Source: a virus. From it: a stretch of 64,000 nucleotides of DNA. Below the pieces are notes generated by a model that was given only the letters and a program-made list of their open reading frames with translations, had not been told where the DNA came from and did not search any database. Each line of letters starts with the position of its first letter. Within the stretch, counting starts at the first letter, position 1. The DNA lies in IMG/VR virus record IMGVR_UViG_3300025913_000021, positions 64,001-128,000 of that record; one strand, written 5' to 3'. The position numbers were made by a program, and so were the translations under genes. This document shows, in pieces, positions 1 to 64,000 of the stretch.

Positions 1-151
1 TCAGCGCGCACGAGCACGGCCAGCCGCTCGTCCACCACCTGATCATGGTGTTCATCGAGGACGAGGCGTGGCCGGAGCTGACCGACGCACTCGCTGCCGA
101 CGAGACGCTGCGCGAGGCGTACATCCCGTGGCTCGACGAGGAGGGACAGCC

Positions 152-481
152 GTGAGCAAGCTGAGCCCGCGCGTGCGCAAGATGTTCGACGAGCTGGACA
201 GCAACCCACACATCATCGAGCTGGCCCGGCGCGTGCACCCGACGTGGGTCGCGGCCAACGGTCACATGAACGACCTGGGTGTCGAGAAGCTGACCCGCGA
301 GATCGCACAGTGCATCGCCGCCATCGAGCACGCCCGCGAGGAGGGCGAGGACATGCGGCTGCGCTACGTCATCGGTCACGGCATCGTCGTGACCGCCGGG
401 GGCCTGGCCGAGGAGAACTACCGCGTCGCCGTCGTCGCAGGCGAGGCATTCGGACTGCGCATGCAGATGGGGGTGGAGTGA
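152..481 (+). CDS. hypothetical protein
   Basis: GTG start overlaps the upstream stop (ccGTGA) after a GAGGAGG RBS; its own stop overlaps the ligase ATG. Confidence 0.7.
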   Translation: MSKLSPRVRKMFDELDSNPHIIELARRVHPTWVAANGHMNDLGVEKLTREIAQCIAAIEHAREEGEDMRLRYVIGHGIVVTAGGLAEENYRVAVVAGEAFGLRMQMGVE

Positions 482-1491
482 TGTTCAACGTCATGCTGGC
501 CGTCAGCGCCCCGGCGACCGAGGAGACCATCGAGCGTCTCCAGGGCACGCACTTCTTCGACCTCAAGATCGACGGCGTGCGCGGCATCATGGCCGTGAAC
601 AACGGGACGGTGAAGCTCACCAACCGTAACGGCGTGGACATCACCTACCGCTACCCCGAGCTGGTCGCGGCGGCGCTGGAGAAGTTCGGAACGGACGCTC
701 GTCTGATTCTCGATGGCGAGATCGCCGCCACCGACGAGCGCAACCTGCCCAGCTTCAAGAACACCGCCAAGCGCGACCGGCAGCAGCGCAACAACGTCAT
801 CGCCGCCCTGGCCGTGAGCATGCCGGTAAACTTCTACGCCTTCGACCTGCTCTACAAGGACGGCGTGGACTTCCGACGGCAGCCGTGGTCGCAGCGCTCG
901 GCGTTCCTGGACGAGGTAATCGCGGACAGCCCGCCGCACCCGAGGATCGTGCGCAACATCGGTTCGCCCGACGGTGCTCGCATGATGGAGCTGGTCCGGC
1001 AGCACAGGCTGGAGGGTCTGGTCGCCAAGCTGAGCACCGCTCCGTACGAGGCCGGTCGCCGCAGCCAGTGGATCAAGATCAAGCCCACCGAGAGCAGCTC
1101 GTTCCTGGTGACGGGCACGACGACAGGTACCGGCTCGCGCCAGGAGACCTTCGGCGCGCTCAGCTTGGCGGTCGTTCGCGCCGACGGTACGTTGCTCCCC
1201 GTCGGCGAGGTCGGCTCCGGCTTCAAGCAGCGGGACCTGACCGAGGTGCTCGACATCCTCGCGACCGGGGCTGACCTGATCGTGGAGGTCGAGTACCAGG
1301 AGGTCACCGTGGATGGCGCGCTCCGCTTCCCGGTGTTCAAGGGCATCCGCACTGACCTCACCCGTGCCGACGCCAACGAGAGCCAGCTAGGAGCCTCATG
1401 CGTGAACTCAGCGTCGTCCTCGGCGATGTCATCGACGAGCACGTCCACTGCCGCTTCTACCTCAAGAGTGACCACGGTCGCCGGGCTCTAG
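481..1491 (+). CDS. ATP-dependent DNA ligase (adenylation + OB domain)
   Basis: Motif I K-I-D-G-V-R, LDGEI, FYAFDLL, EGLVAK, WIKIKP, VGSGF, LRFPVFKGIRTD; start chosen at ATG 481, which overlaps the upstream TGA. Confidence 0.92.
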   Translation: MFNVMLAVSAPATEETIERLQGTHFFDLKIDGVRGIMAVNNGTVKLTNRNGVDITYRYPELVAAALEKFGTDARLILDGEIAATDERNLPSFKNTAKRDRQQRNNVIAALAVSMPVNFYAFDLLYKDGVDFRRQPWSQRSAFLDEVIADSPPHPRIVRNIGSPDGARMMELVRQHRLEGLVAKLSTAPYEAGRRSQWIKIKPTESSSFLVTGTTTGTGSRQETFGALSLAVVRADGTLLPVGEVGSGFKQRDLTEVLDILATGADLIVEVEYQEVTVDGALRFPVFKGIRTDLTRADANESQLGASCVNSASSSAMSSTSTSTAASTSRVTTVAGL

Positions 1492-1634
1492 GCAGCCTGG
1501 TCGTGCACTGCACCGAACTCTGGATCATCGAGAACATGATCGAGAGCGCTGCTCGCTCAGCGGAGGTCGGCGCAGTGCTCGACTCGCTCCAGCAGGACGT
1601 GACGTACCGGATCTACACCCCAGGAGGTCCCTGA
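1398..1634 (+). CDS. hypothetical protein
   Basis: GGAG RBS then ATG; overlaps the low-complexity ligase tail; TGATG junction with the next gene. Confidence 0.6.
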   Translation: MRELSVVLGDVIDEHVHCRFYLKSDHGRRALGSLVVHCTELWIIENMIESAARSAEVGAVLDSLQQDVTYRIYTPGGP

Positions 1635-1798
1635 TGTGGCTGGTCGGGCTGCCTGACTACAGCGGCACCAAGCACGCCGTGGTCGGCCCGTTCGAGTCGG
1701 TCGAGGCTGCGCGCAAGTGGGTGATCGACAACGTGATGGGACGCGCGCACTTCATCGTGCCGCTGACCTCGCCCGTCGAGTACCGGCCGCTGACGTGA
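1634..1798 (+). CDS. small hypothetical protein (VVGPFxSxEAA motif), similar to 5126..5359
   Basis: Read by eye: MWLVGLPDYSGTKHAVVGPFESVEAARKW...; AGGAGG RBS. Confidence 0.6.
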   Translation: MWLVGLPDYSGTKHAVVGPFESVEAARKWVIDNVMGRAHFIVPLTSPVEYRPLT

Positions 1799-2193
1799 GC
1801 ACGGTCGCCACTCCGACTGACGTGAGCCTTGCGCACTGCTCGTGCAGCTCGTGCACTAGGAGGTGGAACGAGTTGAAGTTCACGCGCGGCCACACTCGCG
1901 TCAACGGCCAGTACCAGTGCCCGGGTTACCTCGACCAGGACCGGATGTGCCTGGCCCGCTTCAACACCCCGGGCGGTTTGCGTCGCCACATGAAGAAGCA
2001 GGGGCACGGCGAGCCGTACTTCCGCTACGCCCGTCACCTGTCGAAGGAGTCGCTCACCTGCCAGACCTGCGGCTTCGTGCCGTGGGAGCTGGCGGACAAC
2101 CCGCGCAAGGGACTCGTGGATCACCGACGCAAGCGGCACCGCCTGGAGTACATGCGCGAGCGCAGGCCCTACACGATCGAGGAGGAACCCTAG
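1795..2193 (+). CDS. C2H2-type zinc-finger protein; ends YTIEEEP
   Basis: CPGY...C...F...GLRRHMKKQGH and CQTC...GLVDHRRKRH. Confidence 0.7.
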   Translation: MSTVATPTDVSLAHCSCSSCTRRWNELKFTRGHTRVNGQYQCPGYLDQDRMCLARFNTPGGLRRHMKKQGHGEPYFRYARHLSKESLTCQTCGFVPWELADNPRKGLVDHRRKRHRLEYMRERRPYTIEEEP

Positions 2194-2364
2194 ATGATGT
2201 CGCAGTCGCAGTACGACCACCTCAAGGCCAACGAGGAGAAGTTCTTCGAGCTGATGAACGGCGACCACAGCCGCACGCTCGACGAGTACCTGACCGAGTA
2301 CCGCTACCGGGATCGGATCTACGACGAACTGGTTGCCGACATGGGTCTGGAGCCCGTCGAGTAG
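2194..2364 (+). CDS. small hypothetical protein
   Basis: ATG directly follows the upstream TAG; GAGGAGG RBS. Confidence 0.6.
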   Translation: MMSQSQYDHLKANEEKFFELMNGDHSRTLDEYLTEYRYRDRIYDELVADMGLEPVE

Positions 2365-2366
2365 CC

Positions 2367-2684
2367 ATGATCGAACACGGTTCCAACCCCGAGGGTCAGC
2401 ACATCGCTCGCGTCGGGCGGCTCATCCTCATCGTGGAACAGACGCCCGTCTATAACTTCGGGATCGGAGACAAGATCGGCTGGGGTGAGGACCGCGAGCA
2501 CTGGCTCGGCACCATCGTCATCAGCGAGCGAGACACGATCAGCATGGACGGGGACCTGTCCTGGCACCTGGCCTGGGTGAAGGATGGAGACCCTGCTACG
2601 AAGTACCACTGGCGGGGACGGACCACGGTTCGGGACACCCGCTGGTTTCCCGACGACGTGTACGAGATCGAAGAAGTGCCATAA
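2367..2684 (+). CDS. hypothetical protein; ends YEIEEVP
   Basis: ATG 2367 in the ORF frame ending 2684; typical codon usage. Confidence 0.65.
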   Translation: MIEHGSNPEGQHIARVGRLILIVEQTPVYNFGIGDKIGWGEDREHWLGTIVISERDTISMDGDLSWHLAWVKDGDPATKYHWRGRTTVRDTRWFPDDVYEIEEVP

Positions 2685-2749
2685 CCGAACAAGCACAGCT
2701 ACACTGACTCCACTCGCGGGGAGACCCGCCCAAGCCCAGGAGGCTCAGC

Positions 2750-3775
2750 ATGACCGTGAAGAACTACGCCGACGCCGCAGCCAAGCTGCCGGACGGCTAC
2801 TTCCTCGGCCAGATCGTGTCGTTCACGATCACCGAGGCCGACGTGAACCTGGACGATCTGCGCAAGCAGATCAACGACCTGGGTCTGCGTGACGAGACCC
2901 TCAAGAAGCGGCTCCGTCCGATCGACGCCTTCAAGAAGGCGTGCAACGACGTGGCCACGAAGTTCACCAAGACGGTGGACGCGCAGCACTCCTTCATGGT
3001 CCGGCCGGTCGGCCAGGACGCACAGGAGAGCCACCGGCACATCGTGTTCGAGCGCGCGATCTTCAAGACCGGCCAGAAGCGTCGCGTCGTGCACGACACC
3101 GTGTTGAAGCTGATCTACAACCGGGGCTACCGGGACAAGGACAGCAACGTGGTGGACGACGGCATCTACGTCGAGCCGGTGTACGTGCCGGGCCTGAGCC
3201 TCACCGCCGAGGAGCAGGGCTGGCTCGACACCCAGGTCGGCGAGGAGGGCGTGCACCTCAAGGACCGCTACGAGCACTACTCGACGCATCTGGACAGCCA
3301 CGGCGTCCGGACGTTCGTGCGCGAGTACCTCTACATGCTCGGCGCGATCAACGTGAAGGGCAACGGCGGCGGGCTGTACTTCGTGCAGCAGAAGCACGTC
3401 GAGGAGCTGCGCGACCTGGCCTCGCTCGTCAAGGGGATCGGCTCGCAGATGCACCTCATCCCGTTGCTCGACATCGTGGACCAGCGTGACATGCTGGCCG
3501 AGGCGTTCATCGCCGACACGATGGACGAGATCCGGGCGCAGTCCGTCGAGATCGGCAAGATCCTCAAGGACCCGACCCGCACCATCACCGAGGCAACCTA
3601 TGACGCCTACGCGGCGAAGGCGGCTGCGCTGATCGAGAAGGCGCGCGAGTACCACCAGTTGCTCGACCGCAACCTCGACACGGCGAACTTCGAGCTGGAC
3701 ATCTTCACGAAGAAAACGCTCAAGCTCACCAAGCGCATCCGCCGCCCGAAGTCGCTGGGCGATGGAGGTAAGTAA
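2750..3775 (+). CDS. conserved phage/MGE protein (DUF6744/DUF3150-like)
   Basis: 341 aa, AGGAGG RBS; LGxIVxFTI...DAFKKA...GGGLYFV pattern; family call from memory. Confidence 0.55.
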   Translation: MTVKNYADAAAKLPDGYFLGQIVSFTITEADVNLDDLRKQINDLGLRDETLKKRLRPIDAFKKACNDVATKFTKTVDAQHSFMVRPVGQDAQESHRHIVFERAIFKTGQKRRVVHDTVLKLIYNRGYRDKDSNVVDDGIYVEPVYVPGLSLTAEEQGWLDTQVGEEGVHLKDRYEHYSTHLDSHGVRTFVREYLYMLGAINVKGNGGGLYFVQQKHVEELRDLASLVKGIGSQMHLIPLLDIVDQRDMLAEAFIADTMDEIRAQSVEIGKILKDPTRTITEATYDAYAAKAAALIEKAREYHQLLDRNLDTANFELDIFTKKTLKLTKRIRRPKSLGDGGK

Positions 3776-3777
3776 CC

Positions 3778-4044
3778 ATGTCGAGCACCGCGTCCCGCGC
3801 GCCCGCCGATTCCGACGGGCGTGTGGGACGCCGACCTGCCCCTATCCGTAGCGACCCGCACTTGTTCCGGCGCGACAAGAACGGGATGGTCAAGCTCAAG
3901 ATCAACCTCTCGCCGGAGGAAGCAGCTCTGATCGAGGAGGCTGCCAACGGCACGCCCCTGATGGTGTACGTCCATCGCGTACTGATCGACCGCGCCCGGT
4001 TCCACGCCCGGCGCTCCATTCAAGACGCTGCTCCCGAGGAGTAG
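3778..4044 (+). CDS. small DNA-binding protein (possible ribbon-helix-helix)
   Basis: VKLKINLSPEEAALIEEAA...LMVYVHRVL strand-helix-helix pattern; GGAGG RBS. Confidence 0.45.
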   Translation: MSSTASRAPADSDGRVGRRPAPIRSDPHLFRRDKNGMVKLKINLSPEEAALIEEAANGTPLMVYVHRVLIDRARFHARRSIQDAAPEE

Positions 4045-4063
4045 CCCCGGCCCAAGGAGGCCA

Positions 4064-4627
4064 ATGGACGACATCGAGAGACTGTTCGCCGACATCACAC
4101 CGGAGGACTTCCACCGAGACACCAGTGCCATCGGAGACCTGCGACTCGGCCCGCCGCACGACGAGCTGTTCGACCGCTTCGTGGACGACCTCGTGTTCCT
4201 GGCAAAGGAACGGGCGTCCAAAGACGGTGAGTTCAACCCGTTCGCCGTGCTGCGCAGCGAGGACCGACAGCGAGTGTTCCTCGCCGACGGCGACGAGACG
4301 CCCGACGCCTGGGCCGCTCGCCTGCACCGCGAGGCGAGTGCCATGCAGGCCGTGTGGTTCTACGTCGCCCTGCTCTCACCCGGCCGCGTGTACGAGGGCG
4401 ACCGACCCGACACGATCGAGCGCACCGAGCAGGCGATCGACGCCGCTCTGGATGACGGTCGCCTCAGTCTCGGGCTCGCATGGCTGGCCGCTCGCATCGA
4501 CGGCACGACTCGCGCTGGACTGATCGACATCATGGCCGACGGCAAGCCCGGCGACTGCACCGAGGGCGCGCTCGACGCCGACGACAACCCGTTCGTGACC
4601 GTGCTGGGAGGTGACCGTGCTCTCTGA
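4064..4627 (+). CDS. hypothetical protein
   Basis: AAGGAGG RBS, 187 aa. Confidence 0.75.
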   Translation: MDDIERLFADITPEDFHRDTSAIGDLRLGPPHDELFDRFVDDLVFLAKERASKDGEFNPFAVLRSEDRQRVFLADGDETPDAWAARLHREASAMQAVWFYVALLSPGRVYEGDRPDTIERTEQAIDAALDDGRLSLGLAWLAARIDGTTRAGLIDIMADGKPGDCTEGALDADDNPFVTVLGGDRAL

Positions 4628-5129
4628 GGAGCAGGTCAGAGAGATCTTCTACGAGTACCTGCCCACGTCGATCGGCGTGATGACCATCGACCGCGACACG
4701 TTCGTGGGGCAGGCACGCAACCACCCCTACGTCGGGCTCCAGATTCAGATGGGCGTCTACACCGAGGAGAACCTGGCGCAGGACTTCCTGTCCCCGGCTC
4801 GTGCCCATCCGCAGGTCCCGCTCCAGGTGATCTGCATGGAGGTGTTCGAGGCGATCCTCGAAGGCATCCCCGACGAGATCGCGGCCGACTACGTGCGGCA
4901 CGTAGCCGCGCACGAGGCGCACCACTTCCACACCCACCACGAGCCGGTCAGTGCTGCCGACCATGCACGCAACGAGCTGTCCTGCGTGACCGCGCTCAAG
5001 GAGAAGCACCCGGAGCTGGACAAGGCCGTGCAGTACGTCGAGACCAACTCGCCGGTCTACCGACGGGTGTACGGCCGTCTGGATGAGATCAAGAAGAACC
5101 TCCAGCAAGCAGGAAGGACGAAGCAATGA
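4611..5129 (+). CDS. hypothetical protein with HExxH motif (possible zincin metallopeptidase)
   Basis: VAAHEAHHFH followed by a downstream E (RNELSC). Confidence 0.5.
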   Translation: MTVLSEEQVREIFYEYLPTSIGVMTIDRDTFVGQARNHPYVGLQIQMGVYTEENLAQDFLSPARAHPQVPLQVICMEVFEAILEGIPDEIAADYVRHVAAHEAHHFHTHHEPVSAADHARNELSCVTALKEKHPELDKAVQYVETNSPVYRRVYGRLDEIKKNLQQAGRTKQ

Positions 5130-5359
5130 GCGAACCGCATCCGCTCTACCCGGAGCGTCACGTCAAGACGATCACCGTCCGTGGCGTGGACATGCCGGGC
5201 CTGTTCACGGGCCCGGCAGCGATTTGGACGGGCGGCAGTTCTCCTCGGGTCATCGGCCCGTTCGAGGACGTGCTGGCCGCGCAGCAGTACATGGCTCGCA
5301 GCCCGCACGCCAGCACCGGCCAGGTGTTCCCCATCGACCCACCGGAGGTGACCGCGTGA
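5126..5359 (+). CDS. small hypothetical protein (VIGPFxDxxAA motif)
   Basis: ATGA overlap; shares motif with 1634..1798. Confidence 0.6.
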   Translation: MSEPHPLYPERHVKTITVRGVDMPGLFTGPAAIWTGGSSPRVIGPFEDVLAAQQYMARSPHASTGQVFPIDPPEVTA

Positions 5360-5667
5360 CCACGCACCGTGTCGCGGACGAGATCGAGACCGACGAGGAC
5401 ATGCCCAGCCCGCGCGAGCAGGTCGAGGCCCTGGCCAAGACCGGAGCGAGCGTGTCTGCGGCCTGGGTGCTCCAGAACCTGGAGGCGATCGTCGGGGACC
5501 GCTTCGACCTGCCACGGCTGGCGCTCTCACCGCTCGCTCCCGAGGACGAGTACCTGTCCAGGGAGGCGGACGAGATCGCGCGGAGGAAGGCGCGGGAGCA
5601 GGCGCTCAAGCCCGCGCCCGGGGCCAAGCCCGTTCGCAACGGCTCGAAGGACATCACCGTCACCTGA
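5356..5667 (+). CDS. hypothetical protein
   Basis: GTGA overlap, GGAGG RBS. Confidence 0.6.
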   Translation: MTTHRVADEIETDEDMPSPREQVEALAKTGASVSAAWVLQNLEAIVGDRFDLPRLALSPLAPEDEYLSREADEIARRKAREQALKPAPGAKPVRNGSKDITVT

Positions 5668-5679
5668 CGGGAGGTCACC

Positions 5680-6783
5680 ATGCACACCATGCCGATCCCG
5701 GTCATCCCGCTCTCGATGTTCGAGCCCGAGCGGGATGCACCGGGCGACACCTTCAACTCGACGTTCGTCGAGGTGCCCGATCGGATCACGGTGGAGATCG
5801 CTCCGCCGCCCGTCGAGCACTTCGTCAACTCGTCCGAGGTCGCACCGCGCTACGTCGAGAACTGGGACGCCTTCATCGGCCAGGAGGCGGTCAAGGACGA
5901 GCTGAGCGTCTACATCGACGCACACTTCACCAACTGCGAGCGCCTGCCGCACATCCTGCTCGCGGCGACGACGCCCGGTACCGGCAAGACCACGCTGGCC
6001 CGATGCATCGCCGACGAGATCGAGCAGCGCATCGTCATGCTCGTGCCGCCCTTCAAGCCGGAGGCGCTGTACGAGGCGGCGATGTCGATGAAGGAGTTCG
6101 AGATCCTGTTCGTCGATGAGCTTCACCGGCTCGGCGAGCACGGTCCCGCAGCGGCCGAGAACCTCCTGCACATGCTGGAGGAGCACGTCCTGTACCTCAA
6201 CGGCCAGGTGATCGGGCTGGAGGACTTCACCTTCATCGGTGCCACCACTGACGCTGACAAGCTGCCCGAGGCGGTGCTGGATCGGTTCCCGGTGCAGCCG
6301 TTCTTCGAGCCGTACAGCCACGCCGACATGGTGCGGATCGTGCACAACTTCTGCCGCTACTACCACGTCACGCTGCTGCCCGGCACGATGGTGACCCTGG
6401 CCAAGGCGAGCAGGGGCACGCCTCGTATCGCACGTGGCCTGGTCGAGGGTGCGAAGGCACTCCAGACGGCTCGCGGTCGTGCGGTCACGGGCGAGGAAGT
6501 CCTGGCGTGGAAGCGCTACGACCCGGACGGCATGACCCGCCAGCACAAGAACTACGTGCTGGTGCTCTACCAGCTCTGCGCTCAGCCGGGCAAGAACGGC
6601 ATCGAGTACCGGGCTGGCGAGGAGACGATCGGGACGCTGCTGCGCGAGGGCAAGCGCGGCGTCGCCCGCATCGAGCGCTTCCTCATCGAGAAGGGCTTCA
6701 TCATCAAGAGCGGTCGCGGTCGGGTGCTCACCCAGCGTGGCATCATGGCCGCTCGCCGCTACGAGCAGGAGGGATTCCGATGA
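5680..6783 (+). CDS. ruvB: RuvB-like AAA+ ATPase (Holliday-junction branch-migration helicase family)
   Basis: FIGQ, PHILL, Walker A PGTGKTTLA, Walker B LFVDELHRL, FTFIGATT, LDRF Arg finger, SRGTPRIA sensor II, C-terminal E-x-FLI-x-x-GFI...GRGR winged helix. Confidence 0.88.
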   Translation: MHTMPIPVIPLSMFEPERDAPGDTFNSTFVEVPDRITVEIAPPPVEHFVNSSEVAPRYVENWDAFIGQEAVKDELSVYIDAHFTNCERLPHILLAATTPGTGKTTLARCIADEIEQRIVMLVPPFKPEALYEAAMSMKEFEILFVDELHRLGEHGPAAAENLLHMLEEHVLYLNGQVIGLEDFTFIGATTDADKLPEAVLDRFPVQPFFEPYSHADMVRIVHNFCRYYHVTLLPGTMVTLAKASRGTPRIARGLVEGAKALQTARGRAVTGEEVLAWKRYDPDGMTRQHKNYVLVLYQLCAQPGKNGIEYRAGEETIGTLLREGKRGVARIERFLIEKGFIIKSGRGRVLTQRGIMAARRYEQEGFR

Positions 6784-7121
6784 TCGTCCAGCGCAAGGTC
6801 TGCGACCTGTGCTACCACCGCGACGGCGACGAGGGCGTGGACGCGATCGTCACGCGCACCGTGACGGTGGACAAGCGCACGGTCGAACTGGACCTGTGCG
6901 GTCCCGACGACGCCGTGCTGAGTCAGGGCGTGGCCATGTTCTTCGAGGCCGGTCGCCGGGCGCGCAGCAAGCGCCCGGCCCAGCCGAAGGAACCGCCCAC
7001 GCCGTTGCCCGTCGAGGAGCCGACCTGCTCCTGCGGACGCACCTTCGGCACGCAGCGTGGCCTGAACCGGCACATCACTGCGTGCCAGGACGGCGACGAG
7101 ATCCACCGGGTCGCTGCCTGA
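6780..7121 (+). CDS. Lsr2-like N-terminal domain fused to a C2HC zinc finger
   Basis: TVTVDKRTVELDLC...FFEAGRR resembles the Lsr2 dimerisation domain (GLDGVTYEIDLS...WVAAGRR); C-terminal CSCGRTFGTQRGLNRHITAC. Confidence 0.6.
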   Translation: MIVQRKVCDLCYHRDGDEGVDAIVTRTVTVDKRTVELDLCGPDDAVLSQGVAMFFEAGRRARSKRPAQPKEPPTPLPVEEPTCSCGRTFGTQRGLNRHITACQDGDEIHRVAA

Positions 7122-7465
7122 TGCCCCGCATCGACGAAATGTGGGCATGGGTGTCCTCGGACGAGGGCGGCGAGGGTGTCCTCGCCGCCCCGATCCCGGG
7201 GCTCGGCAACATGCCGCTGGTCGGTGCCGACCGAGCCCGCATGCTCTCCTACGCGGGCATCGCCCGGCAGATGGCGAACATGTTCGGAGTCGAGGTCAAG
7301 CTGGTCCGCTTCACGACCCGCGTGGACGTGGAACGGATCACCCCGGAGGTCGTGACGGCGGACCTGCCGCCCATGCCGGAGGGGATGCCCGCTCGCATGG
7401 AGGAAGCGATCACCAACGCCGCCCGCGAGGCGACACGGAGGGAGCACGATGAGCGCCCAGAGTGA
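7121..7465 (+). CDS. hypothetical protein
   Basis: TGATG junction; typical codon bias. Confidence 0.65.
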   Translation: MPRIDEMWAWVSSDEGGEGVLAAPIPGLGNMPLVGADRARMLSYAGIARQMANMFGVEVKLVRFTTRVDVERITPEVVTADLPPMPEGMPARMEEAITNAAREATRREHDERPE

Positions 7466-7721
7466 CAAACAGATCCGGGTCGCCGTTGCCGACGCGCAGC
7501 AGCGCCTACGGACCCTGCTCGACCGCTTCGCCCCGCCCGGTGCGAGCTGGGAGGACTACCCGTCGATGAACGCGGACTTTCTCCAGCACCTCAAGTACGA
7601 CCTCGTGAACCTGTCCCTAGCGATCGAGTCCCGCATCCAGGAACTCGCGCCGTGGGAACCGATCGAGTTCGGCACGACGTACTCGCCGATCGAGACCAAC
7701 GTCCAGGCTCCCCCGTCGTGA
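7449..7721 (+). CDS. hypothetical protein
   Basis: GGAGGGAG RBS, 90 aa. Confidence 0.6.
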   Translation: MSAQSDKQIRVAVADAQQRLRTLLDRFAPPGASWEDYPSMNADFLQHLKYDLVNLSLAIESRIQELAPWEPIEFGTTYSPIETNVQAPPS

Positions 7722-7863
7722 GCATCGAGGAGGACTGGATCAAGGAGCCATGCTCGTTCTGTGGTGCCGCTCCGAACCAGCCGTGCATGGGGCCGGGCGG
7801 TCGCCGTGCACGTGAAACCCACTCCGCCCGTGTCCTGCTAGCGAAAGCCAAGAAGGGAAACCG

Positions 7864-8631
7864 ATGAGCATCAGTTTGGAAAAGCGCGTCGAGGCCGCCG
7901 CCGTCTCGCTCCAGAAGATCGCGGCCGACAGCAAGATCGACCTCGGTGACGTGTGCGCCCAGGTCGATGTCGCGATCGACTACTCCGGCTCGATGGGTGG
8001 GCGGTACCCACACGAAGTGCAGGAGGCGGTCGAGCGGATGCTCGCGCTGACCCTCACCGGCCTGGACGACGACGGCGTGGTGCCGATCTACCCGTTCAGC
8101 AACAAGCTGCACGACGCCGACGACCTGACCGCCGCGAACTACGTCGGCTGGGTCGAGCGGTTCTGCCAGCGCAACCGCATGGGCGGCACCGCCTACGTGC
8201 CATTCCTGGAGAAGATGCTCGGCAAGAAGAAGCGCTTCGGCGGCAGCAACGAGAAGGACCAGCCGCCGTTCTTCCACATCGTGTTCACCGACGGCGAGCC
8301 GACCGACTCCAAGCGGTCGATCGAGAAGCACATCGTCGAGGCGCGCGAGCGGCCGCACTTCATCCAGTTCGTGCTGCTCGGCCGCGACCCGGAGGGCCGG
8401 GCGTACCTGGAGCACCTCAACAACCACCTCACGCAGCCGGACCCGAAGAACTGCCGCACGTGCAAGGAGCTGGGCACGCAGGCGGCAACGGCGGGCATCG
8501 ACAACGTGGGTCTGACGGTCTACGCCGACCGCCCGCCGACCGACGACACCGGCTTCTTCAACGACACCATCCGGGAGTTCTTCCTGGACTGGCTGCCCGC
8601 TGCTCGCCAGAAGGGCTACACCACGCGGTGA
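7864..8631 (+). CDS. von Willebrand factor A domain protein (TerF-vWA-like)
   Basis: MIDAS DYSGSM, GGT, VFTDGEP, LDDDG, FIQFV, IDNVG. Confidence 0.85.
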   Translation: MSISLEKRVEAAAVSLQKIAADSKIDLGDVCAQVDVAIDYSGSMGGRYPHEVQEAVERMLALTLTGLDDDGVVPIYPFSNKLHDADDLTAANYVGWVERFCQRNRMGGTAYVPFLEKMLGKKKRFGGSNEKDQPPFFHIVFTDGEPTDSKRSIEKHIVEARERPHFIQFVLLGRDPEGRAYLEHLNNHLTQPDPKNCRTCKELGTQAATAGIDNVGLTVYADRPPTDDTGFFNDTIREFFLDWLPAARQKGYTTR

Positions 8632-9017
8632 GCTGGACGGACGAGTACCGCGCCAAGGTGCGCGAGTTCATCGAGGGCAAGGGCCGGAAGGTGCAGGTCG
8701 AGGAGAAGCGCTTCGAGTGGGAGCGCGACGACGAGGCCAACGTCTACGGCTGGGTGGACTACGAAGCGCAGGACCACATCCGCGAGGGCTGCCGATGGAT
8801 CGTGCCCGAGGGTGCGGTCATGTACGAGCGCACCTACTCGCAGTTCCAGGACACCTTCACCGAGAACAGCGAGGACCACGGCGTCAACGTGCGAGGCGCT
8901 CGCTGCGCCTGCGGCAAGTACACCGACGTGATCCTGCGCTGGGACGGTTCCGTGACCGACATGCTGCACACGATCCTGGGACTTCCAACGAGCACGAACG
9001 TGGAGGTCGAGCTGTGA
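8628..9017 (+). CDS. hypothetical protein
   Basis: GTGA overlap; CACGKY. Confidence 0.65.
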   Translation: MSWTDEYRAKVREFIEGKGRKVQVEEKRFEWERDDEANVYGWVDYEAQDHIREGCRWIVPEGAVMYERTYSQFQDTFTENSEDHGVNVRGARCACGKYTDVILRWDGSVTDMLHTILGLPTSTNVEVEL

Positions 9018-9406
9018 CTGATCCATCCCTGCCCCCGCCCTACGTCCCGGTCGAGCTGACCGACGTGGAGCTGGCCTTCCCGGCACACGGGCTGCGGCTC
9101 ATGCCCGAGCGCGGCACCTTCGAACGCAAGCCCGACTGGGAGGCACTGGCCAAGAACTGGTTCGGCAACGAGGTCAAGGACATCAACCTGCTCGGCAGCC
9201 TGTTCATGGCCGAGCACGACTTCGATCCCGAGAAGGCGTGGCGTCACCTGCGGGCGATCATGGGCAGCTTCGAGCCCAAGCACGAGCACAAGATCGAGGC
9301 CGTCGGCTTCCTGCTGGGCACGTGGTTCCGGTGGTGTCAGTGGACCACCGAGGACGGCGTGCAGCACGAGGTCGGCGACAAGCGACTGCCGAAGCTGCCG
9401 GTGTAG
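9014..9406 (+). CDS. hypothetical phage protein
   Basis: GTGA overlap; SFEPKHEHKIEAVGFL motif. Confidence 0.65.
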   Translation: MTDPSLPPPYVPVELTDVELAFPAHGLRLMPERGTFERKPDWEALAKNWFGNEVKDINLLGSLFMAEHDFDPEKAWRHLRAIMGSFEPKHEHKIEAVGFLLGTWFRWCQWTTEDGVQHEVGDKRLPKLPV

Positions 9407-9581
9407 CGATGCACATCGCAGGCGAGTGGGGCACGAAGATCAACCTGCACGACACCGAGCATGACGTGGAGCTGGGGTTCGTCGAACCGCAGTGCCCCAC
9501 TCGCCTGTACCGGATCTCCTACCGCGACGCGGAGCAACTGCGCGACGCGCTCGACACGATCCTCACCAACCGAAGGAAGCC

Positions 9582-9995
9582 ATGAGCAAACTGCCGCGCA
9601 AGCGGCCCTGCGCCTCGTGTCCGTACCGCCGCGACGTGCCGTCCGGCGTGTGGTCCGAGGGAGAGTACGTGAAGCTGCCGAGCTACGACGGCGAGATCAC
9701 AGACCAGATCGAGAACGGCGGGATGGCCACCTTCGGGTGCCACCAGGCCGACGGCCACCTGTGTGCAGGGTGGGTCGGTCACCGCGACCCATACGAGCTG
9801 ATCGCCCTGCGCCTCGCGGTCGGCAGCGGCCACGTGGACGAGGCGGTGTTCGACTACAAAACGGACGTGCCTCTGTTTTCCTCCGGCCAGGAGGCGTGCG
9901 ATCACGGCATGGCGGAGATCGACGCGCCCGGCGAGAAGGCCGACCGGATCATCCGCAAGCTGCTAGAGCACGTGCCGGGGACCTCCCTTGGCTAG
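9582..9995 (+). CDS. Cys-rich protein (DUF6283-like), paralog 1
   Basis: PCASCPYRRD...FGCHQ...LCAGW. Confidence 0.7.
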   Translation: MSKLPRKRPCASCPYRRDVPSGVWSEGEYVKLPSYDGEITDQIENGGMATFGCHQADGHLCAGWVGHRDPYELIALRLAVGSGHVDEAVFDYKTDVPLFSSGQEACDHGMAEIDAPGEKADRIIRKLLEHVPGTSLG

Positions 9996-10136
9996 GGAGC
10001 TGCTCAAGCCGACCCGGTGGATGCGGCTGCGTCACGCCGTCCATCTGTGGTGGAACAAGTCGCGCTTCAACAGCGGCTACGACCCGTTCATCAGCGACTG
10101 TCTCTGCTGCTGCTCACGATGTGAGGAGATCTACGA

Positions 10137-10568
10137 ATGACCGACCAGTGCAGCAGCGGCGCAGTGCGCTCACGCAAGCGCGGCTCACCGCTGCCCCACG
10201 CAGGCAAGCCCTGCGCGAACTGCCCCTTCCGCAAGGACTCCCCGGCCGGTGAGTTCGCCACCGAGCGCTTCGACACGCTGCGGGCCACCTCGCGTGACCC
10301 GCGCACCGGCCAGGACGCTCTGCCGGGCTCGCCGATCTTCGCCTGCCACAAGAGCCTTGACGGCCGCGAGATCGCCTGTGCCGGGTGGCTGGCGGTCGAG
10401 GGCTACGGGAACCTCGACGTACGGCTGGCGCTCGCGTACGGCGAGCTGGAGCCCGAGGCGCTGGCACCGCAGCCGGACTGGCCGGACCTGCATGAGAGCT
10501 ACAACGAGGTGGCCGTGAAGAACGGCTGCGAGGACTGGGGTGACAAGCATGCCCGCCGCAAGTCCTGA
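10137..10568 (+). CDS. Cys-rich protein (DUF6283-like), paralog 2
   Basis: PCANCPFRKD...FACHKS...ACAGWL. Confidence 0.7.
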   Translation: MTDQCSSGAVRSRKRGSPLPHAGKPCANCPFRKDSPAGEFATERFDTLRATSRDPRTGQDALPGSPIFACHKSLDGREIACAGWLAVEGYGNLDVRLALAYGELEPEALAPQPDWPDLHESYNEVAVKNGCEDWGDKHARRKS

Positions 10569-10730
10569 CCGGCTGCGGCTCTCCGACGCGGAGTGGAAGG
10601 CCCTGGTCGGAGCCGTGGCCGAGCGCGAGACCTCCCTGGAGGACCGAGACGACTACTACGTCGGCGGCAGGACCCGTGAACTCCAGGCGCTCAACCGGGC
10701 CTTCGCCAAGATCCGAACGGCCGCGAGACG

Positions 10731-10919
10731 GTGACGATCCACATCACCTGGGCAGCACTCGGGCATCTGTTCGTCAGCCTGCTGTGCCTGTTCGGTGCAT
10801 TCCTCGGTGTGCTGCTCTGGGTCTGGGAGTTCGACGAGCGGTTCCCGCTGCCCGTCCGCATCTTCGGCCTGGGCATCACGGTGGCTGCGGTGGTCGGAGC
10901 CGTGGCGATATGGCTATGA
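10731..10919 (+). CDS. small two-TM membrane protein
   Basis: Two hydrophobic segments; GTGA overlap. Confidence 0.55.
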   Translation: MTIHITWAALGHLFVSLLCLFGAFLGVLLWVWEFDERFPLPVRIFGLGITVAAVVGAVAIWL

Positions 10920-11135
10920 GGATTCAGATGGTCGTCGATATGCGACCTCGACACGTCGTCACCACCGGCCACCTGCACACCGTGATCTACGACGGTCACA
11001 ACCGGGAGCGCGCGATCGAGATCGCGAACTTCTGGGACGAGCGTCAGGACACGTGGCTGGAGACCATCGCCCCGCCGACGAACCCGCTGGCCCGCGCCAT
11101 GTGGCGCTTCGACCGCTTGCAGGAGTTGATCGCCA

Positions 11136-11471
11136 ATGCCTGACGAGAAGAAGATCGAGACCCCGGTGGACAAGAAGCCACCCCCGCCACCCGGCAAGCT
11201 GCGCGTGTCGATCATCGCGCAGTTGGAACCGATCGGGCGCTACCAGAATCCCGACGGCGACGCGCTGGCCGGGAGCAACCTGGAGCGGTACGCCGCCCAG
11301 CTCACCGAGTACCTCGGCAAGAACCTCAGCAGGTTCAGCGACCCGCGTGGTGGCGACGTGTTCTTGCAGGTGTTCGTCCAGCACGGCGACCAGAGCGAGG
11401 GCAACGAGTTCCGCAGCGGTCACTACGTCAAGGAGGAGAAGGCCGATGAGCCAGCCAAGCCAGCCGAGTGA
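11136..11471 (+). CDS. hypothetical protein
   Basis: AGGAG RBS, 111 aa. Confidence 0.6.
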   Translation: MPDEKKIETPVDKKPPPPPGKLRVSIIAQLEPIGRYQNPDGDALAGSNLERYAAQLTEYLGKNLSRFSDPRGGDVFLQVFVQHGDQSEGNEFRSGHYVKEEKADEPAKPAE

Positions 11472-11817
11472 GGGTCCGGTGACCATGCCGGACGGCAGCA
11501 CCCGGGACGTGGCCTACCGCAACTGCCCGAACTGCGGGAAGCGCGCCGAGGGCGAGCCCTACGACATCGGCTCCGGCCCGGAGCTGTCCTGCTCGTCCTG
11601 CGAGACGTGCTGGGGTGCGGAGGGTCAGAACCTCAACCCGATGGACCCGATGCTCGCGCTCGCCAAGGACCCCGAGGCGCGCAAGGCGATGGGCCTGGAC
11701 GACGACGCGATCCTCGCCTTCACGGCCTGCCGCGAGTGCGGCAAGCAGATCGCCTCGAAGTGGGATCCCGAGACGATGACGACCCAGCCGGTCCTCAACT
11801 GTGCGAGCCACCAGTGA
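11446..11817 (+). CDS. Zn-ribbon protein
   Basis: CPNC...CSSC...CREC motifs. Confidence 0.6.
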   Translation: MSQPSQPSEGPVTMPDGSTRDVAYRNCPNCGKRAEGEPYDIGSGPELSCSSCETCWGAEGQNLNPMDPMLALAKDPEARKAMGLDDDAILAFTACRECGKQIASKWDPETMTTQPVLNCASHQ

Positions 11818-12326
11818 GGCCGCGTCGTCACGAAGCGAGCGACGTGATCTGCCTGGCCGTGCCCGACGGCGTGGACCCGCAGGACGAGAACTTCGTCAAG
11901 ACGCTCGACGCACTGGCCTGGGAGAACGTACGCAAGCAGTTCTCCCAGCACGCACGGCTCACGCTCACCGAGCGGCACACCGAGTGGCTGATCACCAACG
12001 ACCCGGAGAAGGTCGAACAGTTCCAGCCCGCCCACGACTGCGAGGAGTGCCACGCGGGCAACGTCAAGGCCAAGGCGTTCCTGATCGCCAACCCCACCGC
12101 GACGGTGGCGATGGGCAACGTCCACTACGTCGAGGTGTGGCCCGAGTACGACCTGCCCGCCGACCTGGACGACAAGGAGCGGAACTGGGTCACCGAACTG
12201 CTCGACGCCGACGACCGGATCACCGTGCCCCAGGCGATCGAGCTGATCAACTTCGCCAAGCAGAAGGGCGACGAGCTGCGGCGACTCAACGAGGAGAAGG
12301 CGAAGGCGGGATGGAAGCAGATCTAG
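11814..12326 (+). CDS. hypothetical protein
   Basis: GTGA overlap; HDCEEC. Confidence 0.6.
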   Translation: MRPRRHEASDVICLAVPDGVDPQDENFVKTLDALAWENVRKQFSQHARLTLTERHTEWLITNDPEKVEQFQPAHDCEECHAGNVKAKAFLIANPTATVAMGNVHYVEVWPEYDLPADLDDKERNWVTELLDADDRITVPQAIELINFAKQKGDELRRLNEEKAKAGWKQI

Positions 12327-12649
12327 ACGACGTGATCGGCACCGTCCGCTGGTTCGGCAAGAGCTGGGGCGCGCCGGTCTGCGATCCTCGTGCGCACATT
12401 CCGACGCCCATCGGTTCCCGCTGCGAGGGGTGCGGTCATCCGGTCACCGAGGACGACAACGGCGTGACCATGCCGTACTGGGACGGAACCTCTCGACCGG
12501 GCTTCGTCGCGTTCCACCGCGAGTGCAATCTGCGGCACGTGATGGGATGCTCGGCCAGCCTGCGCGGCGAGGGTCACGACCACGAGCGGGACTACCGCGA
12601 GGACGCCCTAGCGGTCGAGCAATGGATCATGCAGAATCCGCTACGCTAA
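12311..12649 (+). CDS. Cys/His-rich hypothetical protein
   Basis: CEGC...HREC...HDH. Confidence 0.55.
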   Translation: MEADLDDVIGTVRWFGKSWGAPVCDPRAHIPTPIGSRCEGCGHPVTEDDNGVTMPYWDGTSRPGFVAFHRECNLRHVMGCSASLRGEGHDHERDYREDALAVEQWIMQNPLR

Positions 12650-12704
12650 CCGAACGTTCACCATCGTCCCTCGCGTGAGGGATCCTGGCCCCAGGAGGCC
12701 GAAC

Positions 12705-13688
12705 ATGACTCAAGTCGCACGTGGTGCATTCGGCACCGCCAAGGCGAAAGCCTTGAACTTCCAGCCGATGCCCACCATGAAGGAGTACCTCGACCAGCTC
12801 GCCGCCGAGGGTCGCAGCCCCAGCCACATTCGTCTGTGCCGGGCGGCGCTGCACCACCTCAACGAGCACCTGCGCAGCCAGGGCGTGCTCGTCCCGCAGG
12901 ACATCCGCCGCGAGCACCTGATCCTGTTCCAGGGCTGGGTGAACAACCAGGCGTGGCAGCCGAGCTACCGGGTCGAGCTGCTCAAGAAGGTCAAGCACTG
13001 GCTCAAGTGGCTGGTGCAGGTCCGCTACATCCCGGACACCCCGTGGATCGCCATTCGGACGGGCGTCACTATCAAGCAGCCGAAGCCGCTCAGCAACGAC
13101 GAGCTGGAGGAGCTGTTCGCTCGCCACCGGCAGGACGCCTTCTCCGTCACGCCGTTCACTTACCACCGCCGCGAGGTCATCCTCGTCATGCTCTACGGCT
13201 GGGGCCTGCGCATCCATGAACTGTGCGCCCTGGACGTGGCCGACCTGGCGGTCGAGAAGCAGTTCGTCCGGGCGATCAACAAGGGCGGCAGCTTCAAGAC
13301 GCTGCCCTACCTCGACGAGATCAAGAACTCGTGGCGGCGCTACGAGGGCTGGCGGGTGCGCTACGCACCGAAGGACCAGGAGGCCGCGTTCATCAATCGG
13401 GGCGGCAGTCGGATGACGACCGGGGACGTGTGGGAGATCGTGCACGACCTCGGCGAGCGCTCCGGCGTGCGCGTCAACCCGCACCGCTTCCGGGACACCT
13501 GCGCGACCACGCTGCTCGACTCGGACGTGGCTGTGGAGCGCGTGGCGGTCATCCTCGGCCACAAGAACATCAAGACCACGCTCGGCTACGGCAAGGTCAA
13601 CGACCACAAGGTCGCCGAGGCGCTGGACGGTGCGATGAGCACCCAGATCAACGGACTGATCTTCGGACGAACGAAGGACATCGCATGA
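12705..13688 (+). CDS. tyrosine recombinase/integrase (XerC/D-like)
   Basis: Catalytic R (GLRIHEL), K (NKGG), HxxR (PHRFR), LGH, Y (TTLGY); N-terminal SAM-like core-binding domain; AGGAGG RBS. Confidence 0.92.
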   Translation: MTQVARGAFGTAKAKALNFQPMPTMKEYLDQLAAEGRSPSHIRLCRAALHHLNEHLRSQGVLVPQDIRREHLILFQGWVNNQAWQPSYRVELLKKVKHWLKWLVQVRYIPDTPWIAIRTGVTIKQPKPLSNDELEELFARHRQDAFSVTPFTYHRREVILVMLYGWGLRIHELCALDVADLAVEKQFVRAINKGGSFKTLPYLDEIKNSWRRYEGWRVRYAPKDQEAAFINRGGSRMTTGDVWEIVHDLGERSGVRVNPHRFRDTCATTLLDSDVAVERVAVILGHKNIKTTLGYGKVNDHKVAEALDGAMSTQINGLIFGRTKDIA

Positions 13689-14023
13689 GCTACTGCCGCT
13701 TCGGCTGGGGACCGAACAACGAGTTCCCCGGCACACCCGAGGCCGAGGCCGCTGGTGCCTCGGACCTCTACCTGATCGGGACTTCGCGCATCTACGACCC
13801 GGAGACCGGCAAGGAGACCCACGGCATCGAGTGCTGCGGCTGCATCCTCACCCCCGTGGGCTTCCCGTTCTTCACCGAACTGCCCAAGATCCTCGCCCAT
13901 TTGGACGAGCATCGGAAAGCTGGCCACACCGTGCACCCGTGGGTGCAGCCCGACATCGAGGCCGACTTCCAGGACGGGATCTACAGTCCGCCCTGGATCG
14001 CAGGGAAGCTGGGGCGCACGTGA
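13685..14023 (+). CDS. hypothetical protein
   Basis: MSYCRFG...ECCGC...HLDEHRKAGH. Confidence 0.65.
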   Translation: MSYCRFGWGPNNEFPGTPEAEAAGASDLYLIGTSRIYDPETGKETHGIECCGCILTPVGFPFFTELPKILAHLDEHRKAGHTVHPWVQPDIEADFQDGIYSPPWIAGKLGRT

Positions 14024-14304
14024 GCCACGTCGTCTACAAGTACCCGTTCGACGAGTTCCTGTTCAGCGTCAGCGACGGTGCGATGGTGGTTCCGGAGGGT
14101 CACGTCGTGCACGTCGGAGTGCAGCACCTCAGCGACAGCCTGCCGACGGTGTGGGTGCAGCACGACAAGGACAACCACGCGCAGATGACACTGGTGGTCA
14201 TCGGCACGGGTCGCGAGTTCGAGCCCCTGGGTATCGAGCACGTCGGCTCCGTCGTCTGCGCCAACGGCCAGCTCGTGTGGCACGTCTACCGGAGGCTCAC
14301 GTGA
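14020..14304 (+). CDS. hypothetical phage protein
   Basis: VYKYP...VIGTG...LVWHVY pattern. Confidence 0.65.
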   Translation: MSHVVYKYPFDEFLFSVSDGAMVVPEGHVVHVGVQHLSDSLPTVWVQHDKDNHAQMTLVVIGTGREFEPLGIEHVGSVVCANGQLVWHVYRRLT

Positions 14305-14969
14305 CCGAGACCGACCGGCCCGGTTCGCAGTACCGCCACAAGCTGCCCAAGGACCAGAGGAACCTCAGCACGACGGAGCTGGCGCGCCGTGCTGGGGTCG
14401 GGGTCGGCGTGTCGATCATGCGCTGCGGGCCGTACTGGGACGTGGTGGCCCGGCTCGACGCCAAGGGCAAGTTGGAGTACATCGTCACCGACTGCTCCGT
14501 ACAGGGCCGCAAGCCGCTACTCGTGCATGGTCCGGTCTCACGCGACGCTGCGATCAAGTGGGCGAAGGAGACCGCGCTGCTGTTCATGTCGGTGCGTGGC
14601 GGTCACATCGACGACGACCTGATGGGGCACCGATGATCGTCGAGATCGTCGAGGCCGGGATGATCGTCGCGGCCGGTGCCTTGGGCAACGTCATGGGCTG
14701 GACGCGCGGCCGGGCCGAGCGCAACATCATCAACCTGTTCACGACCGGCCAGGCCGAGAACCTCTGGTGCCTGTGCGGCCACGCGATGTCCATGCACGCG
14801 AAAGGCACTGACTCGTGCAACGATCACGCCCTCAATGATCAAGGGAAGATGATCGTCACCTACAAGACCGGCGTGACCACGCAGTACATGCGCTGCCCGT
14901 GCATGAAGTTCGTCGGCGATCCCAGCAGGAATCCGACGCCCGTTCAAACCCGGAAGGACGTGCTCGACC

Positions 14970-15305
14970 TTGGCCAGTAGCGACATCACCGGAGACCCGA
15001 AGTTCCAGGAGTTCGCCGAGAGGGCGATCACCAAACTGGTGCCGATGGTGGACGAGTCGGCGTACTGCGTGGCGCTCGTGCCGCGCAAGCCCGAGGACTT
15101 CAACGACATCAAGTTCTGCGTCGAACTCGGCATGATGATCATGATGAACAAGCCCATCGTGTTCGTCATCGCGCCGGGCACCAAGGTCCCCGAGAAGCTG
15201 ATCAAGGTGGCCGACCGGATCATCGAGCTGGACACCAACGACGCGAAGTTCATGGCGACCCTGGAGGAGACGCTCCAGGAGCTGACCGTCGAGCTGGGGC
15301 TGTGA
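14970..15305 (+). CDS. hypothetical protein (possible Rossmann-like, nucleoside deoxyribosyltransferase-like fold)
   Basis: DIKFCVELGMMIMMNKPIVFV resembles the ExGxAxxxxKPI motif. Confidence 0.4.
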   Translation: MASSDITGDPKFQEFAERAITKLVPMVDESAYCVALVPRKPEDFNDIKFCVELGMMIMMNKPIVFVIAPGTKVPEKLIKVADRIIELDTNDAKFMATLEETLQELTVELGL

Positions 15306-15506
15306 TGGCCCGCCCGTCGGTGGACGTGCAGGCCAAGAACCTGGCCGAGTTCATGGCCGGGATCTTCGCGGGCTGGGTCGAGAGCAACTTCGTGCCGCAG
15401 TACCTGGAGGGCGAGACGAAGGTTGAACGAACGGGCATCAGTTCCTTCACCATGACCACCCGCTCCGGCACCGTGCTGCGCTTCGATGTGACGGCGGTCG
15501 AGGCTG

Positions 15507-15728
15507 GTGAGTGACGGCGGCGAGGAGCTGCTGACCGGCGTGATCGCCGGGTCGCTCTCGCAGCTCACAGGCGTCAGCTTCCCTATCAAGATCAAGGCCG
15601 TGAACGTCCTCACCGACGCGAACGGCGACTACCGACGGGTGGTCGAGGTCGAAATGGCCAGCGGGACGTACTACGTCTCAGTCACGCCATACGATCCCGA
15701 GACCCCCGTCATCGAGGAGGAACCGTGA
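15507..15728 (+). CDS. hypothetical protein; ends PVIEEEP
   Basis: ORF within the overlapping gene chain. Confidence 0.6.
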   Translation: MSDGGEELLTGVIAGSLSQLTGVSFPIKIKAVNVLTDANGDYRRVVEVEMASGTYYVSVTPYDPETPVIEEEP

Positions 15729-15956
15729 GCAACAAGAACGATCTCTACAACGCCCGACACCGGCTGCCCACCGACGGCAGCGTGCGCGGCAACGACGGCC
15801 GCGTCTGGCACCCCAAGGGCGAGGGCAAGTGGTGGTACACCGACGAGCGCTACGTCGCCGCGATCCCGACCAGCGTGCTGAGCCAGATGCACGGCCCGCT
15901 CATCAAGGTCGAGGAGCCGAAGCCCACCCGCGAGCTGCCGGTGAAGGCGATGCCAC

Positions 15957-16601
15957 GTGGTTGATCTCCCGGATGGGATGCCCGTCGGAATCGCCAAGCT
16001 GCCGCTGAACAAGGTCGGCTACCCGGTGCCGTGGTTCGTGTGGACGAACCCGGACACCAACGAGCCCGACTTCCGCGTCGTGAAGCCCGGCGCGATCCGA
16101 GCCGCGCTCACGCAGAACCTGTGCTGGATCTGCGGCGAGTCCATGATCGGCACCCAGGCGTTCGTCATCGGCCCGATGTGCGCGGTCAACCGCACCAGCG
16201 CCGAGCCGCCCTCGCACCTGCTCTGCGCGCGGTGGGCGGCTATCGCCTGCCCGTTCCTCGCCCGGCCGGAAATGGTCCGGCGTGACCACTTCGACTTCGA
16301 GCACGTGGGCATGGCGGGTGAGGCGATCCTGCGCAACCCCGGCGTGGGCCTGGTGTGGCCGACACGGCGCGGTGAGTGGTCGGTGTTCCAGGTACCCAAC
16401 GGCATCCTGTTCCAGATCGGTGAGCCCGTCAGGGCCCCGGAGTGGTACGCCCACGGTCGGGTCGCCACCCGCGAGGAGGCCGAGCACTCCATCGACACCG
16501 GCCTGCCGTCGCTGCACAAGATCGCAGACGAGGAAGGGCCGGACGCCCTGGAGGAGCTGGACCGGCTCGTCGGCGTGGCTCGGACGTTCCTGCCGGTCTG
16601 A
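15957..16601 (+). CDS. conserved Cys-rich hypothetical protein
   Basis: YPVPWFV, LCWICG, EPPSHLLCARWAAIACPFL. Confidence 0.75.
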   Translation: MVDLPDGMPVGIAKLPLNKVGYPVPWFVWTNPDTNEPDFRVVKPGAIRAALTQNLCWICGESMIGTQAFVIGPMCAVNRTSAEPPSHLLCARWAAIACPFLARPEMVRRDHFDFEHVGMAGEAILRNPGVGLVWPTRRGEWSVFQVPNGILFQIGEPVRAPEWYAHGRVATREEAEHSIDTGLPSLHKIADEEGPDALEELDRLVGVARTFLPV

Positions 16602-16882
16602 TGACCGAGCGGAAGCGGCGGCGACTCACCGACTGGGACGCGATCCTGCGCAACCTCCGCCTCGGTGACCTGCGCTACCGCTACTACACGAACACCGATC
16701 GGATCGCGCTCTATACGACCGTCCGTCTGTATGAGGGCGGGGACTACCTGGCTGCCCTGGTCGAGCGAGACGGGACGGTCCTCATGCGAGCCGAACGGCC
16801 ACTGGCCCGCGAGGTGCGCGACCTGTGCCGCATGTGGTCGAAGGGCTTCGCTGTGGCGTACGAGATCAAGGAGGAGCCGTGA
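16601..16882 (+). CDS. hypothetical protein; ends YEIKEEP
   Basis: TGATG junction. Confidence 0.6.
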   Translation: MTERKRRRLTDWDAILRNLRLGDLRYRYYTNTDRIALYTTVRLYEGGDYLAALVERDGTVLMRAERPLAREVRDLCRMWSKGFAVAYEIKEEP

Positions 16883-17128
16883 GCCTCAACAGGGCACGCA
16901 ACGGCCTGGTCACCACCTTCCTCTCCCTGGAGGAGGTGGACACGCTCGCGCGGGGACTGGCTCGTCTGGTCGTCCCCGACTCGGACGCCGAGGATGCGCA
17001 CGACGCCTCTCGGCTGATCTACATGAACGGCGCGCAGTTCACCGGCCCGAAGGAAGAACTGATGCGCATCTATTCGATGGCAACCCACCTGGCCGAATTG
17101 AGGAACGACCTTGCCCGCGAAGAACCGG

Positions 17129-17593
17129 ATGCAACTGATCCGTGAGGCCCAGACGCTCGACGAGCTGTACGCGATCGTGCCACAGCCGATCGACTGCACC
17201 GGGGAGTGCTGGGACTCCTGCGGCCCGATCGGCTACAGCGTCGAGGAGGGCGAGCGCATGGATGCGATCGGCCGACGACCACCGAACGCGCATGAGCGTC
17301 GGCACCGCCTCATGTGCTCGGCACTGACCAAGGACCACAAGTGCTCCGTCTACGAGGCACGGCCGATGATCTGTCGGCTGTGGGGCGTGAGCGAGACGAT
17401 GCCGTGCCCGCACGGCACACCGGACAAGCCGTGCTGGACGGCGTTCCCACTGACCCCCGAGGAGAGCGCTGCTCTCTTAGGTCGGGCGCAGGAGATCGGC
17501 GGCACTCCCGAGGGAGTGCGTCAGCGCTACATGATCAAGCACGACGACCTGACCGAAATCATCCGACGCAAGCCCAGCTCTTGGGATCTCTAG
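17129..17593 (+). CDS. YkgJ-like Zn/Fe-S cluster protein, paralog 1
   Basis: CTGECWDSCGP...CSALT...CSVYEARPMICRLWG...CPHG. Confidence 0.8.
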   Translation: MQLIREAQTLDELYAIVPQPIDCTGECWDSCGPIGYSVEEGERMDAIGRRPPNAHERRHRLMCSALTKDHKCSVYEARPMICRLWGVSETMPCPHGTPDKPCWTAFPLTPEESAALLGRAQEIGGTPEGVRQRYMIKHDDLTEIIRRKPSSWDL

Positions 17594-17601
17594 GGGGAAC
17601 C

Positions 17602-18516
17602 ATGACCACCACACCGACTGACACCGACGCCACCACCGAAACGAACGAGTGGCAGTTTCCGATCGAGGCCGTGCTGGAGTACCACAAGGCCCGCATCGCA
17701 GGCAACGAGGACCACGTGCCCGCGATGGTCGAGGCGTGGGTCGAGGGCGAGGGCCCGGTCTGGAGCGCGATGGTCGCCGACGTGGGCGAGTCCAGCCCGC
17801 GTGACTGCGCCCTGTTCGCCGCGTCGATCATGTCCAGGATCACCGGGGCCGACTACATCCTGTTCTGCGTGGACACCCACATGAGCCACTCTCAGGTGAA
17901 TCCGACGACGGGCAAGCCGTGGGCACCGGGCGAAATGCAGCGCATGTGCGACGAGGAGGGGTACTGCGACACCGGCAACATCCGCGACAACCTCATGGTC
18001 GCGATCGTGCGGCGCTCCGACGCGAAGATCTACATGACCGGCATCCCGTACCACTTCCACAAGGGCGAGGTCATGTACTTCGACCCGCAGCCGCCGATGG
18101 ACGAGTGGAACGACGAGGGCGGCGTGAAGCAGATGGGCGGCACCATCCCCGACACCCTGCGCCAGGTCATACAGCAGCCGCCGCTCAGCGAGCAGCTCAC
18201 GCAGATGGGTGCGTACGAGGCGATCGGCTTCGACGGTCCGTCGAACATCACCCGCCTGCACCAGATTCTGGCGGGCATCCGTGTCATGGGGAAGGTCGCC
18301 GTGGACACCGGGTGCGAGGGTCCGATGTTCCTGCACATGATCCCGACGAGCACCGACGAGGAGCGTCAGATCATGGACGACTTCTCCAAGCGCGACGACA
18401 TCACCAACCTGGCCGAGTACGGCGCGGAGGAGCCTGAGCCCTCGCTCGCGGAACAGATGGGCGCTGCTCCCACCACGATCGAGGAGGAGCCCGGTGACGA
18501 ACCAGCCCAGCCATGA
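17602..18516 (+). CDS. hypothetical protein
   Basis: GGGGG RBS, 304 aa; TTIEEEP lies near the C-terminus. Confidence 0.7.
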   Translation: MTTTPTDTDATTETNEWQFPIEAVLEYHKARIAGNEDHVPAMVEAWVEGEGPVWSAMVADVGESSPRDCALFAASIMSRITGADYILFCVDTHMSHSQVNPTTGKPWAPGEMQRMCDEEGYCDTGNIRDNLMVAIVRRSDAKIYMTGIPYHFHKGEVMYFDPQPPMDEWNDEGGVKQMGGTIPDTLRQVIQQPPLSEQLTQMGAYEAIGFDGPSNITRLHQILAGIRVMGKVAVDTGCEGPMFLHMIPTSTDEERQIMDDFSKRDDITNLAEYGAEEPEPSLAEQMGAAPTTIEEEPGDEPAQP

Positions 18517-18910
18517 CGAGTTCAAGCTCACCTACGCTCCGATCCTGACCTGGGAGAGCCAGGTCTCGCAGTACCCGGAGCGGGGTGAGCCGAACACGAT
18601 CGAGCTGTTCCTGGGTGACGAGAGCGAGAACTTCCCCGGCAAACCGCCGATCAACTGCCTGCTCTGGCGGGACGGCGACGGCCTGATCCGAGGCATCCTC
18701 AACCACTACCCGGACGACTACCCGCCGTACGAGCAGCGCGGCAACATCAACGTGTTCGTGCAGCCCGGGTGGAAGCGGCGCGGGATCGGCACCGCCTTGT
18801 GGGACAAGGCGATCGAGCTGTTCGGCGAGCCGAACTACCACCAGCAGACCTACAGCCCCGAGGGCATCCAGGCCGTGCTGCGCTACCGGAGGAAGCATGG
18901 ACTCGACTAG
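18494..18910 (+). CDS. GNAT-family acetyltransferase
   Basis: Motif A VFVQPGWKRRGIGTALW. Confidence 0.8.
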   Translation: MTNQPSHDEFKLTYAPILTWESQVSQYPERGEPNTIELFLGDESENFPGKPPINCLLWRDGDGLIRGILNHYPDDYPPYEQRGNINVFVQPGWKRRGIGTALWDKAIELFGEPNYHQQTYSPEGIQAVLRYRRKHGLD

Positions 18911-19382
18911 CCTGTCCGGGCTCAACGGCCAGTGCGCGATTTGCCACCGGGTGCTCGACTGGGAGACCGACCTGGACGGCAGCAACGGTCACTGGGTGCA
19001 CACGTTCCAGGACCGACTGGTCGAGGACCACGAGCCGGTGTGGGCACCGGAGGGCACGGACACCGAGTTCCGCTGCGACTTCTGCAACCTCAATGGCCCG
19101 ACGTTCTTTCTGCCGTGCAGCGATTTCCAGTACCCATCCCAGATGGGCGTGAGCGTCGGCGAGTGGCTGGCCTGCGGCGAGTGCGCTCCGCTGATCTCCC
19201 AGGACCAGTGGCTCGCAGTGGGCGAGCGGGCGATCACCGTCAGCCCGACCATCGCCTACCAGATCCGCGAGAACCTGATGAGCCGACACCAGGCACGCGA
19301 ACTGATCAACAAGATCTACCGACTCGTGCGAGAGCACGCCACCGGGCCGTTGCAGCCCTGGACACCAGGGCGGGAGGGATAG
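18897..19382 (+). CDS. Cys-rich hypothetical protein
   Basis: CAIC, CDFC, WLACGEC. Confidence 0.7.
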   Translation: MDSTSLSGLNGQCAICHRVLDWETDLDGSNGHWVHTFQDRLVEDHEPVWAPEGTDTEFRCDFCNLNGPTFFLPCSDFQYPSQMGVSVGEWLACGECAPLISQDQWLAVGERAITVSPTIAYQIRENLMSRHQARELINKIYRLVREHATGPLQPWTPGREG

Positions 19383-19384
19383 CC

Positions 19385-20443
19385 ATGCCCGCTACCGACG
19401 CACTTCACGTCCGCACGCAGGTTGCGGAGCAGCTACAGGGTCAGACCTTCCGCACGATCATCGACGCCTTCGTGGGTGATGACTTCAATCGGATGCGCGG
19501 CCAGAAGCAGAACGTCCACGACACCAGAAGCACGGCCGGGGCGATCAATGCGAACCAGGCCCCGGCGTTCCGCGCGGAGGCGTTCGCCAACGCGATGTCC
19601 ATCGCCGAGACCTTCTACCTCAGCCCGGAAATGCACGCGATCTGCCAGGACGCCAGCCAGGCCGAGGACTTCCCCGAGGACGAGACGATCCTGCGCGAGG
19701 ACCCGCCGAGCGAGGCCGGGTTCCTGTTCCTGCCCGCGCGCTTCCGCATGATGGAACTGCGCGGCCGACTGATGATCGCGCACGCCGTGGTGTGGATCAA
19801 CAACAAGGTCTGGTGGCTCTGCGACCGGCGTGACCCGGACGACGAAATGAACGTTGAGCTGAATGCGGCGTACGGCGGACACGGTCAGGTTGGCCTGCCA
19901 CGCTACGACCTCATGGCGGTGAGCAGCTTCAAGTGGGGTGAGCCCATGCCGAAGATGATCACCTTCGAGAAGGGCGTGCTGCCGACCGATGCCAAGGTCG
20001 AGTTCAAGGACGTGCCGTTCGAGGGTGGCACCCGGCGCATCCTGTTCACCGACGCGCTCGTCCATCCCGGCCTGAGCAAGCCGCAGGCCACGGTGTCGCC
20101 CGAGCTGCGGTTCCTGCTCACCGTCTGGCGCATGATGCAGCAGACGATCACCGACGTGGTGGACGAGTACCCGGACAACAAGGCCGTCCGTCGCTACGCC
20201 GACCGCGCCGGGATCAAGGACCAGCGCATCCGCGTGATTCAGCTCCGTCGCCGCGAGAGCCACCAGACCGGCCAGGGCTCGCCGCTGACCGTGCGCTTCG
20301 TCGTGCGTGGCCACTGGCGACGCATCTGGTGCGGCCCGGCCGAGAACCGCTACCAGCGCGCGATCTGGATCCACCCGCACCTCAAGGGTCCGGAGGGTGC
20401 CCCGCTGATCCACCGCGAGAAGATCAACGCCCTGGTGCGATGA
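19385..20443 (+). CDS. conserved phage protein with C-terminal VRGHWR motif
   Basis: RFVVRGHWRRIWCG...IWIHPHLKGPEGAPL. Confidence 0.75.
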   Translation: MPATDALHVRTQVAEQLQGQTFRTIIDAFVGDDFNRMRGQKQNVHDTRSTAGAINANQAPAFRAEAFANAMSIAETFYLSPEMHAICQDASQAEDFPEDETILREDPPSEAGFLFLPARFRMMELRGRLMIAHAVVWINNKVWWLCDRRDPDDEMNVELNAAYGGHGQVGLPRYDLMAVSSFKWGEPMPKMITFEKGVLPTDAKVEFKDVPFEGGTRRILFTDALVHPGLSKPQATVSPELRFLLTVWRMMQQTITDVVDEYPDNKAVRRYADRAGIKDQRIRVIQLRRRESHQTGQGSPLTVRFVVRGHWRRIWCGPAENRYQRAIWIHPHLKGPEGAPLIHREKINALVR

Positions 20444-20655
20444 ACGGACACGTGGTCGTTTTGATCGTGGCCGTCGTGGGACTCGTGACGGTCTGTGTGT
20501 TCATGTTCCTCATGGTGCGCGCGAGCAGGAACCTACGGATCTCGGCCGAGAACCTCCAGCATGCGGCCGAGGACTATCGCGACTCGATGGACGACCTGAA
20601 CACCTTCCTGTTCCGGTCGGTCAACGGCGAGCACACCGTGGAGGAGGAGCCCTAG
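20440..20655 (+). CDS. small membrane-anchored protein; ends HTVEEEP
   Basis: N-terminal TM helix followed by a coiled segment. Confidence 0.65.
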   Translation: MNGHVVVLIVAVVGLVTVCVFMFLMVRASRNLRISAENLQHAAEDYRDSMDDLNTFLFRSVNGEHTVEEEP

Positions 20656-20871
20656 GTGGACTACTCGGTGGCGCTGTTCGAGGCTGCTCACGACCCGCAC
20701 GTATGCCTAAGGCGATTCGCCAACGGTGACATCGTGACGCAGCACTGGCCGAAGAAACGAACCGACGAGCGGCCGACCTGCCGGTACTGCCTGATGCTGA
20801 TCAAGAAGGTCGAAACGCATGCGGCGTCTCGGTGGGCCGCTGTCGAGTACATCGTGGAGGAGGAGCCCTGA
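20656..20871 (+). CDS. small hypothetical protein; ends YIVEEEP
   Basis: GTG directly follows TAG; CRYC. Confidence 0.6.
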   Translation: MDYSVALFEAAHDPHVCLRRFANGDIVTQHWPKKRTDERPTCRYCLMLIKKVETHAASRWAAVEYIVEEEP

Positions 20872-21407
20872 TGGGCATGCTCGCGCGCCTGGAGGCGCTG
20901 TACGCCGAACTGCCCGAGGTGGCCTGCCAGGGCAAGTGCCAGACCTGCTGCGGACCCATCGACATGAGCCCGGGAGAACGACTGCGCATCCGTTCCCAAG
21001 GCGTCGAGATCCAGCCGATGACCAGCGCGCGAGTGCGAGCCTGGGAACGCCAGCAGAAGTACGACGACGACGGCGAGCCGCTGTGGTGCAACGCGCTGAA
21101 CCTGGACACCGGGCTGTGCGAGGTCTACGAGATCCGTCCGATGATCTGCCGCCTCTGGGGTACGGGCAGCGGGGAAATGGCCTGTCCGCACGGCTGTAAG
21201 CCCACCAGACGGCTCTCGGACATCGAGACGATGCAGTTCCTGCTCCGGGCTATGGCGGCGGGTGGTGGCTTCACTGAGGCCGAGTACGCCCGCATGCAGG
21301 CACTGTTCGACGACCCGGAAATGGCCCGGCGCACGACCGAGTACATGGAAGCTGACCCCGAGACCCGACAGCGGATGCGCGACGAAATGGATGGGCGGCT
21401 GAACTGA
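20871..21407 (+). CDS. YkgJ-like Zn/Fe-S cluster protein, paralog 2
   Basis: CQGKCQTCCGP...CNAL...CEVYEIRPMICRLWG...CPHGC. Confidence 0.82.
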   Translation: MGMLARLEALYAELPEVACQGKCQTCCGPIDMSPGERLRIRSQGVEIQPMTSARVRAWERQQKYDDDGEPLWCNALNLDTGLCEVYEIRPMICRLWGTGSGEMACPHGCKPTRRLSDIETMQFLLRAMAAGGGFTEAEYARMQALFDDPEMARRTTEYMEADPETRQRMRDEMDGRLN

Positions 21408-21602
21408 ATGTTCTACTGCAAGGACTGCGCCGACATCACCGGCTGGCCCGAGCTCGGCTTCTCGGTCGGCCGGTGCGAAATGTGCGAGCGGGGCAGCATG
21501 CTGTGCTCCGACGTGCCGAGCAAGTACCTCTCCATCCCGACCCAGGAAATGCACACGCGCATCCAAGGTCTCAACCCACATCGGATCCAGGAGGAGCCGT
21601 GA
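21408..21602 (+). CDS. small Zn-ribbon protein; ends HRIQEEP
   Basis: MFYCKDC...GRCEMC...CSD. Confidence 0.65.
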   Translation: MFYCKDCADITGWPELGFSVGRCEMCERGSMLCSDVPSKYLSIPTQEMHTRIQGLNPHRIQEEP

Positions 21603-21931
21603 CCGACGAACTGCTGCCAGTCAGGTCGAGAGGTAGCTATCCGAGCCACAACGGTCACGTCATGGGCAGCACCCGGCACAACGCGATCTTCTGCATCACG
21701 TGCATGAACGACCTCGGTCTGGAGCAAGGCCCCGCCGAGATCCTGGACCGATGGATTCACCTGGAGATCGAGGAGGACGAGGTTCCTCGCGCTGACGTGG
21801 AGTACGTCGTCTATCGCGCGCGGGACTTCATCGAGCGAGGTCAGGAAATGGACGCGTGGCGATTGCTGGATGAAATGACCCGCCGCATCGGTCGCAGCAA
21901 GGCCGGTCCCAACATGAAGCCGGGCGAGTAG
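21599..21931 (+). CDS. hypothetical protein
   Basis: GTGA overlap with AGGAGGAG RBS. Confidence 0.6.
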   Translation: MTDELLPVRSRGSYPSHNGHVMGSTRHNAIFCITCMNDLGLEQGPAEILDRWIHLEIEEDEVPRADVEYVVYRARDFIERGQEMDAWRLLDEMTRRIGRSKAGPNMKPGE

Positions 21932-22187
21932 TGGACGCCTACGAGCGCGGCCTACGTGCGGAGATCGCCAACGTCCAACTGGAGCGCGAGCGCGACGAGG
22001 CCCTGGCCGAGAACGAGTACATGCTGCGCATGCTGTGCGAGGCACTGGGTGAGCAGTACGAGTTCCCGTCGGACAACCCGAGTGAGCCGCCCTACCGGAT
22101 GGACTGGCCTCGGATTCTCGGTACGGTGCGTGGTCGAACACGGGTCTGGTCGGACCTGATGAAGCGAGCAGAGGAGGTGGATGCAGA

Positions 22188-22991
22188 GTGGCTACGCGAG
22201 TACCGGGGCCGGTCCTCACGGACCCGACGGGACTGATCATCGCTGGGGATATTCACTCCGACCCACGGCACCTGGCGTACCTGTACGAGGTCGCCGTGCA
22301 GACGCGCTGCGAGGCGATCGTGGTGGTCGGGGACTTCGGTTACGTCGAGCACTACGACCAAGGCGCTTTCCTGGCAGTCGCCGAGGAAGGATTCCGACTG
22401 ACCACGGAGCACGGGTGGCCGGTCGAATTGCTGTGGCTGGACGGGAACCACGAGAACCATCCGCTGCTGCACGAGAAGTACGGCCCCAACTCACCCATCC
22501 ACGAAGCCAGCGAAGAAGGCTTCTGGAAGATGCGAGAAGGCGTTCACTACATCCCACGGGCCACCCGCTGGAATTGGGCGGGCATCAGTTTCCTCGCCCT
22601 CGGTGGGGCGTACTCGATCGACAAGATGCACCTGTTGAAGTTGCAGCGTCAGGACGGTGGTGAACGGTGGTGGCCCACCGAGGAGATCACCGACGATGAC
22701 GTGGCGAAGTGCCTGTCGGATCGGTCCCCCGTGGACGTGATGCTCACGCACGATAAACCACGCGACGTACAAGTACCGTGGTCCCGCCGCGACATTCCGT
22801 TAGCACTGCCCAACCAGGACAAGATCCAACGGGTGGTGAATGCTCTGCACCCGAAGTTGCTGGTGCACGGGCACCTGCACATCCGCTACCAAAGCAAGGT
22901 AGACCGCACCATCGTGGAGGGATTGGGATGCAACCCGCACAAGGACTCCGACGACCCGGCGGATTCCTGGATAAGGCTGTCGCTCGTCTGA
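22188..22991 (+). CDS. calcineurin-like metallophosphoesterase
   Basis: GDIH, VVGDFG, DGNHE, THD, HGHLH motifs. Confidence 0.9.
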   Translation: MATRVPGPVLTDPTGLIIAGDIHSDPRHLAYLYEVAVQTRCEAIVVVGDFGYVEHYDQGAFLAVAEEGFRLTTEHGWPVELLWLDGNHENHPLLHEKYGPNSPIHEASEEGFWKMREGVHYIPRATRWNWAGISFLALGGAYSIDKMHLLKLQRQDGGERWWPTEEITDDDVAKCLSDRSPVDVMLTHDKPRDVQVPWSRRDIPLALPNQDKIQRVVNALHPKLLVHGHLHIRYQSKVDRTIVEGLGCNPHKDSDDPADSWIRLSLV

Positions 22992-23094
22992 CCCGCTGCC
23001 AGTGCGGCTGCGAGAAGGCCGAGCACGAGAACCGAGGCTCGTGCGCCACGTGCGGCCCGAAGCGCTGCCCTGAGTTCCGAGGAAGGTGGTTGCC

Positions 23095-23475
23095 ATGACA
23101 CTGCCTGACAAGCTGCTCGGCCCCGAGGGCTACGACCCGATGTGGGACGACGTGCGCAAGGTCGGCGACACCGCGCTGTACTTCGACCGCCAGGGCCAGC
23201 CGATGACCCTGCGCCAGTGGGTGACCGGCATCGAAACGGACGAGTATCGCTTTCTCAAGCGCACCCGCGTGGGCGAGAGCATGATCGTCACCGCCTGGAA
23301 CGGCGTCAACGACGGCTGGCCCGACCCCGAGGCGCAGATCTTCGGCACGATCGAAATCCGTGGCCAGGGCGAGAACGTGACCTATCACGACGAGGAGACC
23401 GACAGCACCGAGGCTGCGGCCCTCGCCACCCATGATCGCCGGGTGGAGGAACTGAGGAAGGAACTGAACCCGTGA
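23095..23475 (+). CDS. hypothetical protein
   Basis: YFDRQGQPM...IFGT pattern. Confidence 0.6.
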   Translation: MTLPDKLLGPEGYDPMWDDVRKVGDTALYFDRQGQPMTLRQWVTGIETDEYRFLKRTRVGESMIVTAWNGVNDGWPDPEAQIFGTIEIRGQGENVTYHDEETDSTEAAALATHDRRVEELRKELNP

Positions 23476-23795
23476 ACGACGCGACCGAACATCCGAACTG
23501 GACCCCGCAGGACGACACCACCGCCTGCCCGTACTGCGGCAAGCCCAACAACGCCTGGTCGTCCACCGACGGCGCGGCCGTGGAGCGTCCGCAGGCTGGT
23601 TCGCTGAGCCTGTGCTTCATGTGCGGCGGGCTGTGCGTCTACGAGGAGACCGACGGCAAGCTCTCGCTGCGCAAGACCACCGCCGAGGAGGCGAAGGCAT
23701 GGGAGAGCGACCCGTTGGTCGTGCGCACCCGCAAGATCATCAGCTACACGGAGAGCCCGAACCTGGCTAGCAGCTTCCTGCTGATGGACCAGTGA
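23472..23795 (+). CDS. Zn-ribbon hypothetical protein
   Basis: CPYCG...LCFMCG. Confidence 0.6.
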   Translation: MNDATEHPNWTPQDDTTACPYCGKPNNAWSSTDGAAVERPQAGSLSLCFMCGGLCVYEETDGKLSLRKTTAEEAKAWESDPLVVRTRKIISYTESPNLASSFLLMDQ

Positions 23796-24297
23796 TCGAC
23801 CCGAACATCACGACGGCCGACGGCAAGCCGGTCGCCTTCCACGACTTCAAGCCCGAGCAGTTCCCGTTCCGCGTCCAGTTCATCGACAACGACACCGAGG
23901 AACTGCTGCACGAGGTCATCGTGCGCGGGATCAGCCACATGGAGGTCCCCGGCTTCGCACCGCGTCGGGTGCGGGTCGAGATCACCTACCCGAACGGGTT
24001 GCAGTACGTCGAGGGACCACCAGGATCGGGACTGAGCGAAATGCGCCAGGTCCCACCGCCGCGCCTGTGAGCTATCGCGACACCGAGTGCGATGCGTGCG
24101 GCAAGCCGTGGGACATCCACCTGATCATGGGCTGTGTGCACGAGCACTCCGGTCACGTGCGGTTCTGTCGAGAGCACCGCTCTCGGTTGGTCGCCACTGC
24201 CGATCAGTACCTGTGCTGCACCCCCTGCATCAACGATCACCCGTGCCGCACGCACGTCGTGCGCGTCATTGAAGATCGGTCCCAGGCCGCGTGACCC

Positions 24298-24325
24298 TTG
24301 CGCTGTTCGGCTGCGCGTCTATATT
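24298..24325 (+). promoter_or_regulatory. putative housekeeping-type promoter for the sigma gene (leaderless)
   Basis: TTGCGC-N16-TATATT, with ATG 24333 seven nt downstream and no SD; the spacer contains TGTTCGG. Confidence 0.5.
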
Positions 24326-24332
24326 CCGTGTT

Positions 24333-25112
24333 ATGGCGGTGGGAAAGCATCAGCTAACGGACGGTGAACTCGACGAGCAGTGGGCCCTCCTCAAGGCCGG
24401 AGGACCACGCGCTTCGACCGCCAGGGACCGTCTCGTGCTGCACTGGCGTCCGTTCGTCTGCTCGATCGCCAACCACATCGGCACCCGACTCCCGGCCCAC
24501 GTGGACAACGAGGACCTGATCAGCTACGGGATGATCGGGCTCCTGGACGCCATCGAGAAGTTCGACCCCGGCCGTGGCCTCCGCTTCAAGACCTACGCCG
24601 GGAAACGGATCAGCGGCCAAATCTACGACGAGCTGCGCAAGCTCGACTGGGTTCCGCGCTCGGTGCACAGCCAGGTCAAGGAGGTCACCGAGACGGTGAT
24701 CGACCTGGAGCGCAGGCTCCAGCGTCCCGTCTCCGATGCCGAGGTGGCCAAGGCTGCCGGACTGAGCCGCGAACAGGTCGCTGACGCCCGCAGCGAGCAG
24801 TCCTACATCAGCGTCATGGCGCTGGACGCCCTGCTGGACAACAACGTCGGGGACGAGACCCTCTCGCTGGCCAGCCAGCTCTACGACCGCACGCAGTCAC
24901 CCGACCAGGACTTCGAGGTCGAGGGCATCAAGGCTCTGATCGCCGGGGCTATGGCCAACCTGGGTGAGCGCGAGGCGCTGGTGCTGGCGCTGTACTACAT
25001 CGAGGGGCTGACGCTCTCCGACATCGGTGGGCTGCTCGGCGTCACTGAGTCTCGCGTGTGCCAGATGCATACCCGCGCGATGGTCGCAGTCCGCGAACGT
25101 CTCGCCGCCTGA
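24333..25112 (+). CDS. FliA/WhiG-family (sigma-28) RNA polymerase sigma factor
   Basis: LPAHVD.EDLISYGMIGLLDAIEKFDP.RG..FKTYA..RI.G.I.DELRKLDWVPRSV; region 4 LYYIEGLTLSDIG.LLGVTESRVCQMH. Confidence 0.93.
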   Translation: MAVGKHQLTDGELDEQWALLKAGGPRASTARDRLVLHWRPFVCSIANHIGTRLPAHVDNEDLISYGMIGLLDAIEKFDPGRGLRFKTYAGKRISGQIYDELRKLDWVPRSVHSQVKEVTETVIDLERRLQRPVSDAEVAKAAGLSREQVADARSEQSYISVMALDALLDNNVGDETLSLASQLYDRTQSPDQDFEVEGIKALIAGAMANLGEREALVLALYYIEGLTLSDIGGLLGVTESRVCQMHTRAMVAVRERLAA

Positions 25113-25232
25113 ACCGGATTTGGCTGCTCGTCCGTCCGCACTTCACGCACGCGGGCGGCATCGCGTGGTAGGCGTCCCAGGCGTGATCGCAAGGCACGAC
25201 GGTCTGCCAGAGCCGTCGCAGGGCGTGCTTGA

Positions 25233-25682
25233 TCACTTCGCTTCGGGGCTGAGGTACTTCGCCAGGCGCGGATCCGGTGGCGGTAGCAGGCCGTGCTTCT
25301 TCTCGCAGTCGTAGGCGAAGTAGGAGTTGCGGAAATCGGCGATCAGATGCAAACCGACGGCCGTCGTATTCGGCGCGAGCGGGATCGTCCCCACGTCGTG
25401 ATAGAGGTTGCAGTTCGCCTGGTCCCCGTGCTGCACGGTGCTCTTGACCCGGGAAGCCTCGGTGGCGTTGCGGAACACGAGGATCGCCACGATCACCACC
25501 AGCACGAGGATCGCCCCGTCGCGGACCTGGCTGCGGATGCGCTCGCGGCGCACCCTGATCTGAGCCTCCTCGCGGGCCACCTTCGAGGAGACCAGCGCGG
25601 TCGCCTCCAGGCGTGCCTTCTCGGTGACCTGGGGCACTCCGATGTCGTCCGGGCTCATGGCGACCTCCTCTGGTAGTCCCAT
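25233..25682 (-). CDS. membrane-anchored hypothetical protein
   Basis: One TM segment (AILVLVVIVAILVF); counter-oriented within the plus arm; GCCGAACA upstream. Confidence 0.6.
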   Translation of the reverse strand: MGLPEEVAMSPDDIGVPQVTEKARLEATALVSSKVAREEAQIRVRRERIRSQVRDGAILVLVVIVAILVFRNATEASRVKSTVQHGDQANCNLYHDVGTIPLAPNTTAVGLHLIADFRNSYFAYDCEKKHGLLPPPDPRLAKYLSPEAK

Positions 25683-25931
25683 CGGCCGTTGCCCCTTCGC
25701 GTCTGACGAGCTAATGTTCGGCTTGTGATAAGTCGCTAACCTGAACCCCAGGTGGTGCCGCGCTGAATGCCGCCGCACCCACACGCATCAGTACCCGCAG
25801 GATCGCAACCGTATCGGTGAGCGCGCCTGGTGCTACGTGATCAGCGAGGAACCCGAGACCCCCGATGAGTGGTCGGCGTTCCGAGATCAGGTCTACCGAG
25901 TCGGCTGTCGAGGCCCGCGCGAGCGTGCAGC

Positions 25932-26231
25932 ATGAGCGAGCCGACCGAGGTCGAGAAGCTCCAGCGCGAGATCGACTCACTGCGCGACCAGCTCGCCGAC
26001 GCCAACGCCAGAGTGCAAACGCTGAGGTGGCAGAACCAAGCACTGGAATCGGTTCACCTCTCGCCCGAGCAGAAGGCACGCTCGCACCAGAACGCCGAGG
26101 TCTACTACTGGATCGCCAAGTGCCAGCGGCAGCGACGGGCGATCAACCACATCCAGCGCAAGGGTTGGTACCCACCGGAGTACGTGATCCGCGAGGAGGA
26201 GACTCCGTGGGAGCTGGATCAGACCGCGTAG
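25932..26231 (+). CDS. coiled-coil hypothetical protein
   Basis: EVEKLQREIDSLRDQL; internal YVIREEETP. Confidence 0.55.
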   Translation: MSEPTEVEKLQREIDSLRDQLADANARVQTLRWQNQALESVHLSPEQKARSHQNAEVYYWIAKCQRQRRAINHIQRKGWYPPEYVIREEETPWELDQTA

Positions 26232-26305
26232 ATCGCCACGACCAGCAGGGACATGCCGAGCACGACTAGGACGACCCCGAGCTTCTGATCATGTCCGAGC
26301 GCCAT
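26219..26305 (-). CDS. 28-aa hydrophobic peptide (MALGHDQKLGVVLVVLGMSLLVVAIYAV)
   Basis: Read by eye; single TM; fills the gap between plus-strand genes. Confidence 0.4.
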   Translation of the reverse strand: MALGHDQKLGVVLVVLGMSLLVVAIYAV

Positions 26306-26387
26306 CGGGCGAGCCGATCACGGATTCGGCCGCTCGTCCAATCGGAACGTCTTTCGGCTCAGCTCAAGGTCGCCTAGGTTGTTCGGC

Positions 26388-26774
26388 ATGCCCGCGCCCG
26401 AGGAGCCCGATCCGCTCGACGACATCAGCACTGCTGCGCTCAGGGCGGCGCTGGAGCGTCGGGGGTATGTCACCCTCACGGCGAAGTCCTACAAGGCCGC
26501 ACAGCGCCGCCAGGGGATCGCGCAGAGCCGCATGGCGTGGGCCGAACGAGAGGCCGAGAGCGCTCGGAGCTGGGCCTACGACTGCCTGGCCGAGGAGCGT
26601 CGTCTGCACGCCCGACTGAACGAGATCATCGCCCTGGCGACGCAGCACGGGATGACCACGGAGGATCTCGTCCGCTTCAACGAGCAGCTCGGACTTCGGG
26701 GCGCTCTGCCACCGACCACCGTCGTGCCCGAACTCCCAGGGGCCGTCACTCATCGCATCCCGGAGCAGCCGTGA
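26388..26774 (+). CDS. hypothetical protein; ends HRIPEQP
   Basis: TAGGTT -10-like box 7 nt before the ATG (leaderless). Confidence 0.6.
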   Translation: MPAPEEPDPLDDISTAALRAALERRGYVTLTAKSYKAAQRRQGIAQSRMAWAEREAESARSWAYDCLAEERRLHARLNEIIALATQHGMTTEDLVRFNEQLGLRGALPPTTVVPELPGAVTHRIPEQP

Positions 26775-27028
26775 CCCTGCCACAGGACGACGCCGACCTG
26801 TCCCCGCAAGTGCTGCGGGAGTACGCGATCCAATGCCTGCGCCAGGCTGGGACCTTCTCGTACCTGCCGTACACCCCCGCAGCGCCGGTCGCGCAGCCGG
26901 GCTTCACTGCACCGCAGCCGCTCCCGACACCGGATGCGCGCCCGAGCGGCATCCTGTACGCGCTCCAGGGCCTGCTGGCCATGCAGATCGCGAACTCGAT
27001 CACGCACGTCATCGAGGAGCACCCATAG
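26771..27028 (+). CDS. hypothetical protein; ends HVIEEHP; last plus-arm gene
   Basis: GTGA overlap; stop is followed directly by a hairpin. Confidence 0.6.
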   Translation: MTLPQDDADLSPQVLREYAIQCLRQAGTFSYLPYTPAAPVAQPGFTAPQPLPTPDARPSGILYALQGLLAMQIANSITHVIEEHP

Positions 27029-27029
27029 A

Positions 27030-27064
27030 TGAGCCCCTCCGCACGGGGGAAACGGAGGGGCTCA
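27030..27064. terminator. 12-bp GC-rich hairpin at the convergence of the two arms
   Basis: TGAGCCCCTCCG / CGGAGGGGCTCA perfect inverted repeat. Confidence 0.75.
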
Positions 27065-27110
27065 ACGATCAGTCTGCGCCCACCGAGAAACGGACGCAAG
27101 TCCGAATATT

Positions 27111-27218
27111 GGGGCGACAGGTGCCGGTGTAACGAGCATGTGCTAGCAAGCTCGGCCTCCATGACTCGGCCAGGAGGAGTGCTTCCGGTTTAGAGCCGAC
27201 GTTTCACCTGTCGCCGCC
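27111..27218. ncRNA. candidate structured ncRNA (multibranch), strand unknown
   Basis: 11-bp closing stem GGCGACAGGTG (27113-27123) / CACCTGTCGCC (27205-27215) enclosing CCGG/CCGG and two hairpins; no convincing gene here. Confidence 0.45.
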
Positions 27219-27238
27219 CGAGAGCATACCGAACATCG

Positions 27239-27311
27239 TCCGGGTGGAGGGACTCGAACCCCCGATCCCTTGGTCCCAAACCAAGTGGCCTAGCCGCTGG
27301 CCTACACCCGG
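27239..27311 (-). tRNA. tRNA-Pro(TGG)
   Basis: Acceptor CCGGGTG/CACCCGG, anticodon arm CTTGG-TTTGGGA-CCAAG, T loop GTTCGAGT; no encoded CCA. Confidence 0.92.
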
Positions 27312-27327
27312 GTGCGGGTTGCGATTG

Positions 27328-27400
27328 CAGGGGCGGTAGGACTCGAACCTACGGATGCCGGGTTTGGAAGCCGGTGCTCTTGCCGCTGAGCTACACCCCC
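27328..27400 (-). tRNA. tRNA-Trp(CCA)
   Basis: GGGGGTG-TAGCTCAG D arm, anticodon loop TTCCAAA, T arm GTAGG-TTCGAGT-CCTAC; G73; no encoded CCA. Confidence 0.88.
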
Positions 27401-27464
27401 TTGGGAGCGCAGCCTCGCAGCGACTGCGCTCAGTAGAGCGGTCGCGGTCGCCAGCAGCGGAAGG

Positions 27465-27941
27465 TCATGACGGAGAGGCTAGCTGGTCGTCATCGAGGAC
27501 ATCAAGCGATTTCCGAACACCGCACTCGCATCCTGGAGCGAGGCACTGGCCTCGGTGATGGCGGGCCCGAGCATGTGGGCAGCCGCAGGGTTCCGGCATG
27601 GAAAGCAACGTCCGTCCGATTCCCTGCATCGGCTCGGCCTCGACGTGCCCATGTCGCTCGATGGCCAGGCCGGTGGTGCCTGCACCCTCTGGACTCAGCA
27701 GGAAGTAGAGGATCTCCTGGGCGCGCTGCTTCGGAATCTGGTAGCTGTCGTGCACGTAGTCGTGATGCCGACGGCACAGCGTGATCAGGTTCTCGGGCAC
27801 GTCGTGCGCATAGCCGCGCCGGTAGGTGATGTGGTGCACGTCGTAGGGCGGCTGGTTGGTCGCCCCGCACCACCGGCAGCGGTAGTTGTCCCGCTCGAAG
27901 ATCGCGAGCTTGAGCTTCTTCGGCAGGCCCGTGTAGGTCAC
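27465..27941 (-). CDS. HNH endonuclease
   Basis: FERDNYRCRWCG...VHHI...ENLITLCRRHH. Confidence 0.88.
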   Translation of the reverse strand: MTYTGLPKKLKLAIFERDNYRCRWCGATNQPPYDVHHITYRRGYAHDVPENLITLCRRHHDYVHDSYQIPKQRAQEILYFLLSPEGAGTTGLAIERHGHVEAEPMQGIGRTLLSMPEPCGCPHARARHHRGQCLAPGCECGVRKSLDVLDDDQLASPS

Positions 27942-28168
27942 GCCTCGGCCGCGTCCTCGTTCTCGTCCTCGACCTCGTGCTGCCCGACGAGCCACTTCTT
28001 GTTCGTGGCCAGGTGCAGCGAGATCGTGTGCTCGCCGGGCTGCTGAGCCGCACGGAAGAACTCGATCAACATGTCCTTGTTGACCTCGGCCCAGAACACC
28101 TCCTCGCCCTTCTCGTCGAACACGCGCAACGTCGGTAGGTCACCACTGCCTCGCGGGGTGTCACTCAT
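27938..28168 (-). CDS. hypothetical protein
   Basis: GGAG RBS; within the overlapping chain. Confidence 0.55.
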   Translation of the reverse strand: MSDTPRGSGDLPTLRVFDEKGEEVFWAEVNKDMLIEFFRAAQQPGEHTISLHLATNKKWLVGQHEVEDENEDAAEA

Positions 28169-28565
28169 GCTTCTCCGACCAATCCGGTGCATCGACGCCA
28201 CCATGCCGAGGCACGCCGAGTGGGTTGCGCGAGTTCGGCTCCTCGGCCGTATTCGGGATGCTGTTGGCATAGCTCATCGGCTGGATCTGGAAGTCGATGG
28301 GCTTGCTCAGTCCGCTCGACTGCTGGATCTGCAATGAGAGAGCAGTGTTCACAAGACGCAGCCGACGCATGTCGTCGCCACGACCGCCGAACATCTTCAT
28401 GAAGTCGTCGTCGTCCAGGATCAGACGCACGTCGATATCCCGGTAGTCGCTCGTCCTCAGCGCCGACCCGACGAGGTACGGCGTCGAGCCGAACGCCTCG
28501 CGGATCGGCTGGCAGGCCCAGTTCAGCCGCATCAGGTCCGACGGGCTCAGGCCACTGCCTCTCAT
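28161..28565 (-). CDS. minimal nucleotidyltransferase (Pol-beta superfamily)
   Basis: YLVGSA...YRDIDVRL (hGS...DxD) plus a third Asp in PIDFQ. Confidence 0.78.
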   Translation of the reverse strand: MRGSGLSPSDLMRLNWACQPIREAFGSTPYLVGSALRTSDYRDIDVRLILDDDDFMKMFGGRGDDMRRLRLVNTALSLQIQQSSGLSKPIDFQIQPMSYANSIPNTAEEPNSRNPLGVPRHGGVDAPDWSEKHE

Positions 28566-28927
28566 GACGCGATGAAGAACGGGCGTCGGTAGAAGTGACC
28601 CGGGTAGCCGATGTTCATCGAGTTGAAGTTGATCATGTCGATGAACTCCTGCATCTGCTCGCGCGACAGGTGCTGGTAGTAGAACTTCCCCTCGTGCTGG
28701 CCGTCCGGGCTCTTGAGGTACGCCTTGTAGTTCTTGTCGGTCGGCGAGACCTCGTGTCCGTCACGCAGGCCCTGCATGAAGTCGTCCGGGTGCATCGAGC
28801 CGCAGTAGGAACAGCCGCGCGTCTGATTCACCAGGCCGCGACCCTCGCGCCAGTCGTCCGGCGTGCCCTGCTCGTCGCCGCCGTACGCGAACAGCTCATT
28901 GCGACGAGGGCATCGGAACTCACCCAA
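28562..28927 (-). CDS. hypothetical protein
   Basis: CSYCGSMHP, KFYYQHL. Confidence 0.7.
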   Translation of the reverse strand: MGEFRCPRRNELFAYGGDEQGTPDDWREGRGLVNQTRGCSYCGSMHPDDFMQGLRDGHEVSPTDKNYKAYLKSPDGQHEGKFYYQHLSREQMQEFIDMINFNSMNIGYPGHFYRRPFFIAS

Positions 28928-29621
28928 TCTTGAGCACCTGCCCGGCCTCGATGTGGTTGATGTCGTGGATGCCGTTGAGCCGCGCGATCGACTGCGCGGT
29001 GATCCACTTCTGCGGGTACTTGTGAGCGATCGTCGTGAGCGTGTCGCCCGGCCGGACCTTGTAGTGGTCCACGATCCCGTGACCGCTCGGGGCAGGCGGC
29101 TTCGGCGTGGGCGGGTGCGGCGTCGGCACGTTGGGGTTCACCTGCGCCCAGAGCGCCTTGCGGATCTGGATCGCCCGGGCATCGTTGCGCCGGTAGTTGC
29201 CCCCGGTTGGGTCGAACGAGCCCTGGACGGACTGCGCGGCGTCCCAGTTGGTCATGTGCAGCCAGTTGCGCTTGAACAGCTCGGTGAGGAACTTGCGCGT
29301 CGAGTAGCCCACGTCCATGCACTGCGAGGTCGTGCCCCAGTTGGCCGTCGAGTTGACCGCCCCGCCGACCTGCTGCTGGTACAGCCCGACGGAGCCGTGG
29401 TCCCAGCCCACCGCGTCGTGCGGCAGGCGCATGCTGAGCGGGTTGTTGCCGTTGGCGTACATCCGCAGGCCCGACTCGGTGAGCACGGTCCCCAGAGCAA
29501 TGTCAGCGGCGCGCTGCGCCACGGCGGGCGACAGCTTCATCCCCTTGATGATGGCGATGATCTTGTAGGCCCAGTTGAACTGCGACTTCGTGAGCCCGAG
29601 CGAGGCAGGAGTGGCGGTCAT
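28920..29621 (-). CDS. lysozyme-like peptidoglycan hydrolase with C-terminal LysM (candidate endolysin)
   Basis: ALGTVLTESGL (catalytic E), DHGSVGLYQQ, WG, AAQSVQGS; Pro linker; LysM YKVRPGDTLTTIA...IARLNGI.D.NHI.AGQVLKI; AAGGAGG RBS. Confidence 0.82.
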   Translation of the reverse strand: MTATPASLGLTKSQFNWAYKIIAIIKGMKLSPAVAQRAADIALGTVLTESGLRMYANGNNPLSMRLPHDAVGWDHGSVGLYQQQVGGAVNSTANWGTTSQCMDVGYSTRKFLTELFKRNWLHMTNWDAAQSVQGSFDPTGGNYRRNDARAIQIRKALWAQVNPNVPTPHPPTPKPPAPSGHGIVDHYKVRPGDTLTTIAHKYPQKWITAQSIARLNGIHDINHIEAGQVLKIG

Positions 29622-29665
29622 ACCTCCTTGTTCGGACTCCGACCACAGCAGTATGAACTCGGAAC

Positions 29666-30256
29666 TCACTCCCCGATCAGAAGCTGAACGATCTGCTCGT
29701 CCGTCGGCTGCTGGCCGTACCTGGATGCTGTCGCTCCGCGCTGACCCTGGTACTTCGAGTTCAGCCCCGGGTGGCCATACGGCCTCTCCGCAGGCCGGTC
29801 CAGATACGTGAAGCTCACCTGGCAGATCCGCATACCGACAGGCAGCCGAATCGGGAACGGCGAGACGTTGGATAGTTCCAACGTGATCTGACCCTCGAAG
29901 CCCGGGTCGATGAAGCCCGCCGTCGCGTGCACCAACAGACCCAGCCTGCCCAGGCTCGACTTCCCGTCCACCTGGCCAACGAGATCCCGGGGGAGTTGCA
30001 CCGACTCGATCGTCGATGCCAGGACGAAGCGTCCCGGGTACAGCACGCACCCCCCGGAGATCACTTCGGTCATATCGGTCGGTTCCATTGGGTCGATGAT
30101 CGGTGCGATCTGATCGAGCGACGGCTGCGTGAACTCGCGAAACGAATCGGCCAAACGGAGATCGACGCTGCACGGTTGGATCGCATCCTCGTCCAGGGGG
30201 TCGATGCCCAGTCGGCCGTGGTGGATCAGCTTGCGGATGGTGCCGTCACTGAGCAC
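29666..30256 (-). CDS. dcd: dCTP deaminase
   Basis: VLSD, IQPCSVDLRL, DGKSSLGRLGL.VHATAGFIDPGFEGQITLELSN, SKYQGQ. Confidence 0.95.
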   Translation of the reverse strand: MLSDGTIRKLIHHGRLGIDPLDEDAIQPCSVDLRLADSFREFTQPSLDQIAPIIDPMEPTDMTEVISGGCVLYPGRFVLASTIESVQLPRDLVGQVDGKSSLGRLGLLVHATAGFIDPGFEGQITLELSNVSPFPIRLPVGMRICQVSFTYLDRPAERPYGHPGLNSKYQGQRGATASRYGQQPTDEQIVQLLIGE

Positions 30257-30842
30257 GGTAGGGCTCGCTATCGGGGATGTCGCCGGGCGCATCGCTCGGC
30301 GTGACGAGGAACGGGTCGGCCGCGAAGCAGGTGTTGAGGTGCACCAGCTCGTGCCCGAGCTGCACGTCCCAGTGGTTGCGCGCCGTTTTCGAGACTTCCA
30401 CGGCGGTCTCGATCGCGCGGCCTCGGACGATATAGGCGAGCGTCCGAAGTGGCTGCACGCAGCGAGCGGTGTTCGCACCCATCGGGATCGGCCGACGGAC
30501 GTGCTCACCGCCGAGGTAGATCGACTCCCAGAACGGAGGGAGTTCGCTGATAACCCGGCTTATCACCTGCCGGAAGTTCGGCTGCACCACGGCGTCGTCC
30601 TCCAGTACGAGGACCGTCGCGCCCTTCGGGGAGCCCTCCAGCACCGCACGGTGGCTCATCATGCAGCCGTACGCCTCGGGCGACCCGATCCAGTTCGACG
30701 GCGGGGTGAGCGTGCCACCCTCGATCGCGTCGATGATGCGGATCGGGAAGCCGAGGCGCTGGTCGAGACCGACCAGGGCAGCCCGACGATCAGTACGGCG
30801 AGCCAGCGATATGCACGCCGCGAAGTCGGGCTGCCAGGTCAT
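30246..30842 (-). CDS. glycosyltransferase family 25
   Basis: ISLARRTDRR, DAIEG, GCMMSH, LVLEDDA, IYLGG, AYIV. Confidence 0.82.
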   Translation of the reverse strand: MTWQPDFAACISLARRTDRRAALVGLDQRLGFPIRIIDAIEGGTLTPPSNWIGSPEAYGCMMSHRAVLEGSPKGATVLVLEDDAVVQPNFRQVISRVISELPPFWESIYLGGEHVRRPIPMGANTARCVQPLRTLAYIVRGRAIETAVEVSKTARNHWDVQLGHELVHLNTCFAADPFLVTPSDAPGDIPDSEPYRAQ

Positions 30843-31363
30843 CAGAAGCCGACCCCCTCCGGGATCTCGTCGAACCGATGCTCGTCGGATTCTTCCACCG
30901 GCTCGGCCGATTCGACCTGGAGGGCGCGCTTCTCGGCGTCCTTGGCCTCCACGTCGGACCAGTCCTCGTCGGGCGCAGGGGCCAGCTCGTTGACCAGCTC
31001 GGCGGGGTCCTCACCCGGCTCCTCTGCCTGGTCCTCGCGGCCCGGCTCCTCCTCGATGACCTTGTTCTGCTTGGCCTTCTCGGCAGCCTCTGCGGCCTCG
31101 AACATGGCCTTGCGCTGCGCCGGGGTGAGCACGGACAGGATCTGCGCCTCCTCGACCACCAGCATGTGGTGCAGCGTCGAGTTGCCCTTGCGATCCTCGC
31201 CATCCGTGCGTGCCCTCACGCGCAGCGAGAGGTTGATGTTGAGGATCGTGCCCTTGGGCCAGTCCCCCTCGACCTCCAGCTTCGTGCTCGGGATCTGGGC
31301 CGTGTAGGTGACGGCCTCCTCCTGCTCCTCCGGTGGCTGTTCCACCGAATCGGGCTCGGTCAT
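30842..31363 (-). CDS. acidic hypothetical protein
   Basis: 173 aa, GGAG RBS, acidic tail ending GVGF. Confidence 0.7.
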   Translation of the reverse strand: MTEPDSVEQPPEEQEEAVTYTAQIPSTKLEVEGDWPKGTILNINLSLRVRARTDGEDRKGNSTLHHMLVVEEAQILSVLTPAQRKAMFEAAEAAEKAKQNKVIEEEPGREDQAEEPGEDPAELVNELAPAPDEDWSDVEAKDAEKRALQVESAEPVEESDEHRFDEIPEGVGF

Positions 31364-31366
31364 GCG

Positions 31367-31858
31367 TCAGTCTCCGCTCTCGATGGCCGGTGGGCCGGAT
31401 GCGCCACCGGGAAGTCCGGGCAGCAGGTCGATCGCCTGCCCCAGCTTGTACGCGACCTCGATCCGCTCGCGCACCACGTCACCCACGGTGCGTCCATCAG
31501 GCAGCACGATGTGGGCCATGAACTCGTCCTCGAACGTGGTCACCCCCGTCGAGACGGCTTCGAGCTTCGCCTTGATCACCAGCACCATCGAGCGCCAGCG
31601 TCGGCGAACCTCCTGGTCGTACGCGCCCTCGGGGTTGGTGCGAGTGCGCCCGCTCGGGCCGATGTGAAACCGACGCTCGTCTGGATCGGGCAACGGCACC
31701 GTGAAGCGGACGACCCGTTCGTGTGCTCGGAACGCCACCTGGGCGAACCCGCCGTCCCAGCCGTAGGTGAAGCCGTTCGCCCCGTACTTGAGCAGGAGCT
31801 TGGCTATCTCCGCCTGCGACTTCTCCGGCGAGACCGAGGTGGACTCGGCGTACGCCAC
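31367..31858 (-). CDS. conserved hypothetical phage protein
   Basis: YAESTSV...KSQAEI..LL.KYGA; WR...L.IKAKLEAV..G..TFE.EF. Confidence 0.75.
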   Translation of the reverse strand: MAYAESTSVSPEKSQAEIAKLLLKYGANGFTYGWDGGFAQVAFRAHERVVRFTVPLPDPDERRFHIGPSGRTRTNPEGAYDQEVRRRWRSMVLVIKAKLEAVSTGVTTFEDEFMAHIVLPDGRTVGDVVRERIEVAYKLGQAIDLLPGLPGGASGPPAIESGD

Positions 31859-31862
31859 GGCA

Positions 31863-32102
31863 CTACGGCTGTCGCGCGATGGCGGCGTTGGCCCACATGA
31901 GGGCCTCCTCCAACTTCGTGATCACCAGTGCGTGCTCGCGGCCGGGCGGCAGGGCCGCGTCCAGCAGCGAGACGAACTCGATGAACAGCGCCCGCGTCTT
32001 TTCGTGCGCATCGGCACGGCCAGGTTGCGTTGGCGGGTGGTAGCTGAACCGGTTCTTGATGTCCTCGGACGGCTCCGGTGCGTCCGCGATGATCTGACCC
32101 AT
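31863..32102 (-). CDS. Acb2/Tad1-like helical hairpin (candidate nucleotide-signal sponge)
   Basis: NRFSYHPP...PPGREHALVITKLEEALMWANAAIAR; family recognised from memory. Confidence 0.65.
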   Translation of the reverse strand: MGQIIADAPEPSEDIKNRFSYHPPTQPGRADAHEKTRALFIEFVSLLDAALPPGREHALVITKLEEALMWANAAIARQP

Positions 32103-32867
32103 CGTCTCTCTCTCCATTCTCCGCAGGTCGAGTGCGGATCAGCTCGCGATGAGCTGCTGTTCCGTGGGCAATCCAAGCATGGCGAGCAGCTCCGGTACAG
32201 CATCTGCGCGCCCGTGTCGGCGGACCACCCGCGCAGCTCGGATGAGCTGATCGGCGGTGTTCTGGTATGGATGCGTGTCGGTTTTCATCGGTGGCGGCTT
32301 GATGGCCACGGGCTCGTTCTCCTGGCGAGGCTGCTTGTACGGGATCGGGATCGCGTGGCGGTAGAAGAACCGCTCCATCGACTCCGGGCCGGTGAACCCT
32401 AGCCGGTGCGCTAGCTCCTCCGCGTCACGAAGGCCCGCCTCGACGAGGTACGCCGCCTCGTCCCGGACGATCTGCCACCGGTCCTGGTTCTCCAGCTCGC
32501 TGCTCCGTCCGAGCACGCCAGCGGGCGACATCTGGGTCACGTTCCCACTCGTCCTGTTTCCGGTCCGTCTCGGGGCCGGGCGGGAGTCGCAAGAGCCACT
32601 CCCGCTCGGCCTCGAAGTTCCGTCCAATTCCACTGCGGGGCATTGCCTCAGTCCGATCTCGATCTCGATGCCGATGATGAGGTCGAGTACCCCCCACTCC
32701 CACTCATCCACGCCGAGCTTGCTCCTGGTGGATCAGGCCATTCAAGGTCCGCAGGCTCTCGTTGAAGCAGTCCATGCAGACCCACTTCGCCTCGGCCGCG
32801 TACGGACTGCCGATGCCCACGACGGCGGGCGGGTGCGTCGGGTCGTTGACGCACGGATCGCCGTAGC

Positions 32868-34922
32868 TCATTGGGCGTTCAGAGCTACCGTCTTGACCTC
32901 GCAGGCATCGGTGGTGCAGTACGCCTCGCCGACGGCCTCGCTGGCGTTGAGCCCCGCGTAGATCGGCTCCAGGTCGATCTTGAACAGCCGCATACTGGCG
33001 TCCGTCCATTCGTCCTGGTCGATCTGGGTGTAGGGCTGCTGCGGGTAGACCGCGTTGCCCATCGGGAGGAAGCTCACCGTCTTGAGCTGGCCCTCGTGCA
33101 TGTGCAGCACAGTGCCGACGTGCGCCGCCTCCTTCTCCGCGTCGAAGCTCAGCGTCACCGACACGGAATTGTCACTCCAATAGCGCTGCGCGATGACCGC
33201 GAGGTTCGCCTTCTCGAAGATCGTCACGTCCTTCTCCGCGCGCTTGGCCGGGGCGTGGATCGGGAAGTAGCAGACCACCGTGTTGTCCGGGTCGGACACG
33301 TCGGTCTCGATCGTGTAGCCCGCCTGCCGGAGCAGCGGCACGAGCGCGTTGTCCTTGGCCAGGCGCATCGCCCGGTTGAAGAACTCGCCACCCGGAGCCC
33401 AATGGACGCCCGGCGATTCTCCGGCCAGGATGCTGACGGTGCCCGAGGGCTTCACCGTGGTGGTCTTGATGCTGGGCCGGATGCACAGCCACTCGGAGTA
33501 GATCTCGTCGTACTTCTGGACCGTGGCGTAGCCCTCGTTGAGCCACGTCCGCAGCTCGGTCATGCCACGGTTGTCGGCGAAGTTCGCGATGCCCGAGGCC
33601 GAGCAACCGATGCGCCGGTTGCGCTGCATGATCGCGTTGGTGCGCTCCCAGTGGGTCGGCAGCAGGGTCACCGTCTTGGCGTACATGTAGGCGTACTTGA
33701 GCGTGCGCTGGAAGTCCTCCAGCGACTCGTGCCGGTTGAGGTAGGTCTCGACCAGCGTGCACATCTCGTAGGACTCCAGCGACTGCTCCGCGCATGGGTT
33801 GTAGCCCGCCACGCGCCAGTCCTTGCCGTTCGGCGGGTCGATCAGCCGCCCGTAGTCCCGCGTCACGTCCATCCAGATCAGGCCGGGCTCGCCGTTGTGG
33901 GCAATCGCATCGACCAGGTGGTCGTAGGACTCACCGACCTTGGCCTCGACGGAGTTGTTGCTCATCCAGCCCCAGCCGCGCTCGGTGGGGTCGTCCTCGT
34001 CGTTGGTCCAGAAGTTCCGCTCGGGGAACGCCTCGCGGTTCTTGAGCTGGATGAAGTCCTTGTCGTCGATGCGCCCGATCAGCAGCTCGGCCGAGCGGCG
34101 CACGTTGCCCGCCACCACGCACACGCCGATGAGGTTGCCGATGTCGGCGATGTCCACCCTGGACAGGTAGGAGCCAGCACGGCCATCGAACTTCGCCTTG
34201 ATCATCCGGTGCAGGCGCTTGAGCGGTTCGGGTCCAGCGGCAGTTCCGCCGAACGTCCGAATCGGCGCACCGGCCGGACGGATGAGCGAGTAGTCGAACT
34301 CCAGCCGGTGCTTGTCCGGCATGAGGTAACTCTCCAGCAGCATCGACATCGAGTCCACCCAGCCCTCGCGGGTGTCCGGGATGACGAACTGGCGCACGGT
34401 CTCCTTGGGCTCGTAGATCACGAACTCCTTGTCCGCGCCCTTGTCGTCGAAGCCGACGCCGACGCCGAGCATCGACGCCTCCATAAGGAAGGCGAAGGGA
34501 CCGGCCGGGTCCATCTTCGTCATGTCGGCGGTGGAGACGAACGCGCAGTTCTGGAGCGCCGCGCTGTTGCGCTGGTCGTAGACGAGCGGCGTCCCGGCGA
34601 CCCACAGGCCACGACCGGGCGGGGTCCACTTGAAGGTGAACATGCGCTCGAACGCGTCCTGGGCCGAGCGCTGCGCCTTGTGATCGTTCCAGGGCAGCCG
34701 GTTGCTCTTGCAGTGGTTCTTCTGCTCGGAGAACATCCACTCGATCACGCGGCGGCAGACCTCGTACCAGCGCTCCTTGGTGCCGTCCTCCTTGATCCTG
34801 GAGTACGTGCGCAGGAACGTGATCTCACCGAGGCTGTTCCCGGCGGCGTCCTGATACCCCCAGTCCACTCGGCGTGTCGCGAAGGACTGCACGAAGTTGT
34901 CGGCGAGCTTGAAGCTCAGCAT
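32868..34922 (-). CDS. nrdJ: class II (AdoCbl-dependent) ribonucleotide reductase, monomeric RTPR type
   Basis: TFLRTYSR, PPGRGLW, LQNCAF, GNVRRSAE, NPCAEQ, TTVKPSGT, C-terminal CTTDAC. Confidence 0.93.
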   Translation of the reverse strand: MLSFKLADNFVQSFATRRVDWGYQDAAGNSLGEITFLRTYSRIKEDGTKERWYEVCRRVIEWMFSEQKNHCKSNRLPWNDHKAQRSAQDAFERMFTFKWTPPGRGLWVAGTPLVYDQRNSAALQNCAFVSTADMTKMDPAGPFAFLMEASMLGVGVGFDDKGADKEFVIYEPKETVRQFVIPDTREGWVDSMSMLLESYLMPDKHRLEFDYSLIRPAGAPIRTFGGTAAGPEPLKRLHRMIKAKFDGRAGSYLSRVDIADIGNLIGVCVVAGNVRRSAELLIGRIDDKDFIQLKNREAFPERNFWTNDEDDPTERGWGWMSNNSVEAKVGESYDHLVDAIAHNGEPGLIWMDVTRDYGRLIDPPNGKDWRVAGYNPCAEQSLESYEMCTLVETYLNRHESLEDFQRTLKYAYMYAKTVTLLPTHWERTNAIMQRNRRIGCSASGIANFADNRGMTELRTWLNEGYATVQKYDEIYSEWLCIRPSIKTTTVKPSGTVSILAGESPGVHWAPGGEFFNRAMRLAKDNALVPLLRQAGYTIETDVSDPDNTVVCYFPIHAPAKRAEKDVTIFEKANLAVIAQRYWSDNSVSVTLSFDAEKEAAHVGTVLHMHEGQLKTVSFLPMGNAVYPQQPYTQIDQDEWTDASMRLFKIDLEPIYAGLNASEAVGEAYCTTDACEVKTVALNAQ

Positions 34923-35377
34923 CTATCGGCCTTCTCTCTCTAGCTCGCACGCCGTGGGTCGAGCACGGACGTGCGTCTGTTTCGGGGGACGTTCTCTACT
35001 TCGGCAGAACGCCCCGGCAGATACCGAGGTGGACGCCGGTGCAGAACGGGCACGGCGGTGGGTCCATCAGGACCGGGTGCTGTCCGCGCACGGGTCTCGG
35101 GTTGGGCCAGCGCACGAAGGGACTCTGCTTGGTGGTGGTGATGATCGACGACATGCGGCTCCTCAGGCGGGTGGGGTCTCCTCGACCCTGACCTGATCCA
35201 TGAGTCCGGCGTCCACGACGACCCGTGCCCCGTAGTAGTAGCCGGGGTACGGATTGTCGAAGTCGGCGAAGCTCGCGATCGGGTAGCCAGGGCCGACGTG
35301 CACGACCGGGCCGGGCCACTGACACGCACGCAGGCGCGTCAGCAGCTCGGCCTCGGTCAGCCGGGCAGGTTCGTCGG

Positions 35378-35830
35378 TCACGAGCGGTGCTTCGTCACCA
35401 GCTCGACGGCCTTGGCCTCGGTGATCTTCTTGAACGCCTTGACGCCCTCGTGCTTGCCCCGTCGCTTGTAGACGAGCCAGTTCTGCGTGCACTCGCCGCA
35501 GCGCCACACGGAACCGACGAACGTCCGATCGTCGATGTGCGGCAGGATGCAGGTGTGCTCGGGCGTGATCTTGAGGATCCACCCGGCCTCGCTCGTCTCG
35601 CCGACGAACGGCTTCGGCTCGACGCTGCCCTGTGCCTCCTTGGGCGTCTCCAGCACGGCCGGGGTGCCTCGGGCCGGGTCCTCGGGCTCGGTCTCGCCCG
35701 TGGAGACGATCGTGTCGGTGTCCGCGTGCTCGCACAGCGGGTCGTGCGGCTGGCTGGGCCTCTCGGCACCACACGACGGGCACGTCGCGGCGATGGTCGG
35801 GCTCTGATCCAGTTCCTGCGTCTGCGTCAT
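35378..35830 (-). CDS. Zn-binding hypothetical protein
   Basis: CPSC, HTC, WRCGEC; GAGGAG RBS. Confidence 0.6.
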   Translation of the reverse strand: MTQTQELDQSPTIAATCPSCGAERPSQPHDPLCEHADTDTIVSTGETEPEDPARGTPAVLETPKEAQGSVEPKPFVGETSEAGWILKITPEHTCILPHIDDRTFVGSVWRCGECTQNWLVYKRRGKHEGVKAFKKITEAKAVELVTKHRS

Positions 35831-35840
35831 TCCAGCTCCT

Positions 35841-38114
35841 CTAGCTGATCGCGGAAAGCTCCGGTTGGTCGTAGCTCTCCTCCTGCTTGTCGAACGCGTA
35901 CTTCCAGGTGTACGGGTCGCCCCGCTTGCCCGAGCCGACGCGCTCGAAGTCCTTGCGGGTGTCCATGATGTCGATCAAGTGCATCTTGATCCGTCCAGGC
36001 TGGCACCCGAACCTGGCCGACGCCATGTGCAGGAACTCGTCCTCGATGACCGGGACGACCTCCAGCAGCACGTTGGCGACGTTCTCCGTGGACAGCGGCA
36101 AGCGCTTGGCGTGCACGCGCCGGTACGCCGCCGTGGTGCCCTCATCCTCGTCGTCCTCGGAGGAGAACTTGAACGGGGCGATCTCCGTGTAGTTGATCGA
36201 CTCCTTGCCGCGCTTGAGCAGCAGCGGGTCCGGTGCAGCCGCGTCACGGAACGCGGTGAAGGAGCAGATCACGTCGTAGGGGTTGGCGACCGAGCGCTCC
36301 TTGAAGTTCAGCAGCACCGTGCCGTTGACCCAGCCGGTCCAGAGGAACGAACCGGCGACCGAATCGACATCCGGCATTTCGTTGCGGGCGTTGCTGCCCT
36401 TCTTCTGGTGGTGCGTGAGGATGATCGAGACGCCGGTCTCGGCGATCACCTCGTCCAGCACCGCGAACACCTTGGTCAGTGAGCGCGAGGACTCGAAGTC
36501 GCCGCCGCCGAAGAACTTGTAGGCCGTGTCCAGGATGACGACCTCGGCGCTGTTGGCCGTCACCAGGTTGATCAACTGGTTGGCCGCGTTGTCGGCGTCG
36601 AGCCGCAGCGCGAAGTCGTGGTCGATGAGCAGCTTCTCCTCGGCGAGCTGATAGCCCGGCCGTCCGTCCATGAGCGTGTTGAGCCGGTCGTAGAGACTGC
36701 GCTTGCTCAGCTCACGGTCGAGCAGCAGCACTCTATGGCCGGGCGTCGGATTGCTGTTGGCGATCCCGAACCCCGGGAAGCCACCGCCCTTGCTCGTGGC
36801 CAGGAACGGGATGCCCGCCGCGATCGAGCACGCGAGGTTCTGCGCGAAGATGCTCTTGCCGACCTTCGGGGCTCCCGTGATCAGCAGCCGTCCACCCTTC
36901 GGCAGCAGACCGTTATCGACGAGGAACACCGCCTCCTCGGGAGGTGCCTGACGGATTTGGGCGAACGTCTGAACGACGAACGGTGACACCTTCGGCTTGC
37001 CGTCCACCAGCATGTCGAAGTCCATGAAGGTCTGGCCGTCGCGCATGATGAACTCGTTGATGTCCGTCTTGGGCGCGCCCTCGGGCAGCGGCAGCACGAC
37101 GTTGCGAGCCCGGTGCCCGAAGAAGTCCAGCAGCTTCGTCGCCGCGTCCTGGCCCGGGTTGTGCCCGGCGCAGTCCGCCTTCTCGACCGTGCCGCACTTC
37201 CGGCAGTTCTCGCGCTGATGCACGGCCGGGTTGTCGTTGTCCAGGACGATCACGATGTCCTTGGCGTGCATGAAGTATTGCGCCCACTCGGGCTTGAAGT
37301 TGGCCGCGCCCGGCAGCGACACCGCCATCTTCCCGTTGCGGGCGAGCAGCATCGCCTTGAACTCGCCCTCGCAGATGTAGACCCGGCCGCGCTCGTCACC
37401 GTTGGCGTGCCCTGGGTTGAACAGCCGCAGCGGGTCCTCGCGCACGGTGTCGTTCTGGCGCTCCCACCAATACTTCGACCCGTTGGGCCCGCCGTACATC
37501 GGCTTGCCCTTCTCGTTCACGCCGCGCTGCACCGGGTCGTAGTAGCGGAACGCGACCGGCCGACGACCCTCCAGGTAGGGGATGACGTAGTAGCCGCCGG
37601 AGTTCTTGCACTCCTCGATCTGCTCCTCCGTCATGCCCTCGGTGGGCTCCTTGACGTAGCGGTAGCCGATGCGGAAGCGGTCGATGATCTCGTCGTTGAG
37701 CCCCTTCTCGTACAGCACCTGGCGCAGGTCCGTTGTCAGACGCGCCTGGTACTTCTGGAGTTCGACGTTCTTGCTCTTGAAGCTCATCAAGAGCTGCGGG
37801 TCGTCGTTCACGCCGAAGAACTTCGAAAGGGTCTGGAGGTTGCCGCTCTCACCGCAGCTCGCCGCCTGGCAGTAATACTGCGAGGTCTTGGCGTCCAGGT
37901 AGAAGTGCGTCTTTTCGTTGCGGCCGAGCGAGCCTTCCTCCTCATGGAAGGGGCACTTGAACTCGTACTGGCCGTTCTGCGGTGCGACGCGGCGGGAGAG
38001 GAACCCGTACTTCTCCAATAGCTGCTTGGCGGCTTCGCCCTCGTTCCTCGGCCCACTTGCCCTTTGTTCGGATTGGGCGCTACGCTGATCGGGCACCAGC
38101 ATGAGACGAGCCAC
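35841..38114 (-). CDS. DNA primase-helicase (Zn finger + TOPRIM + RecA-like AAA_25)
   Basis: CPFH...YYCQAASC; ICEGEFKA and LDND; Walker A GAPKVGKS; Walker B VVILDT; LTHHQKK. Confidence 0.9.
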   Translation of the reverse strand: MARLMLVPDQRSAQSEQRASGPRNEGEAAKQLLEKYGFLSRRVAPQNGQYEFKCPFHEEEGSLGRNEKTHFYLDAKTSQYYCQAASCGESGNLQTLSKFFGVNDDPQLLMSFKSKNVELQKYQARLTTDLRQVLYEKGLNDEIIDRFRIGYRYVKEPTEGMTEEQIEECKNSGGYYVIPYLEGRRPVAFRYYDPVQRGVNEKGKPMYGGPNGSKYWWERQNDTVREDPLRLFNPGHANGDERGRVYICEGEFKAMLLARNGKMAVSLPGAANFKPEWAQYFMHAKDIVIVLDNDNPAVHQRENCRKCGTVEKADCAGHNPGQDAATKLLDFFGHRARNVVLPLPEGAPKTDINEFIMRDGQTFMDFDMLVDGKPKVSPFVVQTFAQIRQAPPEEAVFLVDNGLLPKGGRLLITGAPKVGKSIFAQNLACSIAAGIPFLATSKGGGFPGFGIANSNPTPGHRVLLLDRELSKRSLYDRLNTLMDGRPGYQLAEEKLLIDHDFALRLDADNAANQLINLVTANSAEVVILDTAYKFFGGGDFESSRSLTKVFAVLDEVIAETGVSIILTHHQKKGSNARNEMPDVDSVAGSFLWTGWVNGTVLLNFKERSVANPYDVICSFTAFRDAAAPDPLLLKRGKESINYTEIAPFKFSSEDDEDEGTTAAYRRVHAKRLPLSTENVANVLLEVVPVIEDEFLHMASARFGCQPGRIKMHLIDIMDTRKDFERVGSGKRGDPYTWKYAFDKQEESYDQPELSAIS

Positions 38115-38163
38115 GGTTCAGTTCCTATCTCTCTCGGGACGGGCGAAGTGCTTATCGTGCTGG

Positions 38164-38200
38164 GAGAGGGGTCCGAGCGGTCGAGGTTCGGACCCCTCTC
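38164..38200. terminator. 13-bp hairpin between SSB and primase
   Basis: GAGAGGGGTCCGA / TCGGACCCCTCTC. Confidence 0.65.
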
Positions 38201-38212
38201 AGCATCTTCCGC

Positions 38213-38803
38213 CTAGAACGGCGGGTCGTCGTCCGCCACCGCCCAGGCCGGGACCTGAGTAGACGGTGCCGGGACCTGCGGCTGGGATTGGACGGCCGTC
38301 TGAACGCTCGTCGGCTGCTGGCTCGGGGCGTCGTCCTTGAACAGCCCGGCCGGGATGTTGGCCGTGCCGCCGAGCGGACCTGCCGGGAGCATGTCGTCGA
38401 TCTGGTGCCGACGGCTGCCGTCGTTGCGGACGTAGGAGCCGGTGACCGCCTTGGCCTGGCGACCGATGAGCAGGTCGGTGTCCAGCTCGAAGCCCGCGTC
38501 CAGCTCGCCCATGTTGAGCAGGGCCTCGCTCCAGCGACGGAGCTTGTTGTCCGGGTGCGTGGTGAAGCGGTTGCTGGTCGAGCCCCAGATGTTCGAGCCG
38601 ATCAGCTCCATGTACTCCTCGTCGCCCTTGAAGCGGTCGGGGATGTCACGGATGACGCACTTGAACTCCAGCTTGGTCCAGCCCTCGCCGCCGCCCTTCG
38701 GGGTGACGTTGCGCTCGCGGATGTCCTGGACCTCGATGAGGATCAGCGTCTCGTCCGGCAGGACGCCGAACTCCTTCGCTTCCTCCAACATCATCTTCGG
38801 CAT
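38213..38803 (-). CDS. single-stranded DNA-binding protein
   Basis: Beta-rich N-domain, Q/P-rich linker, acidic-aromatic tail DDDPPF; located between recombinase and primase. Confidence 0.75.
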   Translation of the reverse strand: MPKMMLEEAKEFGVLPDETLILIEVQDIRERNVTPKGGGEGWTKLEFKCVIRDIPDRFKGDEEYMELIGSNIWGSTSNRFTTHPDNKLRRWSEALLNMGELDAGFELDTDLLIGRQAKAVTGSYVRNDGSRRHQIDDMLPAGPLGGTANIPAGLFKDDAPSQQPTSVQTAVQSQPQVPAPSTQVPAWAVADDDPPF

Positions 38804-38854
38804 TGCTGTACTCGCTCTCTGGTATCGGCGTTATCGCTGGGATCTGCTGGCGTC

Positions 38855-40396
38855 TCAGACCGACGCCTTGGTCTTGCTCTCGGCCTTGTAGTCCTTCACG
38901 CACAAGGGCTTCTGGAAGCGGGTCATGGCGAGGTTGGCGATGTCCACGTCGTCCACCACCTCCCCACACGTCGCGCACTTGGTGCCTGGCACGACCTCGC
39001 GTCCAATCTCCACGCCGCCTAGCTGGTCCTTCACGAGCGCCACGGCCTCGTCCATCTGGGCCTGCTCGGAAGTCCCCGTTTCGGGAGGCGTAGGAGTTGC
39101 ATCGGCCGAGGGAGCCGGGGTTGTCACCTCCTCTGCGGGCTCCACGGGAGGCTTCGGCGGGGTCTCGACGTTTCCGACGCCCGTCTGAACGCCGGGCAGG
39201 TCCCCGGCGTAGGCGTCGTACGCCTTGAGGTAGTCGATGATCGTCCCCCGGTCGGTGACCTGACCGGCCAGAGCGTCGGCCTTCACCGCGACGAACCACT
39301 TCGCGATCATGCGGGCCTTGCCCAGAGTCCAGGTCTGGATGTCGGCCGGAAGCGCCAGAGAATGGGCCATGTAGTGCTTCGTGAGGACCTGGAGACCGCC
39401 CGCGTTGATCGGCTTGTCGTCGTCCGACAGGGGCACGCCGGGGGTCGTCGCCTCGGTCGGCTGCGGCGCGGGAGCCGGTGCTGCGGCGGGAGCAGGTTCG
39501 GGCGCGCTGGGCGCTTGTGCCGTGCTCACGTTTTGAGCGCCAGTTGGAGCCTGCTCGGGCTCCGGGAGGTTGGCGATCTTGATGCCCTCGGTCGCCTGCG
39601 GCTGAGCCACCGGCTTCGGCGCATCCACCGTGATCTCGGTCGGGTTCTGGCTCGGCACGTCGCGCTTGATGCCCTTGAACACCGCATCGAACAGCGTCGA
39701 GAACTTCGGCTCGCTGATCTCCGGCACCCGGCCCGCCGCCCGGTTGCCCAGACTCGGGTTCTTGAGGTCGCCCTCGTTCTTGAGGAAGTACGCGATCTTC
39801 GGGTTGCCCTGCGCGTCCACCTGCCGGTCGCGGAACGCGAGCAGCGAGAAGTCCACGAAGCCCGCCACCTCGTCCTTGATCCCGCCCTGGAGCGCGGGAG
39901 CGTAAATGAGCCTCGACTCGTCGTCCTGCGTGGTGCTCGTGTGCACCGTGAAGATCACGTTCATCGGCAGCGCGACGAACGCCTTGAGGATCGTCGCCAT
40001 GCGCTCCTTGAGCGTGCCCCAGTCGGCCTGCTGCATGGACGTGCGTCGGTTTTCCTTGAGGATCTCCTTCTTGAGCATCTCCTGCCAGGCGTCGAGCGTG
40101 TCGATCGCCACCGTGTCGATCTGCGGCAGGCCGAGCTGCTTCGCCGCCTTCGAGCGCATCGTGTCGTCCTGGAGGACGGTGTGCAGCGTCTGGAGCTTGT
40201 CCGTGCCGTCGATCTCGACGTACGGGATGTCCATGTGCGCGATGGACATCAGGCCCGCCTCCACGGCCGCGACGACGATGTTCGGCGCGGTCGCCAGGAA
40301 GGTGGTCTTGCCGGACTTCGGTGGACCCTGCAACAGGATCTTGAGGTAGCGCGGGTAGTCGGCATCACCCGTGCGCTTGAACGCGAACTGAGCCAT
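38855..40396 (-). CDS. AAA_24 / Sak4-like ATPase with Pro-rich linker and C-terminal Zn finger
   Basis: GPPKSGKTT, TVAIDTL, VIFTVH; C-terminal CATC...LC. Confidence 0.8.
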   Translation of the reverse strand: MAQFAFKRTGDADYPRYLKILLQGPPKSGKTTFLATAPNIVVAAVEAGLMSIAHMDIPYVEIDGTDKLQTLHTVLQDDTMRSKAAKQLGLPQIDTVAIDTLDAWQEMLKKEILKENRRTSMQQADWGTLKERMATILKAFVALPMNVIFTVHTSTTQDDESRLIYAPALQGGIKDEVAGFVDFSLLAFRDRQVDAQGNPKIAYFLKNEGDLKNPSLGNRAAGRVPEISEPKFSTLFDAVFKGIKRDVPSQNPTEITVDAPKPVAQPQATEGIKIANLPEPEQAPTGAQNVSTAQAPSAPEPAPAAAPAPAPQPTEATTPGVPLSDDDKPINAGGLQVLTKHYMAHSLALPADIQTWTLGKARMIAKWFVAVKADALAGQVTDRGTIIDYLKAYDAYAGDLPGVQTGVGNVETPPKPPVEPAEEVTTPAPSADATPTPPETGTSEQAQMDEAVALVKDQLGGVEIGREVVPGTKCATCGEVVDDVDIANLAMTRFQKPLCVKDYKAESKTKASV

Positions 40397-40420
40397 TCCA
40401 ATCTCTCTCTCTGTTGGGGA

Positions 40421-40453
40421 CCGCGCGGGGTCGGCCGAGGTAACCCCGCGCGG
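40421..40453. terminator. 11-bp hairpin upstream of the AAA gene
   Basis: CCGCGCGGGGT / ACCCCGCGCGG. Confidence 0.55.
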
Positions 40454-40465
40454 CCGGTCCTGTTC

Positions 40466-40855
40466 CTACGTCGCCCGCCACACGGTCTGTGGCGACTGAT
40501 GAGAACTCATCCGCGTCTGGCCGGTGTCCACGACGAAGCCGTCGCGCACCAGCTCCCGCACTCGCGGGCCGACGTGGCTGTACTCCATGCCGAGCCTGGT
40601 GCCCAGCTCCTCGTAGGTCAGTCCGTTCGTACCGGCAGCGGTGATCGCGTCCAGGCACAAGCGGCGGTTGGTTCCGGCCTTCGGTGCTCCTGCTCGGGCA
40701 CCGGCCTTCTGCACGGCGTTGTCGGTCGAGGCGCTCAACGTCGGCGGGTTGCGTGGGATCGACTTGCCCGCGTTCGAGGGGCACGTCGGGTCGGTGCACT
40801 GCATGGTCGCCGTGTCCTTGCTGACCTGCATGCACTGGAGGCAACGGACCTTCAT
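40466..40855 (-). CDS. winged-helix DNA-binding protein with N-terminal Cys motif
   Basis: GLTYEELGTRLG......PRVRELVRDGFVVDTG; CLQC...CTDPTC. Confidence 0.7.
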   Translation of the reverse strand: MKVRCLQCMQVSKDTATMQCTDPTCPSNAGKSIPRNPPTLSASTDNAVQKAGARAGAPKAGTNRRLCLDAITAAGTNGLTYEELGTRLGMEYSHVGPRVRELVRDGFVVDTGQTRMSSHQSPQTVWRAT

Positions 40856-41346
40856 CAGTGCCCCACGTACCCGATCCCCACGTGATCGGTGTAAGCGTCC
40901 ATGCTGATCAACTCGACGCCTCGGTTGACCGAACCGACGATGCCGGTCGCGTTGACGACGGCGCGGGAGAGCTTGCCCTGCTTGCCGACGAACACCGCGA
41001 CGTGGCTGACGCTGTTCGGGTGCGTGATCGAGCCGTAGTAGAACACCAGATCGCCGGGCTTGATCCAGAACATCGGCCAGTGCAGAGCACCGTGACCGGC
41101 GTCGTGCAGCGTCTTGCCGTGCTCGTCGATGCGGATGCCTCGGGCCACCGTGCGCACGCCGGGCGCGGTGATGAGCGCACCGGAGTTGTGCGGCAGCTCG
41201 ATGAACGGCTTCCAGGCAGCGAGCACCGAGCCGGAGCAGTCGTAGCTGTTCGGGCCCGCCGCGCCCCACTGGTAGGGCTTGCCGAGCTGACTCAGCGCAC
41301 GCTGTACGACCTCGGTGCGCTGCAAGTCGGTGAATCGGACGCTCAT
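40855..41346 (-). CDS. NlpC/P60 cysteine peptidase
   Basis: LGKPYQWGAAGPNSYDCSG, PGDLVFY, SHVAVFVG. Confidence 0.9.
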   Translation of the reverse strand: MSVRFTDLQRTEVVQRALSQLGKPYQWGAAGPNSYDCSGSVLAAWKPFIELPHNSGALITAPGVRTVARGIRIDEHGKTLHDAGHGALHWPMFWIKPGDLVFYYGSITHPNSVSHVAVFVGKQGKLSRAVVNATGIVGSVNRGVELISMDAYTDHVGIGYVGH

Positions 41347-41630
41347 CCGATCTGCACCTCCACCCATCCATCCTCGGGATCGGTCATCTTGACCATCGTG
41401 AGCTTGTAGTGCATGGCGATGAGATCGACCTGGGCCAGCGAGTCCTCGCGGACCATGCCCTTCCACCAGGGCCGGTACCTCAGCGTCGCCATGATCTCGC
41501 CGCAGGCCCATCCGGCGACGAACGCCTCGTCGTCGTACGGCCCGCCTCGCGAAGTGACGACGGTGAACGGCATGACCAGGCTGAACTCCTGGCCACCCTC
41601 GTCGGTGAAGTGCTGATCGTCGTCGGTCAC
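41343..41630 (-). CDS. hypothetical protein
   Basis: LVMPF..VTS.GGPYDD.AFVAGW. Confidence 0.6.
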   Translation of the reverse strand: MTDDDQHFTDEGGQEFSLVMPFTVVTSRGGPYDDEAFVAGWACGEIMATLRYRPWWKGMVREDSLAQVDLIAMHYKLTMVKMTDPEDGWVEVQIG

Positions 41631-41754
41631 AACGCCCACTCCGTTCCGCAGGAGCACTTCACGAGCAGTCCCTTCGCACTGATGTCCCAGAGCGGCGCGG
41701 AGACGCGGCGCTCCTCCTGCTTGTGCTTGAGCACCTTGCGGTGCCACCAGCGGT

Positions 41755-41985
41755 TCACGGGATCAACTGGATCGCTCGGGCGGTGTTCTCGCCGCGCTTG
41801 ATCCATCCCTGCATTTCCAGTCGGCGCAGTCGGCTCTGCACGGTGGACGTGCTCGACAACCCGACGGCCTTGCCGATCTCACGCACCGTCGGAGCCCAGC
41901 CGGTCTCCTCGATGTGCTTTTGGATGAACGTCAGAATCTTCTTGTCGTGGGCGGTGGGCTTGGGTCGCTCGATGACGGCCTTCAC
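41755..41985 (-). CDS. stand-alone LexA-type N-terminal DNA-binding domain (no peptidase domain)
   Basis: ILTFIQKHIEETGWAPTVREIGKAVGLSSTSTVQSRLRRLEMQGWIKR...RAI, then stop at 76 aa; GAGGAGGG RBS. Confidence 0.85.
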   Translation of the reverse strand: MKAVIERPKPTAHDKKILTFIQKHIEETGWAPTVREIGKAVGLSSTSTVQSRLRRLEMQGWIKRGENTARAIQLIP

Positions 41986-42788
41986 TCCAGTCCCTCCTCG
42001 GCTCGTGATGGCAACCCGCAGACCTTCCGGAACTCGCAGAACTCGCACTTCTCGCCGGACAGGTCCGGCACGAAGATCCCGAGAGCGATGCTCTGCTCGA
42101 TCTGGTCGCACGCGTAGCGCAGACGGTTGTAGTGCATCTGGGTGCGTTGCCCGGCGGTGATCCGCTTCGGTGCACGAAGCTGCACCCACTCGCCCTCGCG
42201 GGGCGCGTTGGCCAGCTCGGTGAACAGTCGCGGGCCGTCGGGGATGTTGGCCCAGAACTCCTGCTGGGTGGTCGCGTAGCAGTAGGCGGAGAACTGCACG
42301 TCGTGTGCGAGGTAGTCCCTCGTCGGCTGCTTGCTGCCGGTCTTGTAGTCGCTGATCAGGACGCTGTACGAGCCGTCCTTCTGGGTTCGCAGGCACACCT
42401 TGTCGGCCGTGCCCGCGAGGGTGCTGCCGTCACCGATGGGGACCTCGAACTGGTACTCACGGGCGAGCACGATGTCGGTGTCCCACTGGATCAAGGACCA
42501 CCAGTCGCGCAGGATGCGGTAGCCCAGGTCGGTGTAGGTCGAGTGGTCGTATCGGGGGATCAGGTAGTCGTAGTCGAGATCGAAGTCCGCGAGGTGTTGC
42601 CAGATCGCGGTGAAACGATCTATGCCGACCTGCGGGTCGTAGGCCAGCTCCATCTGCATCACGGCATCGTGGATCGCCGTGCCGAAGCTCATCGCGCTGG
42701 ACTGTTCGCGCGGTGCTCCCTGATCTTGGAAGCGATACCGCAGCGAGCACTCCGTGAACAACTTGATGGTGGACTGGCGGAACTGCAT
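41982..42788 (-). CDS. PD-(D/E)xK exonuclease (RecB/Cas4-like)
   Basis: FTECSLRY, FGTAIH, GTADKV, ISDYKTG, QFSAY, CEFCEFRKVC. Confidence 0.87.
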   Translation of the reverse strand: MQFRQSTIKLFTECSLRYRFQDQGAPREQSSAMSFGTAIHDAVMQMELAYDPQVGIDRFTAIWQHLADFDLDYDYLIPRYDHSTYTDLGYRILRDWWSLIQWDTDIVLAREYQFEVPIGDGSTLAGTADKVCLRTQKDGSYSVLISDYKTGSKQPTRDYLAHDVQFSAYCYATTQQEFWANIPDGPRLFTELANAPREGEWVQLRAPKRITAGQRTQMHYNRLRYACDQIEQSIALGIFVPDLSGEKCEFCEFRKVCGLPSRAEEGLE

Positions 42789-42830
42789 GCCAGTCACCCT
42801 CCCACCCACCACTGACAAGAACGGCCCGTC

Positions 42831-42980
42831 GAATCCGAACATCGGACCCGTTTGTTCGAGTCGTTCGAGGCGGTGTCGAGGAAGTTAGCACCCTCTACAG
42901 AGGGTCACCAAGACCCAGTTTTTGCCCGTCTTTGTTCGGATTGGCAGGCTGTTCGGACGAACGTCCGTTCCTGCTCGTTC
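42831..42980. promoter_or_regulatory. control region for the replication operon, with clustered GTTCG/CCGAACA sites and an SOS-box-like GAAC-N4-GTTC
   Basis: CCGAACA 42835-42841; TGTTCGG 42933-42939 and 42950-42956; CGAACGTCCGTTC 42958-42970. Confidence 0.55.
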
Positions 42981-42993
42981 ACAGAGAGTACGC

Positions 42994-43464
42994 CTAGTTT
43001 CCTGGCGTCGCCGGGCCTGCTGGGGACTCGCCTGTGGACTGCACCGACCCGATCTTCCCGACGCTCATCGAGTGCCGACTCACGTAGCTCATCGGCTGGT
43101 CGGACACGTCGGTCCTGGGTGGGAGGCCGAGCTTCTCGTCGGTGACGCCCTTGCGCTGGAGCTTGTCGCTGATGCCGCTGGGCTTCCATACCCGCAGGTA
43201 CGAACCCTCGGCCAGCAGCCACGTCGTGACCGCGCTGATCACGCTGGCCTGCCACACGAAGTGCTGGTTCGCCTTGATCGCGTCGAGCCACTGAGTGAGC
43301 ACGGCCGAGACGCCGGATAGACCCGCGAGGATCGCAGCCTTGAGCCCCTTGTTCATGGACTCGTTGGTGAAGTAGCCAACCGCGTTCGGCAGGACGATGC
43401 CGATGATCAGCGAGATCACGCCCGCCGTGTTGAAGGCGACCGCGACTGGGGCGTTGGAGGACAT
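42994..43464 (-). CDS. holin-like membrane protein
   Basis: Three hydrophobic segments; W-K-P-x-G ending seen in actinophage holins; downstream of tail genes. Confidence 0.6.
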   Translation of the reverse strand: MSSNAPVAVAFNTAGVISLIIGIVLPNAVGYFTNESMNKGLKAAILAGLSGVSAVLTQWLDAIKANQHFVWQASVISAVTTWLLAEGSYLRVWKPSGISDKLQRKGVTDEKLGLPPRTDVSDQPMSYVSRHSMSVGKIGSVQSTGESPAGPATPGN

Positions 43465-43769
43465 GGATTCCCTTCCGATGAGCGTCAGTACCTCATCGGG
43501 ATCATGCCTCCTGGGACGGAGCTACGCGCGGTGGCGGGCTCGCTGGTTCGCCGCCATCATGGCCTCGGCCAGGCTCTCGCGGTCGTGCTCGTTGACGGCG
43601 TGGATTGCGTCCAGCGTGACGTTGCTGATCTCCAGGGTCACGGTCGTCTTGCGGTGCTTCGGGGAGAAGTGCCACGTCACGGCCGTGACATCACGAACTT
43701 CCTCGCCGTCGAGGGTCACCTGCGTTCCTTCGACCGTCCCGTCGCTGACGATGCGCAACCCGTCCATGA

Positions 43770-44585
43770 CTATCCCGTCCCCGAATCCGCTGCCGACGCC
43801 ACGGGTCGCGGCTTGTCGATCAGCGGGACTAGCACTGCCAGGAAGAACACCGCTGCCAGCAACGATGCGATGTCAGTCCACAGGAACAGCTTCCCGCTTC
43901 CGGGCCCAATGTGATAGGCCCCACCGGCTATTTCGATGGCCTGGGCAAGGCGGCGGAACGCCATCGTGACGAACACGAGCCCGAGACTGACGCCAAGTAC
44001 CGACCACTCCCGGGTGCGCCGATGCACCCGAAGTTGATAACTCAGCCATATAGCGCTCAACATCAAGTAGAGCCCGGTCAAGATCAGGTTATAGCTGGAG
44101 TCGAAGTGCCACCAGCGAAAGTGCGTATGTCTGAACCGAGCTACGTCCACGGTTCGCATTATGAATGCCCCGATGTAAGCCCCGAGTGCAAGAACGACTC
44201 CAAGGAGCCACGCGGGGGTGGTTCTCACGATCCTCTGAGGCAAACTCCGGGCAAGTCGGACACGCTCCCACCCGAAGATCAGTAGTGGCGGGAAGCACAC
44301 GATCAACGAACCGATGTCCAGCGCGCGAATTCCGCGCGGGCCGGTCAGGTGCATGTTGAGCGTGTAGACACCGTGAACGATCGCGTACAACCCCGAGGTG
44401 AGCGATACCGTCACCATGCCTAGGCCAAAAACCGCCGCCCGTCCTTTTCGCTGTCGCAAATACGGCAGCGCTTCGTAGGCGAAAAAGATGCCGAGGATGA
44501 CGAAGTTCAATAAGCCGAGAATGATCTGCGTCCACCCCCAGAAGTGACTCGCGCTCGTCGGCGTATTCAGCACCGGCCAGCTCAT
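43770..44585 (-). CDS. multi-pass membrane protein with atypical codon usage
   Basis: About 7 hydrophobic segments; visibly more A/T-ending codons than its neighbours. Confidence 0.65.
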   Translation of the reverse strand: MSWPVLNTPTSASHFWGWTQIILGLLNFVILGIFFAYEALPYLRQRKGRAAVFGLGMVTVSLTSGLYAIVHGVYTLNMHLTGPRGIRALDIGSLIVCFPPLLIFGWERVRLARSLPQRIVRTTPAWLLGVVLALGAYIGAFIMRTVDVARFRHTHFRWWHFDSSYNLILTGLYLMLSAIWLSYQLRVHRRTREWSVLGVSLGLVFVTMAFRRLAQAIEIAGGAYHIGPGSGKLFLWTDIASLLAAVFFLAVLVPLIDKPRPVASAADSGTG

Positions 44586-44893
44586 TCGTCGTCCTTCCCT
44601 GCCGACGCACCCATTTGCCGCATGGCCTCGGCGATGATGCTCTTGGTCGCAGCTCGGCCCAGGATCGCGAAGTCGTCGTCGCTGTCCGAGTTCTTCGTCA
44701 GGTCTCGTCCGGTGATCTTCGTAGCCAGCGCACCGACCGCCGCCGAAGCGATGGCGACCAACGGCTGCGCGTCGATTTTCACGACCGCCAGGACCACGAT
44801 GCCGACGATGCAGACCATCGCCGTAGCACCGAGGAACGTCAGGATCAGGCGGTCGTTACTCCCTTCCTCCTGGTGCTGCTGCTTCCGCGCCAT
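44582..44893 (-). CDS. two-TM membrane protein (holin-like)
   Basis: Two hydrophobic helices and a charged C-terminus. Confidence 0.5.
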   Translation of the reverse strand: MARKQQHQEEGSNDRLILTFLGATAMVCIVGIVVLAVVKIDAQPLVAIASAAVGALATKITGRDLTKNSDSDDDFAILGRAATKSIIAEAMRQMGASAGKDDE

Positions 44894-44984
44894 TGCCCTC
44901 GACTCCTCTGTTGCCCGTTCCCGCACGGAAAAGGCGTCACTAGGCCATCGGTCCTTCGCGGCTACGGCTTCACCATGAAAGGGG

Positions 44985-46706
44985 TCAGAACCACAACGAC
45001 ACGTTTACGTCGGCTGCCGCCGTCGGCCCGCCGTCCACCAATGCGGTGGCCGTGAGCAGACCAGCACTGAGCGTCGGCACCGAGGTCTCGAAGCGCACGT
45101 CCTGCACCTCGTAGGTCTGCGCCACGCCGGTCACCTTCGACACCCGGATGACGATGGGCACGCCGCCCGGCGCGGTGAAGCTCAGCGGCCCGATCTCGGC
45201 GAAACCGATCGTGGTCGTGACCGTGTAGTTGGCCCCCGCGATCTGGGTGTTCGTGTCCAGGCGGATGACCTGGAGACCGATGTCGTTGGTCGCGGTGGTC
45301 AGCTCGTTCGTGCGCAGCGAGGCGTACGCGCGGTAGGTCCCCGGATCGAGCGAGCCCATGTTCCCCTGTGCCCACTCGCCGTTGAGCTGCAACAGCATCG
45401 ACTGGCCGGTGTCGCTGATGTCATCGGTGATCAACCCGACCAGCGCCGGGTCGGACACGTCCACCGCCGACGGGTCGCTCATGTAGATCTCCAGCGCCTC
45501 CACCAGCGGCCACTCCACGTGGTAGTAACCCAGCGGATCGACCGGCGTTGCTCCTGGCGGATCGCAGACCAGATCCACGTAGCTCGGCGTCGCCGCGTTG
45601 TCGCTGATCCGGATCGTCACCTCAGAGGTGCCGTCCGGGGGCGTCTTGAAGAACGCCGTCAGTCGAGCGGGCTTCACCGGGGCCGGACTCTCGGTGATGT
45701 CGAGAACCTGCGTGTCGGTGACCACGCCCGGCGTGAAGAAGTTCAAGATCCGCACACCGCGCGGGATCGACGCCAGCTCCAGCGAACCGGCCAGCTCGTT
45801 GAGCGTGACCAGCACGCCGCTGCCGATGGTCGTCCCGGTCTCCTGCGGGAAACCCGGCAGCAGCGAGTCGCCCGTGTCCACCCACATGGTGCGCGGCACA
45901 ATGCTGGTGTCGGTGACGCCCTCGGTGACCTCGTGCACCAGGGAGTTGCCGTCGTACTCGCCGGAGGCGGTGGCCCGGTAGATGCGCCACGCCTGGCAGC
46001 CGTCCGGGATGAACGCCCCCGGGATGGTGACCTCGATCGAGTTCGCGGCGTTGGTGGTGTTCACGGTGTTGACCGTGATCGTCTGGTCCTCGGCGATGCC
46101 GTCGTCGTAGAAGCTGCCGCTGGTCAGCGAGCCGATGAAGTAGAACTGGCTCTGCCCCGGCCGCGAGCGGTAGATGCGGATGCCCGCCGCGCCGGTCCCC
46201 AGCGTGCCGAAGTCGAGCTTGATGCGGTTGGTCGTGCCCGAGACCACCTGGACGTTGTTGATGCTGCTCGGCGTCGTCTCACCGCCGTACGGGTCGTAGT
46301 AGGTGATCAGGTACGAGTACGTGCCGGGCAGCAGTCCACCGGACGAGGGCTCCACGGTGGCGCTCGGTGCAGCCGGTGGTCCGATCGGGTTCGGCGTGGT
46401 CACCGATGCCTCGGGGCTCGCGGCGGTCTCCAGCCCGAAGCGGTCGATGAAGGAAGCCCGGTAGTAGAACGTTGTCGCGGCAGGCAAATGGCCGCCCGTC
46501 GAAACGGCGACGAACGTGCACGGGTCGGTCGGGTCGCCCAGCGGCGGCTCGCCCGTGTGCTGGTGGTTGGCCAGCGCGTACAGCAGGTCGTCCAGCCGCA
46601 CCCGGTCGGCGTCCGAGAAGGCCCAGCCGTCCTTGCTGAACGCCTCGCCCGCGTTGATGCGCGTCAAGCCGAAGTGCGAAGTCGGCGTGGTGACGGATTC
46701 GGTCAT
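44985..46706 (-). CDS. minor tail protein
   Basis: 573 aa, beta-rich; repeated YxYxxxxxDxxGxETxxS and RIYR motifs; tail-module position. Confidence 0.7.
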   Translation of the reverse strand: MTESVTTPTSHFGLTRINAGEAFSKDGWAFSDADRVRLDDLLYALANHQHTGEPPLGDPTDPCTFVAVSTGGHLPAATTFYYRASFIDRFGLETAASPEASVTTPNPIGPPAAPSATVEPSSGGLLPGTYSYLITYYDPYGGETTPSSINNVQVVSGTTNRIKLDFGTLGTGAAGIRIYRSRPGQSQFYFIGSLTSGSFYDDGIAEDQTITVNTVNTTNAANSIEVTIPGAFIPDGCQAWRIYRATASGEYDGNSLVHEVTEGVTDTSIVPRTMWVDTGDSLLPGFPQETGTTIGSGVLVTLNELAGSLELASIPRGVRILNFFTPGVVTDTQVLDITESPAPVKPARLTAFFKTPPDGTSEVTIRISDNAATPSYVDLVCDPPGATPVDPLGYYHVEWPLVEALEIYMSDPSAVDVSDPALVGLITDDISDTGQSMLLQLNGEWAQGNMGSLDPGTYRAYASLRTNELTTATNDIGLQVIRLDTNTQIAGANYTVTTTIGFAEIGPLSFTAPGGVPIVIRVSKVTGVAQTYEVQDVRFETSVPTLSAGLLTATALVDGGPTAAADVNVSLWF

Positions 46707-46713
46707 CGAGTCC

Positions 46714-47178
46714 TCACACGTAGTAGGGGACGGGCTGTGGCTCGTCCTGGAACGGGACAGGCTTCACGACACCGGTACCACTGAGCACCTGGCCGTGGAG
46801 GAGCAGGGAGCGCGAGACTGCTGCGCCGACCGAGCCCTGGAAGTCGAACTGAGCCTCGTGACTCAGACGGGCATCCAATTGCGTGTGACCGATGATCGTA
46901 GCGGTGAACTGGGGGCGTTCGACCACGACGAGCGTGCCGGACAGGATGGTGCTGCCGACGATCGTCCCGGCTAGCGGCGCGCGCTGACCGAGCGTGGCGG
47001 TGAACCGGGTGCGCCCGACGATGGTGCCGCTCAGGTGTGCCGGGAGCGAGAGCCTCGGGCTGACGAAGCGGGTCTTGCCGACGATATGCGCGTGCAGCCC
47101 GCTCGTGACCTCATCGGGGTCACCCCCGAGCATGGTCGAGCCAGTGAAGAAGTCGCCGAGGAGGTTGCTCACTGCCAC
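46714..47178 (-). CDS. tail-module protein with short GxIVGxT repeats
   Basis: HIVGKTRF / GTIVGRTRF / GTIVGSTIL / ATIIGHTQL. Confidence 0.55.
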   Translation of the reverse strand: MAVSNLLGDFFTGSTMLGGDPDEVTSGLHAHIVGKTRFVSPRLSLPAHLSGTIVGRTRFTATLGQRAPLAGTIVGSTILSGTLVVVERPQFTATIIGHTQLDARLSHEAQFDFQGSVGAAVSRSLLLHGQVLSGTGVVKPVPFQDEPQPVPYYV

Positions 47179-50100
47179 CTCGGGATGCTTGCGCCGTCCA
47201 GGTGGATCGTGTCGGTGGTCAGCGAGTCCACGATGTCGATCGTGTTGTAGTACGAGTGCAGCGTCCGTGTGACGTACGCGCCAGCCACGCCGTCGTAGGC
47301 GGTGATGGGCATGTAGCAGTGCTGCGTGTCGGGACGCATGTCGCTGTCGAGTTCGCAGATCACGGCCCCGGCCGTCCCTCCGGTGATCGACCCGTGCAAC
47401 CGGATCCGGTCACCCTCGATAGACCATGAGGGAGCGTCGAGGGCCGTCCAGCCGTTCAGGAGCATGAGCGGCACGCGGGTCTCGCGCAGGTAGTTGGTTC
47501 GGATGCGCGTCCATTGCTGCGCCTCGTAGATCGCGAGGTTGCTGATCTGCACCGGACCAGTGGTGCCACTGTCCCCCGTGGAGCCGCCCAGGAAGAAGTA
47601 GCCGCCCTCGTACGAGGTGCTGTCCAGGTAGGCGTAGCTGGTGAACAGCTTCGTGCCGTCCATGTAGATCGACAACTGGAAGCTGCCCGGCTGCTGGAGG
47701 CTGTCCAGTGAGAGGCGGATGTCCCAGTGGTGACTGCCGGTCGTGTACGCCGAGCCGGGCTGCGGACTGGCCCCGAAGAAGCCACTGCTGCCGACGTGCG
47801 ACATCCCGACCGTCGGCTCGAAGGCGAAGAAGTTGCCGGTCTCGTTGCCCGCGCCATACGCACCGCTCGCTCCGCGCGCCAGCGGCAGCGACCCGGCCCA
47901 TGCCTTGTACGGCGGCGTACCGATGTCACTCAGGAGCGAGGCCGAACTGAACCAGCCGAACGAGAAGCCGCTGGCTGCATCGGGAACGTCCGCATCGAAG
48001 CTGATGTGCAGCCCATCCATCGCGAGCCGATTGATGTGCACCATGAGGCCCGCGCTCGCATCCGAGCTGGTGGTCAGTGAGGCCACACCGGAGCTGTCGA
48101 GAGTGGCGTCCTGGACGTGGAGCCAGAAGCTGTCGTCGGAGCCGTCGGTGGGCCAGTGCTGCATCGCTGCGGTCCCCGGCTGCCACTGTCCGCCGCCGTC
48201 GTCCCATACCGCTCGCAGCAGACCGCCCTGGTGATGCACGAAGTCGCTCTTGAAGATCGAGCCGGTGATGGTGCCGTAGAAGCCCATGTCCACAAGACCG
48301 CGAGCGGTACCGCCGCCACCGCCGCCGCTGTCCGTGCCGTCGGTGATCATGTTCCACACGCCGCCGACGCTCACGTAGAGCGCGTAGTTCGCCAGGTCGA
48401 TGGCCAGTACCCGGTCGGGCACGGTGACCGAGGGGGCACCGTAGGAGACGATCGGCGTCAGCGGCTGCCACTGACCGTCCCCGAACGAGCCGTAGAGCAG
48501 GCTCGCGTTGAGGTCGAGCCAGACGCTGCCGACCGGCGCAATGCCAATCGGAGGGCCACTGCTGACGTGCGTGGTCGGCTTCTGTTGCCAGCCGCTCGGC
48601 GCGATCGAGTCGGCCAAGATCACATGAGAGAGACCGAGCGAGGCGTCGGCACAGGCAGAGCCATTGCCCATGTGCCACCCGATGCACCCGCCACCGAAGT
48701 CCTGGGTCATCGGCGGGAGGTGGAACACGCCCAGCGGGATCGGGTTGCCGGGATCGCCCGCGTCGTAGAGGCACATCGTGTTGCCGGAGCAGATCACTCG
48801 CAGGTTCCGGAGACCGCCAGTCGTGCCCGGCATCGAGGTGGTGCCGTAACCGATGACCGAGTGCACGCCGCCCACGAGCAAACGGATGGTCATCTGTTCC
48901 GTGTTCGGATTCATCTCCAGGTAGATGCCGTTGAGCCCATCGTCGCTGGTGCGCAGCAACGGCCCGTGCATGGAGCCGAGGTCGGTGACGTTCTGCCAGG
49001 CGAACGTCACGTCGATGTCGTGAGCACGAATGTCGCTGATGATCGACGCCAGCCCCCCGGTGTCCCCGGACTCGAAGCGCAGTAGCGGAGGTCCGAGGGT
49101 GAGCGTCGTACCCCACACCGACGAACCGACCGGCGTCCACGGCTCGGCACCGCGCCAGGCACTGAGATCCACGACGCTCGGCGATTCAGCCGGTACGCCA
49201 CCGCTGATCGCAGCAAAGACGAGCTGCGTCGTCACGCCACGCATGACACCCATGCCGACCGGAGCCGAGGAGCCGATCGAGGTCCAGTACAGGTTGGTGT
49301 CGCTGGCACAGCTCGCGCTGTTGGCCATGAAGCCCGAGTTGTTGCCCCGTGCAATCCCTGGAGTGAGCGAGAAGCTCTCGTAGGCGACCGTGTAGGGCGC
49401 ACCGCCCGGATCGGGGCGCACCCAGACGCGCAGCACGTCCTCGTACAGGCTGACCCATGCGTCCGGCGTCGTGTTGGCGACGAGAGGGTCACCGAACGTG
49501 CCAAGCGAAGTGAGAGCACCGCTCTCGATTCGGTACATCGTCGGCGAGGCACCGGGTGTGAGTGACAGGTACCAACCGTTCTTGCCGTCGGCGGTCGCGC
49601 CGATCACCGCACCCGCGTCCACCCCGTCAGCTCCGAGGTGCATCGCGAACACGAGCTGATGCTCGATGCCACCGAAGGGCCGCAGCACCTGGGCCTGATT
49701 GGTGAGCGGGTCGGTCGAGGTGACCATCGCGGCCGACACGGGTCGCCCGTCGTAGTGGCTCGGGGTGCCGAAGCCACCTTGGACGGTCGTCCACTGCGTG
49801 ACCCCGAGCGCCAGGGCCTGCGCATCGCTGGTGGTCTCGGTCGAGGGTCCGATAATCGACGCTCCACTGGCACCTGCGGAATCGTCGCCCGTGAAGTCGG
49901 TCTGCTGGAAGTAGCTGCTACCGGTGAAGGTGAACTCACCGCGCGTGCGCACGTACACCTGATCGCCGGGCACGAACACGTCGCCGTCGGGCGGGGGCAG
50001 GCGGTCCATCGACGCCAGTGCGGCCCGGAAGCGCCGCACGATGTCGGCCGTGAGTGCACCCTTGATCATCGTTCCCGAGAGGTGCGCCTGTGCCGTGGTC

Positions 50101-50456
50101 CCCAGCTCGCCACGAACCACCGCGAGGGTCAGTGTCGTGAAATCGACGCTCGTCAGTTTCACTATCTCGAACGTCGCCGGGTGCACGAGATCCGACTCGA
50201 TGGTCAGGTACAGCGGAGCCTTCGCCAGCTCCGCATCGGTCGGGAACGTGCTCACGTCGTCCACGACGATCGAGGTCACCGCGTCGTCGATGTCACCGTC
50301 CAAGGTGGCGAACACGAAGTCGCGCACCAGCGGCACGGTCGGCGTCGGCACCACCTGTGCTGGGGTCGTGTCCAGCGGTGGGCCCGGCGCAGTCGAGAAC
50401 GTGATCGTGCCACCCGTGACGGTGGCACTAGCCGGGACGAGGGTGAGCGTGGCCAT
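47169..50456 (-). CDS. large tail fibre / receptor-binding protein
   Basis: 1095 aa, Gly/Thr-rich; N-terminal EIVK...L.V.RG.LGTTA.AH; several lectin-like beta domains; C-terminal LLNGW...L.G module. Confidence 0.7.
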   Translation of the reverse strand: MATLTLVPASATVTGGTITFSTAPGPPLDTTPAQVVPTPTVPLVRDFVFATLDGDIDDAVTSIVVDDVSTFPTDAELAKAPLYLTIESDLVHPATFEIVKLTSVDFTTLTLAVVRGELGTTAQAHLSGTMIKGALTADIVRRFRAALASMDRLPPPDGDVFVPGDQVYVRTRGEFTFTGSSYFQQTDFTGDDSAGASGASIIGPSTETTSDAQALALGVTQWTTVQGGFGTPSHYDGRPVSAAMVTSTDPLTNQAQVLRPFGGIEHQLVFAMHLGADGVDAGAVIGATADGKNGWYLSLTPGASPTMYRIESGALTSLGTFGDPLVANTTPDAWVSLYEDVLRVWVRPDPGGAPYTVAYESFSLTPGIARGNNSGFMANSASCASDTNLYWTSIGSSAPVGMGVMRGVTTQLVFAAISGGVPAESPSVVDLSAWRGAEPWTPVGSSVWGTTLTLGPPLLRFESGDTGGLASIISDIRAHDIDVTFAWQNVTDLGSMHGPLLRTSDDGLNGIYLEMNPNTEQMTIRLLVGGVHSVIGYGTTSMPGTTGGLRNLRVICSGNTMCLYDAGDPGNPIPLGVFHLPPMTQDFGGGCIGWHMGNGSACADASLGLSHVILADSIAPSGWQQKPTTHVSSGPPIGIAPVGSVWLDLNASLLYGSFGDGQWQPLTPIVSYGAPSVTVPDRVLAIDLANYALYVSVGGVWNMITDGTDSGGGGGGTARGLVDMGFYGTITGSIFKSDFVHHQGGLLRAVWDDGGGQWQPGTAAMQHWPTDGSDDSFWLHVQDATLDSSGVASLTTSSDASAGLMVHINRLAMDGLHISFDADVPDAASGFSFGWFSSASLLSDIGTPPYKAWAGSLPLARGASGAYGAGNETGNFFAFEPTVGMSHVGSSGFFGASPQPGSAYTTGSHHWDIRLSLDSLQQPGSFQLSIYMDGTKLFTSYAYLDSTSYEGGYFFLGGSTGDSGTTGPVQISNLAIYEAQQWTRIRTNYLRETRVPLMLLNGWTALDAPSWSIEGDRIRLHGSITGGTAGAVICELDSDMRPDTQHCYMPITAYDGVAGAYVTRTLHSYYNTIDIVDSLTTDTIHLDGASIPRWQ

Positions 50457-50848
50457 CAGACCCCCGTGATCGTGAACGCCTGGCCGTTAGCGGTGAGCAC
50501 CTCGGCGCTCAGCGTTTGGGTGGACCCGGCATCGACGCAGAACAGCGGTCGGCCGCTGTTGTCCAGTGCGATGGCGAAGCGCCAGTTCGCCACGCTCATC
50601 GCCGGGAAGGACAGCCCCTTGCTGCCCAGACCGTAGTTGCCGGTGTTGCCGGTGCCCGAGCTGTCGTTGGCGATCTCGCCAGTGCCGCGCGAGTACGAGG
50701 CGTCGGTGCACTCGGACGGCGTGATGTCGCTCAGCGCATGCGTCGCGCTGAACACGTAGGTGTCCACGGCCAGCAGCATCGAGATCGAGCCCCAGTCGCT
50801 CGCCGGGTTCGACTGGAAGAAGCTGTCATACAGGGAGACGTTGGTCAT
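50456..50848 (-). CDS. minor tail protein
   Basis: TGATG junction; position; resembles the adjacent tail protein. Confidence 0.55.
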   Translation of the reverse strand: MTNVSLYDSFFQSNPASDWGSISMLLAVDTYVFSATHALSDITPSECTDASYSRGTGEIANDSSGTGNTGNYGLGSKGLSFPAMSVANWRFAIALDNSGRPLFCVDAGSTQTLSAEVLTANGQAFTITGV

Positions 50849-51285
50849 CAGGTCTCCTTCGCCACGAGCGATCCGGCCGAGAAGGATGGTCCTGGACCGG
50901 CGACGACGACCGTCGGGGTCAGGTCCGAGCCGTAGAGCACGTTGTCGGCGCTGGTCTTGGCGTTGCCGTCGCACAGGTAGAAGCTGCGCACCGTGCCGTA
51001 GCCCGAGCCGGTGACCGTCGGCCAGTTCGCGTCGAGCAGGTTGGCCTTCTGTCCCGTGCTGTCGGCCAGCGGCCAGAAGGTGCCGTCGTTGGGGACCTCG
51101 ATGCGGTCGTAGGCGGTGCCGGTCCCGCTGACCTCGTTGGTGAGGATCGACGTGCCATCCGTACTGGCCGCGAACACCGCCGTGGACAGCGCGATCCACA
51201 GGTTGGTCGGCGGTGTCCAGATCGTCTGCCCGAGCGCGTGGTCGAGCAACGCCTTCTGGAGGTAGATGCACTTGCCGCTGGCCAT
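50848..51285 (-). CDS. phage tail fibre-associated protein
   Basis: YLQKALLDH.LG...PT.LWIALST...EVSG...YDR...F.AGSL. Confidence 0.7.
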   Translation of the reverse strand: MASGKCIYLQKALLDHALGQTIWTPPTNLWIALSTAVFAASTDGTSILTNEVSGTGTAYDRIEVPNDGTFWPLADSTGQKANLLDANWPTVTGSGYGTVRSFYLCDGNAKTSADNVLYGSDLTPTVVVAGPGPSFSAGSLVAKET

Positions 51286-51292
51286 GTACGCC

Positions 51293-51814
51293 TCAGCTCT
51301 CGTTCCAGCCGAAGTGATAGTGGATCATCGTTGGGACGATCACTTCGGTACCTGTCTGCCCCAGTAGTGGCCCTTGCTCAACGAGACCGAAGTCGGTGAC
51401 GTGAGCCTGGATCACGACCCACGGTGCGCGGTTCGTTCCCGGTTCCAGTAGCGCGGCGGACACGTTCGCCCCGCTAGGTGAACTCGTCGGCACCGGGAGC
51501 GTGGCGATGGAGCTGGCGACGTTCACCGGCCGGTGGTAGGTATCGCTGATCCCGAAGCGCACGTCCCACCCTGGCGGCAGCGCGAGGTTGTCCGCCCAGA
51601 ACCGGATCGACTGGACCTCGCGGTCGCTCACGAACACGGCACGGATCCACCGCTCGAAGGAGTAGGGATGCCGCGCGGTCAGGATTCCGGCCTTGTATCC
51701 CTCGGCTGCCTGAATTGAATGCACGTCCAAACTCAGAAGGTGCACGAAATAGTCGGCCGGGGCGATCTTCATCTCCGACCCGATGGCCTCCTCGATGCTC
51801 ACGTACGTGCTCAC
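51293..51814 (-). CDS. tail-module protein, paralog of 51811..52329
   Basis: YSFERWIR...RFWADNL..PPGW...PWVVIQA...FGWNES. Confidence 0.65.
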   Translation of the reverse strand: MSTYVSIEEAIGSEMKIAPADYFVHLLSLDVHSIQAAEGYKAGILTARHPYSFERWIRAVFVSDREVQSIRFWADNLALPPGWDVRFGISDTYHRPVNVASSIATLPVPTSSPSGANVSAALLEPGTNRAPWVVIQAHVTDFGLVEQGPLLGQTGTEVIVPTMIHYHFGWNES

Positions 51815-52329
51815 GACTCCTCCCAGGCGAACCGGAAGTCGAGATCACCGAACTGGAACACCGTGTCGTCGTCGGCCGTCCACACCGCCTGGAGGACGAG
51901 CCAGGGCGTGTACTGCGTCGAGCTTCCGTCCAGGAGGTCGTCGAGCGGAGTGGTGCCGCTCAGCAGTGGGTAGAGGTTCGGCGCGTCCACCCCGGGGTCC
52001 TCGGTCGGCACCAAGGCGACCGCGATCTCACTTCGGCTGGTCGTCGGTTTCCGCCAGGTGAGGCTCGTACCCATCAGGAGCTGCCATCCCGGGTTGGGCG
52101 CGAGGTTGTCGATCCAGAAGCGCACGAGATGCGCCGAGCCTCCGGTCAGCCGCAGCCGCAGCCAGCGCTCGCAGGAGTAGGCGGGCAGCCCATTGAGGTT
52201 GCGTCGCAGCGGCGAGAGCGTCCCGGAGTGCTGGTCGGTGGCCATGATCTGAATGCTGGACGTGACGACCTCGGAGTCGGGCCCTAGGCCGACCGCCTCC
52301 AGCACGTCCACCTGGGCGTCGTCGCTCAC
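51811..52329 (-). CDS. tail-module protein, paralog of 51293..51814
   Basis: YSCERWLR...RFWIDNL..NPGW...PWLVLQA...FAWEES. Confidence 0.65.
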   Translation of the reverse strand: MSDDAQVDVLEAVGLGPDSEVVTSSIQIMATDQHSGTLSPLRRNLNGLPAYSCERWLRLRLTGGSAHLVRFWIDNLAPNPGWQLLMGTSLTWRKPTTSRSEIAVALVPTEDPGVDAPNLYPLLSGTTPLDDLLDGSSTQYTPWLVLQAVWTADDDTVFQFGDLDFRFAWEES

Positions 52330-52994
52330 CAGAACCTCACCATCGGATCGCTGACGGCCCCGCCGATCTGACCGGTCGGCACGGCGTACACGTCGCGGTT
52401 GCTGAACTGCCCCTGCCCGGCGAGAGCCAGCCCAGACCGCACCGTGGCGAGCTTGAGCGCCGCACCGAAGCGCTGGAAGGTCGTGGCGAGGTGTAGGTAC
52501 CCCATCGGCTCCGTGAGCGTCGGCAGACCCGCCAAGGCCCCGTCGTGGACGTAGTAGGACTCGGCGCTGTAGATCGGGTTCGGGTCGGTGTAGGCCACCG
52601 TCGAGAACAGCTCCGGGACACGGGCGATGAAACGCACCAGTGGGCCCATGTCGGGGCCCCCGGCCTTCGCGTCCTCCGTGCTCACGTCGATGGCGTTGCC
52701 CGCCTGGTGCTCCGCGTGGTCCTTGAAGATCTCCCGCTCCACGTCGTAGACGTAGCCGCTCTCGTAGAGGAACTCCTTGAGCAGGCCACTGGCTCCCGGG
52801 GAGCTGCTCTTGAGCAGGCTCGGCCGGGCGCAGACCTGGGCGAGGTACTCGATGTCGATCTGCGGAACGATCGGGGTGTCACGGCCGCTGAGGTCGGTGA
52901 CCGGCGTGGCGACGAACCCGGTCGTGTGTCCGAGCGTGAGCAGCGGCGGACTCGGCGGGGCATCGCCGATCGGGGTCACGAAGTTGTCGGTCAC
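52326..52994 (-). CDS. tail-module protein (possible degenerate peptidase-like H-x-x-G-x-A-x-D motif)
   Basis: EHQAGNAIDV...YLHL. Confidence 0.5.
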   Translation of the reverse strand: MTDNFVTPIGDAPPSPPLLTLGHTTGFVATPVTDLSGRDTPIVPQIDIEYLAQVCARPSLLKSSSPGASGLLKEFLYESGYVYDVEREIFKDHAEHQAGNAIDVSTEDAKAGGPDMGPLVRFIARVPELFSTVAYTDPNPIYSAESYYVHDGALAGLPTLTEPMGYLHLATTFQRFGAALKLATVRSGLALAGQGQFSNRDVYAVPTGQIGGAVSDPMVRFW

Positions 52995-53326
52995 AGCAGG
53001 TCCGCCTTGTGACGCCGGAAGATGACCGAGCCCTCGTCGGGCTGCGCGGTGCTGGTGACGTGGTAGTTCATGACCACGAGGCTCGCACGAGCACCCGCGT
53101 CCGGCGTGGTCCAGAAGTGGCTTGCGGCTGCGATCTTGTGCTCGATTCCGACGATCGTCAGATTGTCCGGCGTGCGAATGACCGGCACCCCGGCGGAGTA
53201 CGGGGCCACGGGCGTGATCTCCAGCGGCAGGTTCGGCACCTCGGAGGCGTAGCGCCAGGTCTTGCCGTCGTCGCCACTGCTGGCCATCCAGATCGACCGC
53301 AGGCTCAGATCCTCGAAGTAGCTCAT
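52991..53326 (-). CDS. hypothetical tail-module protein
   Basis: ATG 53326 within the overlapping chain. Confidence 0.55.
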   Translation of the reverse strand: MSYFEDLSLRSIWMASSGDDGKTWRYASEVPNLPLEITPVAPYSAGVPVIRTPDNLTIVGIEHKIAAASHFWTTPDAGARASLVVMNYHVTSTAQPDEGSVIFRRHKADLL

Positions 53327-54831
53327 GTCAACCGAGGCCCGTTGTTGGTCACGACGAAGTGCATCTGGCCGACCCGGTTGCAGTCGCGCAGCACCCGGAA
53401 CCCTGCGTAACGCACCAGGCCCGACTGAGCTGGCTCCTCGCGCTGGTTCCAGATGTCGGTAGTGAACGGCCCGATCGAGCTGATCTTGTTGGCCGGTCGG
53501 TACCAGTCGTGATCGAAGGCGTAGCCCTCGGGGTTGAGCGACGGGAAGCGCCGCTGGCCCGACTCGAAGAACGGATCGTCGTCGAAGATCAGGTTCGGCA
53601 CCGGCTGGTACTGGTGACGACCCCACTTCGCGGCGTAGATGTCGAACCGTGTTTTCGCCCCGAAGCCGTGCATGACGAAGTACCACAGCTCGGGCGCGCC
53701 GTAGTTCCCGCATCGCCACGGGTGCACGAGCACCGGCCCGAAGGCGTAGATGCCGTCAGGCAACGAGGTGGTCTGGTAGTAGGCGGCGAGCTGGCCGGTG
53801 ACCTTGCGGTCTCCCGTGACCTGGTTCTGGAACATCGAGCCGAAGGTGCCGCTGCCGTCGTCGGCGAAGCCGAAGTAGCCACAGTCCGCGCCGTTGTCGG
53901 ACACGTCGCCGAAGGTGGTCCAGATGAACGGCGTCGCATCGTCGGAAACGAAGAACTGGTGCTGCGATCCATTGTGGAAGCCCAGGTGCGGGATCATCAC
54001 GCGCCAGTCGTCGGTCTCGTCGGTCGTGTCGAAGCTCTCCGAGATCCTGGTGACGGGAACGCCGTCAGGACCGATGCGACGCACGGTGAGGCTCCCCGCC
54101 GAGTCGAGCCGGATCGGGAGGGTGCCTGACGAGTCGTACGTCGTGACGACGGTCTTGCGATGCGAGCTGAACACGTAGACGTAATCGCCGAGCCGCTGTG
54201 ATGCGAGGTCGGCCACGAGGTCCGCACTCCAGGCCCACGCGTCGGGAGGGATCGTCTCGATCGGATCGAGCTGGACCTCCCACTGGGTCACGTAGTCGCG
54301 GATCGAACGCGACTGTGGGTGGAAGGCGAGCCGAATCGCCGGGAAGCCACCAGCGCTCTGGTCGCTCGTGAACACCGTCGCCCACATGCCGTTGTGCGGC
54401 CCCTTGCCATGACCAGCGGGTGTGAGGGCCAGTGCACTGATGCCGCCCGCGTCCGGGGCGTAGCGGTGGTTCAGGTTGATCGTGGGCGGAAAGGTTCCCG
54501 GGTCCGTCCTGTAGTGACGGAGCGGGTTGCTCAGGTTCGTGAACACGTCGGTCGTGCCGAACGCTCCTGGCTGGGTGAAGATGCCATCGGTGATGTCGTC
54601 GGTCGGGTTGAGAGTGCTCAGTGACGGGTTCAACGCCCGCAGCTCGGTGACGGTGCTGCTGTAGCGCGTCGCCACCTCGGTCCAGGTCACCGGCTGCACG
54701 CCGAGGTAGGTGTCGGTGGTCAGGTAGGTGTGCGCGGGCAGGCCGTACACCCGGCGCGTGTAGAAGTTCTCGTTCGTCGGGACGATGGTGTCGATCAGTG
54801 GCGGCTTCGCCAGCCGGTAGTCCGAGCCCAT
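53323..54831 (-). CDS. minor tail protein with LysM-like segment
   Basis: TWTEVATRYSSTVTELRALNPSL. Confidence 0.6.
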   Translation of the reverse strand: MGSDYRLAKPPLIDTIVPTNENFYTRRVYGLPAHTYLTTDTYLGVQPVTWTEVATRYSSTVTELRALNPSLSTLNPTDDITDGIFTQPGAFGTTDVFTNLSNPLRHYRTDPGTFPPTINLNHRYAPDAGGISALALTPAGHGKGPHNGMWATVFTSDQSAGGFPAIRLAFHPQSRSIRDYVTQWEVQLDPIETIPPDAWAWSADLVADLASQRLGDYVYVFSSHRKTVVTTYDSSGTLPIRLDSAGSLTVRRIGPDGVPVTRISESFDTTDETDDWRVMIPHLGFHNGSQHQFFVSDDATPFIWTTFGDVSDNGADCGYFGFADDGSGTFGSMFQNQVTGDRKVTGQLAAYYQTTSLPDGIYAFGPVLVHPWRCGNYGAPELWYFVMHGFGAKTRFDIYAAKWGRHQYQPVPNLIFDDDPFFESGQRRFPSLNPEGYAFDHDWYRPANKISSIGPFTTDIWNQREEPAQSGLVRYAGFRVLRDCNRVGQMHFVVTNNGPRLT

Positions 54832-55292
54832 CAGAGATCGTCCGATGTGTAGGTGGTCACGCCTCGGTAGGTGTTCGTCGTCGCCTGCACCTTGGTGTCC
54901 GTGCCCTGCCCGGCCGTGGTGCGCATCGTGGAACCCTCGAAGGTGAGCGTGAACTTGAGCCGGATCGTGTAGAGCATCGACTCGACCTTGAAGCCGACCT
55001 CCGCACCCGACCAGAGCCCAGCGGCAGTGCGCTGCCAGTTCAGCACGGTCGCCGTGGCCAGTGGCAGCTCGCCGACCTTGAGCGGGGTGATCGTCACGAC
55101 GCCGAAGGAGAACGTCGGCTCGTCGATCATGTACGCCCCGAAGGCGATGGCCTGCTTGCCGGTGAGACGGCTCTCGCCGATGCCTGAGGTCTTGACGGTG
55201 AAACGGACGCGCGCCGGTCTCGGCACGGCCTGGTTCGTCTCCCGGGCTCGCGCCGCCTGGCGATTGAGGTGGTGGTGGATCGCGGAGGTCAT
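54831..55292 (-). CDS. hypothetical tail-module protein
   Basis: ATG 55292 within the overlapping chain. Confidence 0.6.
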   Translation of the reverse strand: MTSAIHHHLNRQAARARETNQAVPRPARVRFTVKTSGIGESRLTGKQAIAFGAYMIDEPTFSFGVVTITPLKVGELPLATATVLNWQRTAAGLWSGAEVGFKVESMLYTIRLKFTLTFEGSTMRTTAGQGTDTKVQATTNTYRGVTTYTSDDL

Positions 55293-57958
55293 GTGCCATA
55301 CACCGGCTGCTCGAAGGGACCGCCAGCCGCTTCCTTGCCGACCCGCTTGAGGATCGCGGGCAGCGTGGTCACCGCTGGGGTGAGGGTCTGCTTGTTGACG
55401 AACCACTCCGTGTTCGGGTCGCCGCCGAGCCAGTGGCACGTCACGTCCATCGTGTACTCGCCGCTCTCCAGGTTGTGCGTGGAGGTGACGCCCGAGACGT
55501 AGTGGATGTTGGTCTCGTAGCTGGTCCGCTCGAAGATGCGCACCTGATCGTCGATCTGGAGTCCTGGATGAGCGACGATCTTCGCGCTGCCCGTGCGGTA
55601 GGTGAACAGGATGAACAGCGCGGTCAGCTCGGCCATCCGCTGACACTCGCGCTCGGTGTAGAACAGGTTGGTCGATTCGCCGGGGACGATCATCAGCCGG
55701 TACTGCCCGGCCAGCACGTCCGTGAAGTCGATCGCGCTGGTCTGGCCGGTCTCGCTGTTGTAGCCGAGCACGTAACCACCGGCCACCGGAGCCGGGGCGC
55801 TGGTGGACTTCGGGTAGCCACCGACGACCAGCACCTCCGAGCGCACGTCCGCGTCGCTGATCGTCATCTGGTAGCTGATCAGGTTCACGTCCTCGTGGAA
55901 CTCGATCGGGTGTCCAGCGACCCGCGCCTTGAGAGCAGTGCTCGCGCCGATGTCGTCGATGAAATTACCGGCCGTCCAAATGTTGGGCAGCCGGAACTGC
56001 GCACCGCCGGTCTCGTCGATGAAGAAGATCCCGCCGATGAAGTCGCGGATCAGGCCGATGCCGTCCATGAACGACTTGCTCATGAAGTAGTCGCCCGGCG
56101 TGCACACGATCGGGCCCGCACCGAGGATCTCGAAGTCGCCCCACACGCGCAGGTTGACCACCGGCCTCGCCCGGAGCGTGGTGATCCTGGCATTGAGATC
56201 GTTGATCTGGTTGATGATCGCCGCCTTCTGACCGGCGTTCCACCACGTCTGGCTATGCAACTGCTTGCGCAGCACCATGATCTTCTTCTGGTACGCGGCG
56301 ATCGTGGCGGCGGGCGAGGTCGAACCGATCACCGGGTCGGCCGTCGGTGCGTCCTCCCAGGTCAGCCCAGCCCAGGCGCACATCTCCTTGATGGGCTCGG
56401 TCCAGTCGTTGATCGAACCGCCCTTGCCCTCGGTCGAGGCGAGGAAGGTGTTCGGGATGTGGTTGCGCACGACCATCTCGCGTACGCCTGCACGGTACGG
56501 CGAGCCCTCGCCCAGGCTGGGGTTGAGGTTGGTGAACACCACCCGCACGAAGTTGGCCTTGTACGTCTTGGGCAGCGTGATCGTCGCCTTGCCGTTGCTC
56601 GGCACCGTCGCGGTGATCACGTACGGGATGTCCACGTGCGTGCCACCGGTCGCAGTGCCACCGGTCGGCGGCGGCGTCAAGGTGCCCTTGACGTACGGGA
56701 TCTTGATCCGCTGGCCGGGGTAGATCCAGTGCGGATCCTTGATGATGTTGTTGTTGGCCCGCGCGATGATCGGCCACTTGAAGTTGTCGCCGTAGTAGTG
56801 CCCGGCCAGGTCCCACAACGTGTCGCCCGAGGTGATGACGTACATGAAGCCAGCGCCGTCACCGGGGGAGTCGTAGTAGTCCAGGTTCTCCGAGTTGCCC
56901 GCGACCGTGCTGGTGCCCTGCCACTTCCCTCCCGAGTGCACGCAGACGTACACGAGGTAGTTACCGCCGTAGCAGTTGAGCACGATCTCGTTGATCTCGC
57001 CGTGCACCTTCGCCTGGAGCCACTCCAGGTTGCTGCCGACGGTGTTCGCGCCCGAGAGCCAGAACGTGTGCTTCCTGCCGTCGAAGGCATCGCGCGCCCG
57101 GTGGCCGAGCACCTTGCCGTTCTTGCCGTAGCGCCGATCGGTGCTGGCCGAGTGGTAGGTGGCGACGTTCTTGCCGATCACCTCCTTGTGGCCCATGTCC
57201 TTGTGCGCCGGGCAGTAGATCAATGGGAAGCGGTCGATGGGCAGCAGTGGCGGGTAGATGAACTGCTCGATCAGCAGCTTGGCCAGGTCGCGGCACTCCA
57301 ACTGCATCGTGCCGTCGTTGTGGATCGTCACCTGGTCGATGAGCCACGTGCCGGTCTGGTAGAGCTTCGTGTCCGCCTCGGGCGGGACGTAGCCCTCGCT
57401 GCTCGGGTCGTGCATGTAGATCTCGTTGCCGAGCGAGTCGAAATTGTCGCTGCCGTAGCCCTGGTAGGTGCGGATCACCGTGTTGGGGATGAACACGTCG
57501 CGGTACGGATTCTCGGGATAACCCCAGCTCGTCGGCAGCACGAGCTGCGCGTCGCTGTCGGTCATGCCGAGATCGGTGTCCGTGCCGGTATAGACGCTCG
57601 TCAGATTCTGGATCGCCGCACCGCGCCCCGGCGTGAGGTAGCCCTTGCGTCCCTCGGTGTCGATGCCCTCCGGCTGGCTCGTCTTGTTGTGCGTGTTCCA
57701 CAGCGTGATCGTGCACGTCGCTGCGTCCTGGCCGATCGAGCGCTGGATCTCGACGCTGGCGATGCCGGTGAACTCGAACTGGGTCGGGTTCTTGTCCAGG
57801 TAGCGAACAGCGCCCATGCCGTCCTTGGTGCTGTGGATCTGGCGGATGCTCTGCTTGCACCACGTCGCACGCGTGACCGGCCGGTCACGGCCGACCATCA
57901 TCCCGGAACGCTGGATTTCCTGGATGTGCTGGAACTTCGCCGTCGTGTAGTCGCGCAC
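55289..57958 (-). CDS. baseplate hub / Tal-like tail protein with internal LysM and discoidin-like domain
   Basis: LysM YVITSGDTLWDLAGHYYG...WPIIARAN...IKDPHWIYPGQRIKIP; AFDG...FWLS; PGLQIDDQVRI; second gene after the tape measure. Confidence 0.75.
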   Translation of the reverse strand: MRDYTTAKFQHIQEIQRSGMMVGRDRPVTRATWCKQSIRQIHSTKDGMGAVRYLDKNPTQFEFTGIASVEIQRSIGQDAATCTITLWNTHNKTSQPEGIDTEGRKGYLTPGRGAAIQNLTSVYTGTDTDLGMTDSDAQLVLPTSWGYPENPYRDVFIPNTVIRTYQGYGSDNFDSLGNEIYMHDPSSEGYVPPEADTKLYQTGTWLIDQVTIHNDGTMQLECRDLAKLLIEQFIYPPLLPIDRFPLIYCPAHKDMGHKEVIGKNVATYHSASTDRRYGKNGKVLGHRARDAFDGRKHTFWLSGANTVGSNLEWLQAKVHGEINEIVLNCYGGNYLVYVCVHSGGKWQGTSTVAGNSENLDYYDSPGDGAGFMYVITSGDTLWDLAGHYYGDNFKWPIIARANNNIIKDPHWIYPGQRIKIPYVKGTLTPPPTGGTATGGTHVDIPYVITATVPSNGKATITLPKTYKANFVRVVFTNLNPSLGEGSPYRAGVREMVVRNHIPNTFLASTEGKGGSINDWTEPIKEMCAWAGLTWEDAPTADPVIGSTSPAATIAAYQKKIMVLRKQLHSQTWWNAGQKAAIINQINDLNARITTLRARPVVNLRVWGDFEILGAGPIVCTPGDYFMSKSFMDGIGLIRDFIGGIFFIDETGGAQFRLPNIWTAGNFIDDIGASTALKARVAGHPIEFHEDVNLISYQMTISDADVRSEVLVVGGYPKSTSAPAPVAGGYVLGYNSETGQTSAIDFTDVLAGQYRLMIVPGESTNLFYTERECQRMAELTALFILFTYRTGSAKIVAHPGLQIDDQVRIFERTSYETNIHYVSGVTSTHNLESGEYTMDVTCHWLGGDPNTEWFVNKQTLTPAVTTLPAILKRVGKEAAGGPFEQPVYGT

Positions 57959-58380
57959 TAGAGGATCCGTCCGTAGACGCGCTGGCCCGAGGCGTTGACG
58001 TAGGCGGTGACGGTGAACTCGGCGTCGTACGTGTGGTACCAGGGGTTGTTCGGTCGCCGGATGCGCTTGGGCGCGAACTTGCTGAACACCCCGTAGAAGG
58101 TCCGGTTGAGGTCGTCCACGAGCTTGATCAGCACGCGCTTGTCGAACCAATACTCCAGGTTCTCGTAGTGCCCCTGCTCCAAGATCACGCCCGAGAAGTT
58201 GATCGTGGGCGTCGTCGAATTGCCTTCCTGCACGAGGTTCATGCGGTTGGGGCCGCTGCTCTGCAAGATGGCCATCTGCTTGGTGATCTCGGGCGAGCCA
58301 CCGTCGTTCGGGTTGATCTCCATCTGGTAGGTGACTGGGGTTGCGGCCCAGTAGTCCTGCATGGACCAACGGACGACCAT
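57958..58380 (-). CDS. distal-tail (Dit)-like protein
   Basis: 140 aa directly after the tape measure; Y.MEINPN, FSGVIL. Confidence 0.6.
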   Translation of the reverse strand: MVVRWSMQDYWAATPVTYQMEINPNDGGSPEITKQMAILQSSGPNRMNLVQEGNSTTPTINFSGVILEQGHYENLEYWFDKRVLIKLVDDLNRTFYGVFSKFAPKRIRRPNNPWYHTYDAEFTVTAYVNASGQRVYGRIL

Positions 58381-58383
58381 CTG

Positions 58384-61300
58384 TTATCGCCTCCCCACCG
58401 GGACGTTGCGCGGGCTCGCCGAGTTGGCTCGCACCTGCTGCCCGGTCTGCTGGTTGATCAGCGAGATCACCTGCGCCGCGACCGCCTTGGCCATCGCACT
58501 CGTCGGCAGCGTCTGGTTCACCGTGATCGACGCCTGCTGGTTGTTGTTCACGATGTTGGCCTGCGTGCCGGTGCCACCGAAGCCCGCACCGAGCGAGCGC
58601 CGCACGTCGTACGCGGTCGGCAGCTTGATGTCGCTCGGGATGTTCAGACCGCCCTGCGTGAGCTGCTCGCGGATGCCACTCTGCAAGCTCTTGATCTTGA
58701 GGGTGATCGAGCGCTGCTCGGCCAGGGTGAGCTGCTTGTTCTTCAAGATCTGCTGGAGCGCGGCGATCTCCTGCGCACCCGTGATCTGGTACGTCTCCTT
58801 TTGGAAGTCCAGCGTGTCGAGCTGCGCCTGCAACGCCACGTCGAACTGGTTGCGCTGCGCCGCGATCACCGCACCGTAGAGCTTGTCGTACTCGCTGGTG
58901 CCCTTCTTGCCACCCTTCTTGAGGTAGCGGTTGAGATCGACCTGCGCCTTCTGGAGCGAGACGCCCGCCGCAGCCTGACCGAGGTCCGAGCCCTGGCCGA
59001 CACCGCGAGCGTTGAGCTGCTGGATCTGGAGGTCCAACCCCGCCTCGATCTGCTGCGTCACCGCGTCGTACTGCGCCGACTTCGACGTGATCACGCTGGT
59101 GTACGCGTCACGTGCCTCCTTGCTGTTCTTGCCGTACTGCTCCACGGCGTAGCGGTAGGCGTCCTCGGCCTTGCTCAGGTCCAGCGTTGCAGCCCGCACG
59201 TCGTCACCGTGGAATCGTGCAACCGCCGCCCTCGCGGCGAGCGCCGACTCCTTCTGGGCCTCGATCGCGTCGGCGATCTGCTGCCGGATCGCGATCTCCT
59301 GCTGCTGCGCCTGGAGCAACGTGGCCTGGTCGGCGAGGGTGCCACCACGAGCCGACGCCTCAGCCTGGAGCACTTGGTTGAGCTGCGCCTGACCCTTCGC
59401 GATGGCGTTGCGGTTCTGTGCGACGGCGATGCCGTACCGCGCTTGCGTCACCTGCTGGTTCGCCTGCGCGACGCCGAGATTGCCCGCCCCGACAGCGGCC
59501 TTGTCCTGTCCGATCTGATCGGCCGACGCGCCACTGGCCAGATCCTGCTTGAGCTTCAACTGGGCATTGGCCAGCGTGGCGTTCGCCTTGGTCAGGGCGT
59601 CGTTCGAACTGGCGATGATCAGGTTGTTCGCGTTGTAGGCAGCCTGGTTCTGCAACTGGGCGATCTGCTGCTTGTTCTGCTCGATCTGCGCGATGTTGGC
59701 CCAGTATTGCGGGTCGTCGTGGGTCAGCGTCTTGTTGTACTTCTCGATCGCCGTGTTGGCTCGCCGCAGGTCGGCAACCGCACCGCCCGTCCCGGCACCG
59801 AAGTGGACGCCGCCGACATCGCCACCGGTCCCCGACAGGCTCGCGCGCAGGCCCGCGCGGTTGGTGAACTCCTGGATCGGGTTCTGGTAGATCTGCTGGT
59901 TGACACCCTGGAGACCTTCGAGCCCCGCCTTGAGCTGCGCCTGCGCCTTGTCGAACGCCGCCTGCGACTTCTGATCGGGCTTGCCGATCGACTCCAGGAT
60001 CGTGTTGGCCTGCTTGATCGACTCGTTGTAGCCGTCCCGCAACGCCTTGAGCAGACGCTGCTGGCTCAGCGCGCCCGGCGAGCGCTCGCCCTTCGGGTTG
60101 TAGATCGTCGGCGCACCGGCCGGTGCCTGGCCAGGGAGGGTGGACTGGATGCCGGAGGACTGCGTGTTGTTGTCGCGCGTCGAACCAGCAACGGCCGGGC
60201 CGGTCTGCGTCGCCTGACGCAGCATCGAGTGGAAGTTGCCACCCGCGTCGTAGTAGCCGTACTTCCCGTCGGTGGTGCGACCGACCTGACCTGCCTGGCC
60301 CTGGTCGATGCCAGCCGCCGCGAGCACGTCCTTGTACGCCTTGCTGCCCGGCGAGAGCGTGCCCGCCTTGAGCAGGTTCTGGATCGCTTCGCGCTGGGTG
60401 GTCAACGTCTCCGGGTTGAGCTGGCCGACCGTACCGAGCGCCGACTGGAGATCGTCGATCTGCTGACTGTTCAGCACGTCGATCTTGTTGAAGCCCTTGA
60501 TCGCCGCGATGCGGTGCTGCGCGGCCGTCTGGAGCGTCGTCTCCAGCCGGTCGATGTCGGCCGAGATCTTGGCCTGAGCCTCCTTGCTGTTTCCACCGGC
60601 CGTCTGAATCTTGTCGCGCTCGGACTCGATCTGCTTGCGGACCTTGGTCTGGAACGCCTCCACGGCCTCGGCACTGCCGAGCTTCGGGAGCTGGTCCTTG
60701 AAGCCCTGACCGCGCGACGCCTTGTCACCGGCCGAGCCCTTGGCGAAGCCGCCGACCACCTGATCGAACAGCTTGTAGTAGGCGTTGTTCGACGCGACCG
60801 AGGTCTGCGCGTTGTTGAACTTCCGTGCATCGAGGACCGCACTGACCCCGCCGAACGCGGTGCCGCCGATCGCACCGAGAGCCGCACCGAGCGGACCACC
60901 GACCAAGCCGCCGATGCCCGCACCCATCGTGATGCTCTCGGCCAGGCTGCCCGCAAATCCACGAGCACCAGAACCAGCCGACTGACCACCGGAGATCGCC
61001 TGGCCGAGAACGGGTGCACCGAAGATGGCCAGGAGCGGAGCTGCCGCACCGAGCTTGCCGAACTTGCCGAGCCGTGCACCGAAGCCAGCACCGGCACCCG
61101 TGGCCAGCGCCTCCTCCTCGGCCGCACCCGCCGGGAACGGCAGCAAGCCGCCGGAGCGACCAGCGTTCATCGCTTGCAGCTCCGCCCGGGTCATCCCCGG
61201 CAGAGCGCCCTCAGCGGATGCGATGCGCTGAGCGTCGGCCGAGGCCACCTGACCTGGCGTGGCGAAACGGCCGGTCGTCGGATTCCGGAACGCGAGCGGG

Positions 61301-64000
61301 AGGAGCATCTGCCCCTCGGTCTGCGCCGCGACCTGAGCCGCCTCGCGCTCGGCAGCCTGCGTCCCAGCTCCGACCGCGCCGCCACCGAACAAGGTCGGCT
61401 GGTAGGCACCGGCACGCGAGATCGGGAACAGCGCACCCTGCTCGGCGGCACCGATCGCACCGCCCGTAGTCGCCACCCGATTGGCGACGACCACCTCCTC
61501 CTCGCTGGCTGCGGCCGTGCGTGCCGCACCGGACAGGACGTTCAGCGTCTCGGCAGCCGTGCGGGCTGCCGTGTCCATCACACCGAGCGTCTCGGTGGTG
61601 GAGACGATCTGGCGCTCCTCGGCGCTGCGCACCGTGTTGGTGGCCGCTGCCTGGTCCTCCACGACCCCGACCGGGCGACGGAGGCCGAAGCGCGAGGTCC
61701 CCGCGCCGCGAGCGATGTCACGGAAGCGGTAGCGAGCAGCGGGCACGTTCTCGGATCCGGCTGCCTGCGCGGCGGCGATCTCGTCGGCGTTGCGCGGCGT
61801 GATGTTGCCGAACAGCCGACGACCGACGCCACTGCCGAGCACGAGGCGCGACCCGGCACCGGCACCGACGAACTTCCAGACGGCCGCGACCTCACCGAGC
61901 GCGATGGCCAGGTGCAGCGCCTCGCGCGTCGGGATGCCGAAGTAGTCGTGGTCGGCGAAGTTGCTCAGTGCACCGCTGACCTTGTTGATGATCTTGAGGA
62001 TGTCGTCCAGCGTCATGGCCAGCGCGCCGAGAGCGTCGAAGGCACCGATGCGCTGGAGTTCCGAACCGAGGTTCTGGAAGTCCTCGTCGAGCTGCTTGAT
62101 CCGACCCGAGATCGTCTGGAGGTAGCGCTGGTTCTGGTTGCTCAGCGCGTTGTTGCTGTCCAGCTCGCCGTTGAGCGCCTTCACCGCGTTCGCGCCGCCA
62201 CCGATCAGGGCGGCGAAGGCCCGCGCCTGGATGCCGGTGCCCATCAGGCCCGCGATGGCCTGCTTGCTCGCGTCGTTGAGGTGACCGTACTGACCGATCA
62301 GCTCCTGCAACACGCCGCCGATGTCGCCGCTCTGGAACTGCTGCGCGATCGACAGCCCAGCCGAGTTGGTCGGCTTGAGCACGCGCTGGAGAGTCTCCTG
62401 CGTGCGCGTGTTGTAGAGGCTCGACAGCAGACGCGAGGTCTGCGACGCCGACTGCTCACCGCTCTGGCCGGTGCCCTGGGCGACATACGCGGCGATGGTG
62501 GACGCCTGCCGCTGGCTCAGGCCGAAGTCGCGCGCCTCCTGCGCGATCTGCGTGGTGCCCTCGGTGATGTCCTTGACGTTCACGCCCGTGAGCTGACTCA
62601 GGCGTGCGATGTCGTCGCCGGTCTGCTTGATGCCCTGCTGCATCGTGAGACCGGACTGCTGCCAGGTGTCGCCGTACGCGGCCACCACGTCCCGCAGGCC
62701 GACCGCCGCGTCCTTCGCCGTCAGCGTGCCCTGGCTGATGTTGGCGAGCTGGGCAGCGACCTCAGCACCGAACCGGATGTCGGCAGTGGTCTTGAGCGTG
62801 CCCGACAGCTCGGACGCGGCCTCGATGACGTGCTCCAGCGGAGTCGCCGTCTCGGCCGAGATGTTCTGGAAGTCCTGGCGCAGATTGCCCGCCGAAATGC
62901 CGTTCGCATCGAGGCTGGCCTGGAGACGAGCGAACGCGGCCTGCGCTTCGAGGCCGTCGTGCACCAGCTCCTTGAGCTTGTCGAAGCCCTCGAACACCAG
63001 CGAGAACCCGACCATGTTCTCCAGGCCGAGCCCGATGTGGCGAAGCTGGCCAGCACCGAAGCCCTGCTGGCCGAACACCTGGGTACCGAGCGAGCGCGGC
63101 TGCTCGGCACGAGTCACCCGCTCGACACCGGCCTGCGCGGCGATCAGCTCCCGCTGAGCCGTGGCCAGCTTGATCACGTCGGTGGTCTCGGCCTCGGTCA
63201 GCGCCCGCACGCGCTCCTCGGCCTGGAACAGCGCGAGCTGGGCCCGCTGCATCTCCGCGCTCGCCCCGGCTGTCTGCTCCAGGACCGAGCGGTAGCGCTC
63301 CATCGCCGCCGAGGACTGGTTGGTGGCCGTCGTCGTGCGCTCAACGGGCGCTACGGCCCCCAGGCCAGCCAGGGCCGAGCTACCACCGCCTCGGGCGTAC
63401 ACCTGGCCCAGAGCGGTGTTCGTGGCCCCGCCACGGGGCAACTGGAGCAGCGTGCCGAGCGTCTGCCGCTGGAGGCTGAGGTTGCCACCGAGCGAGGCGA
63501 ACGCCGGGTCGTTGCGCAGCGCCGTCCCGGCACGCTCGATCGCATTGGTCCGAGCCGAGCCGGTGAGGCCGGGCAGAGCCGCACGGGTCGCCTCGATGAT
63601 CTCGCGCGTGCCCTGCTGGAGAGAATCGGCGAACGTCCGAATGTTGTCCGTCAGCTCGAACGGCGTGCCACGCACTCGCCCCGAGGATCGCCGAGCCGAT
63701 CCGGTGATGCTCGACTCTGCGACGGTGGCCTGTTCCTCGGTCGCAGCAGCGAGCTTGTTCTCGGCCGCTTCGAGCCGCCGCATGGCGTTGGCCAGCTTGC
63801 TCGTCAGGCCCGAGACATCCTCGCCCGCGCCGTACGCCTGCTCGTACTGGTTGCGAAGTCGATCGACCTTCTGCCTGCGATTGGCGACCGTCTGCTCCAA
63901 GGACGGCCGCTGCTCGGGCTCCTCCTCGGGCTGCTCAGAGTTTGAGCCCGTAGTTGGCGGCTTCGGCGGCTTCGGTGGGCGACCACCGCCGCCCCCGGCC
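58384..64000 (-). CDS. tape measure protein (5' end outside the window)
   Basis: >1870 aa, Ala/Gln/Gly-rich helical protein with Gly-rich hydrophobic central segments; frame is open to the window edge; followed by tail genes. Confidence 0.88.
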   Translation of the reverse strand, partial: AGGGGGRPPKPPKPPTTGSNSEQPEEEPEQRPSLEQTVANRRQKVDRLRNQYEQAYGAGEDVSGLTSKLANAMRRLEAAENKLAAATEEQATVAESSITGSARRSSGRVRGTPFELTDNIRTFADSLQQGTREIIEATRAALPGLTGSARTNAIERAGTALRNDPAFASLGGNLSLQRQTLGTLLQLPRGGATNTALGQVYARGGGSSALAGLGAVAPVERTTTATNQSSAAMERYRSVLEQTAGASAEMQRAQLALFQAEERVRALTEAETTDVIKLATAQRELIAAQAGVERVTRAEQPRSLGTQVFGQQGFGAGQLRHIGLGLENMVGFSLVFEGFDKLKELVHDGLEAQAAFARLQASLDANGISAGNLRQDFQNISAETATPLEHVIEAASELSGTLKTTADIRFGAEVAAQLANISQGTLTAKDAAVGLRDVVAAYGDTWQQSGLTMQQGIKQTGDDIARLSQLTGVNVKDITEGTTQIAQEARDFGLSQRQASTIAAYVAQGTGQSGEQSASQTSRLLSSLYNTRTQETLQRVLKPTNSAGLSIAQQFQSGDIGGVLQELIGQYGHLNDASKQAIAGLMGTGIQARAFAALIGGGANAVKALNGELDSNNALSNQNQRYLQTISGRIKQLDEDFQNLGSELQRIGAFDALGALAMTLDDILKIINKVSGALSNFADHDYFGIPTREALHLAIALGEVAAVWKFVGAGAGSRLVLGSGVGRRLFGNITPRNADEIAAAQAAGSENVPAARYRFRDIARGAGTSRFGLRRPVGVVEDQAAATNTVRSAEERQIVSTTETLGVMDTAARTAAETLNVLSGAARTAAASEEEVVVANRVATTGGAIGAAEQGALFPISRAGAYQPTLFGGGAVGAGTQAAEREAAQVAAQTEGQMLLPLAFRNPTTGRFATPGQVASADAQRIASAEGALPGMTRAELQAMNAGRSGGLLPFPAGAAEEEALATGAGAGFGARLGKFGKLGAAAPLLAIFGAPVLGQAISGGQSAGSGARGFAGSLAESITMGAGIGGLVGGPLGAALGAIGGTAFGGVSAVLDARKFNNAQTSVASNNAYYKLFDQVVGGFAKGSAGDKASRGQGFKDQLPKLGSAEAVEAFQTKVRKQIESERDKIQTAGGNSKEAQAKISADIDRLETTLQTAAQHRIAAIKGFNKIDVLNSQQIDDLQSALGTVGQLNPETLTTQREAIQNLLKAGTLSPGSKAYKDVLAAAGIDQGQAGQVGRTTDGKYGYYDAGGNFHSMLRQATQTGPAVAGSTRDNNTQSSGIQSTLPGQAPAGAPTIYNPKGERSPGALSQQRLLKALRDGYNESIKQANTILESIGKPDQKSQAAFDKAQAQLKAGLEGLQGVNQQIYQNPIQEFTNRAGLRASLSGTGGDVGGVHFGAGTGGAVADLRRANTAIEKYNKTLTHDDPQYWANIAQIEQNKQQIAQLQNQAAYNANNLIIASSNDALTKANATLANAQLKLKQDLASGASADQIGQDKAAVGAGNLGVAQANQQVTQARYGIAVAQNRNAIAKGQAQLNQVLQAEASARGGTLADQATLLQAQQQEIAIRQQIADAIEAQKESALAARAAVARFHGDDVRAATLDLSKAEDAYRYAVEQYGKNSKEARDAYTSVITSKSAQYDAVTQQIEAGLDLQIQQLNARGVGQGSDLGQAAAGVSLQKAQVDLNRYLKKGGKKGTSEYDKLYGAVIAAQRNQFDVALQAQLDTLDFQKETYQITGAQEIAALQQILKNKQLTLAEQRSITLKIKSLQSGIREQLTQGGLNIPSDIKLPTAYDVRRSLGAGFGGTGTQANIVNNNQQASITVNQTLPTSAMAKAVAAQVISLINQQTGQQVRANSASPRNVPVGRR

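Follow-up and report, generated by a model that had tools for sequence, protein, structure and literature searches.

The window analysed here, a stretch of 64,000 nucleotides, is part of a 149,260-bp contig of an uncultured soil phage (G000). Genes were called with our own simple caller, whose starts are approximate and which may call the low-GC VWA loci poorly; 273 genes were called in the 149-kb genome and 195 were counted as accessory. No near relative was found among cultured phages (best capsid-protein match 45%), and a search of a collection of genome contigs revealed neither a prophage nor a host. We infer an actinobacterial host, from a WhiG-like sigma factor, an Lsr2 in a relative and the 66% GC content only.

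Nine genes on the plus strand of the window end in a similar heptapeptide, here called the tag, and the nine 24-nt windows reported in a preliminary description of this DNA each translate as claimed (Table 1). The carriers are real genes, 23 of the 26 listed strain SNPs being synonymous as against 33% expected. The copy ending at 2684 was rightly described as lacking a Shine-Dalgarno (SD) sequence and as uncoupled, the next start lying 65 nt off. The same claim of no coupled gene is uncertain for the copy ending at 27028, where an ATG directly after the tag opens a 54-codon ORF that the gene caller did not call. The nine copies were described as all lying on the plus arm; the left arm, beyond the limits of the window, nevertheless has 15 stop-anchored copies on its minus strand, and the minus arm of the window itself, on which none had been seen, holds one weak extended match.

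Table 1. Copies of the tag, and the DUF6744 gene, in the window
Feature	Position	Strand	Gene	Remarks
Tag + stop	2170..2193	+	1873-2193, 106 aa	Weak C2H2 zinc finger; long form of tag on L005 and L054 orthologues
Tag + stop	2661..2684	+	2367-2684, 105 aa	GAA-GAA-GTG; L003 orthologue retains the tag with different codons
DUF6744 gene	2750..3775	+		Clade marker
Tag + stop	15705..15728	+	15507-15728, 73 aa	Retained in L003, L004 and L054 orthologues
Tag + stop	16859..16882	+	16601-16882, 93 aa	
Extended copy	18472..18492	+	17602-18516, 304 aa	Seven residues past Pro; addition to the nine copies first described
Tag + stop	20632..20655	+	20440-20655, 71 aa	N-terminal membrane segment
Tag + stop	20848..20871	+	20656-20871, 71 aa	
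Tag + stop	21579..21602	+	21408-21602, 64 aa	Two CxxC pairs; orthologue in sister phage G003 ends in helical type-2 tag instead
Tandem tag-like copies	26718-26738 (internal), 26751-26774 (terminal)	+	26388-26774, 128 aa	
Tag + stop	27005..27028	+	26771-27028, 85 aa	
Weak extended match	35172..35192	-	Near end of 35163-35381	Uncertain member

A six-frame scan of the whole genome found 35 sites with [IV]xExP directly before a stop codon, of which 34 coincide with the coding strand of an ORF and the last is an antisense chance match; about 11 further copies have a short extension past the Pro. Stop-anchored and extended copies together mark 45 of the 195 accessory genes, approximately a quarter, on both strands. 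In a null model in which the columns of all gene ends were shuffled, preserving position-specific and RBS-driven composition, the mean number of tagged genes was 1.9 and the maximum 9 (20,000 trials); 33 of the 273 called genes are tagged, a count that this null does not reproduce. When an aromatic residue is also required, 28 genes remain (shuffle mean 0.3, maximum 5), and 33 of the 35 genes ending in ExP have Ile or Val at position -5. With a median length of 92 aa the carriers are small, and some are membrane-anchored; they lie within the divergent accessory arms. No terminal tag was found on core genes, capsid or the scaffold region of the head module. Contigs from RNA runs span parts of the tag array, which does not in itself demonstrate transcription.

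Selection acts on the peptide. Same-codon rates in the tags, set against those given by genome codon usage, are 0.74/0.88, 0.87/0.92, 0.83/0.82 and 0.56/0.81; the tag codons are thus not more alike than codon usage predicts. Between G000 tags and those of L003 orthologues, 15 of 41 identical residues have different codons, and tag substitutions are conservative, with a protein-like spectrum. The residue before the Ile is Ala or Gly in none of 78 tags, though each is one base from Val, and the Glu is invariant in all 20 tags of a set defined without it, with no Asp forms. RBS function alone had been considered insufficient to explain the pattern, and this is supported: SD motifs at untagged coupled gene ends occur in all three frames (10/17/19), while the tag is always in frame. 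A DNA weight-matrix frame test is confounded by codon bias and carries little weight.

In relatives, the core aromatic-hydrophobic-I-x-E is retained. The fixed distance between motif and stop codon holds in this lineage and not across the clade, in which 0-19 residues follow the Glu and the core of relatives lies 1-19 residues from the stop; similarly, the idea of a portable peptide tag is supported, but neither stop anchoring nor a terminal Pro belongs to its core, relatives having variable tails and often no Pro. The Pro-stop anchoring and the overlap with the SD sequence are a lineage-specific overlay. It is very unlikely that the tag is a device or by-product of translation, in which SD overlap and pausing at Glu-Pro-stop help termination and reinitiation. 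GGAG or GAGG does lie inside 29 of 33 tags, the next start is coupled to 23 of the 33, and in E. coli termination is slower at a C-terminal Pro (PMC3834316). Such a device leaves the aromatic, hydrophobic and Ile positions, the uncoupled copies and the strict frame unexplained, and it fails both in relatives, where the core lacks Pro and is separated by 14 to several hundred nt from the following start, and for the helical tag of the sister phages described below. As sole cause it is largely refuted, because relatives have variable tails; it probably accounts for the Pro-stop trimming only. A DNA junction repeat, serving recombinational capture or shuffling of gene cassettes, has very little probability. 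Most gene junctions of the left-arm array do bear tags, new carriers acquire them, and short homology could aid their spread. However, there is no nucleotide conservation, of the kind expected of a start-associated element or cassette junction, beyond the encoded peptide and its codon usage, the substitution spectrum resembles that of a protein, and a second strain is colinear over the 10-kb array with zero tag-to-tag joints (in contigs, which drop rare variants).

Two complete sister phages lack this tag (type 1) and instead have a different, acidic-helix tag (type 2) on 25 and 15 proteins, which include orthologues of type-1-tagged proteins. The two types are nearly mutually exclusive, and in one carrier family the tag is swapped, being type 1 in five lineages and type 2 in three. 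Orthologues without a tag, a point raised in the preliminary description, also exist, and comparison of orthologues shows that individual carriers gain and lose tags. The long form of type 1 and the type-2 profile have no similarity when compared, and both profiles gave only chance-level matches to PDB sequences; a resemblance to Pup or UIM helices found no support. Scanning viral contigs for the DNA pattern yielded just two further fragments, from the same phage family. The swap of tags on shared carriers points to an undescribed address-label system for proteins, and a literature search covering few subscription papers found no description of such a tag. Most small phage genes are without known function, and the tag marks a quarter of the accessory proteins of one phage as a single functional class, which offers a way to study them; both reader and pathway could be named by a single pull-down. 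The exchange of unrelated tags on shared carriers suggests that tag and reader form a code and evolve as a unit.

The heptapeptide would then act as an address tag at the level of the protein, attached to a large number of small accessory proteins that are unrelated to one another. Its core is probably an extended strand, to which the long form would add a short amphipathic helix; in the present lineage the tag would have been trimmed to its Pro end, with the Glu-Glu codons doubling, as a secondary use, as the SD sequence of the next gene. We infer that a single partner probably grips all carriers via the tag. A tentative candidate for this reader is the phage's own MoxR AAA+/VWA machine. The invariant Glu would complete the coordination sphere of the Mg2+ ion in the VWA MIDAS, and during infection the carriers would serve an ATP-driven remodeller, either as its clients or as interchangeable adaptors. 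The MoxR-VWA pair is encoded 12-15 kb upstream of the window (Pfam bpMoxR and VWA_2), and its MIDAS residues are intact (DxSxS, T, D). NorQD is a MoxR AAA+/VWA remodeller that captures an acidic residue of its client at the MIDAS (PMC13036017), the Rea1 MIDAS captures Rsa4 E114 and Ytm1 E80 (PMC6624252), and there is a third precedent for a MIDAS taking up an acidic residue (PMC7159879). The phage resembles NorQD and Rea1 in its MoxR-VWA pair with intact MIDAS and in the invariant Glu of the tag; those systems have one or two folded clients, and none of them is known to read a portable end peptide shared by dozens of unrelated proteins. Should MoxR-VWA prove to be the reader, this would explain why many mobile elements carry the poorly understood ATPase pair, and engineering could draw on it for orthogonal tag-reader pairs.

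Type-2 tags cluster at the VWA gene (12/20, P=3e-6; 6/10, P=0.004). Clustering of tags at VWA was seen in G002, G003 and L125 and not in G000 (9/45, P=0.26). In L125, the proportion of tags is 15/21 downstream of MoxR-VWA versus 2/26 upstream, and the tag type agrees with the MIDAS-containing part of the VWA protein (8 of 10 diagnostic columns, 479-548) and disagrees with its C-terminal part (1 of 8). Tags as mimics of the VWA C-terminal helix were rejected on the same locus, which combines a type-2-like VWA end with type-1 tags. The VWA of G001 is type-2-like, yet 39 kb of its sequence contain no tag, and of 37 further viral loci that have a homologous VWA gene, 36 have no shared C-terminal motif, the exception being G002 itself. 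According to the tree, co-variation of VWA and tag may be plain shared descent. Reading by MoxR-VWA also requires one MIDAS to switch from a strand ligand to a helix ligand.

The RuvB-like, vWA-TerF and DUF6744 proteins of the window, named earlier as possible hubs, are weaker candidates than the upstream pair, because the RuvB-like and DUF6744 genes also occur in tag-free loci and vWA-TerF is missing from the loci of most relatives. DUF6744 lies close to MoxR(-VWA) genes in other elements and is therefore possibly part of the candidate reader module; its model is confident (pLDDT 89), and Foldseek found no match in the PDB. A family-wide modular adaptor platform, with turnover-prone carriers plugged into MoxR-VWA or a similar hub and with tag and reader recoded together, is rather unlikely. 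Such a hub would act on whatever each carrier binds, for example host defence proteins, and recoding between lineages would replace a strand motif by a helix motif.

It is doubtful that a host machine (Clp/proteasome ATPase or chaperone) reads the tag as a degron, stabilising cap or adaptor tail, the tag types differing since the hosts differ. Terminal placement and small early-type carriers suit degrons or adaptor tails, such as ssrA and SspB, and no phage gene has a clean two-way link to both tag types. However, C-termini that are acidic or end in Pro usually resist C-terminal proteolysis, PDB sequences gave no informative match, and in scans the tag is confined to this phage family, a restriction that one would not expect if its receptor were conserved in hosts. 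A 126-aa YodL-like phage protein (L011:3867-4247) that reads the type-1 tag, anchoring or scaffolding the carriers, is improbable, although its gene is present in all 6 of the 6 type-1 loci that span this region and could be detected in neither of the complete type-2 genomes. The protein is strongly conserved (55-95%), its most distant full-length homologue also comes from a type-1-tagged phage, three homologues have a tag-like stretch fused in frame upstream, and YodL domains have been proposed as cytoskeletal anchors (PMC5512222). Against this, the co-occurrence is limited to one clade, the Pfam YodL match is sub-threshold, the model is mediocre with no fold match, no IMG/VR loci were found for the protein, and a type-2 reader is not supplied. 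There is likewise little probability that the tag is a virion-loading signal, comparable to an encapsulin cargo peptide or the T4 capsid-targeting sequence, by which carriers are injected with the DNA. The carriers are suitably small and diverse, a tagged gene lies immediately after the capsid gene in G006, and MoxR-VWA pairs have been linked with virion assembly in other viruses (PMC7824862). However, capsid, scaffold-region and other core genes are untagged, no head-module gene has a terminal tag, membrane anchors and a location in divergent arms fit poorly, and capsid proteins are 68-71% identical across tag types. A T4-type I-x-E prohead-protease site was also considered, and the head module yielded no match to a protease family.

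FxSxx-COOH peptide-processing systems adjoin actinobacterial vWA-MoxR ternary systems (PMC7159879) and share with the phage small variable proteins, a conserved C-terminal peptide and vWA-MoxR genes nearby. In those systems a single precursor is accompanied by a metallopeptidase and, in many cases, by a radical-SAM enzyme within a host conflict locus, whereas the phage has about 45 carriers with their own domains across its genome. No FxSxx, RxD or poly-acidic motif on one precursor was found, the aromatic-hydrophobic-I-x-E motif being on about 45 unrelated genes, and the selected genes that were scanned had no metallopeptidase or radical-SAM match. The IncC anti-restriction pair vcrx089-090 has been described without a tag or a set of carriers, and its partner was given no Pfam domain there (PMC7498323). 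The likeness lies in a mobile-element CbbQ/AAA_5 ATPase with a partner, active at host entry.

The Type VII secretion signal, YxxxD/E on a helical WXG100-type bundle, has spacing identical to Y-x-x-x-E, but it needs that bundle, accepts Asp and requires neither Ile nor a fixed aromatic alternative; only 1 of the 45 carriers has the length and WxG of a substrate, with no WXG100 Pfam hit. Shared terminal address peptides include the ssrA degron, the SSB C-tail, clamp-binding motifs, encapsulin cargo peptides and the T4 capsid-targeting sequence. As in these, a short portable end peptide handles unrelated proteins as a group; the phage tag does not resemble them in sequence, has many more carriers in each genome and is swapped, depending on the lineage, for a second, unrelated tag.

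The source contig, of 149,260 bp and 66% GC, is that of a tailed phage from rhizosphere metagenomes, for which no close cultured relative was found. The window occupies positions 64,001–128,000 of this contig. A six-frame scan of the whole contig reveals 34 stop-anchored copies of the type-1 tag ([IV]xExP*) on the sense strand, together with about 11 extended copies. In our own gene set (273 genes), 45 of the 195 accessory-region genes are tagged, and the 78-gene replication and virion block carries no tags, apart from one weak match left out of the count. Tagged gene ends are enriched, 33 being observed against a mean of 1.9 and a maximum of 9 in a column shuffle of gene ends. All nine motifs of the preliminary description are present exactly as given, but the supposed restriction of the tag to the plus arm does not hold: tags occur on both strands, with 15 of the stop-anchored copies encoded by the minus strand in the left arm. 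The carriers are small (median 92 aa) and mutually unrelated, as had been proposed, with clear Pfam matches in only three (SLOG, WGR and DUF7448). That these are real genes is shown by comparison with a second strain, in which 23 of the 26 SNPs listed are synonymous.

Selection acts on the peptide. The tag Glu is invariant; immediately ahead of Ile, 67 of the 78 tags have V, L, T, I or M and none has A or G (0/78), and 51/78 have Y, H or F at the aromatic position. Third codon positions track genome codon bias, and codons are shared among tags no more than this bias predicts. The Pro-stop form overlaps a Shine–Dalgarno (SD) motif in 29 of 33 copies. Ribosome binding alone is nevertheless insufficient, as suspected earlier: SD motifs at untagged coupled junctions are found in all frames. 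Pro is encoded by the rare codon CCA in 6/34 tags, compared with 7% genome-wide.

Relatives were gathered via DUF6744, capsid and MoxR homologues. The type-1 core (aromatic-hydrophobic-I-x-E) is kept in L003, L004, L005, L054, L125, L001, G008 and G007/L018/L128, the last three of which appear to be a single phage lineage. There the tail after Glu is 1–19 residues, often without Pro, and there is a long form, extended by a short helix (consensus I-x-E-E-P-D-L-x-D-L-L). The fixed stop anchoring first described is therefore true of the Pro-stop form in this lineage and not of its relatives; with its SD overlap, this form represents a trimming specific to the lineage, by which the DNA acquires a second function.

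The tag is also portable, as anticipated. Orthologues of carriers in more distant relatives stop before the tag position, and 11 of the 24 tag-containing families of the clade include both tagged and untagged members (by a regex admitting a few false matches). Type 1 is nearly absent from the complete sister phages G002 and G003 (capsid protein 68–71% identical). These carry a type-2 tag, recovered de novo, an acidic amphipathic helix (T-D-E-E-I-x-x-A-I-x-S-I) whose profile, seeded from those same genomes, scores on 25 and 15 C-termini, respectively; it is also found in L127 and L007. The two types are nearly mutually exclusive, and in one family of carriers five lineages have type 1 and three have type 2. 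Two tags on the same carriers suggest, but do not prove, that both do the same job. In G001, L006 and G010 no tag was seen.

The tag behaves like the terminal address peptides already known, yet fits none of the families with which it was compared: type VII secretion signals, FxSxx-COOH precursors and start-associated DNA repeats each fail a defining test. It is a real, peptide-level signal and apparently undescribed, no published account having been found in the literature.

All carriers probably share a single binding partner. That this is the phage-encoded MoxR–VWA pair is the leading proposal, though a tentative and rather doubtful one. MIDAS sites bind clients via one acidic residue (PMC6624252; PMC13036017), peptide capture by vWA is the step proposed to be common to these systems (PMC7159879), and an anti-restriction role is described for a CbbQ-type pair of a plasmid (PMC7498323). 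In G002, G003 and L125 the tags are clustered around the VWA gene, and in L125 the MIDAS-containing part of VWA matches type-1 phages and the C-terminal end type-2 phages. Against the proposal, no such clustering is present in this genome (P=0.26), no shared C-terminal tail was found at 36 distant viral VWA loci, and the untagged G001 also has a VWA. Shared descent can explain the co-variation of tag and VWA. A second candidate reader of type 1 is a conserved YodL-like phage protein, which was found at all type-1 loci that include the region but in neither of the two complete genomes with type 2. Alternatively, a host protein may read the tag, or the tag may be a virion-loading signal.

Features of this phage and its relatives (window coordinates unless a relative or locus is named)
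Feature	Location	Strand	Remarks
MoxR ATPase	L010:10515-11765		Encoded by this phage
VWA protein	L010:12024-13973		Encoded by this phage; MIDAS intact
DUF6744	2750-3775	+	Confident predicted fold, no Foldseek match in PDB; gene adjoins MoxR ATPase in Moorella phage MTATph1, near MoxR–VWA in L052
Tagged gene	21408-21602		Orthologue with type-2 tag exists
YodL-like genes	L125:14297-14839; P0241; P0242		Upstream ORF ending in tag-like stretch, fused in frame
Uncalled ORF	~25730-25935	+	Perfect internal tag, then 26 residues
Gene with internal tag-like stretch	30842-31363	-	66 residues before end, in acidic region missing from homologues
dCTP deaminase	29666-30256	-	Tail resembles type-2 tag; G001 and G007 homologues lack it
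Small cysteine-rich ORF of G006	L109 ~15090-15262	+	Tagged; inserted directly after capsid gene
tRNA-Pro(TGG), tRNA-Trp(CCA)	27238-27400	-	
WhiG/FliA-type sigma factor	24333-25112	+	NCBIfam E 3e-75; homologues in G002, G003, L006
Ku protein	L010:6446-7243		End-joining pair with ligase, kept in relatives
ATP-dependent DNA ligase	481-1491		Pair with Ku
RuvB-like gene	L006:12736-14814		Interrupted by LAGLIDADG domain, probably an intein
CCGAACA repeat	2685-2691; 26378-26384; several left-arm gaps		

Genes of either orientation are repeatedly preceded by the CCGAACA motif or its reverse complement, in relatives as well as in this phage; the motif resembles an operator more closely than a -10 box.

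Follow-up and report, generated by a model that had tools for sequence, protein, structure and literature searches.

A candidate C-terminal peptide tag on unrelated accessory proteins of an uncultured phage, probably co-opted as the ribosome-binding site of the next gene

Why do genes of one phage repeatedly end in Glu-Glu-Pro, encoded by the very bases that also form the Shine-Dalgarno sequence (SD) of the gene that follows? The question is raised by a stretch of 64,000 nucleotides (the window), positions 64,001 to 128,000 of the 149-kb IMG/VR record IMGVR_UViG_3300025913_000021. The source is an uncultured, large, high-GC, actinobacteriophage-like virus. A first-pass annotation had listed E-E-P-stop at 2193, 15728, 16882, 20655, 20871 and 21602 and proposed that the overlay may be a device for termination pausing and reinitiation. 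All six sites read as claimed, and the other Pro ends that it listed are also present (155 EEGQP, 1634 GGP, 18516 AQP). The dual coding of the motif stands too, although the motif was under-described, as it comprises seven residues and recurs on 34 genes.

Our gene calls and starts come from a codon-usage caller made for this analysis and not from a curated annotation. Among these calls, a C-terminal tag of the form [Y/H/F]-x-[I/V]-x-E-x-P-stop is found on 34 of the approximately 274 genes of the record. Position -7 is aromatic and position -5 is Ile, and the tag occurs in both early/accessory arms and most commonly reads ..Y-V-I-Q-E-E-P. The invariant residues are those at -7, -5, -3 and -1, with His or Phe replacing Tyr at -7 in one third of the tags, and position -2 is variable (E, L, T, H, Q, V or W), being Glu in 22/34. 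Genome-wide, 29 called genes end in [YHF]-x-[IV]-x-E-x-P where 0.04 are expected, and 22 of the 274 end in EEP where 0.11 are expected from the internal rate. The carriers make up about 12-16% of the phage genes, about 1 in 8, and all are accessory or early. They are mutually dissimilar, with no BLASTP matches among the 34 proteins, and include SLOG/YspA, DUF7448 and methyltransferase-like proteins as well as ORFans; some form a tandem run of tagged mini-genes between 15.9 and 19.6 kb of the genome. The tags lie only in non-structural regions and in one orientation: none of the 69 genes of the virion/replication arm is tagged, compared with 34/205 elsewhere (p=3e-5), and the 32 tight junctions in that arm are all untagged, with no EEP ends. 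The sites within the window are listed in Table 1.

Table 1. Tag copies and associated features in the window (positions are those of the window).
Feature	Position	Strand	What follows or adjoins
YTIEEEP + TAG	2170..2193	+	next gene ATG 2194, gap 0
YEIEEVP + TAA, free-standing	2661..2684	+	next start 65 nt on, with its own cccAGGAGG
PVIEEEP + TGA	15705..15728	+	next gene GTG 15725, 4-nt overlap
YEIKEEP + TGA	16859..16882	+	next gene GTG 16879
TTIEEEP-GDEPAQP + TGA, extended copy	18472..18516	+	motif 7 residues short of the stop
HTVEEEP + TAG	20632..20655	+	next gene GTG 20656, gap 0
YIVEEEP + TGA, on an ORFan	20848..20871	+	next ATG 20871, 1-nt overlap TGATG
HRIQEEP + TGA	21579..21602	+	next gene GTG 21599, 4-nt overlap
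Variant HRIPEQP + TGA, GGAG only	26751..26774	+	next gene GTG 26771
Variant HVIEEHP + TAG, last gene of the + arm	27005..27028	+	no coding ORF after
Terminator-like hairpin, 12-bp stem, -24.9 kcal/mol	27030..27064	+	directly after the last tagged gene

The simplest account would be that there is no special feature, and that codon bias, intragenic SDs and ccGTGA/ccATGA overlaps together yield E-E-P. GAG does make up 90% of the Glu codons, and at untagged junctions, too, most GGAG sequences are written xxG-GAG. The caveat in the first-pass annotation that such overlaps by themselves favor a terminal Pro also holds, with a small effect: of 442 genes taken from unrelated high-GC phage loci, 10.9% end in Pro overall, and among NN[A/G]TGA ends the share is 14.5%. 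However, the same 442 genes contain neither the tag motif nor a single EEP end, the phage's own late arm has no EEP ends, no SD reaches as far as the Ile at -5 or the aromatic residue at -7, and there are free-standing and internal copies. We give this account next to no credence, and an origin of E-E-P from codon bias and overlaps only is refuted by the untagged junctions, the control genes and the late arm. Because GGAG is encoded as Glu at 28/38 untagged tight junctions, yet the genes there end in EGK, EVTA, EGFR and others, the SD overlay alone does not explain the tag.

The tag is conserved as a peptide. Nucleotide conservation extends over exactly -21 to -2 before the stop, which is seven codons (60-100% per position), and there is none past the stop, while the Pro codon is free in its third base. 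All synonymous Ile, Tyr, His and Pro codons are in use, and Glu at -3 is GAA in 3/34, equal to the background of 10.5%, so there is no added pressure for GGAG on this codon. This pattern bears on a second rival, an RNA- or DNA-level signal resembling SAS, the repeated element GGGATAGGAGCCC found 3-7 bp before starts in cluster K mycobacteriophages (Pope et al. 2011, PMC3203893), which would drive initiation of the next gene through a factor or the ribosome and leave the peptide incidental. AGGAGCC(C) is common to the tag and the SAS consensus, and the tag resembles SAS in lying in non-structural regions, in one orientation and just before starts, with conserved bases unable to pair with 16S rRNA (PMC3203893), and codon skews at -2 (GAA) and -1 (CCA) point to some nucleotide-level tuning. 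The 13-bp consensus itself occurs nowhere on either strand of the 149 kb at up to one mismatch, and once at two mismatches. Against a nucleotide signal, the motif is always in frame at the 3' end of a gene with codon-phased conservation, Tyr, His and Phe alternate at -7, and the ELP, ETP, EHP and EQP variants break GGAGG while preserving the peptide pattern. Moreover, none of the leader regions carries the motif, there are copies with no start to drive, and orthologues keep the motif at 37% identity. We therefore consider an SAS-like signal very unlikely.

Turning to the junctions, GAGGAGGA or GAGGAGCC lies 4-8 nt upstream of the start at each of the six listed by the first-pass annotation. 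In all six the named start is the sole candidate preceded by an SD, and alternative starts have a lower codon-usage score, except ATG 21662, which is marginal (+2.1). Including these six, 24/34 tags adjoin a start (18 at -4, 4 at -1 and 2 at 0), and in 21 of those 24 a GGAG lies no more than 18 nt from the start. Only 72/171 untagged genes have an adjacent start (p=0.003), although the start caller favors starts preceded by an SD and may inflate this difference. The G1 of GGAG is mostly 9 nt before the start at tag junctions, compared with 12 nt as the commonest distance at untagged ones, and the spacer at tag junctions is 4 nt, compared with mostly 5-7 nt for the leader SDs, which read cccAGGAGG. 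The Pro codon is CCA in 6/34, skewed to where it forms ATGA (p=0.016), and Glu at -2 is GAA in 7/22, skewed upward (p=0.006). Translational coupling through termination-reinitiation at ATGA/TGATG overlaps with an intragenic SD is well described (Huber et al. 2019, PMC6728339), and coupling of this kind is predicted here, where the bases of the tag double as the SD and start of the next gene. Since the Glu codons of the tag read GGAGG, and CCG or CCA followed by TGA reads GTGA or ATGA, the phage uses tag DNA in this way in about 70% of cases. This is an ordinary overlap/termination-reinitiation architecture, fine-tuned at synonymous sites in the last two codons, and the coupling role may contribute to retention of the tag.

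Does the tag then exist because of what it does in the ribosome? A nascent ..I-x-E-E-P might slow termination in the manner of YbeL or of TnaC, where the nascent chain arrests at the stop codon, and so throttle the ribosome, pass it on to the start that overlaps the stop, or make the protein a target for tmRNA tagging. In the 34 tagged genes Pro immediately precedes the stop, in 22 of them with Glu at -2, the conserved residues at -3, -5 and -7 would sit in the upper exit tunnel, and 24 of the tags abut a start. Every orthologue and variant tag retains E(-3) and P(-1), as an arrest peptide would also be predicted to do. According to PMC3834316 and references cited there, termination in E. coli suffers both from a Pro at the C-terminus and from the residue preceding the last one; Pro-Pro-stop stalls termination (PMC3834316), and tmRNA tagging at the YbeL E-P-stop and at Pro-Pro-stop is attributed there to Hayes, Bose and Sauer 2002. 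The background on E-P-stop in the first-pass annotation is thus sound, as wild-type YbeL ends in E159-P160 (PMC3834316).

The tag is nevertheless independent of a downstream start. At least eight canonical tags have no adjacent start to which a ribosome could be handed over, two of them preceding terminator-like hairpins, so a regulated downstream target does not accompany every copy. There are also 12 near-terminal copies that are not terminal (3.5 expected), located 1-22 residues before the stop; seven of these have conserved continuations, five running on as P-x-x-x-D-L and two as P-G-R-D with differing codons, and the orthologue P0189 ends in ..EEPS, so in none of these cases is the Pro directly before the stop. 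Position -2, the known modulator next to Pro, is the less conserved of the acidic pair, and the stop codon and 3' context (+4 base) of tagged genes are the same as in untagged genes. No tight junction in the virion arm, the region in which stoichiometric coupling is most important, uses the tag. Judging from the sequence, CCN in the P site would leave 2 nt to GGAGG, which is short for SD/anti-SD pairing by a paused ribosome, and a search of the phage genome for a tmRNA, an RF-1-domain protein or a peptidyl-tRNA hydrolase (Pth) found none of them. On this analysis termination pausing is not favored, and we think it rather unlikely that the tag works in this way. What holds of the proposed device is that in 24 tags the same bases serve as a conserved peptide end and as an SD and start, but this would not be why the motif exists. 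It is also unlikely, in our view, that an arrest or termination-slowing tail on about 34 early/accessory genes acts in the ribosome with one host or phage factor as a master valve. If it did, the valve (release-factor activity, tmRNA, EF-P or another ligand) would set output and hand-over to the next cistron, and a post-translational role of the tag might coexist with it.

The tag is also conserved in relatives. The gene ending at 16882 has five orthologues (37-74% identity) that keep [YH]-x-I-x-E-x-P, and orthologues in three families retain I-x-E-x-P down to 37% identity (the close orthologues are P0002-P0007, P0122, P0144-5 and P0188-92). The tails of relatives are either identical in pattern to the tag or differ mildly from it, as [I/V]-F-x-E-x-P. 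The 112 more distant methyltransferase-like homologues terminate straight after the domain, without a tail. Scans for the methyltransferase family returned only relatives of at most 48% identity, which we used as controls, and none has a recurrent tail. Because the key residues of the orthologue tails are invariant even as the linker changes in length and the x positions vary, the sequences indicate purifying selection on the tag peptide. IMG/VR scans with a virion protein, a 352-aa protein of the region, the sigma factor and MoxR yielded one true sister fragment, G001, the other matches being distant phages only. G001 mainly covers the virion arm and has an ORF that ends in YEIEEEP-TAG, after which comes a gap of 80 nt. 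No GenBank phage matched the region in megablast or blastn searches, and an IMG/VR scan for the exact DNA of the tag junction gave only four unrelated chance matches.

The tandem mini-genes, their unrelated cargo and the tailless homologues outside the lineage are what one would expect if tag, stop and start formed a cassette linker, a recombination joint for swapping unrelated mini-genes with a peptide of little function. However, only 21 nt are conserved, with nothing beyond them on either side, and a joint of this type does not account for residues that stay invariant in orthologues as the surrounding tail drifts. We regard the linker as distinctly improbable as the reason for the tag. It can explain how tails were acquired, though not why they were retained, and it is compatible with the explanation that we prefer.

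That explanation, which we believe on sequence evidence to be probable, is a lineage-specific C-terminal peptide tag on about 34 unrelated small accessory proteins that was co-opted for ordinary coupled translation. Approximately 12 further proteins carry the tag a few residues before their end, and selection would act on the peptide. The AF2 model of one tagged protein has a fold that ends near residue 229, with the tail outside it and the pLDDT of the tail going down to 55, and in that of a 93-aa protein Y-x-I is modeled as an edge strand with EEP at low confidence. One heptapeptide on dozens of unrelated proteins, kept in relatives, implies a single reader, and we infer that a single shared partner reads the tag post-translationally, as a signal for docking or turnover. 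The i, i+2 periodicity of the tag is more suggestive of a strand than of a helix, and the tag may take the form of an extended strand that displays Y, I, E and P on the same side. Candidate readers are the bpMoxR AAA+/VWA pair that the phage encodes, or a host factor; neither ClpP nor a PDZ domain was found in a search of the phage genome. We also considered the ESX secretion motif YxxxD/E. It fits Y(-7)...E(-3) numerically, but the match is weak given the replacement of Tyr by His or Phe in a third of tags and the strand-like periodicity, and we rejected it.

Of the two layers, the dual coding, though genuine, is the less interesting, since a stop/start overlap with an internal SD is textbook coupling. 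The more interesting layer is that one heptapeptide is retained on roughly one gene in eight while the bodies of the proteins diverge to 37% identity. Possible roles include setting when the proteins are turned over, bringing them to a remodelling machine, and docking them on a host hub. The system offers a clean natural test bed for the extent to which the same bases can serve both the coding constraint of the tag and the translational signal of SD and start, and in annotation the tag can help to tell which small genes of this phage group are real and where they stop. In a non-exhaustive literature search we found no paper describing such a heptapeptide-tag system, and nothing relevant on tag peptide strings or shared C-terminal motifs in phage proteins.

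Several known systems share parts of this arrangement. The tag and SAS (PMC3203893) have in common an AGGAGCC repeat upstream of starts in non-structural regions of actinobacteriophage genomes, but SAS is a nucleotide motif mostly outside reading frames, whereas the tag is codon-phased, always occupies the last seven codons and varies as a peptide would. Termination-reinitiation coupling (Huber et al. 2019, PMC6728339) shares the -4/-1 overlaps or zero spacing between co-directed genes and the SD inside the last codons of the upstream gene, as at 24/34 tag junctions. In known coupled pairs (PMC6728339) the upstream gene does not end in a conserved peptide, while here seven residues recur even where no gene follows. 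YbeL and TnaC resemble the 34 terminal copies of the tag in placing Pro in the P site when the stop codon is reached, with an acidic residue before it and conserved residues upstream, but position -2 of the tag varies, copies exist away from the stop, and a pause, unlike in YbeL and TnaC, is only predicted here. Those cases concern one regulatory leader, whereas about 34 genes share this peptide with no evident effector or regulated target. The ssrA/MuA-type ClpX signals, the SspB XB tail and the T4 clamp-binding tails are C-terminal recognition peptides on unrelated proteins. The tag has in common with them a short terminal peptide beyond the fold and conservation at the amino-acid level on unrelated proteins, implying one common reader, but its sequence is unlike any of theirs, being acidic and Pro-ended, and it is carried by 12-16% of the genes.

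At six junctions (window 2193, 15728, 16882, 20655, 20871 and 21602) the first-pass annotation had described E-E-P-stop codons overlaid on the Shine-Dalgarno sequence (SD) and start of the next gene, and every one reads as described: the overlapping or abutting start is the only candidate with an SD before it, and alternative starts lower the coding score, except for a marginal +2.1 for the ATG at 21662. What that annotation missed is that E-E-P, although present, is the tail of a longer and far commoner motif, the C-terminal heptapeptide [Y/H/F]-x-[I/V]-x-E-x-P (positions -7 to -1 counted back from the stop), which we call the tag. Pro is terminal in 52 of the 274 genes called across the genome; 22 of 274 close with EEP and 34 with [I/V/L/M]-x-E-x-P, the last group having Ile at -5 in 31 and Tyr, His or Phe at -7 in 29. 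Judged by how often these patterns occur internally, 0.11 terminal EEP and 0.04 terminal heptapeptides would be expected. In length the 34 tagged proteins range over 40-243 aa (median 87), and none matches another by BLASTP at E<=1e-3. Domains occur in a few and are mutually unrelated (a YspA-type SLOG domain, DUF7448, a methyltransferase-like fold), and one protein is an ORFan among 5.8 billion clusters. Literature searches for the tag peptide strings and for the phenomenon found nothing.

The record is 149,260 bp long (the window being bases 64001-128000), with a GC content of 66% and a completeness estimated by CheckV at 88%, and no DNA-level similarity to GenBank phages was found. Genes were called with a purpose-built codon-usage caller, not taken from a curated annotation, and its choice of starts rewards SDs; about 274 genes were called, and they take up 91% of the record. 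The arm that reads rightward (genome 35-89 kb) and two runs that read leftward (3-27 kb) hold small genes, most of them without a known function; genes for the virion, lysis and replication (primase/helicase, RNR, a LysM protein, a 2427-aa protein) occupy the leftward arm, which extends from 91 kb to the end. Further genes encode a RuvB-like ATPase, a tyrosine recombinase, and Ku and an ATP-dependent ligase, which form an NHEJ-like pair of the kind carried by some mycobacteriophages. The phage also encodes a bpMoxR AAA+ protein and, just after it, a VWA protein of 649 aa; the presence of these two predicted genes was confirmed, and six tagged genes lie within 4 kb after them. Searches of the phage for ClpP and PDZ domains found none.

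Coordinates of features in the virus record (L006-L009 are loci of the record)
Feature	Location	Strand	Remark
bpMoxR AAA+ ATPase	genome 48515-49765 (L008:10515-11762)	+	
649-aa VWA protein	genome 50024-51973 (L008:12024-13970)	+	adjoins bpMoxR
vWA-TerF-like protein	window 7864-8628		
Ku	genome 44446-45243		
ATP-dependent DNA ligase	window 481-1491		
tRNA-Pro(UGG)	window 27238-27311	-	
tRNA-Trp(CCA)	window 27327-27400	-	
tRNA-Met(CAT)	genome 5742-5816	-	
Tags without nearby start	genome 34591, 27403, 16566, 16387, 15879, 13729; window 2684, 27028		
Hairpin, 13-bp stem	L007:15592-15645	+	no T-run; directly after last gene of rightward unit
Hairpin, 12-bp stem	window 27030-27064	+	no T-run; directly after last gene of rightward unit
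Extended-tag sites	genome 11503, 21825, 43533, 56693, 57118 (L006-L009); window 18472-18516		window site is one of 12 near-terminal copies
CCC[A/T]GGAGG examples	window 1619, 2735, 12690; genome 28767-50009	+	

When tagged genes are compared with untagged genes, nucleotide conservation sets in abruptly at base 1 of codon -7 and ends at base 2 of the Pro codon, with none upstream of codon -7, in or after the stop, or at the third base of Pro. Every synonymous codon of Ile, Tyr, His and Pro is used within the tags, and Tyr, His and Phe interchange at -7. Glu(-3) is encoded by GAA in 3/34, equal to the genome background of 10.5%, so there is no detectable extra pressure for GGAG at that codon, and the variants ELP, ETP, EHP, EQP, EVP and EWP break GGAGG while retaining the I-x-E-x-P frame. 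In three protein families, orthologues from related uncultured phages retain the tail while their bodies diverge. Seven methyltransferase-like homologues (P0002-P0007 and P0027, 45-68% identity) have invariant I, E and P after a linker of variable length, whereas in the other 112 retrieved the chain runs no more than a few residues past the last strand of the domain (..YRRK). The DUF7448 family has the tag in P0122, P0144 and P0145, a variant P-[I/V]-F-x-E-x-P in P0140 and P0159, and different ends in about 55 others. Each of the five homologues of the window 16601-16882 protein, which share 37-74% identity with it, closes with [Y/H]-x-I-x-E-x-P, in one case with a Ser added. In G001, the only sister virus record reached as DNA (69% identity in a virion protein), an ORF ends YEIEEEP-TAG, followed by an 80-nt gap. 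AlphaFold2 gives the methyltransferase-like protein a pLDDT of 96 to about residue 229, then 67 and 55, leaving the tail outside the confident fold; for a 93-aa protein the model makes Y-x-I an edge strand and gives E-E-P low confidence. Together, the codon-phased conservation, synonymous variation, variants, orthologues, sister ORF and modelled tail show that selection acts on an appended peptide. A recombination joint for gene cassettes could be how unrelated genes acquired the tail, but it leaves the retention of key residues in orthologues unexplained.

In five proteins I-x-E-x-P is followed by [D/S]-x-x-D-L (IQEEPDLMDL, IQEVPDLQDL, IQEEPDQADL, IEEEPSALDL, IFEEPSTADL), and near-terminal copies in two proteins continue P-G-R-D(-G) in different codons, which suggests that some of the proteins carry a longer, bipartite motif. 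Among the methyltransferase-like homologues of other metagenomic phages, four (P0012, P0064, P0098, P0115) end ..[E/N/D]-[D/N/V]-[R/A]-W, which may be a different lineage-specific tail. At genome 13729 and 22180 (- strand stops), ends in ..P-TAG are followed by the near-identical CG(T/G)T(A/C)GGCGGTCGT, a short repeated post-stop element, and CCGAACA (window 2685-2691) comes immediately after the TAA that closes the free-standing tag at 2684, within the 65 nt that separate this tag from a DUF6744 gene.

The tag's bases do double as the SD and start of the next gene, as had been claimed, and adjacent starts and synonymous skews indicate that the overlay is used. A start is adjacent in 24/34 tagged versus 72/171 untagged genes of the same arms (OR 3.3, p=0.003), a difference that the SD-rewarding caller may inflate. 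The last codon is CCA in 6/34 tags versus a 6% background (p=0.016), four of the six making ATGA, and Glu(-2) is GAA in 7/22 versus 10.5% (p=0.006), almost all at coupled junctions. These skews point to nucleotide-level tuning on top of the peptide, and the phage tRNA-Pro(UGG) may serve the rare CCA codons of tag ends.

As the cause of the tag, the overlay is rejected on evidence from untagged junctions, the late arm, control phages and leader regions. GGAG lies <=18 nt from the start at 35/104 untagged tight junctions of this genome, mostly as xxG-GAG and hence encoding Glu, which matches the prediction from the 90% GAG bias; the residues there (EGK, EGG, EVTA, EGFR, EVEL, ELGL and others) form no fixed tail. 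The late arm has 32 tight junctions, two Pro ends and no tags, versus 34 tags in 205 genes elsewhere (Fisher p=3e-5). Among 442 control genes of unrelated high-GC phage loci there are no EEP and no I-x-E-x-P ends, and the caveat in the first-pass annotation that overlaps favour a terminal Pro amounts there to 10.9% overall versus 14.5% at NN[A/G]TGA. In leader regions the SD is cccAGGAGG, the spacer is mostly 5-7 nt and the 21-nt tag motif never occurs; tag junctions with a 4-nt overlap have a spacer of only 4 nt. The extended leader motif CCC[A/T]GGAGG has 19 copies on the + strand and six on the - strand; a called start lies 4-12 nt downstream of 12 of the + strand copies, and no - strand copy precedes a start. 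The motif is a repeatedly used RBS context that differs from the tag.

It had also been proposed that E-P-stop pauses termination and hands the ribosome to the next gene or marks the protein for SsrA degradation. The background invoked holds up: Glu159-Pro160 are the last two residues of wild-type YbeL, and in E. coli Pro motifs at the C-terminus impair termination and provoke ssrA tagging (PMC3834316 and papers cited there). E(-3) and P(-1) are present in all variants, as would suit pausing, but we consider it unlikely as the tag's reason for existing. At least eight canonical tags have no nearby start, two of them in the last genes of transcription units and followed by 12-13-bp hairpins (both strong hairpins probably act as factor-independent terminators like those of actinobacteria), and another 12 copies stand 1-22 residues ahead of the stop versus 3.5 expected (p=3e-4). 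The invariant positions -7, -5, -3 and -1 form one face of an extended strand, while position -2, a known modulator of termination next to Pro, varies most, and the stop codon and following base have the same usage as in untagged genes. When CCN occupies the P site, just 2 nt lie between it and the end of GGAGG, so anti-SD pairing by a paused ribosome would be strained, and searches of the phage for tmRNA, an RF-1-domain protein and peptidyl-tRNA hydrolase found none. These observations weigh against pausing as the explanation for the peptide.

Termination-reinitiation coupling is known to act on stop/start overlaps that have an SD inside the upstream gene (PMC6728339), and the tag junctions with an adjacent start show this architecture. 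The nearest nucleotide-level analogue of the tag is the start-associated sequence of cluster K, GGGATAGGAGCCC, which lies 3-7 bp before the starts of non-structural genes only and whose function is unknown (PMC3203893). Its consensus is absent from this genome; AGGAGCC is common to both, and the tag is unlike it in being codon-phased and peptide-like.

Follow-up and report, generated by a model that had tools for sequence, protein, structure and literature searches.

A soil virus genome carries an intact gene for a sigma factor of the sigma-28 (FliA/WhiG) family in which the three residues equivalent to the c-di-GMP contacts of WhiG are all replaced. The reading we favour, with a probability of roughly 0.55 for the whole of it, is that of a WhiG2-derived phage sigma factor that is insensitive to the anti-sigma factor RsiG, is expressed from a promoter of its own and directs late transcription; the insensitivity, the promoter, the target promoters and the timing are the parts that we infer. 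Across the Actinomycetota, the RsiG-(c-di-GMP)-WhiG system controls sporulation along with other changes of lifestyle; to our knowledge, it is the only described case of a second messenger arming an anti-sigma factor.

A FliA/WhiG-type sigma gene in a phage genome

The gene lies in a 149,260-base IMG/VR virus record from soil (uncultured), of which bases 64001-128000 make up the window, the 64,000-nucleotide stretch analysed here. It occupies window positions 24333-25112 (+), is intact and specifies a product of 259 amino acids plus stop. The longest ORF over the gene is slightly larger (24291..25112, plus strand; GTG start, 273 aa). However, ATG 24333 is the likely start, because the three closest homologues open with MAVG.. 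or MGVG..; this agrees with the coordinates given in the initial annotation.

Family searches place the protein among the sigma-28 factors. It passes the NCBIfam models FliA_WhiG TIGR02479 (226.5 bits vs a cut-off of 189.6) and FliA NF005413 (207.2 vs 201), and scores 253.3 bits against the WhiG equivalog NF004935, under the cut-off of 343. Pfam recognizes Sigma70_r2 at residues 34-106 (59.7 bits) and Sigma70_r4 at residues 206-255 (58.5 bits), while region 3 is sub-threshold (19.1 vs a cut-off of 25.3). As in other members of the family, region 1.1 is absent, and the length falls within the usual range of about 240-280 aa. Region 2 maps to 24432..24650 (+), includes the core-binding segment and is followed directly by the DWVPRSV segment; in a scan of the whole genome it was recovered as PF04542 at G000 88432-88650. 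In the alignment with the closest homologues, D105, W106, P108, R109, S110 and V111, at the end of region 2 and in the DWVPRSV segment, are invariant. Region 4 maps to 24948..25097 (+) and contains a WhiG2-like helix-turn-helix segment, GVTESRVCQMHTRAM. This is the sole sigma gene above cut-off in the 149-kb genome.

The closest solved structure by sequence is Streptomyces venezuelae WhiG (6pfj_A; E 5.2e-53 in the HMMER alignment), and the two proteins align end to end, with residues 12-258 of the 259 in the phage protein matched to 28-274 of 278. An AF2 model built with 21 relatives has a mean pLDDT of 78.9, exceeds 90 in region 2 and is all-helical, with three domains and a low-confidence linker at residues 164-186. 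Searched with Foldseek, this model finds a model of Bacillus subtilis RPSD-RPOB (SigD) in first place and the WhiG structures 6pfj/6pfv in second to fourth (39% identity to WhiG), the other top matches being further sigma-28 structures. The description of the gene as a full-length sigma-28 factor that aligns well with WhiG, made initially from the letters alone, thus holds on the strength of the TIGR02479 score and the end-to-end alignment. The product is most likely a working group-3 sigma factor of FliA/WhiG (sigma-28) type, its function being a prediction.

Residues contacting c-di-GMP and RsiG

In the description of the RsiG-WhiG complex (Gallagher 2020, PMC7005675), K57, G61 and R62 are named as the WhiG residues contacting c-di-GMP, the same three that the initial annotation had given as Lys, Gly and Arg; the argument drawn from them refers to one crystal complex, from Streptomyces. 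Contact residues are also named in a 2026 preprint by Denis et al. (bioRxiv 10.64898/2026.01.14.699351). According to the structural paper, c-di-GMP contacts are made mostly by RsiG rather than by WhiG, and any side chain at position 61 would clash. RsiG is contacted there by sigma-2 residues Pro26, Leu29, Leu32, Arg43, Leu50, His51 and Tyr58, and by sigma-4 residues Ile223, Thr232, Thr235, Leu236, Tyr239, Glu240 and Leu242.

The HMMER alignment with 6pfj_A pairs WhiG L55-V63 (LVKYVAGRV) with phage residues 41-49 (FVCSIANHI), encoded at 24453..24479 (+), exactly as first noted from the sequence. With WhiG numbered from residue 28 of 6pfj_A, the c-di-GMP contacts change from K57 to C43, G61 to N47 and R62 to H48, so that the comparison with the RsiG-WhiG structure, proposed at the outset as a check, finds all three replaced. 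The neighbouring Y58 is S44 in the phage protein. In sigma-4, three of the five aligned RsiG contacts are kept (L236 = L220, E240 = E224, L242 = L226) and two are changed (T235 to A219, Y239 to I223); I223 of WhiG is replaced by M. Altogether, the phage sigma keeps 6 of the 17 listed RsiG/c-di-GMP contacts (L29, L50, H51, L236, E240 and L242), the mapping being less certain at the N-terminal positions, and replacements affect roughly half of those RsiG contact positions that are conserved.

Phylogenetic position of the phage sigma factor

Relatives were collected from a search of 5.8 billion proteins (P0001-P0120, the matches listed). K57 is absent in all of the 20 closest (85-49% identity) and G61 is found only in P0019, while 95 of the 99 further homologues among the matches listed (P0022-P0120) have the K-G-R triad. 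Cellular loci were drawn from the matches listed, 80 from metagenomes and 80 from species genomes; all 160 are from Actinomycetota and read K-G-R (121), K-S-R (38) or T-G-R (1). Among the IMG/VR loci with FliA/WhiG-like genes in the matches listed, 2 of 37 have K-G-R.

A careful maximum likelihood tree (IQ-TREE, 66 rows) was made from the 21 top-ranked protein matches, two hand-picked motif outliers and, on the cellular side, 34 loci (28 random, 6 hand-chosen); eight rows that are long or of odd composition (L002, L009, L012, L014, L015, L173, L174 and L186) were left out. One clade, with support 97/97, unites the query with P0002-P0021, P0025 and P0069. The cellular WhiG2-type rows (n = 30), assigned to WhiG2 without reference sequences from Denis 2026 itself, form a separate clade (98/96), with the phage sigma outside. 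The two clades are probably sisters, although the link between them is weak (86/54). A third clade (99/97), outside both, comprises three second paralogues from motile Actinomycetota (L205-L207); since these lie between genes for flagellin, FlgK and FlgN, they fit the WhiG1 clade as Denis et al. 2026 describe it.

The DNA-reading segments point the same way. In region 4.2 the phage sequence GVTESRVCQMHTRAM, compared with the cellular GVTESRVCQIHTKAV, matches WhiG2 except for one K to R change, and the DELR..DWVPRSV segment is kept save for an R to H change in the query's sub-clade. The corresponding WhiG1 segments differ far more from the phage sigma than the WhiG2 ones. As far as sequence can tell, then, the phage sigma descends from the WhiG2 (RsiG-regulated) side and not from the flagellar WhiG1 side, the weakness of the sister link being kept in mind.

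Erosion of the anti-sigma surface

Of the 23 clade members, none has K57, 2 have G61 and 16 have R62. The first branch to split within it, P0019 plus P0025, still reads VRYVAGKV; parsimony therefore favours a clade ancestor that bore Y58 and G61, with erosion setting in later. Because the sister link is weak, it is parsimony only that settles between loss and never having gained the motif.

To compare the contact surface with the rest of the protein, a column was scored as lost when the cellular residue is kept in 20% or less of the clade. Conservation of 85% or more in the 160 cellular proteins holds for 122 columns, and by this measure the clade has lost 18 of them. Contact columns account for 4 (K57, Y58, I223 and T235) out of the 8 in the set, vs 14 out of the 114 remaining columns (one-sided Fisher test, p 0.016; Mann-Whitney test, p 0.04). 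These statistics are modest, given that the sequences are related and that clade members were picked by search rank plus the two motif outliers. Ranked by clade entropy among 129 cell-conserved columns, K57 comes first, Y58 second and G61 eighth, and position 57 takes ten different residues across the clade. We read the pattern as released constraint on the anti-sigma surface of a protein whose predicted sigma function is retained.

Scans of viral contigs for the context of the clade members gave nothing above 45% identity. One viral contig locus (L004), from a 51% GC phage, has a WhiG-like sigma-2 (54% identical to P0013); it was rejected as a clade member, being a short sigma without region 3.

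Genomic context of the sigma gene

CheckV puts the completeness of the record at 88%. A stretch of at least 120 bases from the record's beginning is found again at position 149,095, and a sister phage contig runs collinear with the record across its ends, which makes it likely that the record is complete. Around the sigma gene, PHROGs assigns an ATP-dependent ligase, clamp loader, integrase, metallophosphoesterase, HNH protein, ribonucleotide reductase, primase/helicase, Sak4, exonuclease, holin and tail proteins, so that phage genes lie on both sides; RusA, Ku and a head decoration protein are encoded elsewhere in the genome. By GC3-based gene calls, a plus-strand block of 61 kb closes with the sigma gene and faces a minus-strand block in which replication, lysis and virion genes lie. 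The gene is located 88 kb into the record and resembles its neighbours in GC and GC3.

Comparison at the DNA level found no match to GenBank phages. The two sister phages, G405 and G406, are represented by fragments that do not cover the sigma region; G405 is 89% identical in a 444-aa structural protein and roughly 75% identical over the aligned DNA.

Upstream of the sigma gene, a candidate promoter of the housekeeping type extends over 24298..24325 (+). It consists of TTGCGC (24298-24303), a 16-nt spacer and TATATT (24320-24325), which ends 7 nt before ATG 24333. TATATT occurs only once on both strands of the 149-kb genome. A consensus promoter scanner did not call the TTGCGC/TATATT site; as a possible housekeeping-type promoter, it would give a leaderless sigma mRNA.

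Directly upstream is a 75-aa Cys/His-rich ORF (24067..24294, plus strand) whose stop codon shares bases with the GTG that opens the long sigma ORF (GTGA); it belongs to no Pfam or NCBIfam family. Anti-sigma families were looked for among the sigma-gene neighbours with Pfam and NCBIfam and none was found, and a FlgM family search of the phage gave no match. The RsiG motif E-x3-S-x2-R-x3-[QH]-x3-D has one match in the six frames, inside a 2432-aa tape-measure ORF, and this match is a chance one. Judged by these searches, the phage encodes no RsiG-motif or FlgM protein.

Candidate target promoters

The consensus for WhiG/FliA promoters was taken from the Denis 2026 preprint, the family type being TAAA/T(A/C)AA-N15-16-GCCGATAA. 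Canonical sites are not in clear excess in the phage. The pattern T[AC]AA-N16-GCCGA has 5 matches vs 1.7 in 30 dinucleotide shuffles (maximum 5), and the 11 T[AC]AA/CTCA sites listed at N15-17 are mostly in coding DNA. The canonical set as a whole (T[AC]AA-N16-GCCGA, CTCA-N16-17-GCCGA, TAAA-N15-17-CCGA and GCCGATA) was set aside, as it shows no clear excess over shuffles; nor is there an excess of sense over antisense canonical sites. Enumeration of 4-mer/5-mer dyads found nothing.

A different pattern emerged from the late genes. A box of the form [AG]CCGATGG precedes three virion or lysis genes, both here and in the sister phage G405. By pattern match, TCAA-N16-GCCGATGG stands 6 nt before the ATG of a 198-aa gene (genome 134474-135070; box region at 135078), ACCGATGG stands before the 444-aa structural gene (genome 130991-132325; box region at 132348), and TGAA-N16-ACCGATGG, a candidate sigma-28-type promoter, occupies window positions 44945..44972 (-), 18 nt before a 114-aa gene (44582-44926, minus strand) that is itself upstream of the holin gene. 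At each of the three orthologous positions G405 keeps the box amid flanks that have diverged, the -35 region among them; the longest exact non-coding block common to the two phages is ACCGATGGCCCAAGAGAGGAGGCA. In the windows from -50 to -1 before gene starts, CCGATGG is found 4 times vs 1.01 expected in the phage and 4 times vs 0.36 in G405; the numbers are small, and the comparison is between closely related phages. The shorter CCGATG is not enriched before starts (8 vs 5.25 expected). As phage late-gene targets of the sigma factor, the [AG]CCGATGG boxes are suggestive but few. The proposal, made from the sequence at the start, that the factor drives middle or late phage transcription draws modest support from this box before three late genes in two phages, but not from canonical sites, which are not enriched.

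The most enriched non-SD word before starts is TCCGAACA. It was rejected as a -10 box since it lacks a -35 partner, is present in both gene blocks and is often palindromic; we regard it as an unexplained, operator-like motif.

A model for the phage sigma factor and its alternatives

Under the favoured model, the phage would bring a WhiG2-derived sigma factor into an actinobacterial host. Sigma function would be kept through core binding by region 2, the DWVPRSV segment and the region 4.2 recognition helix, while the surface clamped by RsiG and c-di-GMP would be lost through K57C, Y58S, G61N, R62H, I223M, T235A and Y239I. Its expression would probably start from a leaderless promoter of its own, where the rightward, early-looking block ends. 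Blind to the RsiG-(c-di-GMP) brake of the host, the factor would then guide host RNA polymerase to promoters of a sigma-28-like kind, for which the [AG]CCGATGG boxes before virion and lysis genes on the opposite strand are the best candidates; this would make it a late-transcription sigma. Against the model it counts that Ser takes the place of G61 in 38 of the 160 cellular proteins, so that Gly is not absolute.

The same protein might instead act on the host. As a constitutively active WhiG mimic it would fire the host WhiG regulon at any c-di-GMP level, turning on, depending on the host, sporulation regulators, type IV pili, motility, chemotaxis or c-di-GMP enzymes; we hold this rather unlikely as the main role, though it is compatible with a late sigma. 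Host WhiG promoters should be readable by a factor whose region 4.2 and DWVPRSV segment are nearly identical to those of WhiG2, and the phage itself has few canonical sigma-28 sites. Overexpression of whiG or rsiG deletion causes hypersporulation in S. venezuelae (PMC7005675), and WhiG regulons are diverse, according to the Denis 2026 preprint. The integrase, moreover, suggests a temperate life, in which altering host behaviour could pay. But the conserved CCGATGG box before late genes points to targets in the phage, the changes from R to H in PRSVR/H and from K to R in region 4.2 may shift specificity, and no related prophage turned up in the 401 sampled Actinomycetota genomes when the 444-aa structural protein was used as the query (0/401). 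Somewhat less likely again is that the protein is still leashed, either by RsiG through the protein contacts it keeps (L29, L50, H51, L236, E240 and L242) or by another anti-sigma factor such as host FlgM or the product of the upstream Cys-rich ORF. That ORF is coupled to the sigma ORF, and RsiG itself makes most c-di-GMP contacts in the published complex. Yet K57, Y58, R62, T235 and Y239 are all changed, G61N adds a side chain where the structural paper predicts a clash, and the searches of the phage for FlgM and anti-sigma families came back empty.

Two further explanations concern the origin of the gene. It may have been taken from an unsampled cellular lineage that never was, or no longer is, under RsiG, in which case the absence of the motif would say nothing about escape. 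We find this improbable, less so than a retained leash and more so than host take-over. Among clade members a phage-borne context is seen for the query alone; WhiG1 and many FliA proteins naturally lack the triad; the branches of P0008-P0021 are short, as in cellular genes; and the metagenome and genome scans cover only the matches listed (about 600), which leaves room for cellular members. Against it, the clade signature Q114, V115, A166, Q182, R248, M250 and V253 is present in 0 of the 197 fetched loci (among the matches listed). Across 401 evenly drawn Actinomycetota genomes (13 flagged unpublished), identity to clade member P0012 reaches 57% at best, and in 401 genomes from the class of G407 there is no match at E 1e-100. 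The ten residues at K57 look like released constraint, and the first-splitting branch still has Y58 and G61. That the gene is not a phage gene at all, being host DNA at a prophage edge or part of a chimeric contig, is highly improbable. Two IMG/VR contigs do bear a K-G-R WhiG gene at the contig end, one of them beside a serine recombinase, but the present gene lies at 88 kb in a record of 149 kb, between phage genes. Its GC and GC3 match those of its neighbours and it falls outside the cellular clade in the tree; the ends of the record overlap, and the record is collinear with the sister phage.

Returning to the RsiG-insensitive late sigma, a wider claim would be that soil actinophages carry a dedicated WhiG2-derived sigma lineage, freed from the RsiG/c-di-GMP leash, that fires both their own late genes and host regulons whatever the second-messenger state. 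This we consider speculative and on balance doubtful. If true, it would amount to a viral bypass of c-di-GMP control over bacterial development, by an infecting or a resident phage. The phage sigma also raises the question of whether phages override the c-di-GMP decisions of their hosts, as a parallel in Actinobacteria to the sporulation sigmas carried by Bacillus phages. Should the protein prove to be a late sigma only, it still represents a new family branch among phage transcription systems. In either case, a WhiG relative with an eroded interface is a ready-made separation-of-function allele, suited to probing which residues matter for the leash.

Comparison with known systems

The closest characterized protein, S. 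venezuelae WhiG (6PFJ, 6PFV; PMC7005675), shares with the phage sigma the domain set, the DW.PRSV segment and the region 4.2 helix TESRVCQMHT. It differs in having K57, Y58, G61, R62, I223, T235 and Y239 where the phage protein has C, S, N, H, M, A and I, and in being a cellular gene with an RsiG partner, whereas the phage sigma is phage-encoded and no RsiG was found in the phage genome. With respect to the two types described in the Denis 2026 preprint, the phage sigma groups with WhiG2 to the exclusion of WhiG1 and shares the WhiG2 DNA-reading segments, but it sits beside and not inside the cellular WhiG2 clade, and K57, G61 and R62 are not conserved in it. WhiG1 resembles it in lacking the c-di-GMP triad; however, WhiG1 has G at position 57 and GVTQSRxSQLR in region 4.2, both of which differ in the phage sigma, and the WhiG1 candidates adjoin flagellar genes while the neighbours of the phage sigma are not flagellar.

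Full-text searches, partly judged by title and abstract, found no paper on a phage-encoded WhiG. Neither the 2021 PNAS paper nor the 2026 preprint uses the word "phage" in its main text, and the 2020 paper PMC7005675 contains neither "bacteriophage" nor "phage-encoded".

The sporulation-like sigmas of Bacillus phages (Schwartz 2022, PMC9429907), with which the gene was initially compared, are likewise phage-borne homologues of a host developmental sigma, and as an analogy the comparison is fair. They nonetheless belong to a different family branch and to phages of a different host phylum, and loss of a surface contacting an anti-sigma factor or a second messenger is not known to be part of their story; WhiG, FliA and Actinobacteria go unmentioned in the mSphere paper.

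Another precedent comes from phage sigma cascades. In Bacillus phage SPO1, a sigma cascade shifts host RNA polymerase from early to middle and late phage promoters. The phage sigma described here would likewise redirect host RNA polymerase from early to late genes, but it is a full-length, host-like sigma-28, and its promoter set is small and weakly defined, with three CCGATGG boxes.

Isolated phages offer no close relative, as none above 37% identity was found in a set of 50,697 GenBank phage records; the best of 160 protein matches in these records is 36.6% identical. Bacillus phages in GenBank with products annotated as "sigma 28 subunit / SigF" give weak matches, at 25-28% identity.

A recurrent word ahead of gene starts

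Shine-Dalgarno motifs aside, the word most enriched ahead of gene starts genome-wide is the 8-mer TCCGAACA, which was counted 8 times against an expectation of 0.9; TCCGAA is found 10 times at such positions, as compared to 1.8 expected. Examples of the 8-mer in the window lie at positions 42940-42957, 38072 and 29636 on the minus strand and at 27512 on the plus strand. The word occurs both in the plus-strand block that ends with the sigma gene and in the minus-strand block facing it. It frequently falls within a palindrome, for example GGACG-N2-4-CGTCCGAA or TCCGAACATCGGA, and a search for a -35 partner found none. TCCGAACA looks like an operator or a hairpin serving both gene blocks.

A different string, GCCGACGAAGAAGGCATG, is common to the upstream regions of two genes in the virion region, beyond the window (positions 139172-139190 and 139984-140002 of the full virus record). 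The repeat may have arisen by duplication of a start region, or the two genes may have a translation signal in common.

Surroundings of the sigma gene

The long form of the sigma ORF begins with a GTG that is overlapped by the stop codon of a 75-aa Cys/His-rich ORF (24067-24294, plus strand). The product of this small ORF has no family match; conceivably, it is a putative zinc-binding partner of the sigma factor. About 2 kb past the sigma gene lie two adjoining tRNA genes, tRNA-Pro(tgg) and tRNA-Trp(cca), at 27238-27311 and 27327-27400, both on the minus strand. Elsewhere in the phage, a tRNA-Met gene is found at 5742-5816 (minus strand) of locus L219. C-terminal ends of approximately the YVIQEEP-stop type were seen in phage ORFs, such as that at 25869-26231.

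WhiG-like sigma factors on other viral contigs

A 32,968-base IMG/VR contig with 51% GC (L004) carries a shortened WhiG-like sigma gene at 10001-10555, whose product has regions 2 and 4, lacks region 3 and reads VVGIAHHM in the c-di-GMP contact segment. Two further viral-labelled IMG/VR loci, L005 and L006, each have at the contig end a WhiG gene with the K-G-R triad intact, adjoining a large serine recombinase in L005 and surrounded by ORFans in L006. These two loci could be host flanks, or else phages with a leashed WhiG.

Genome ends

At least the first 120 bases of the virus record (1-120) are repeated at its end (149095-149260), both copies being outside the window, and the contig of a sister phage (G405) crosses the junction of the two ends without a break. 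Because of this repeat and of the contig spanning the junction, the record, labelled in the database as linear and 88% complete, is probably a complete genome of about 149.1 kb, circular or terminally redundant.
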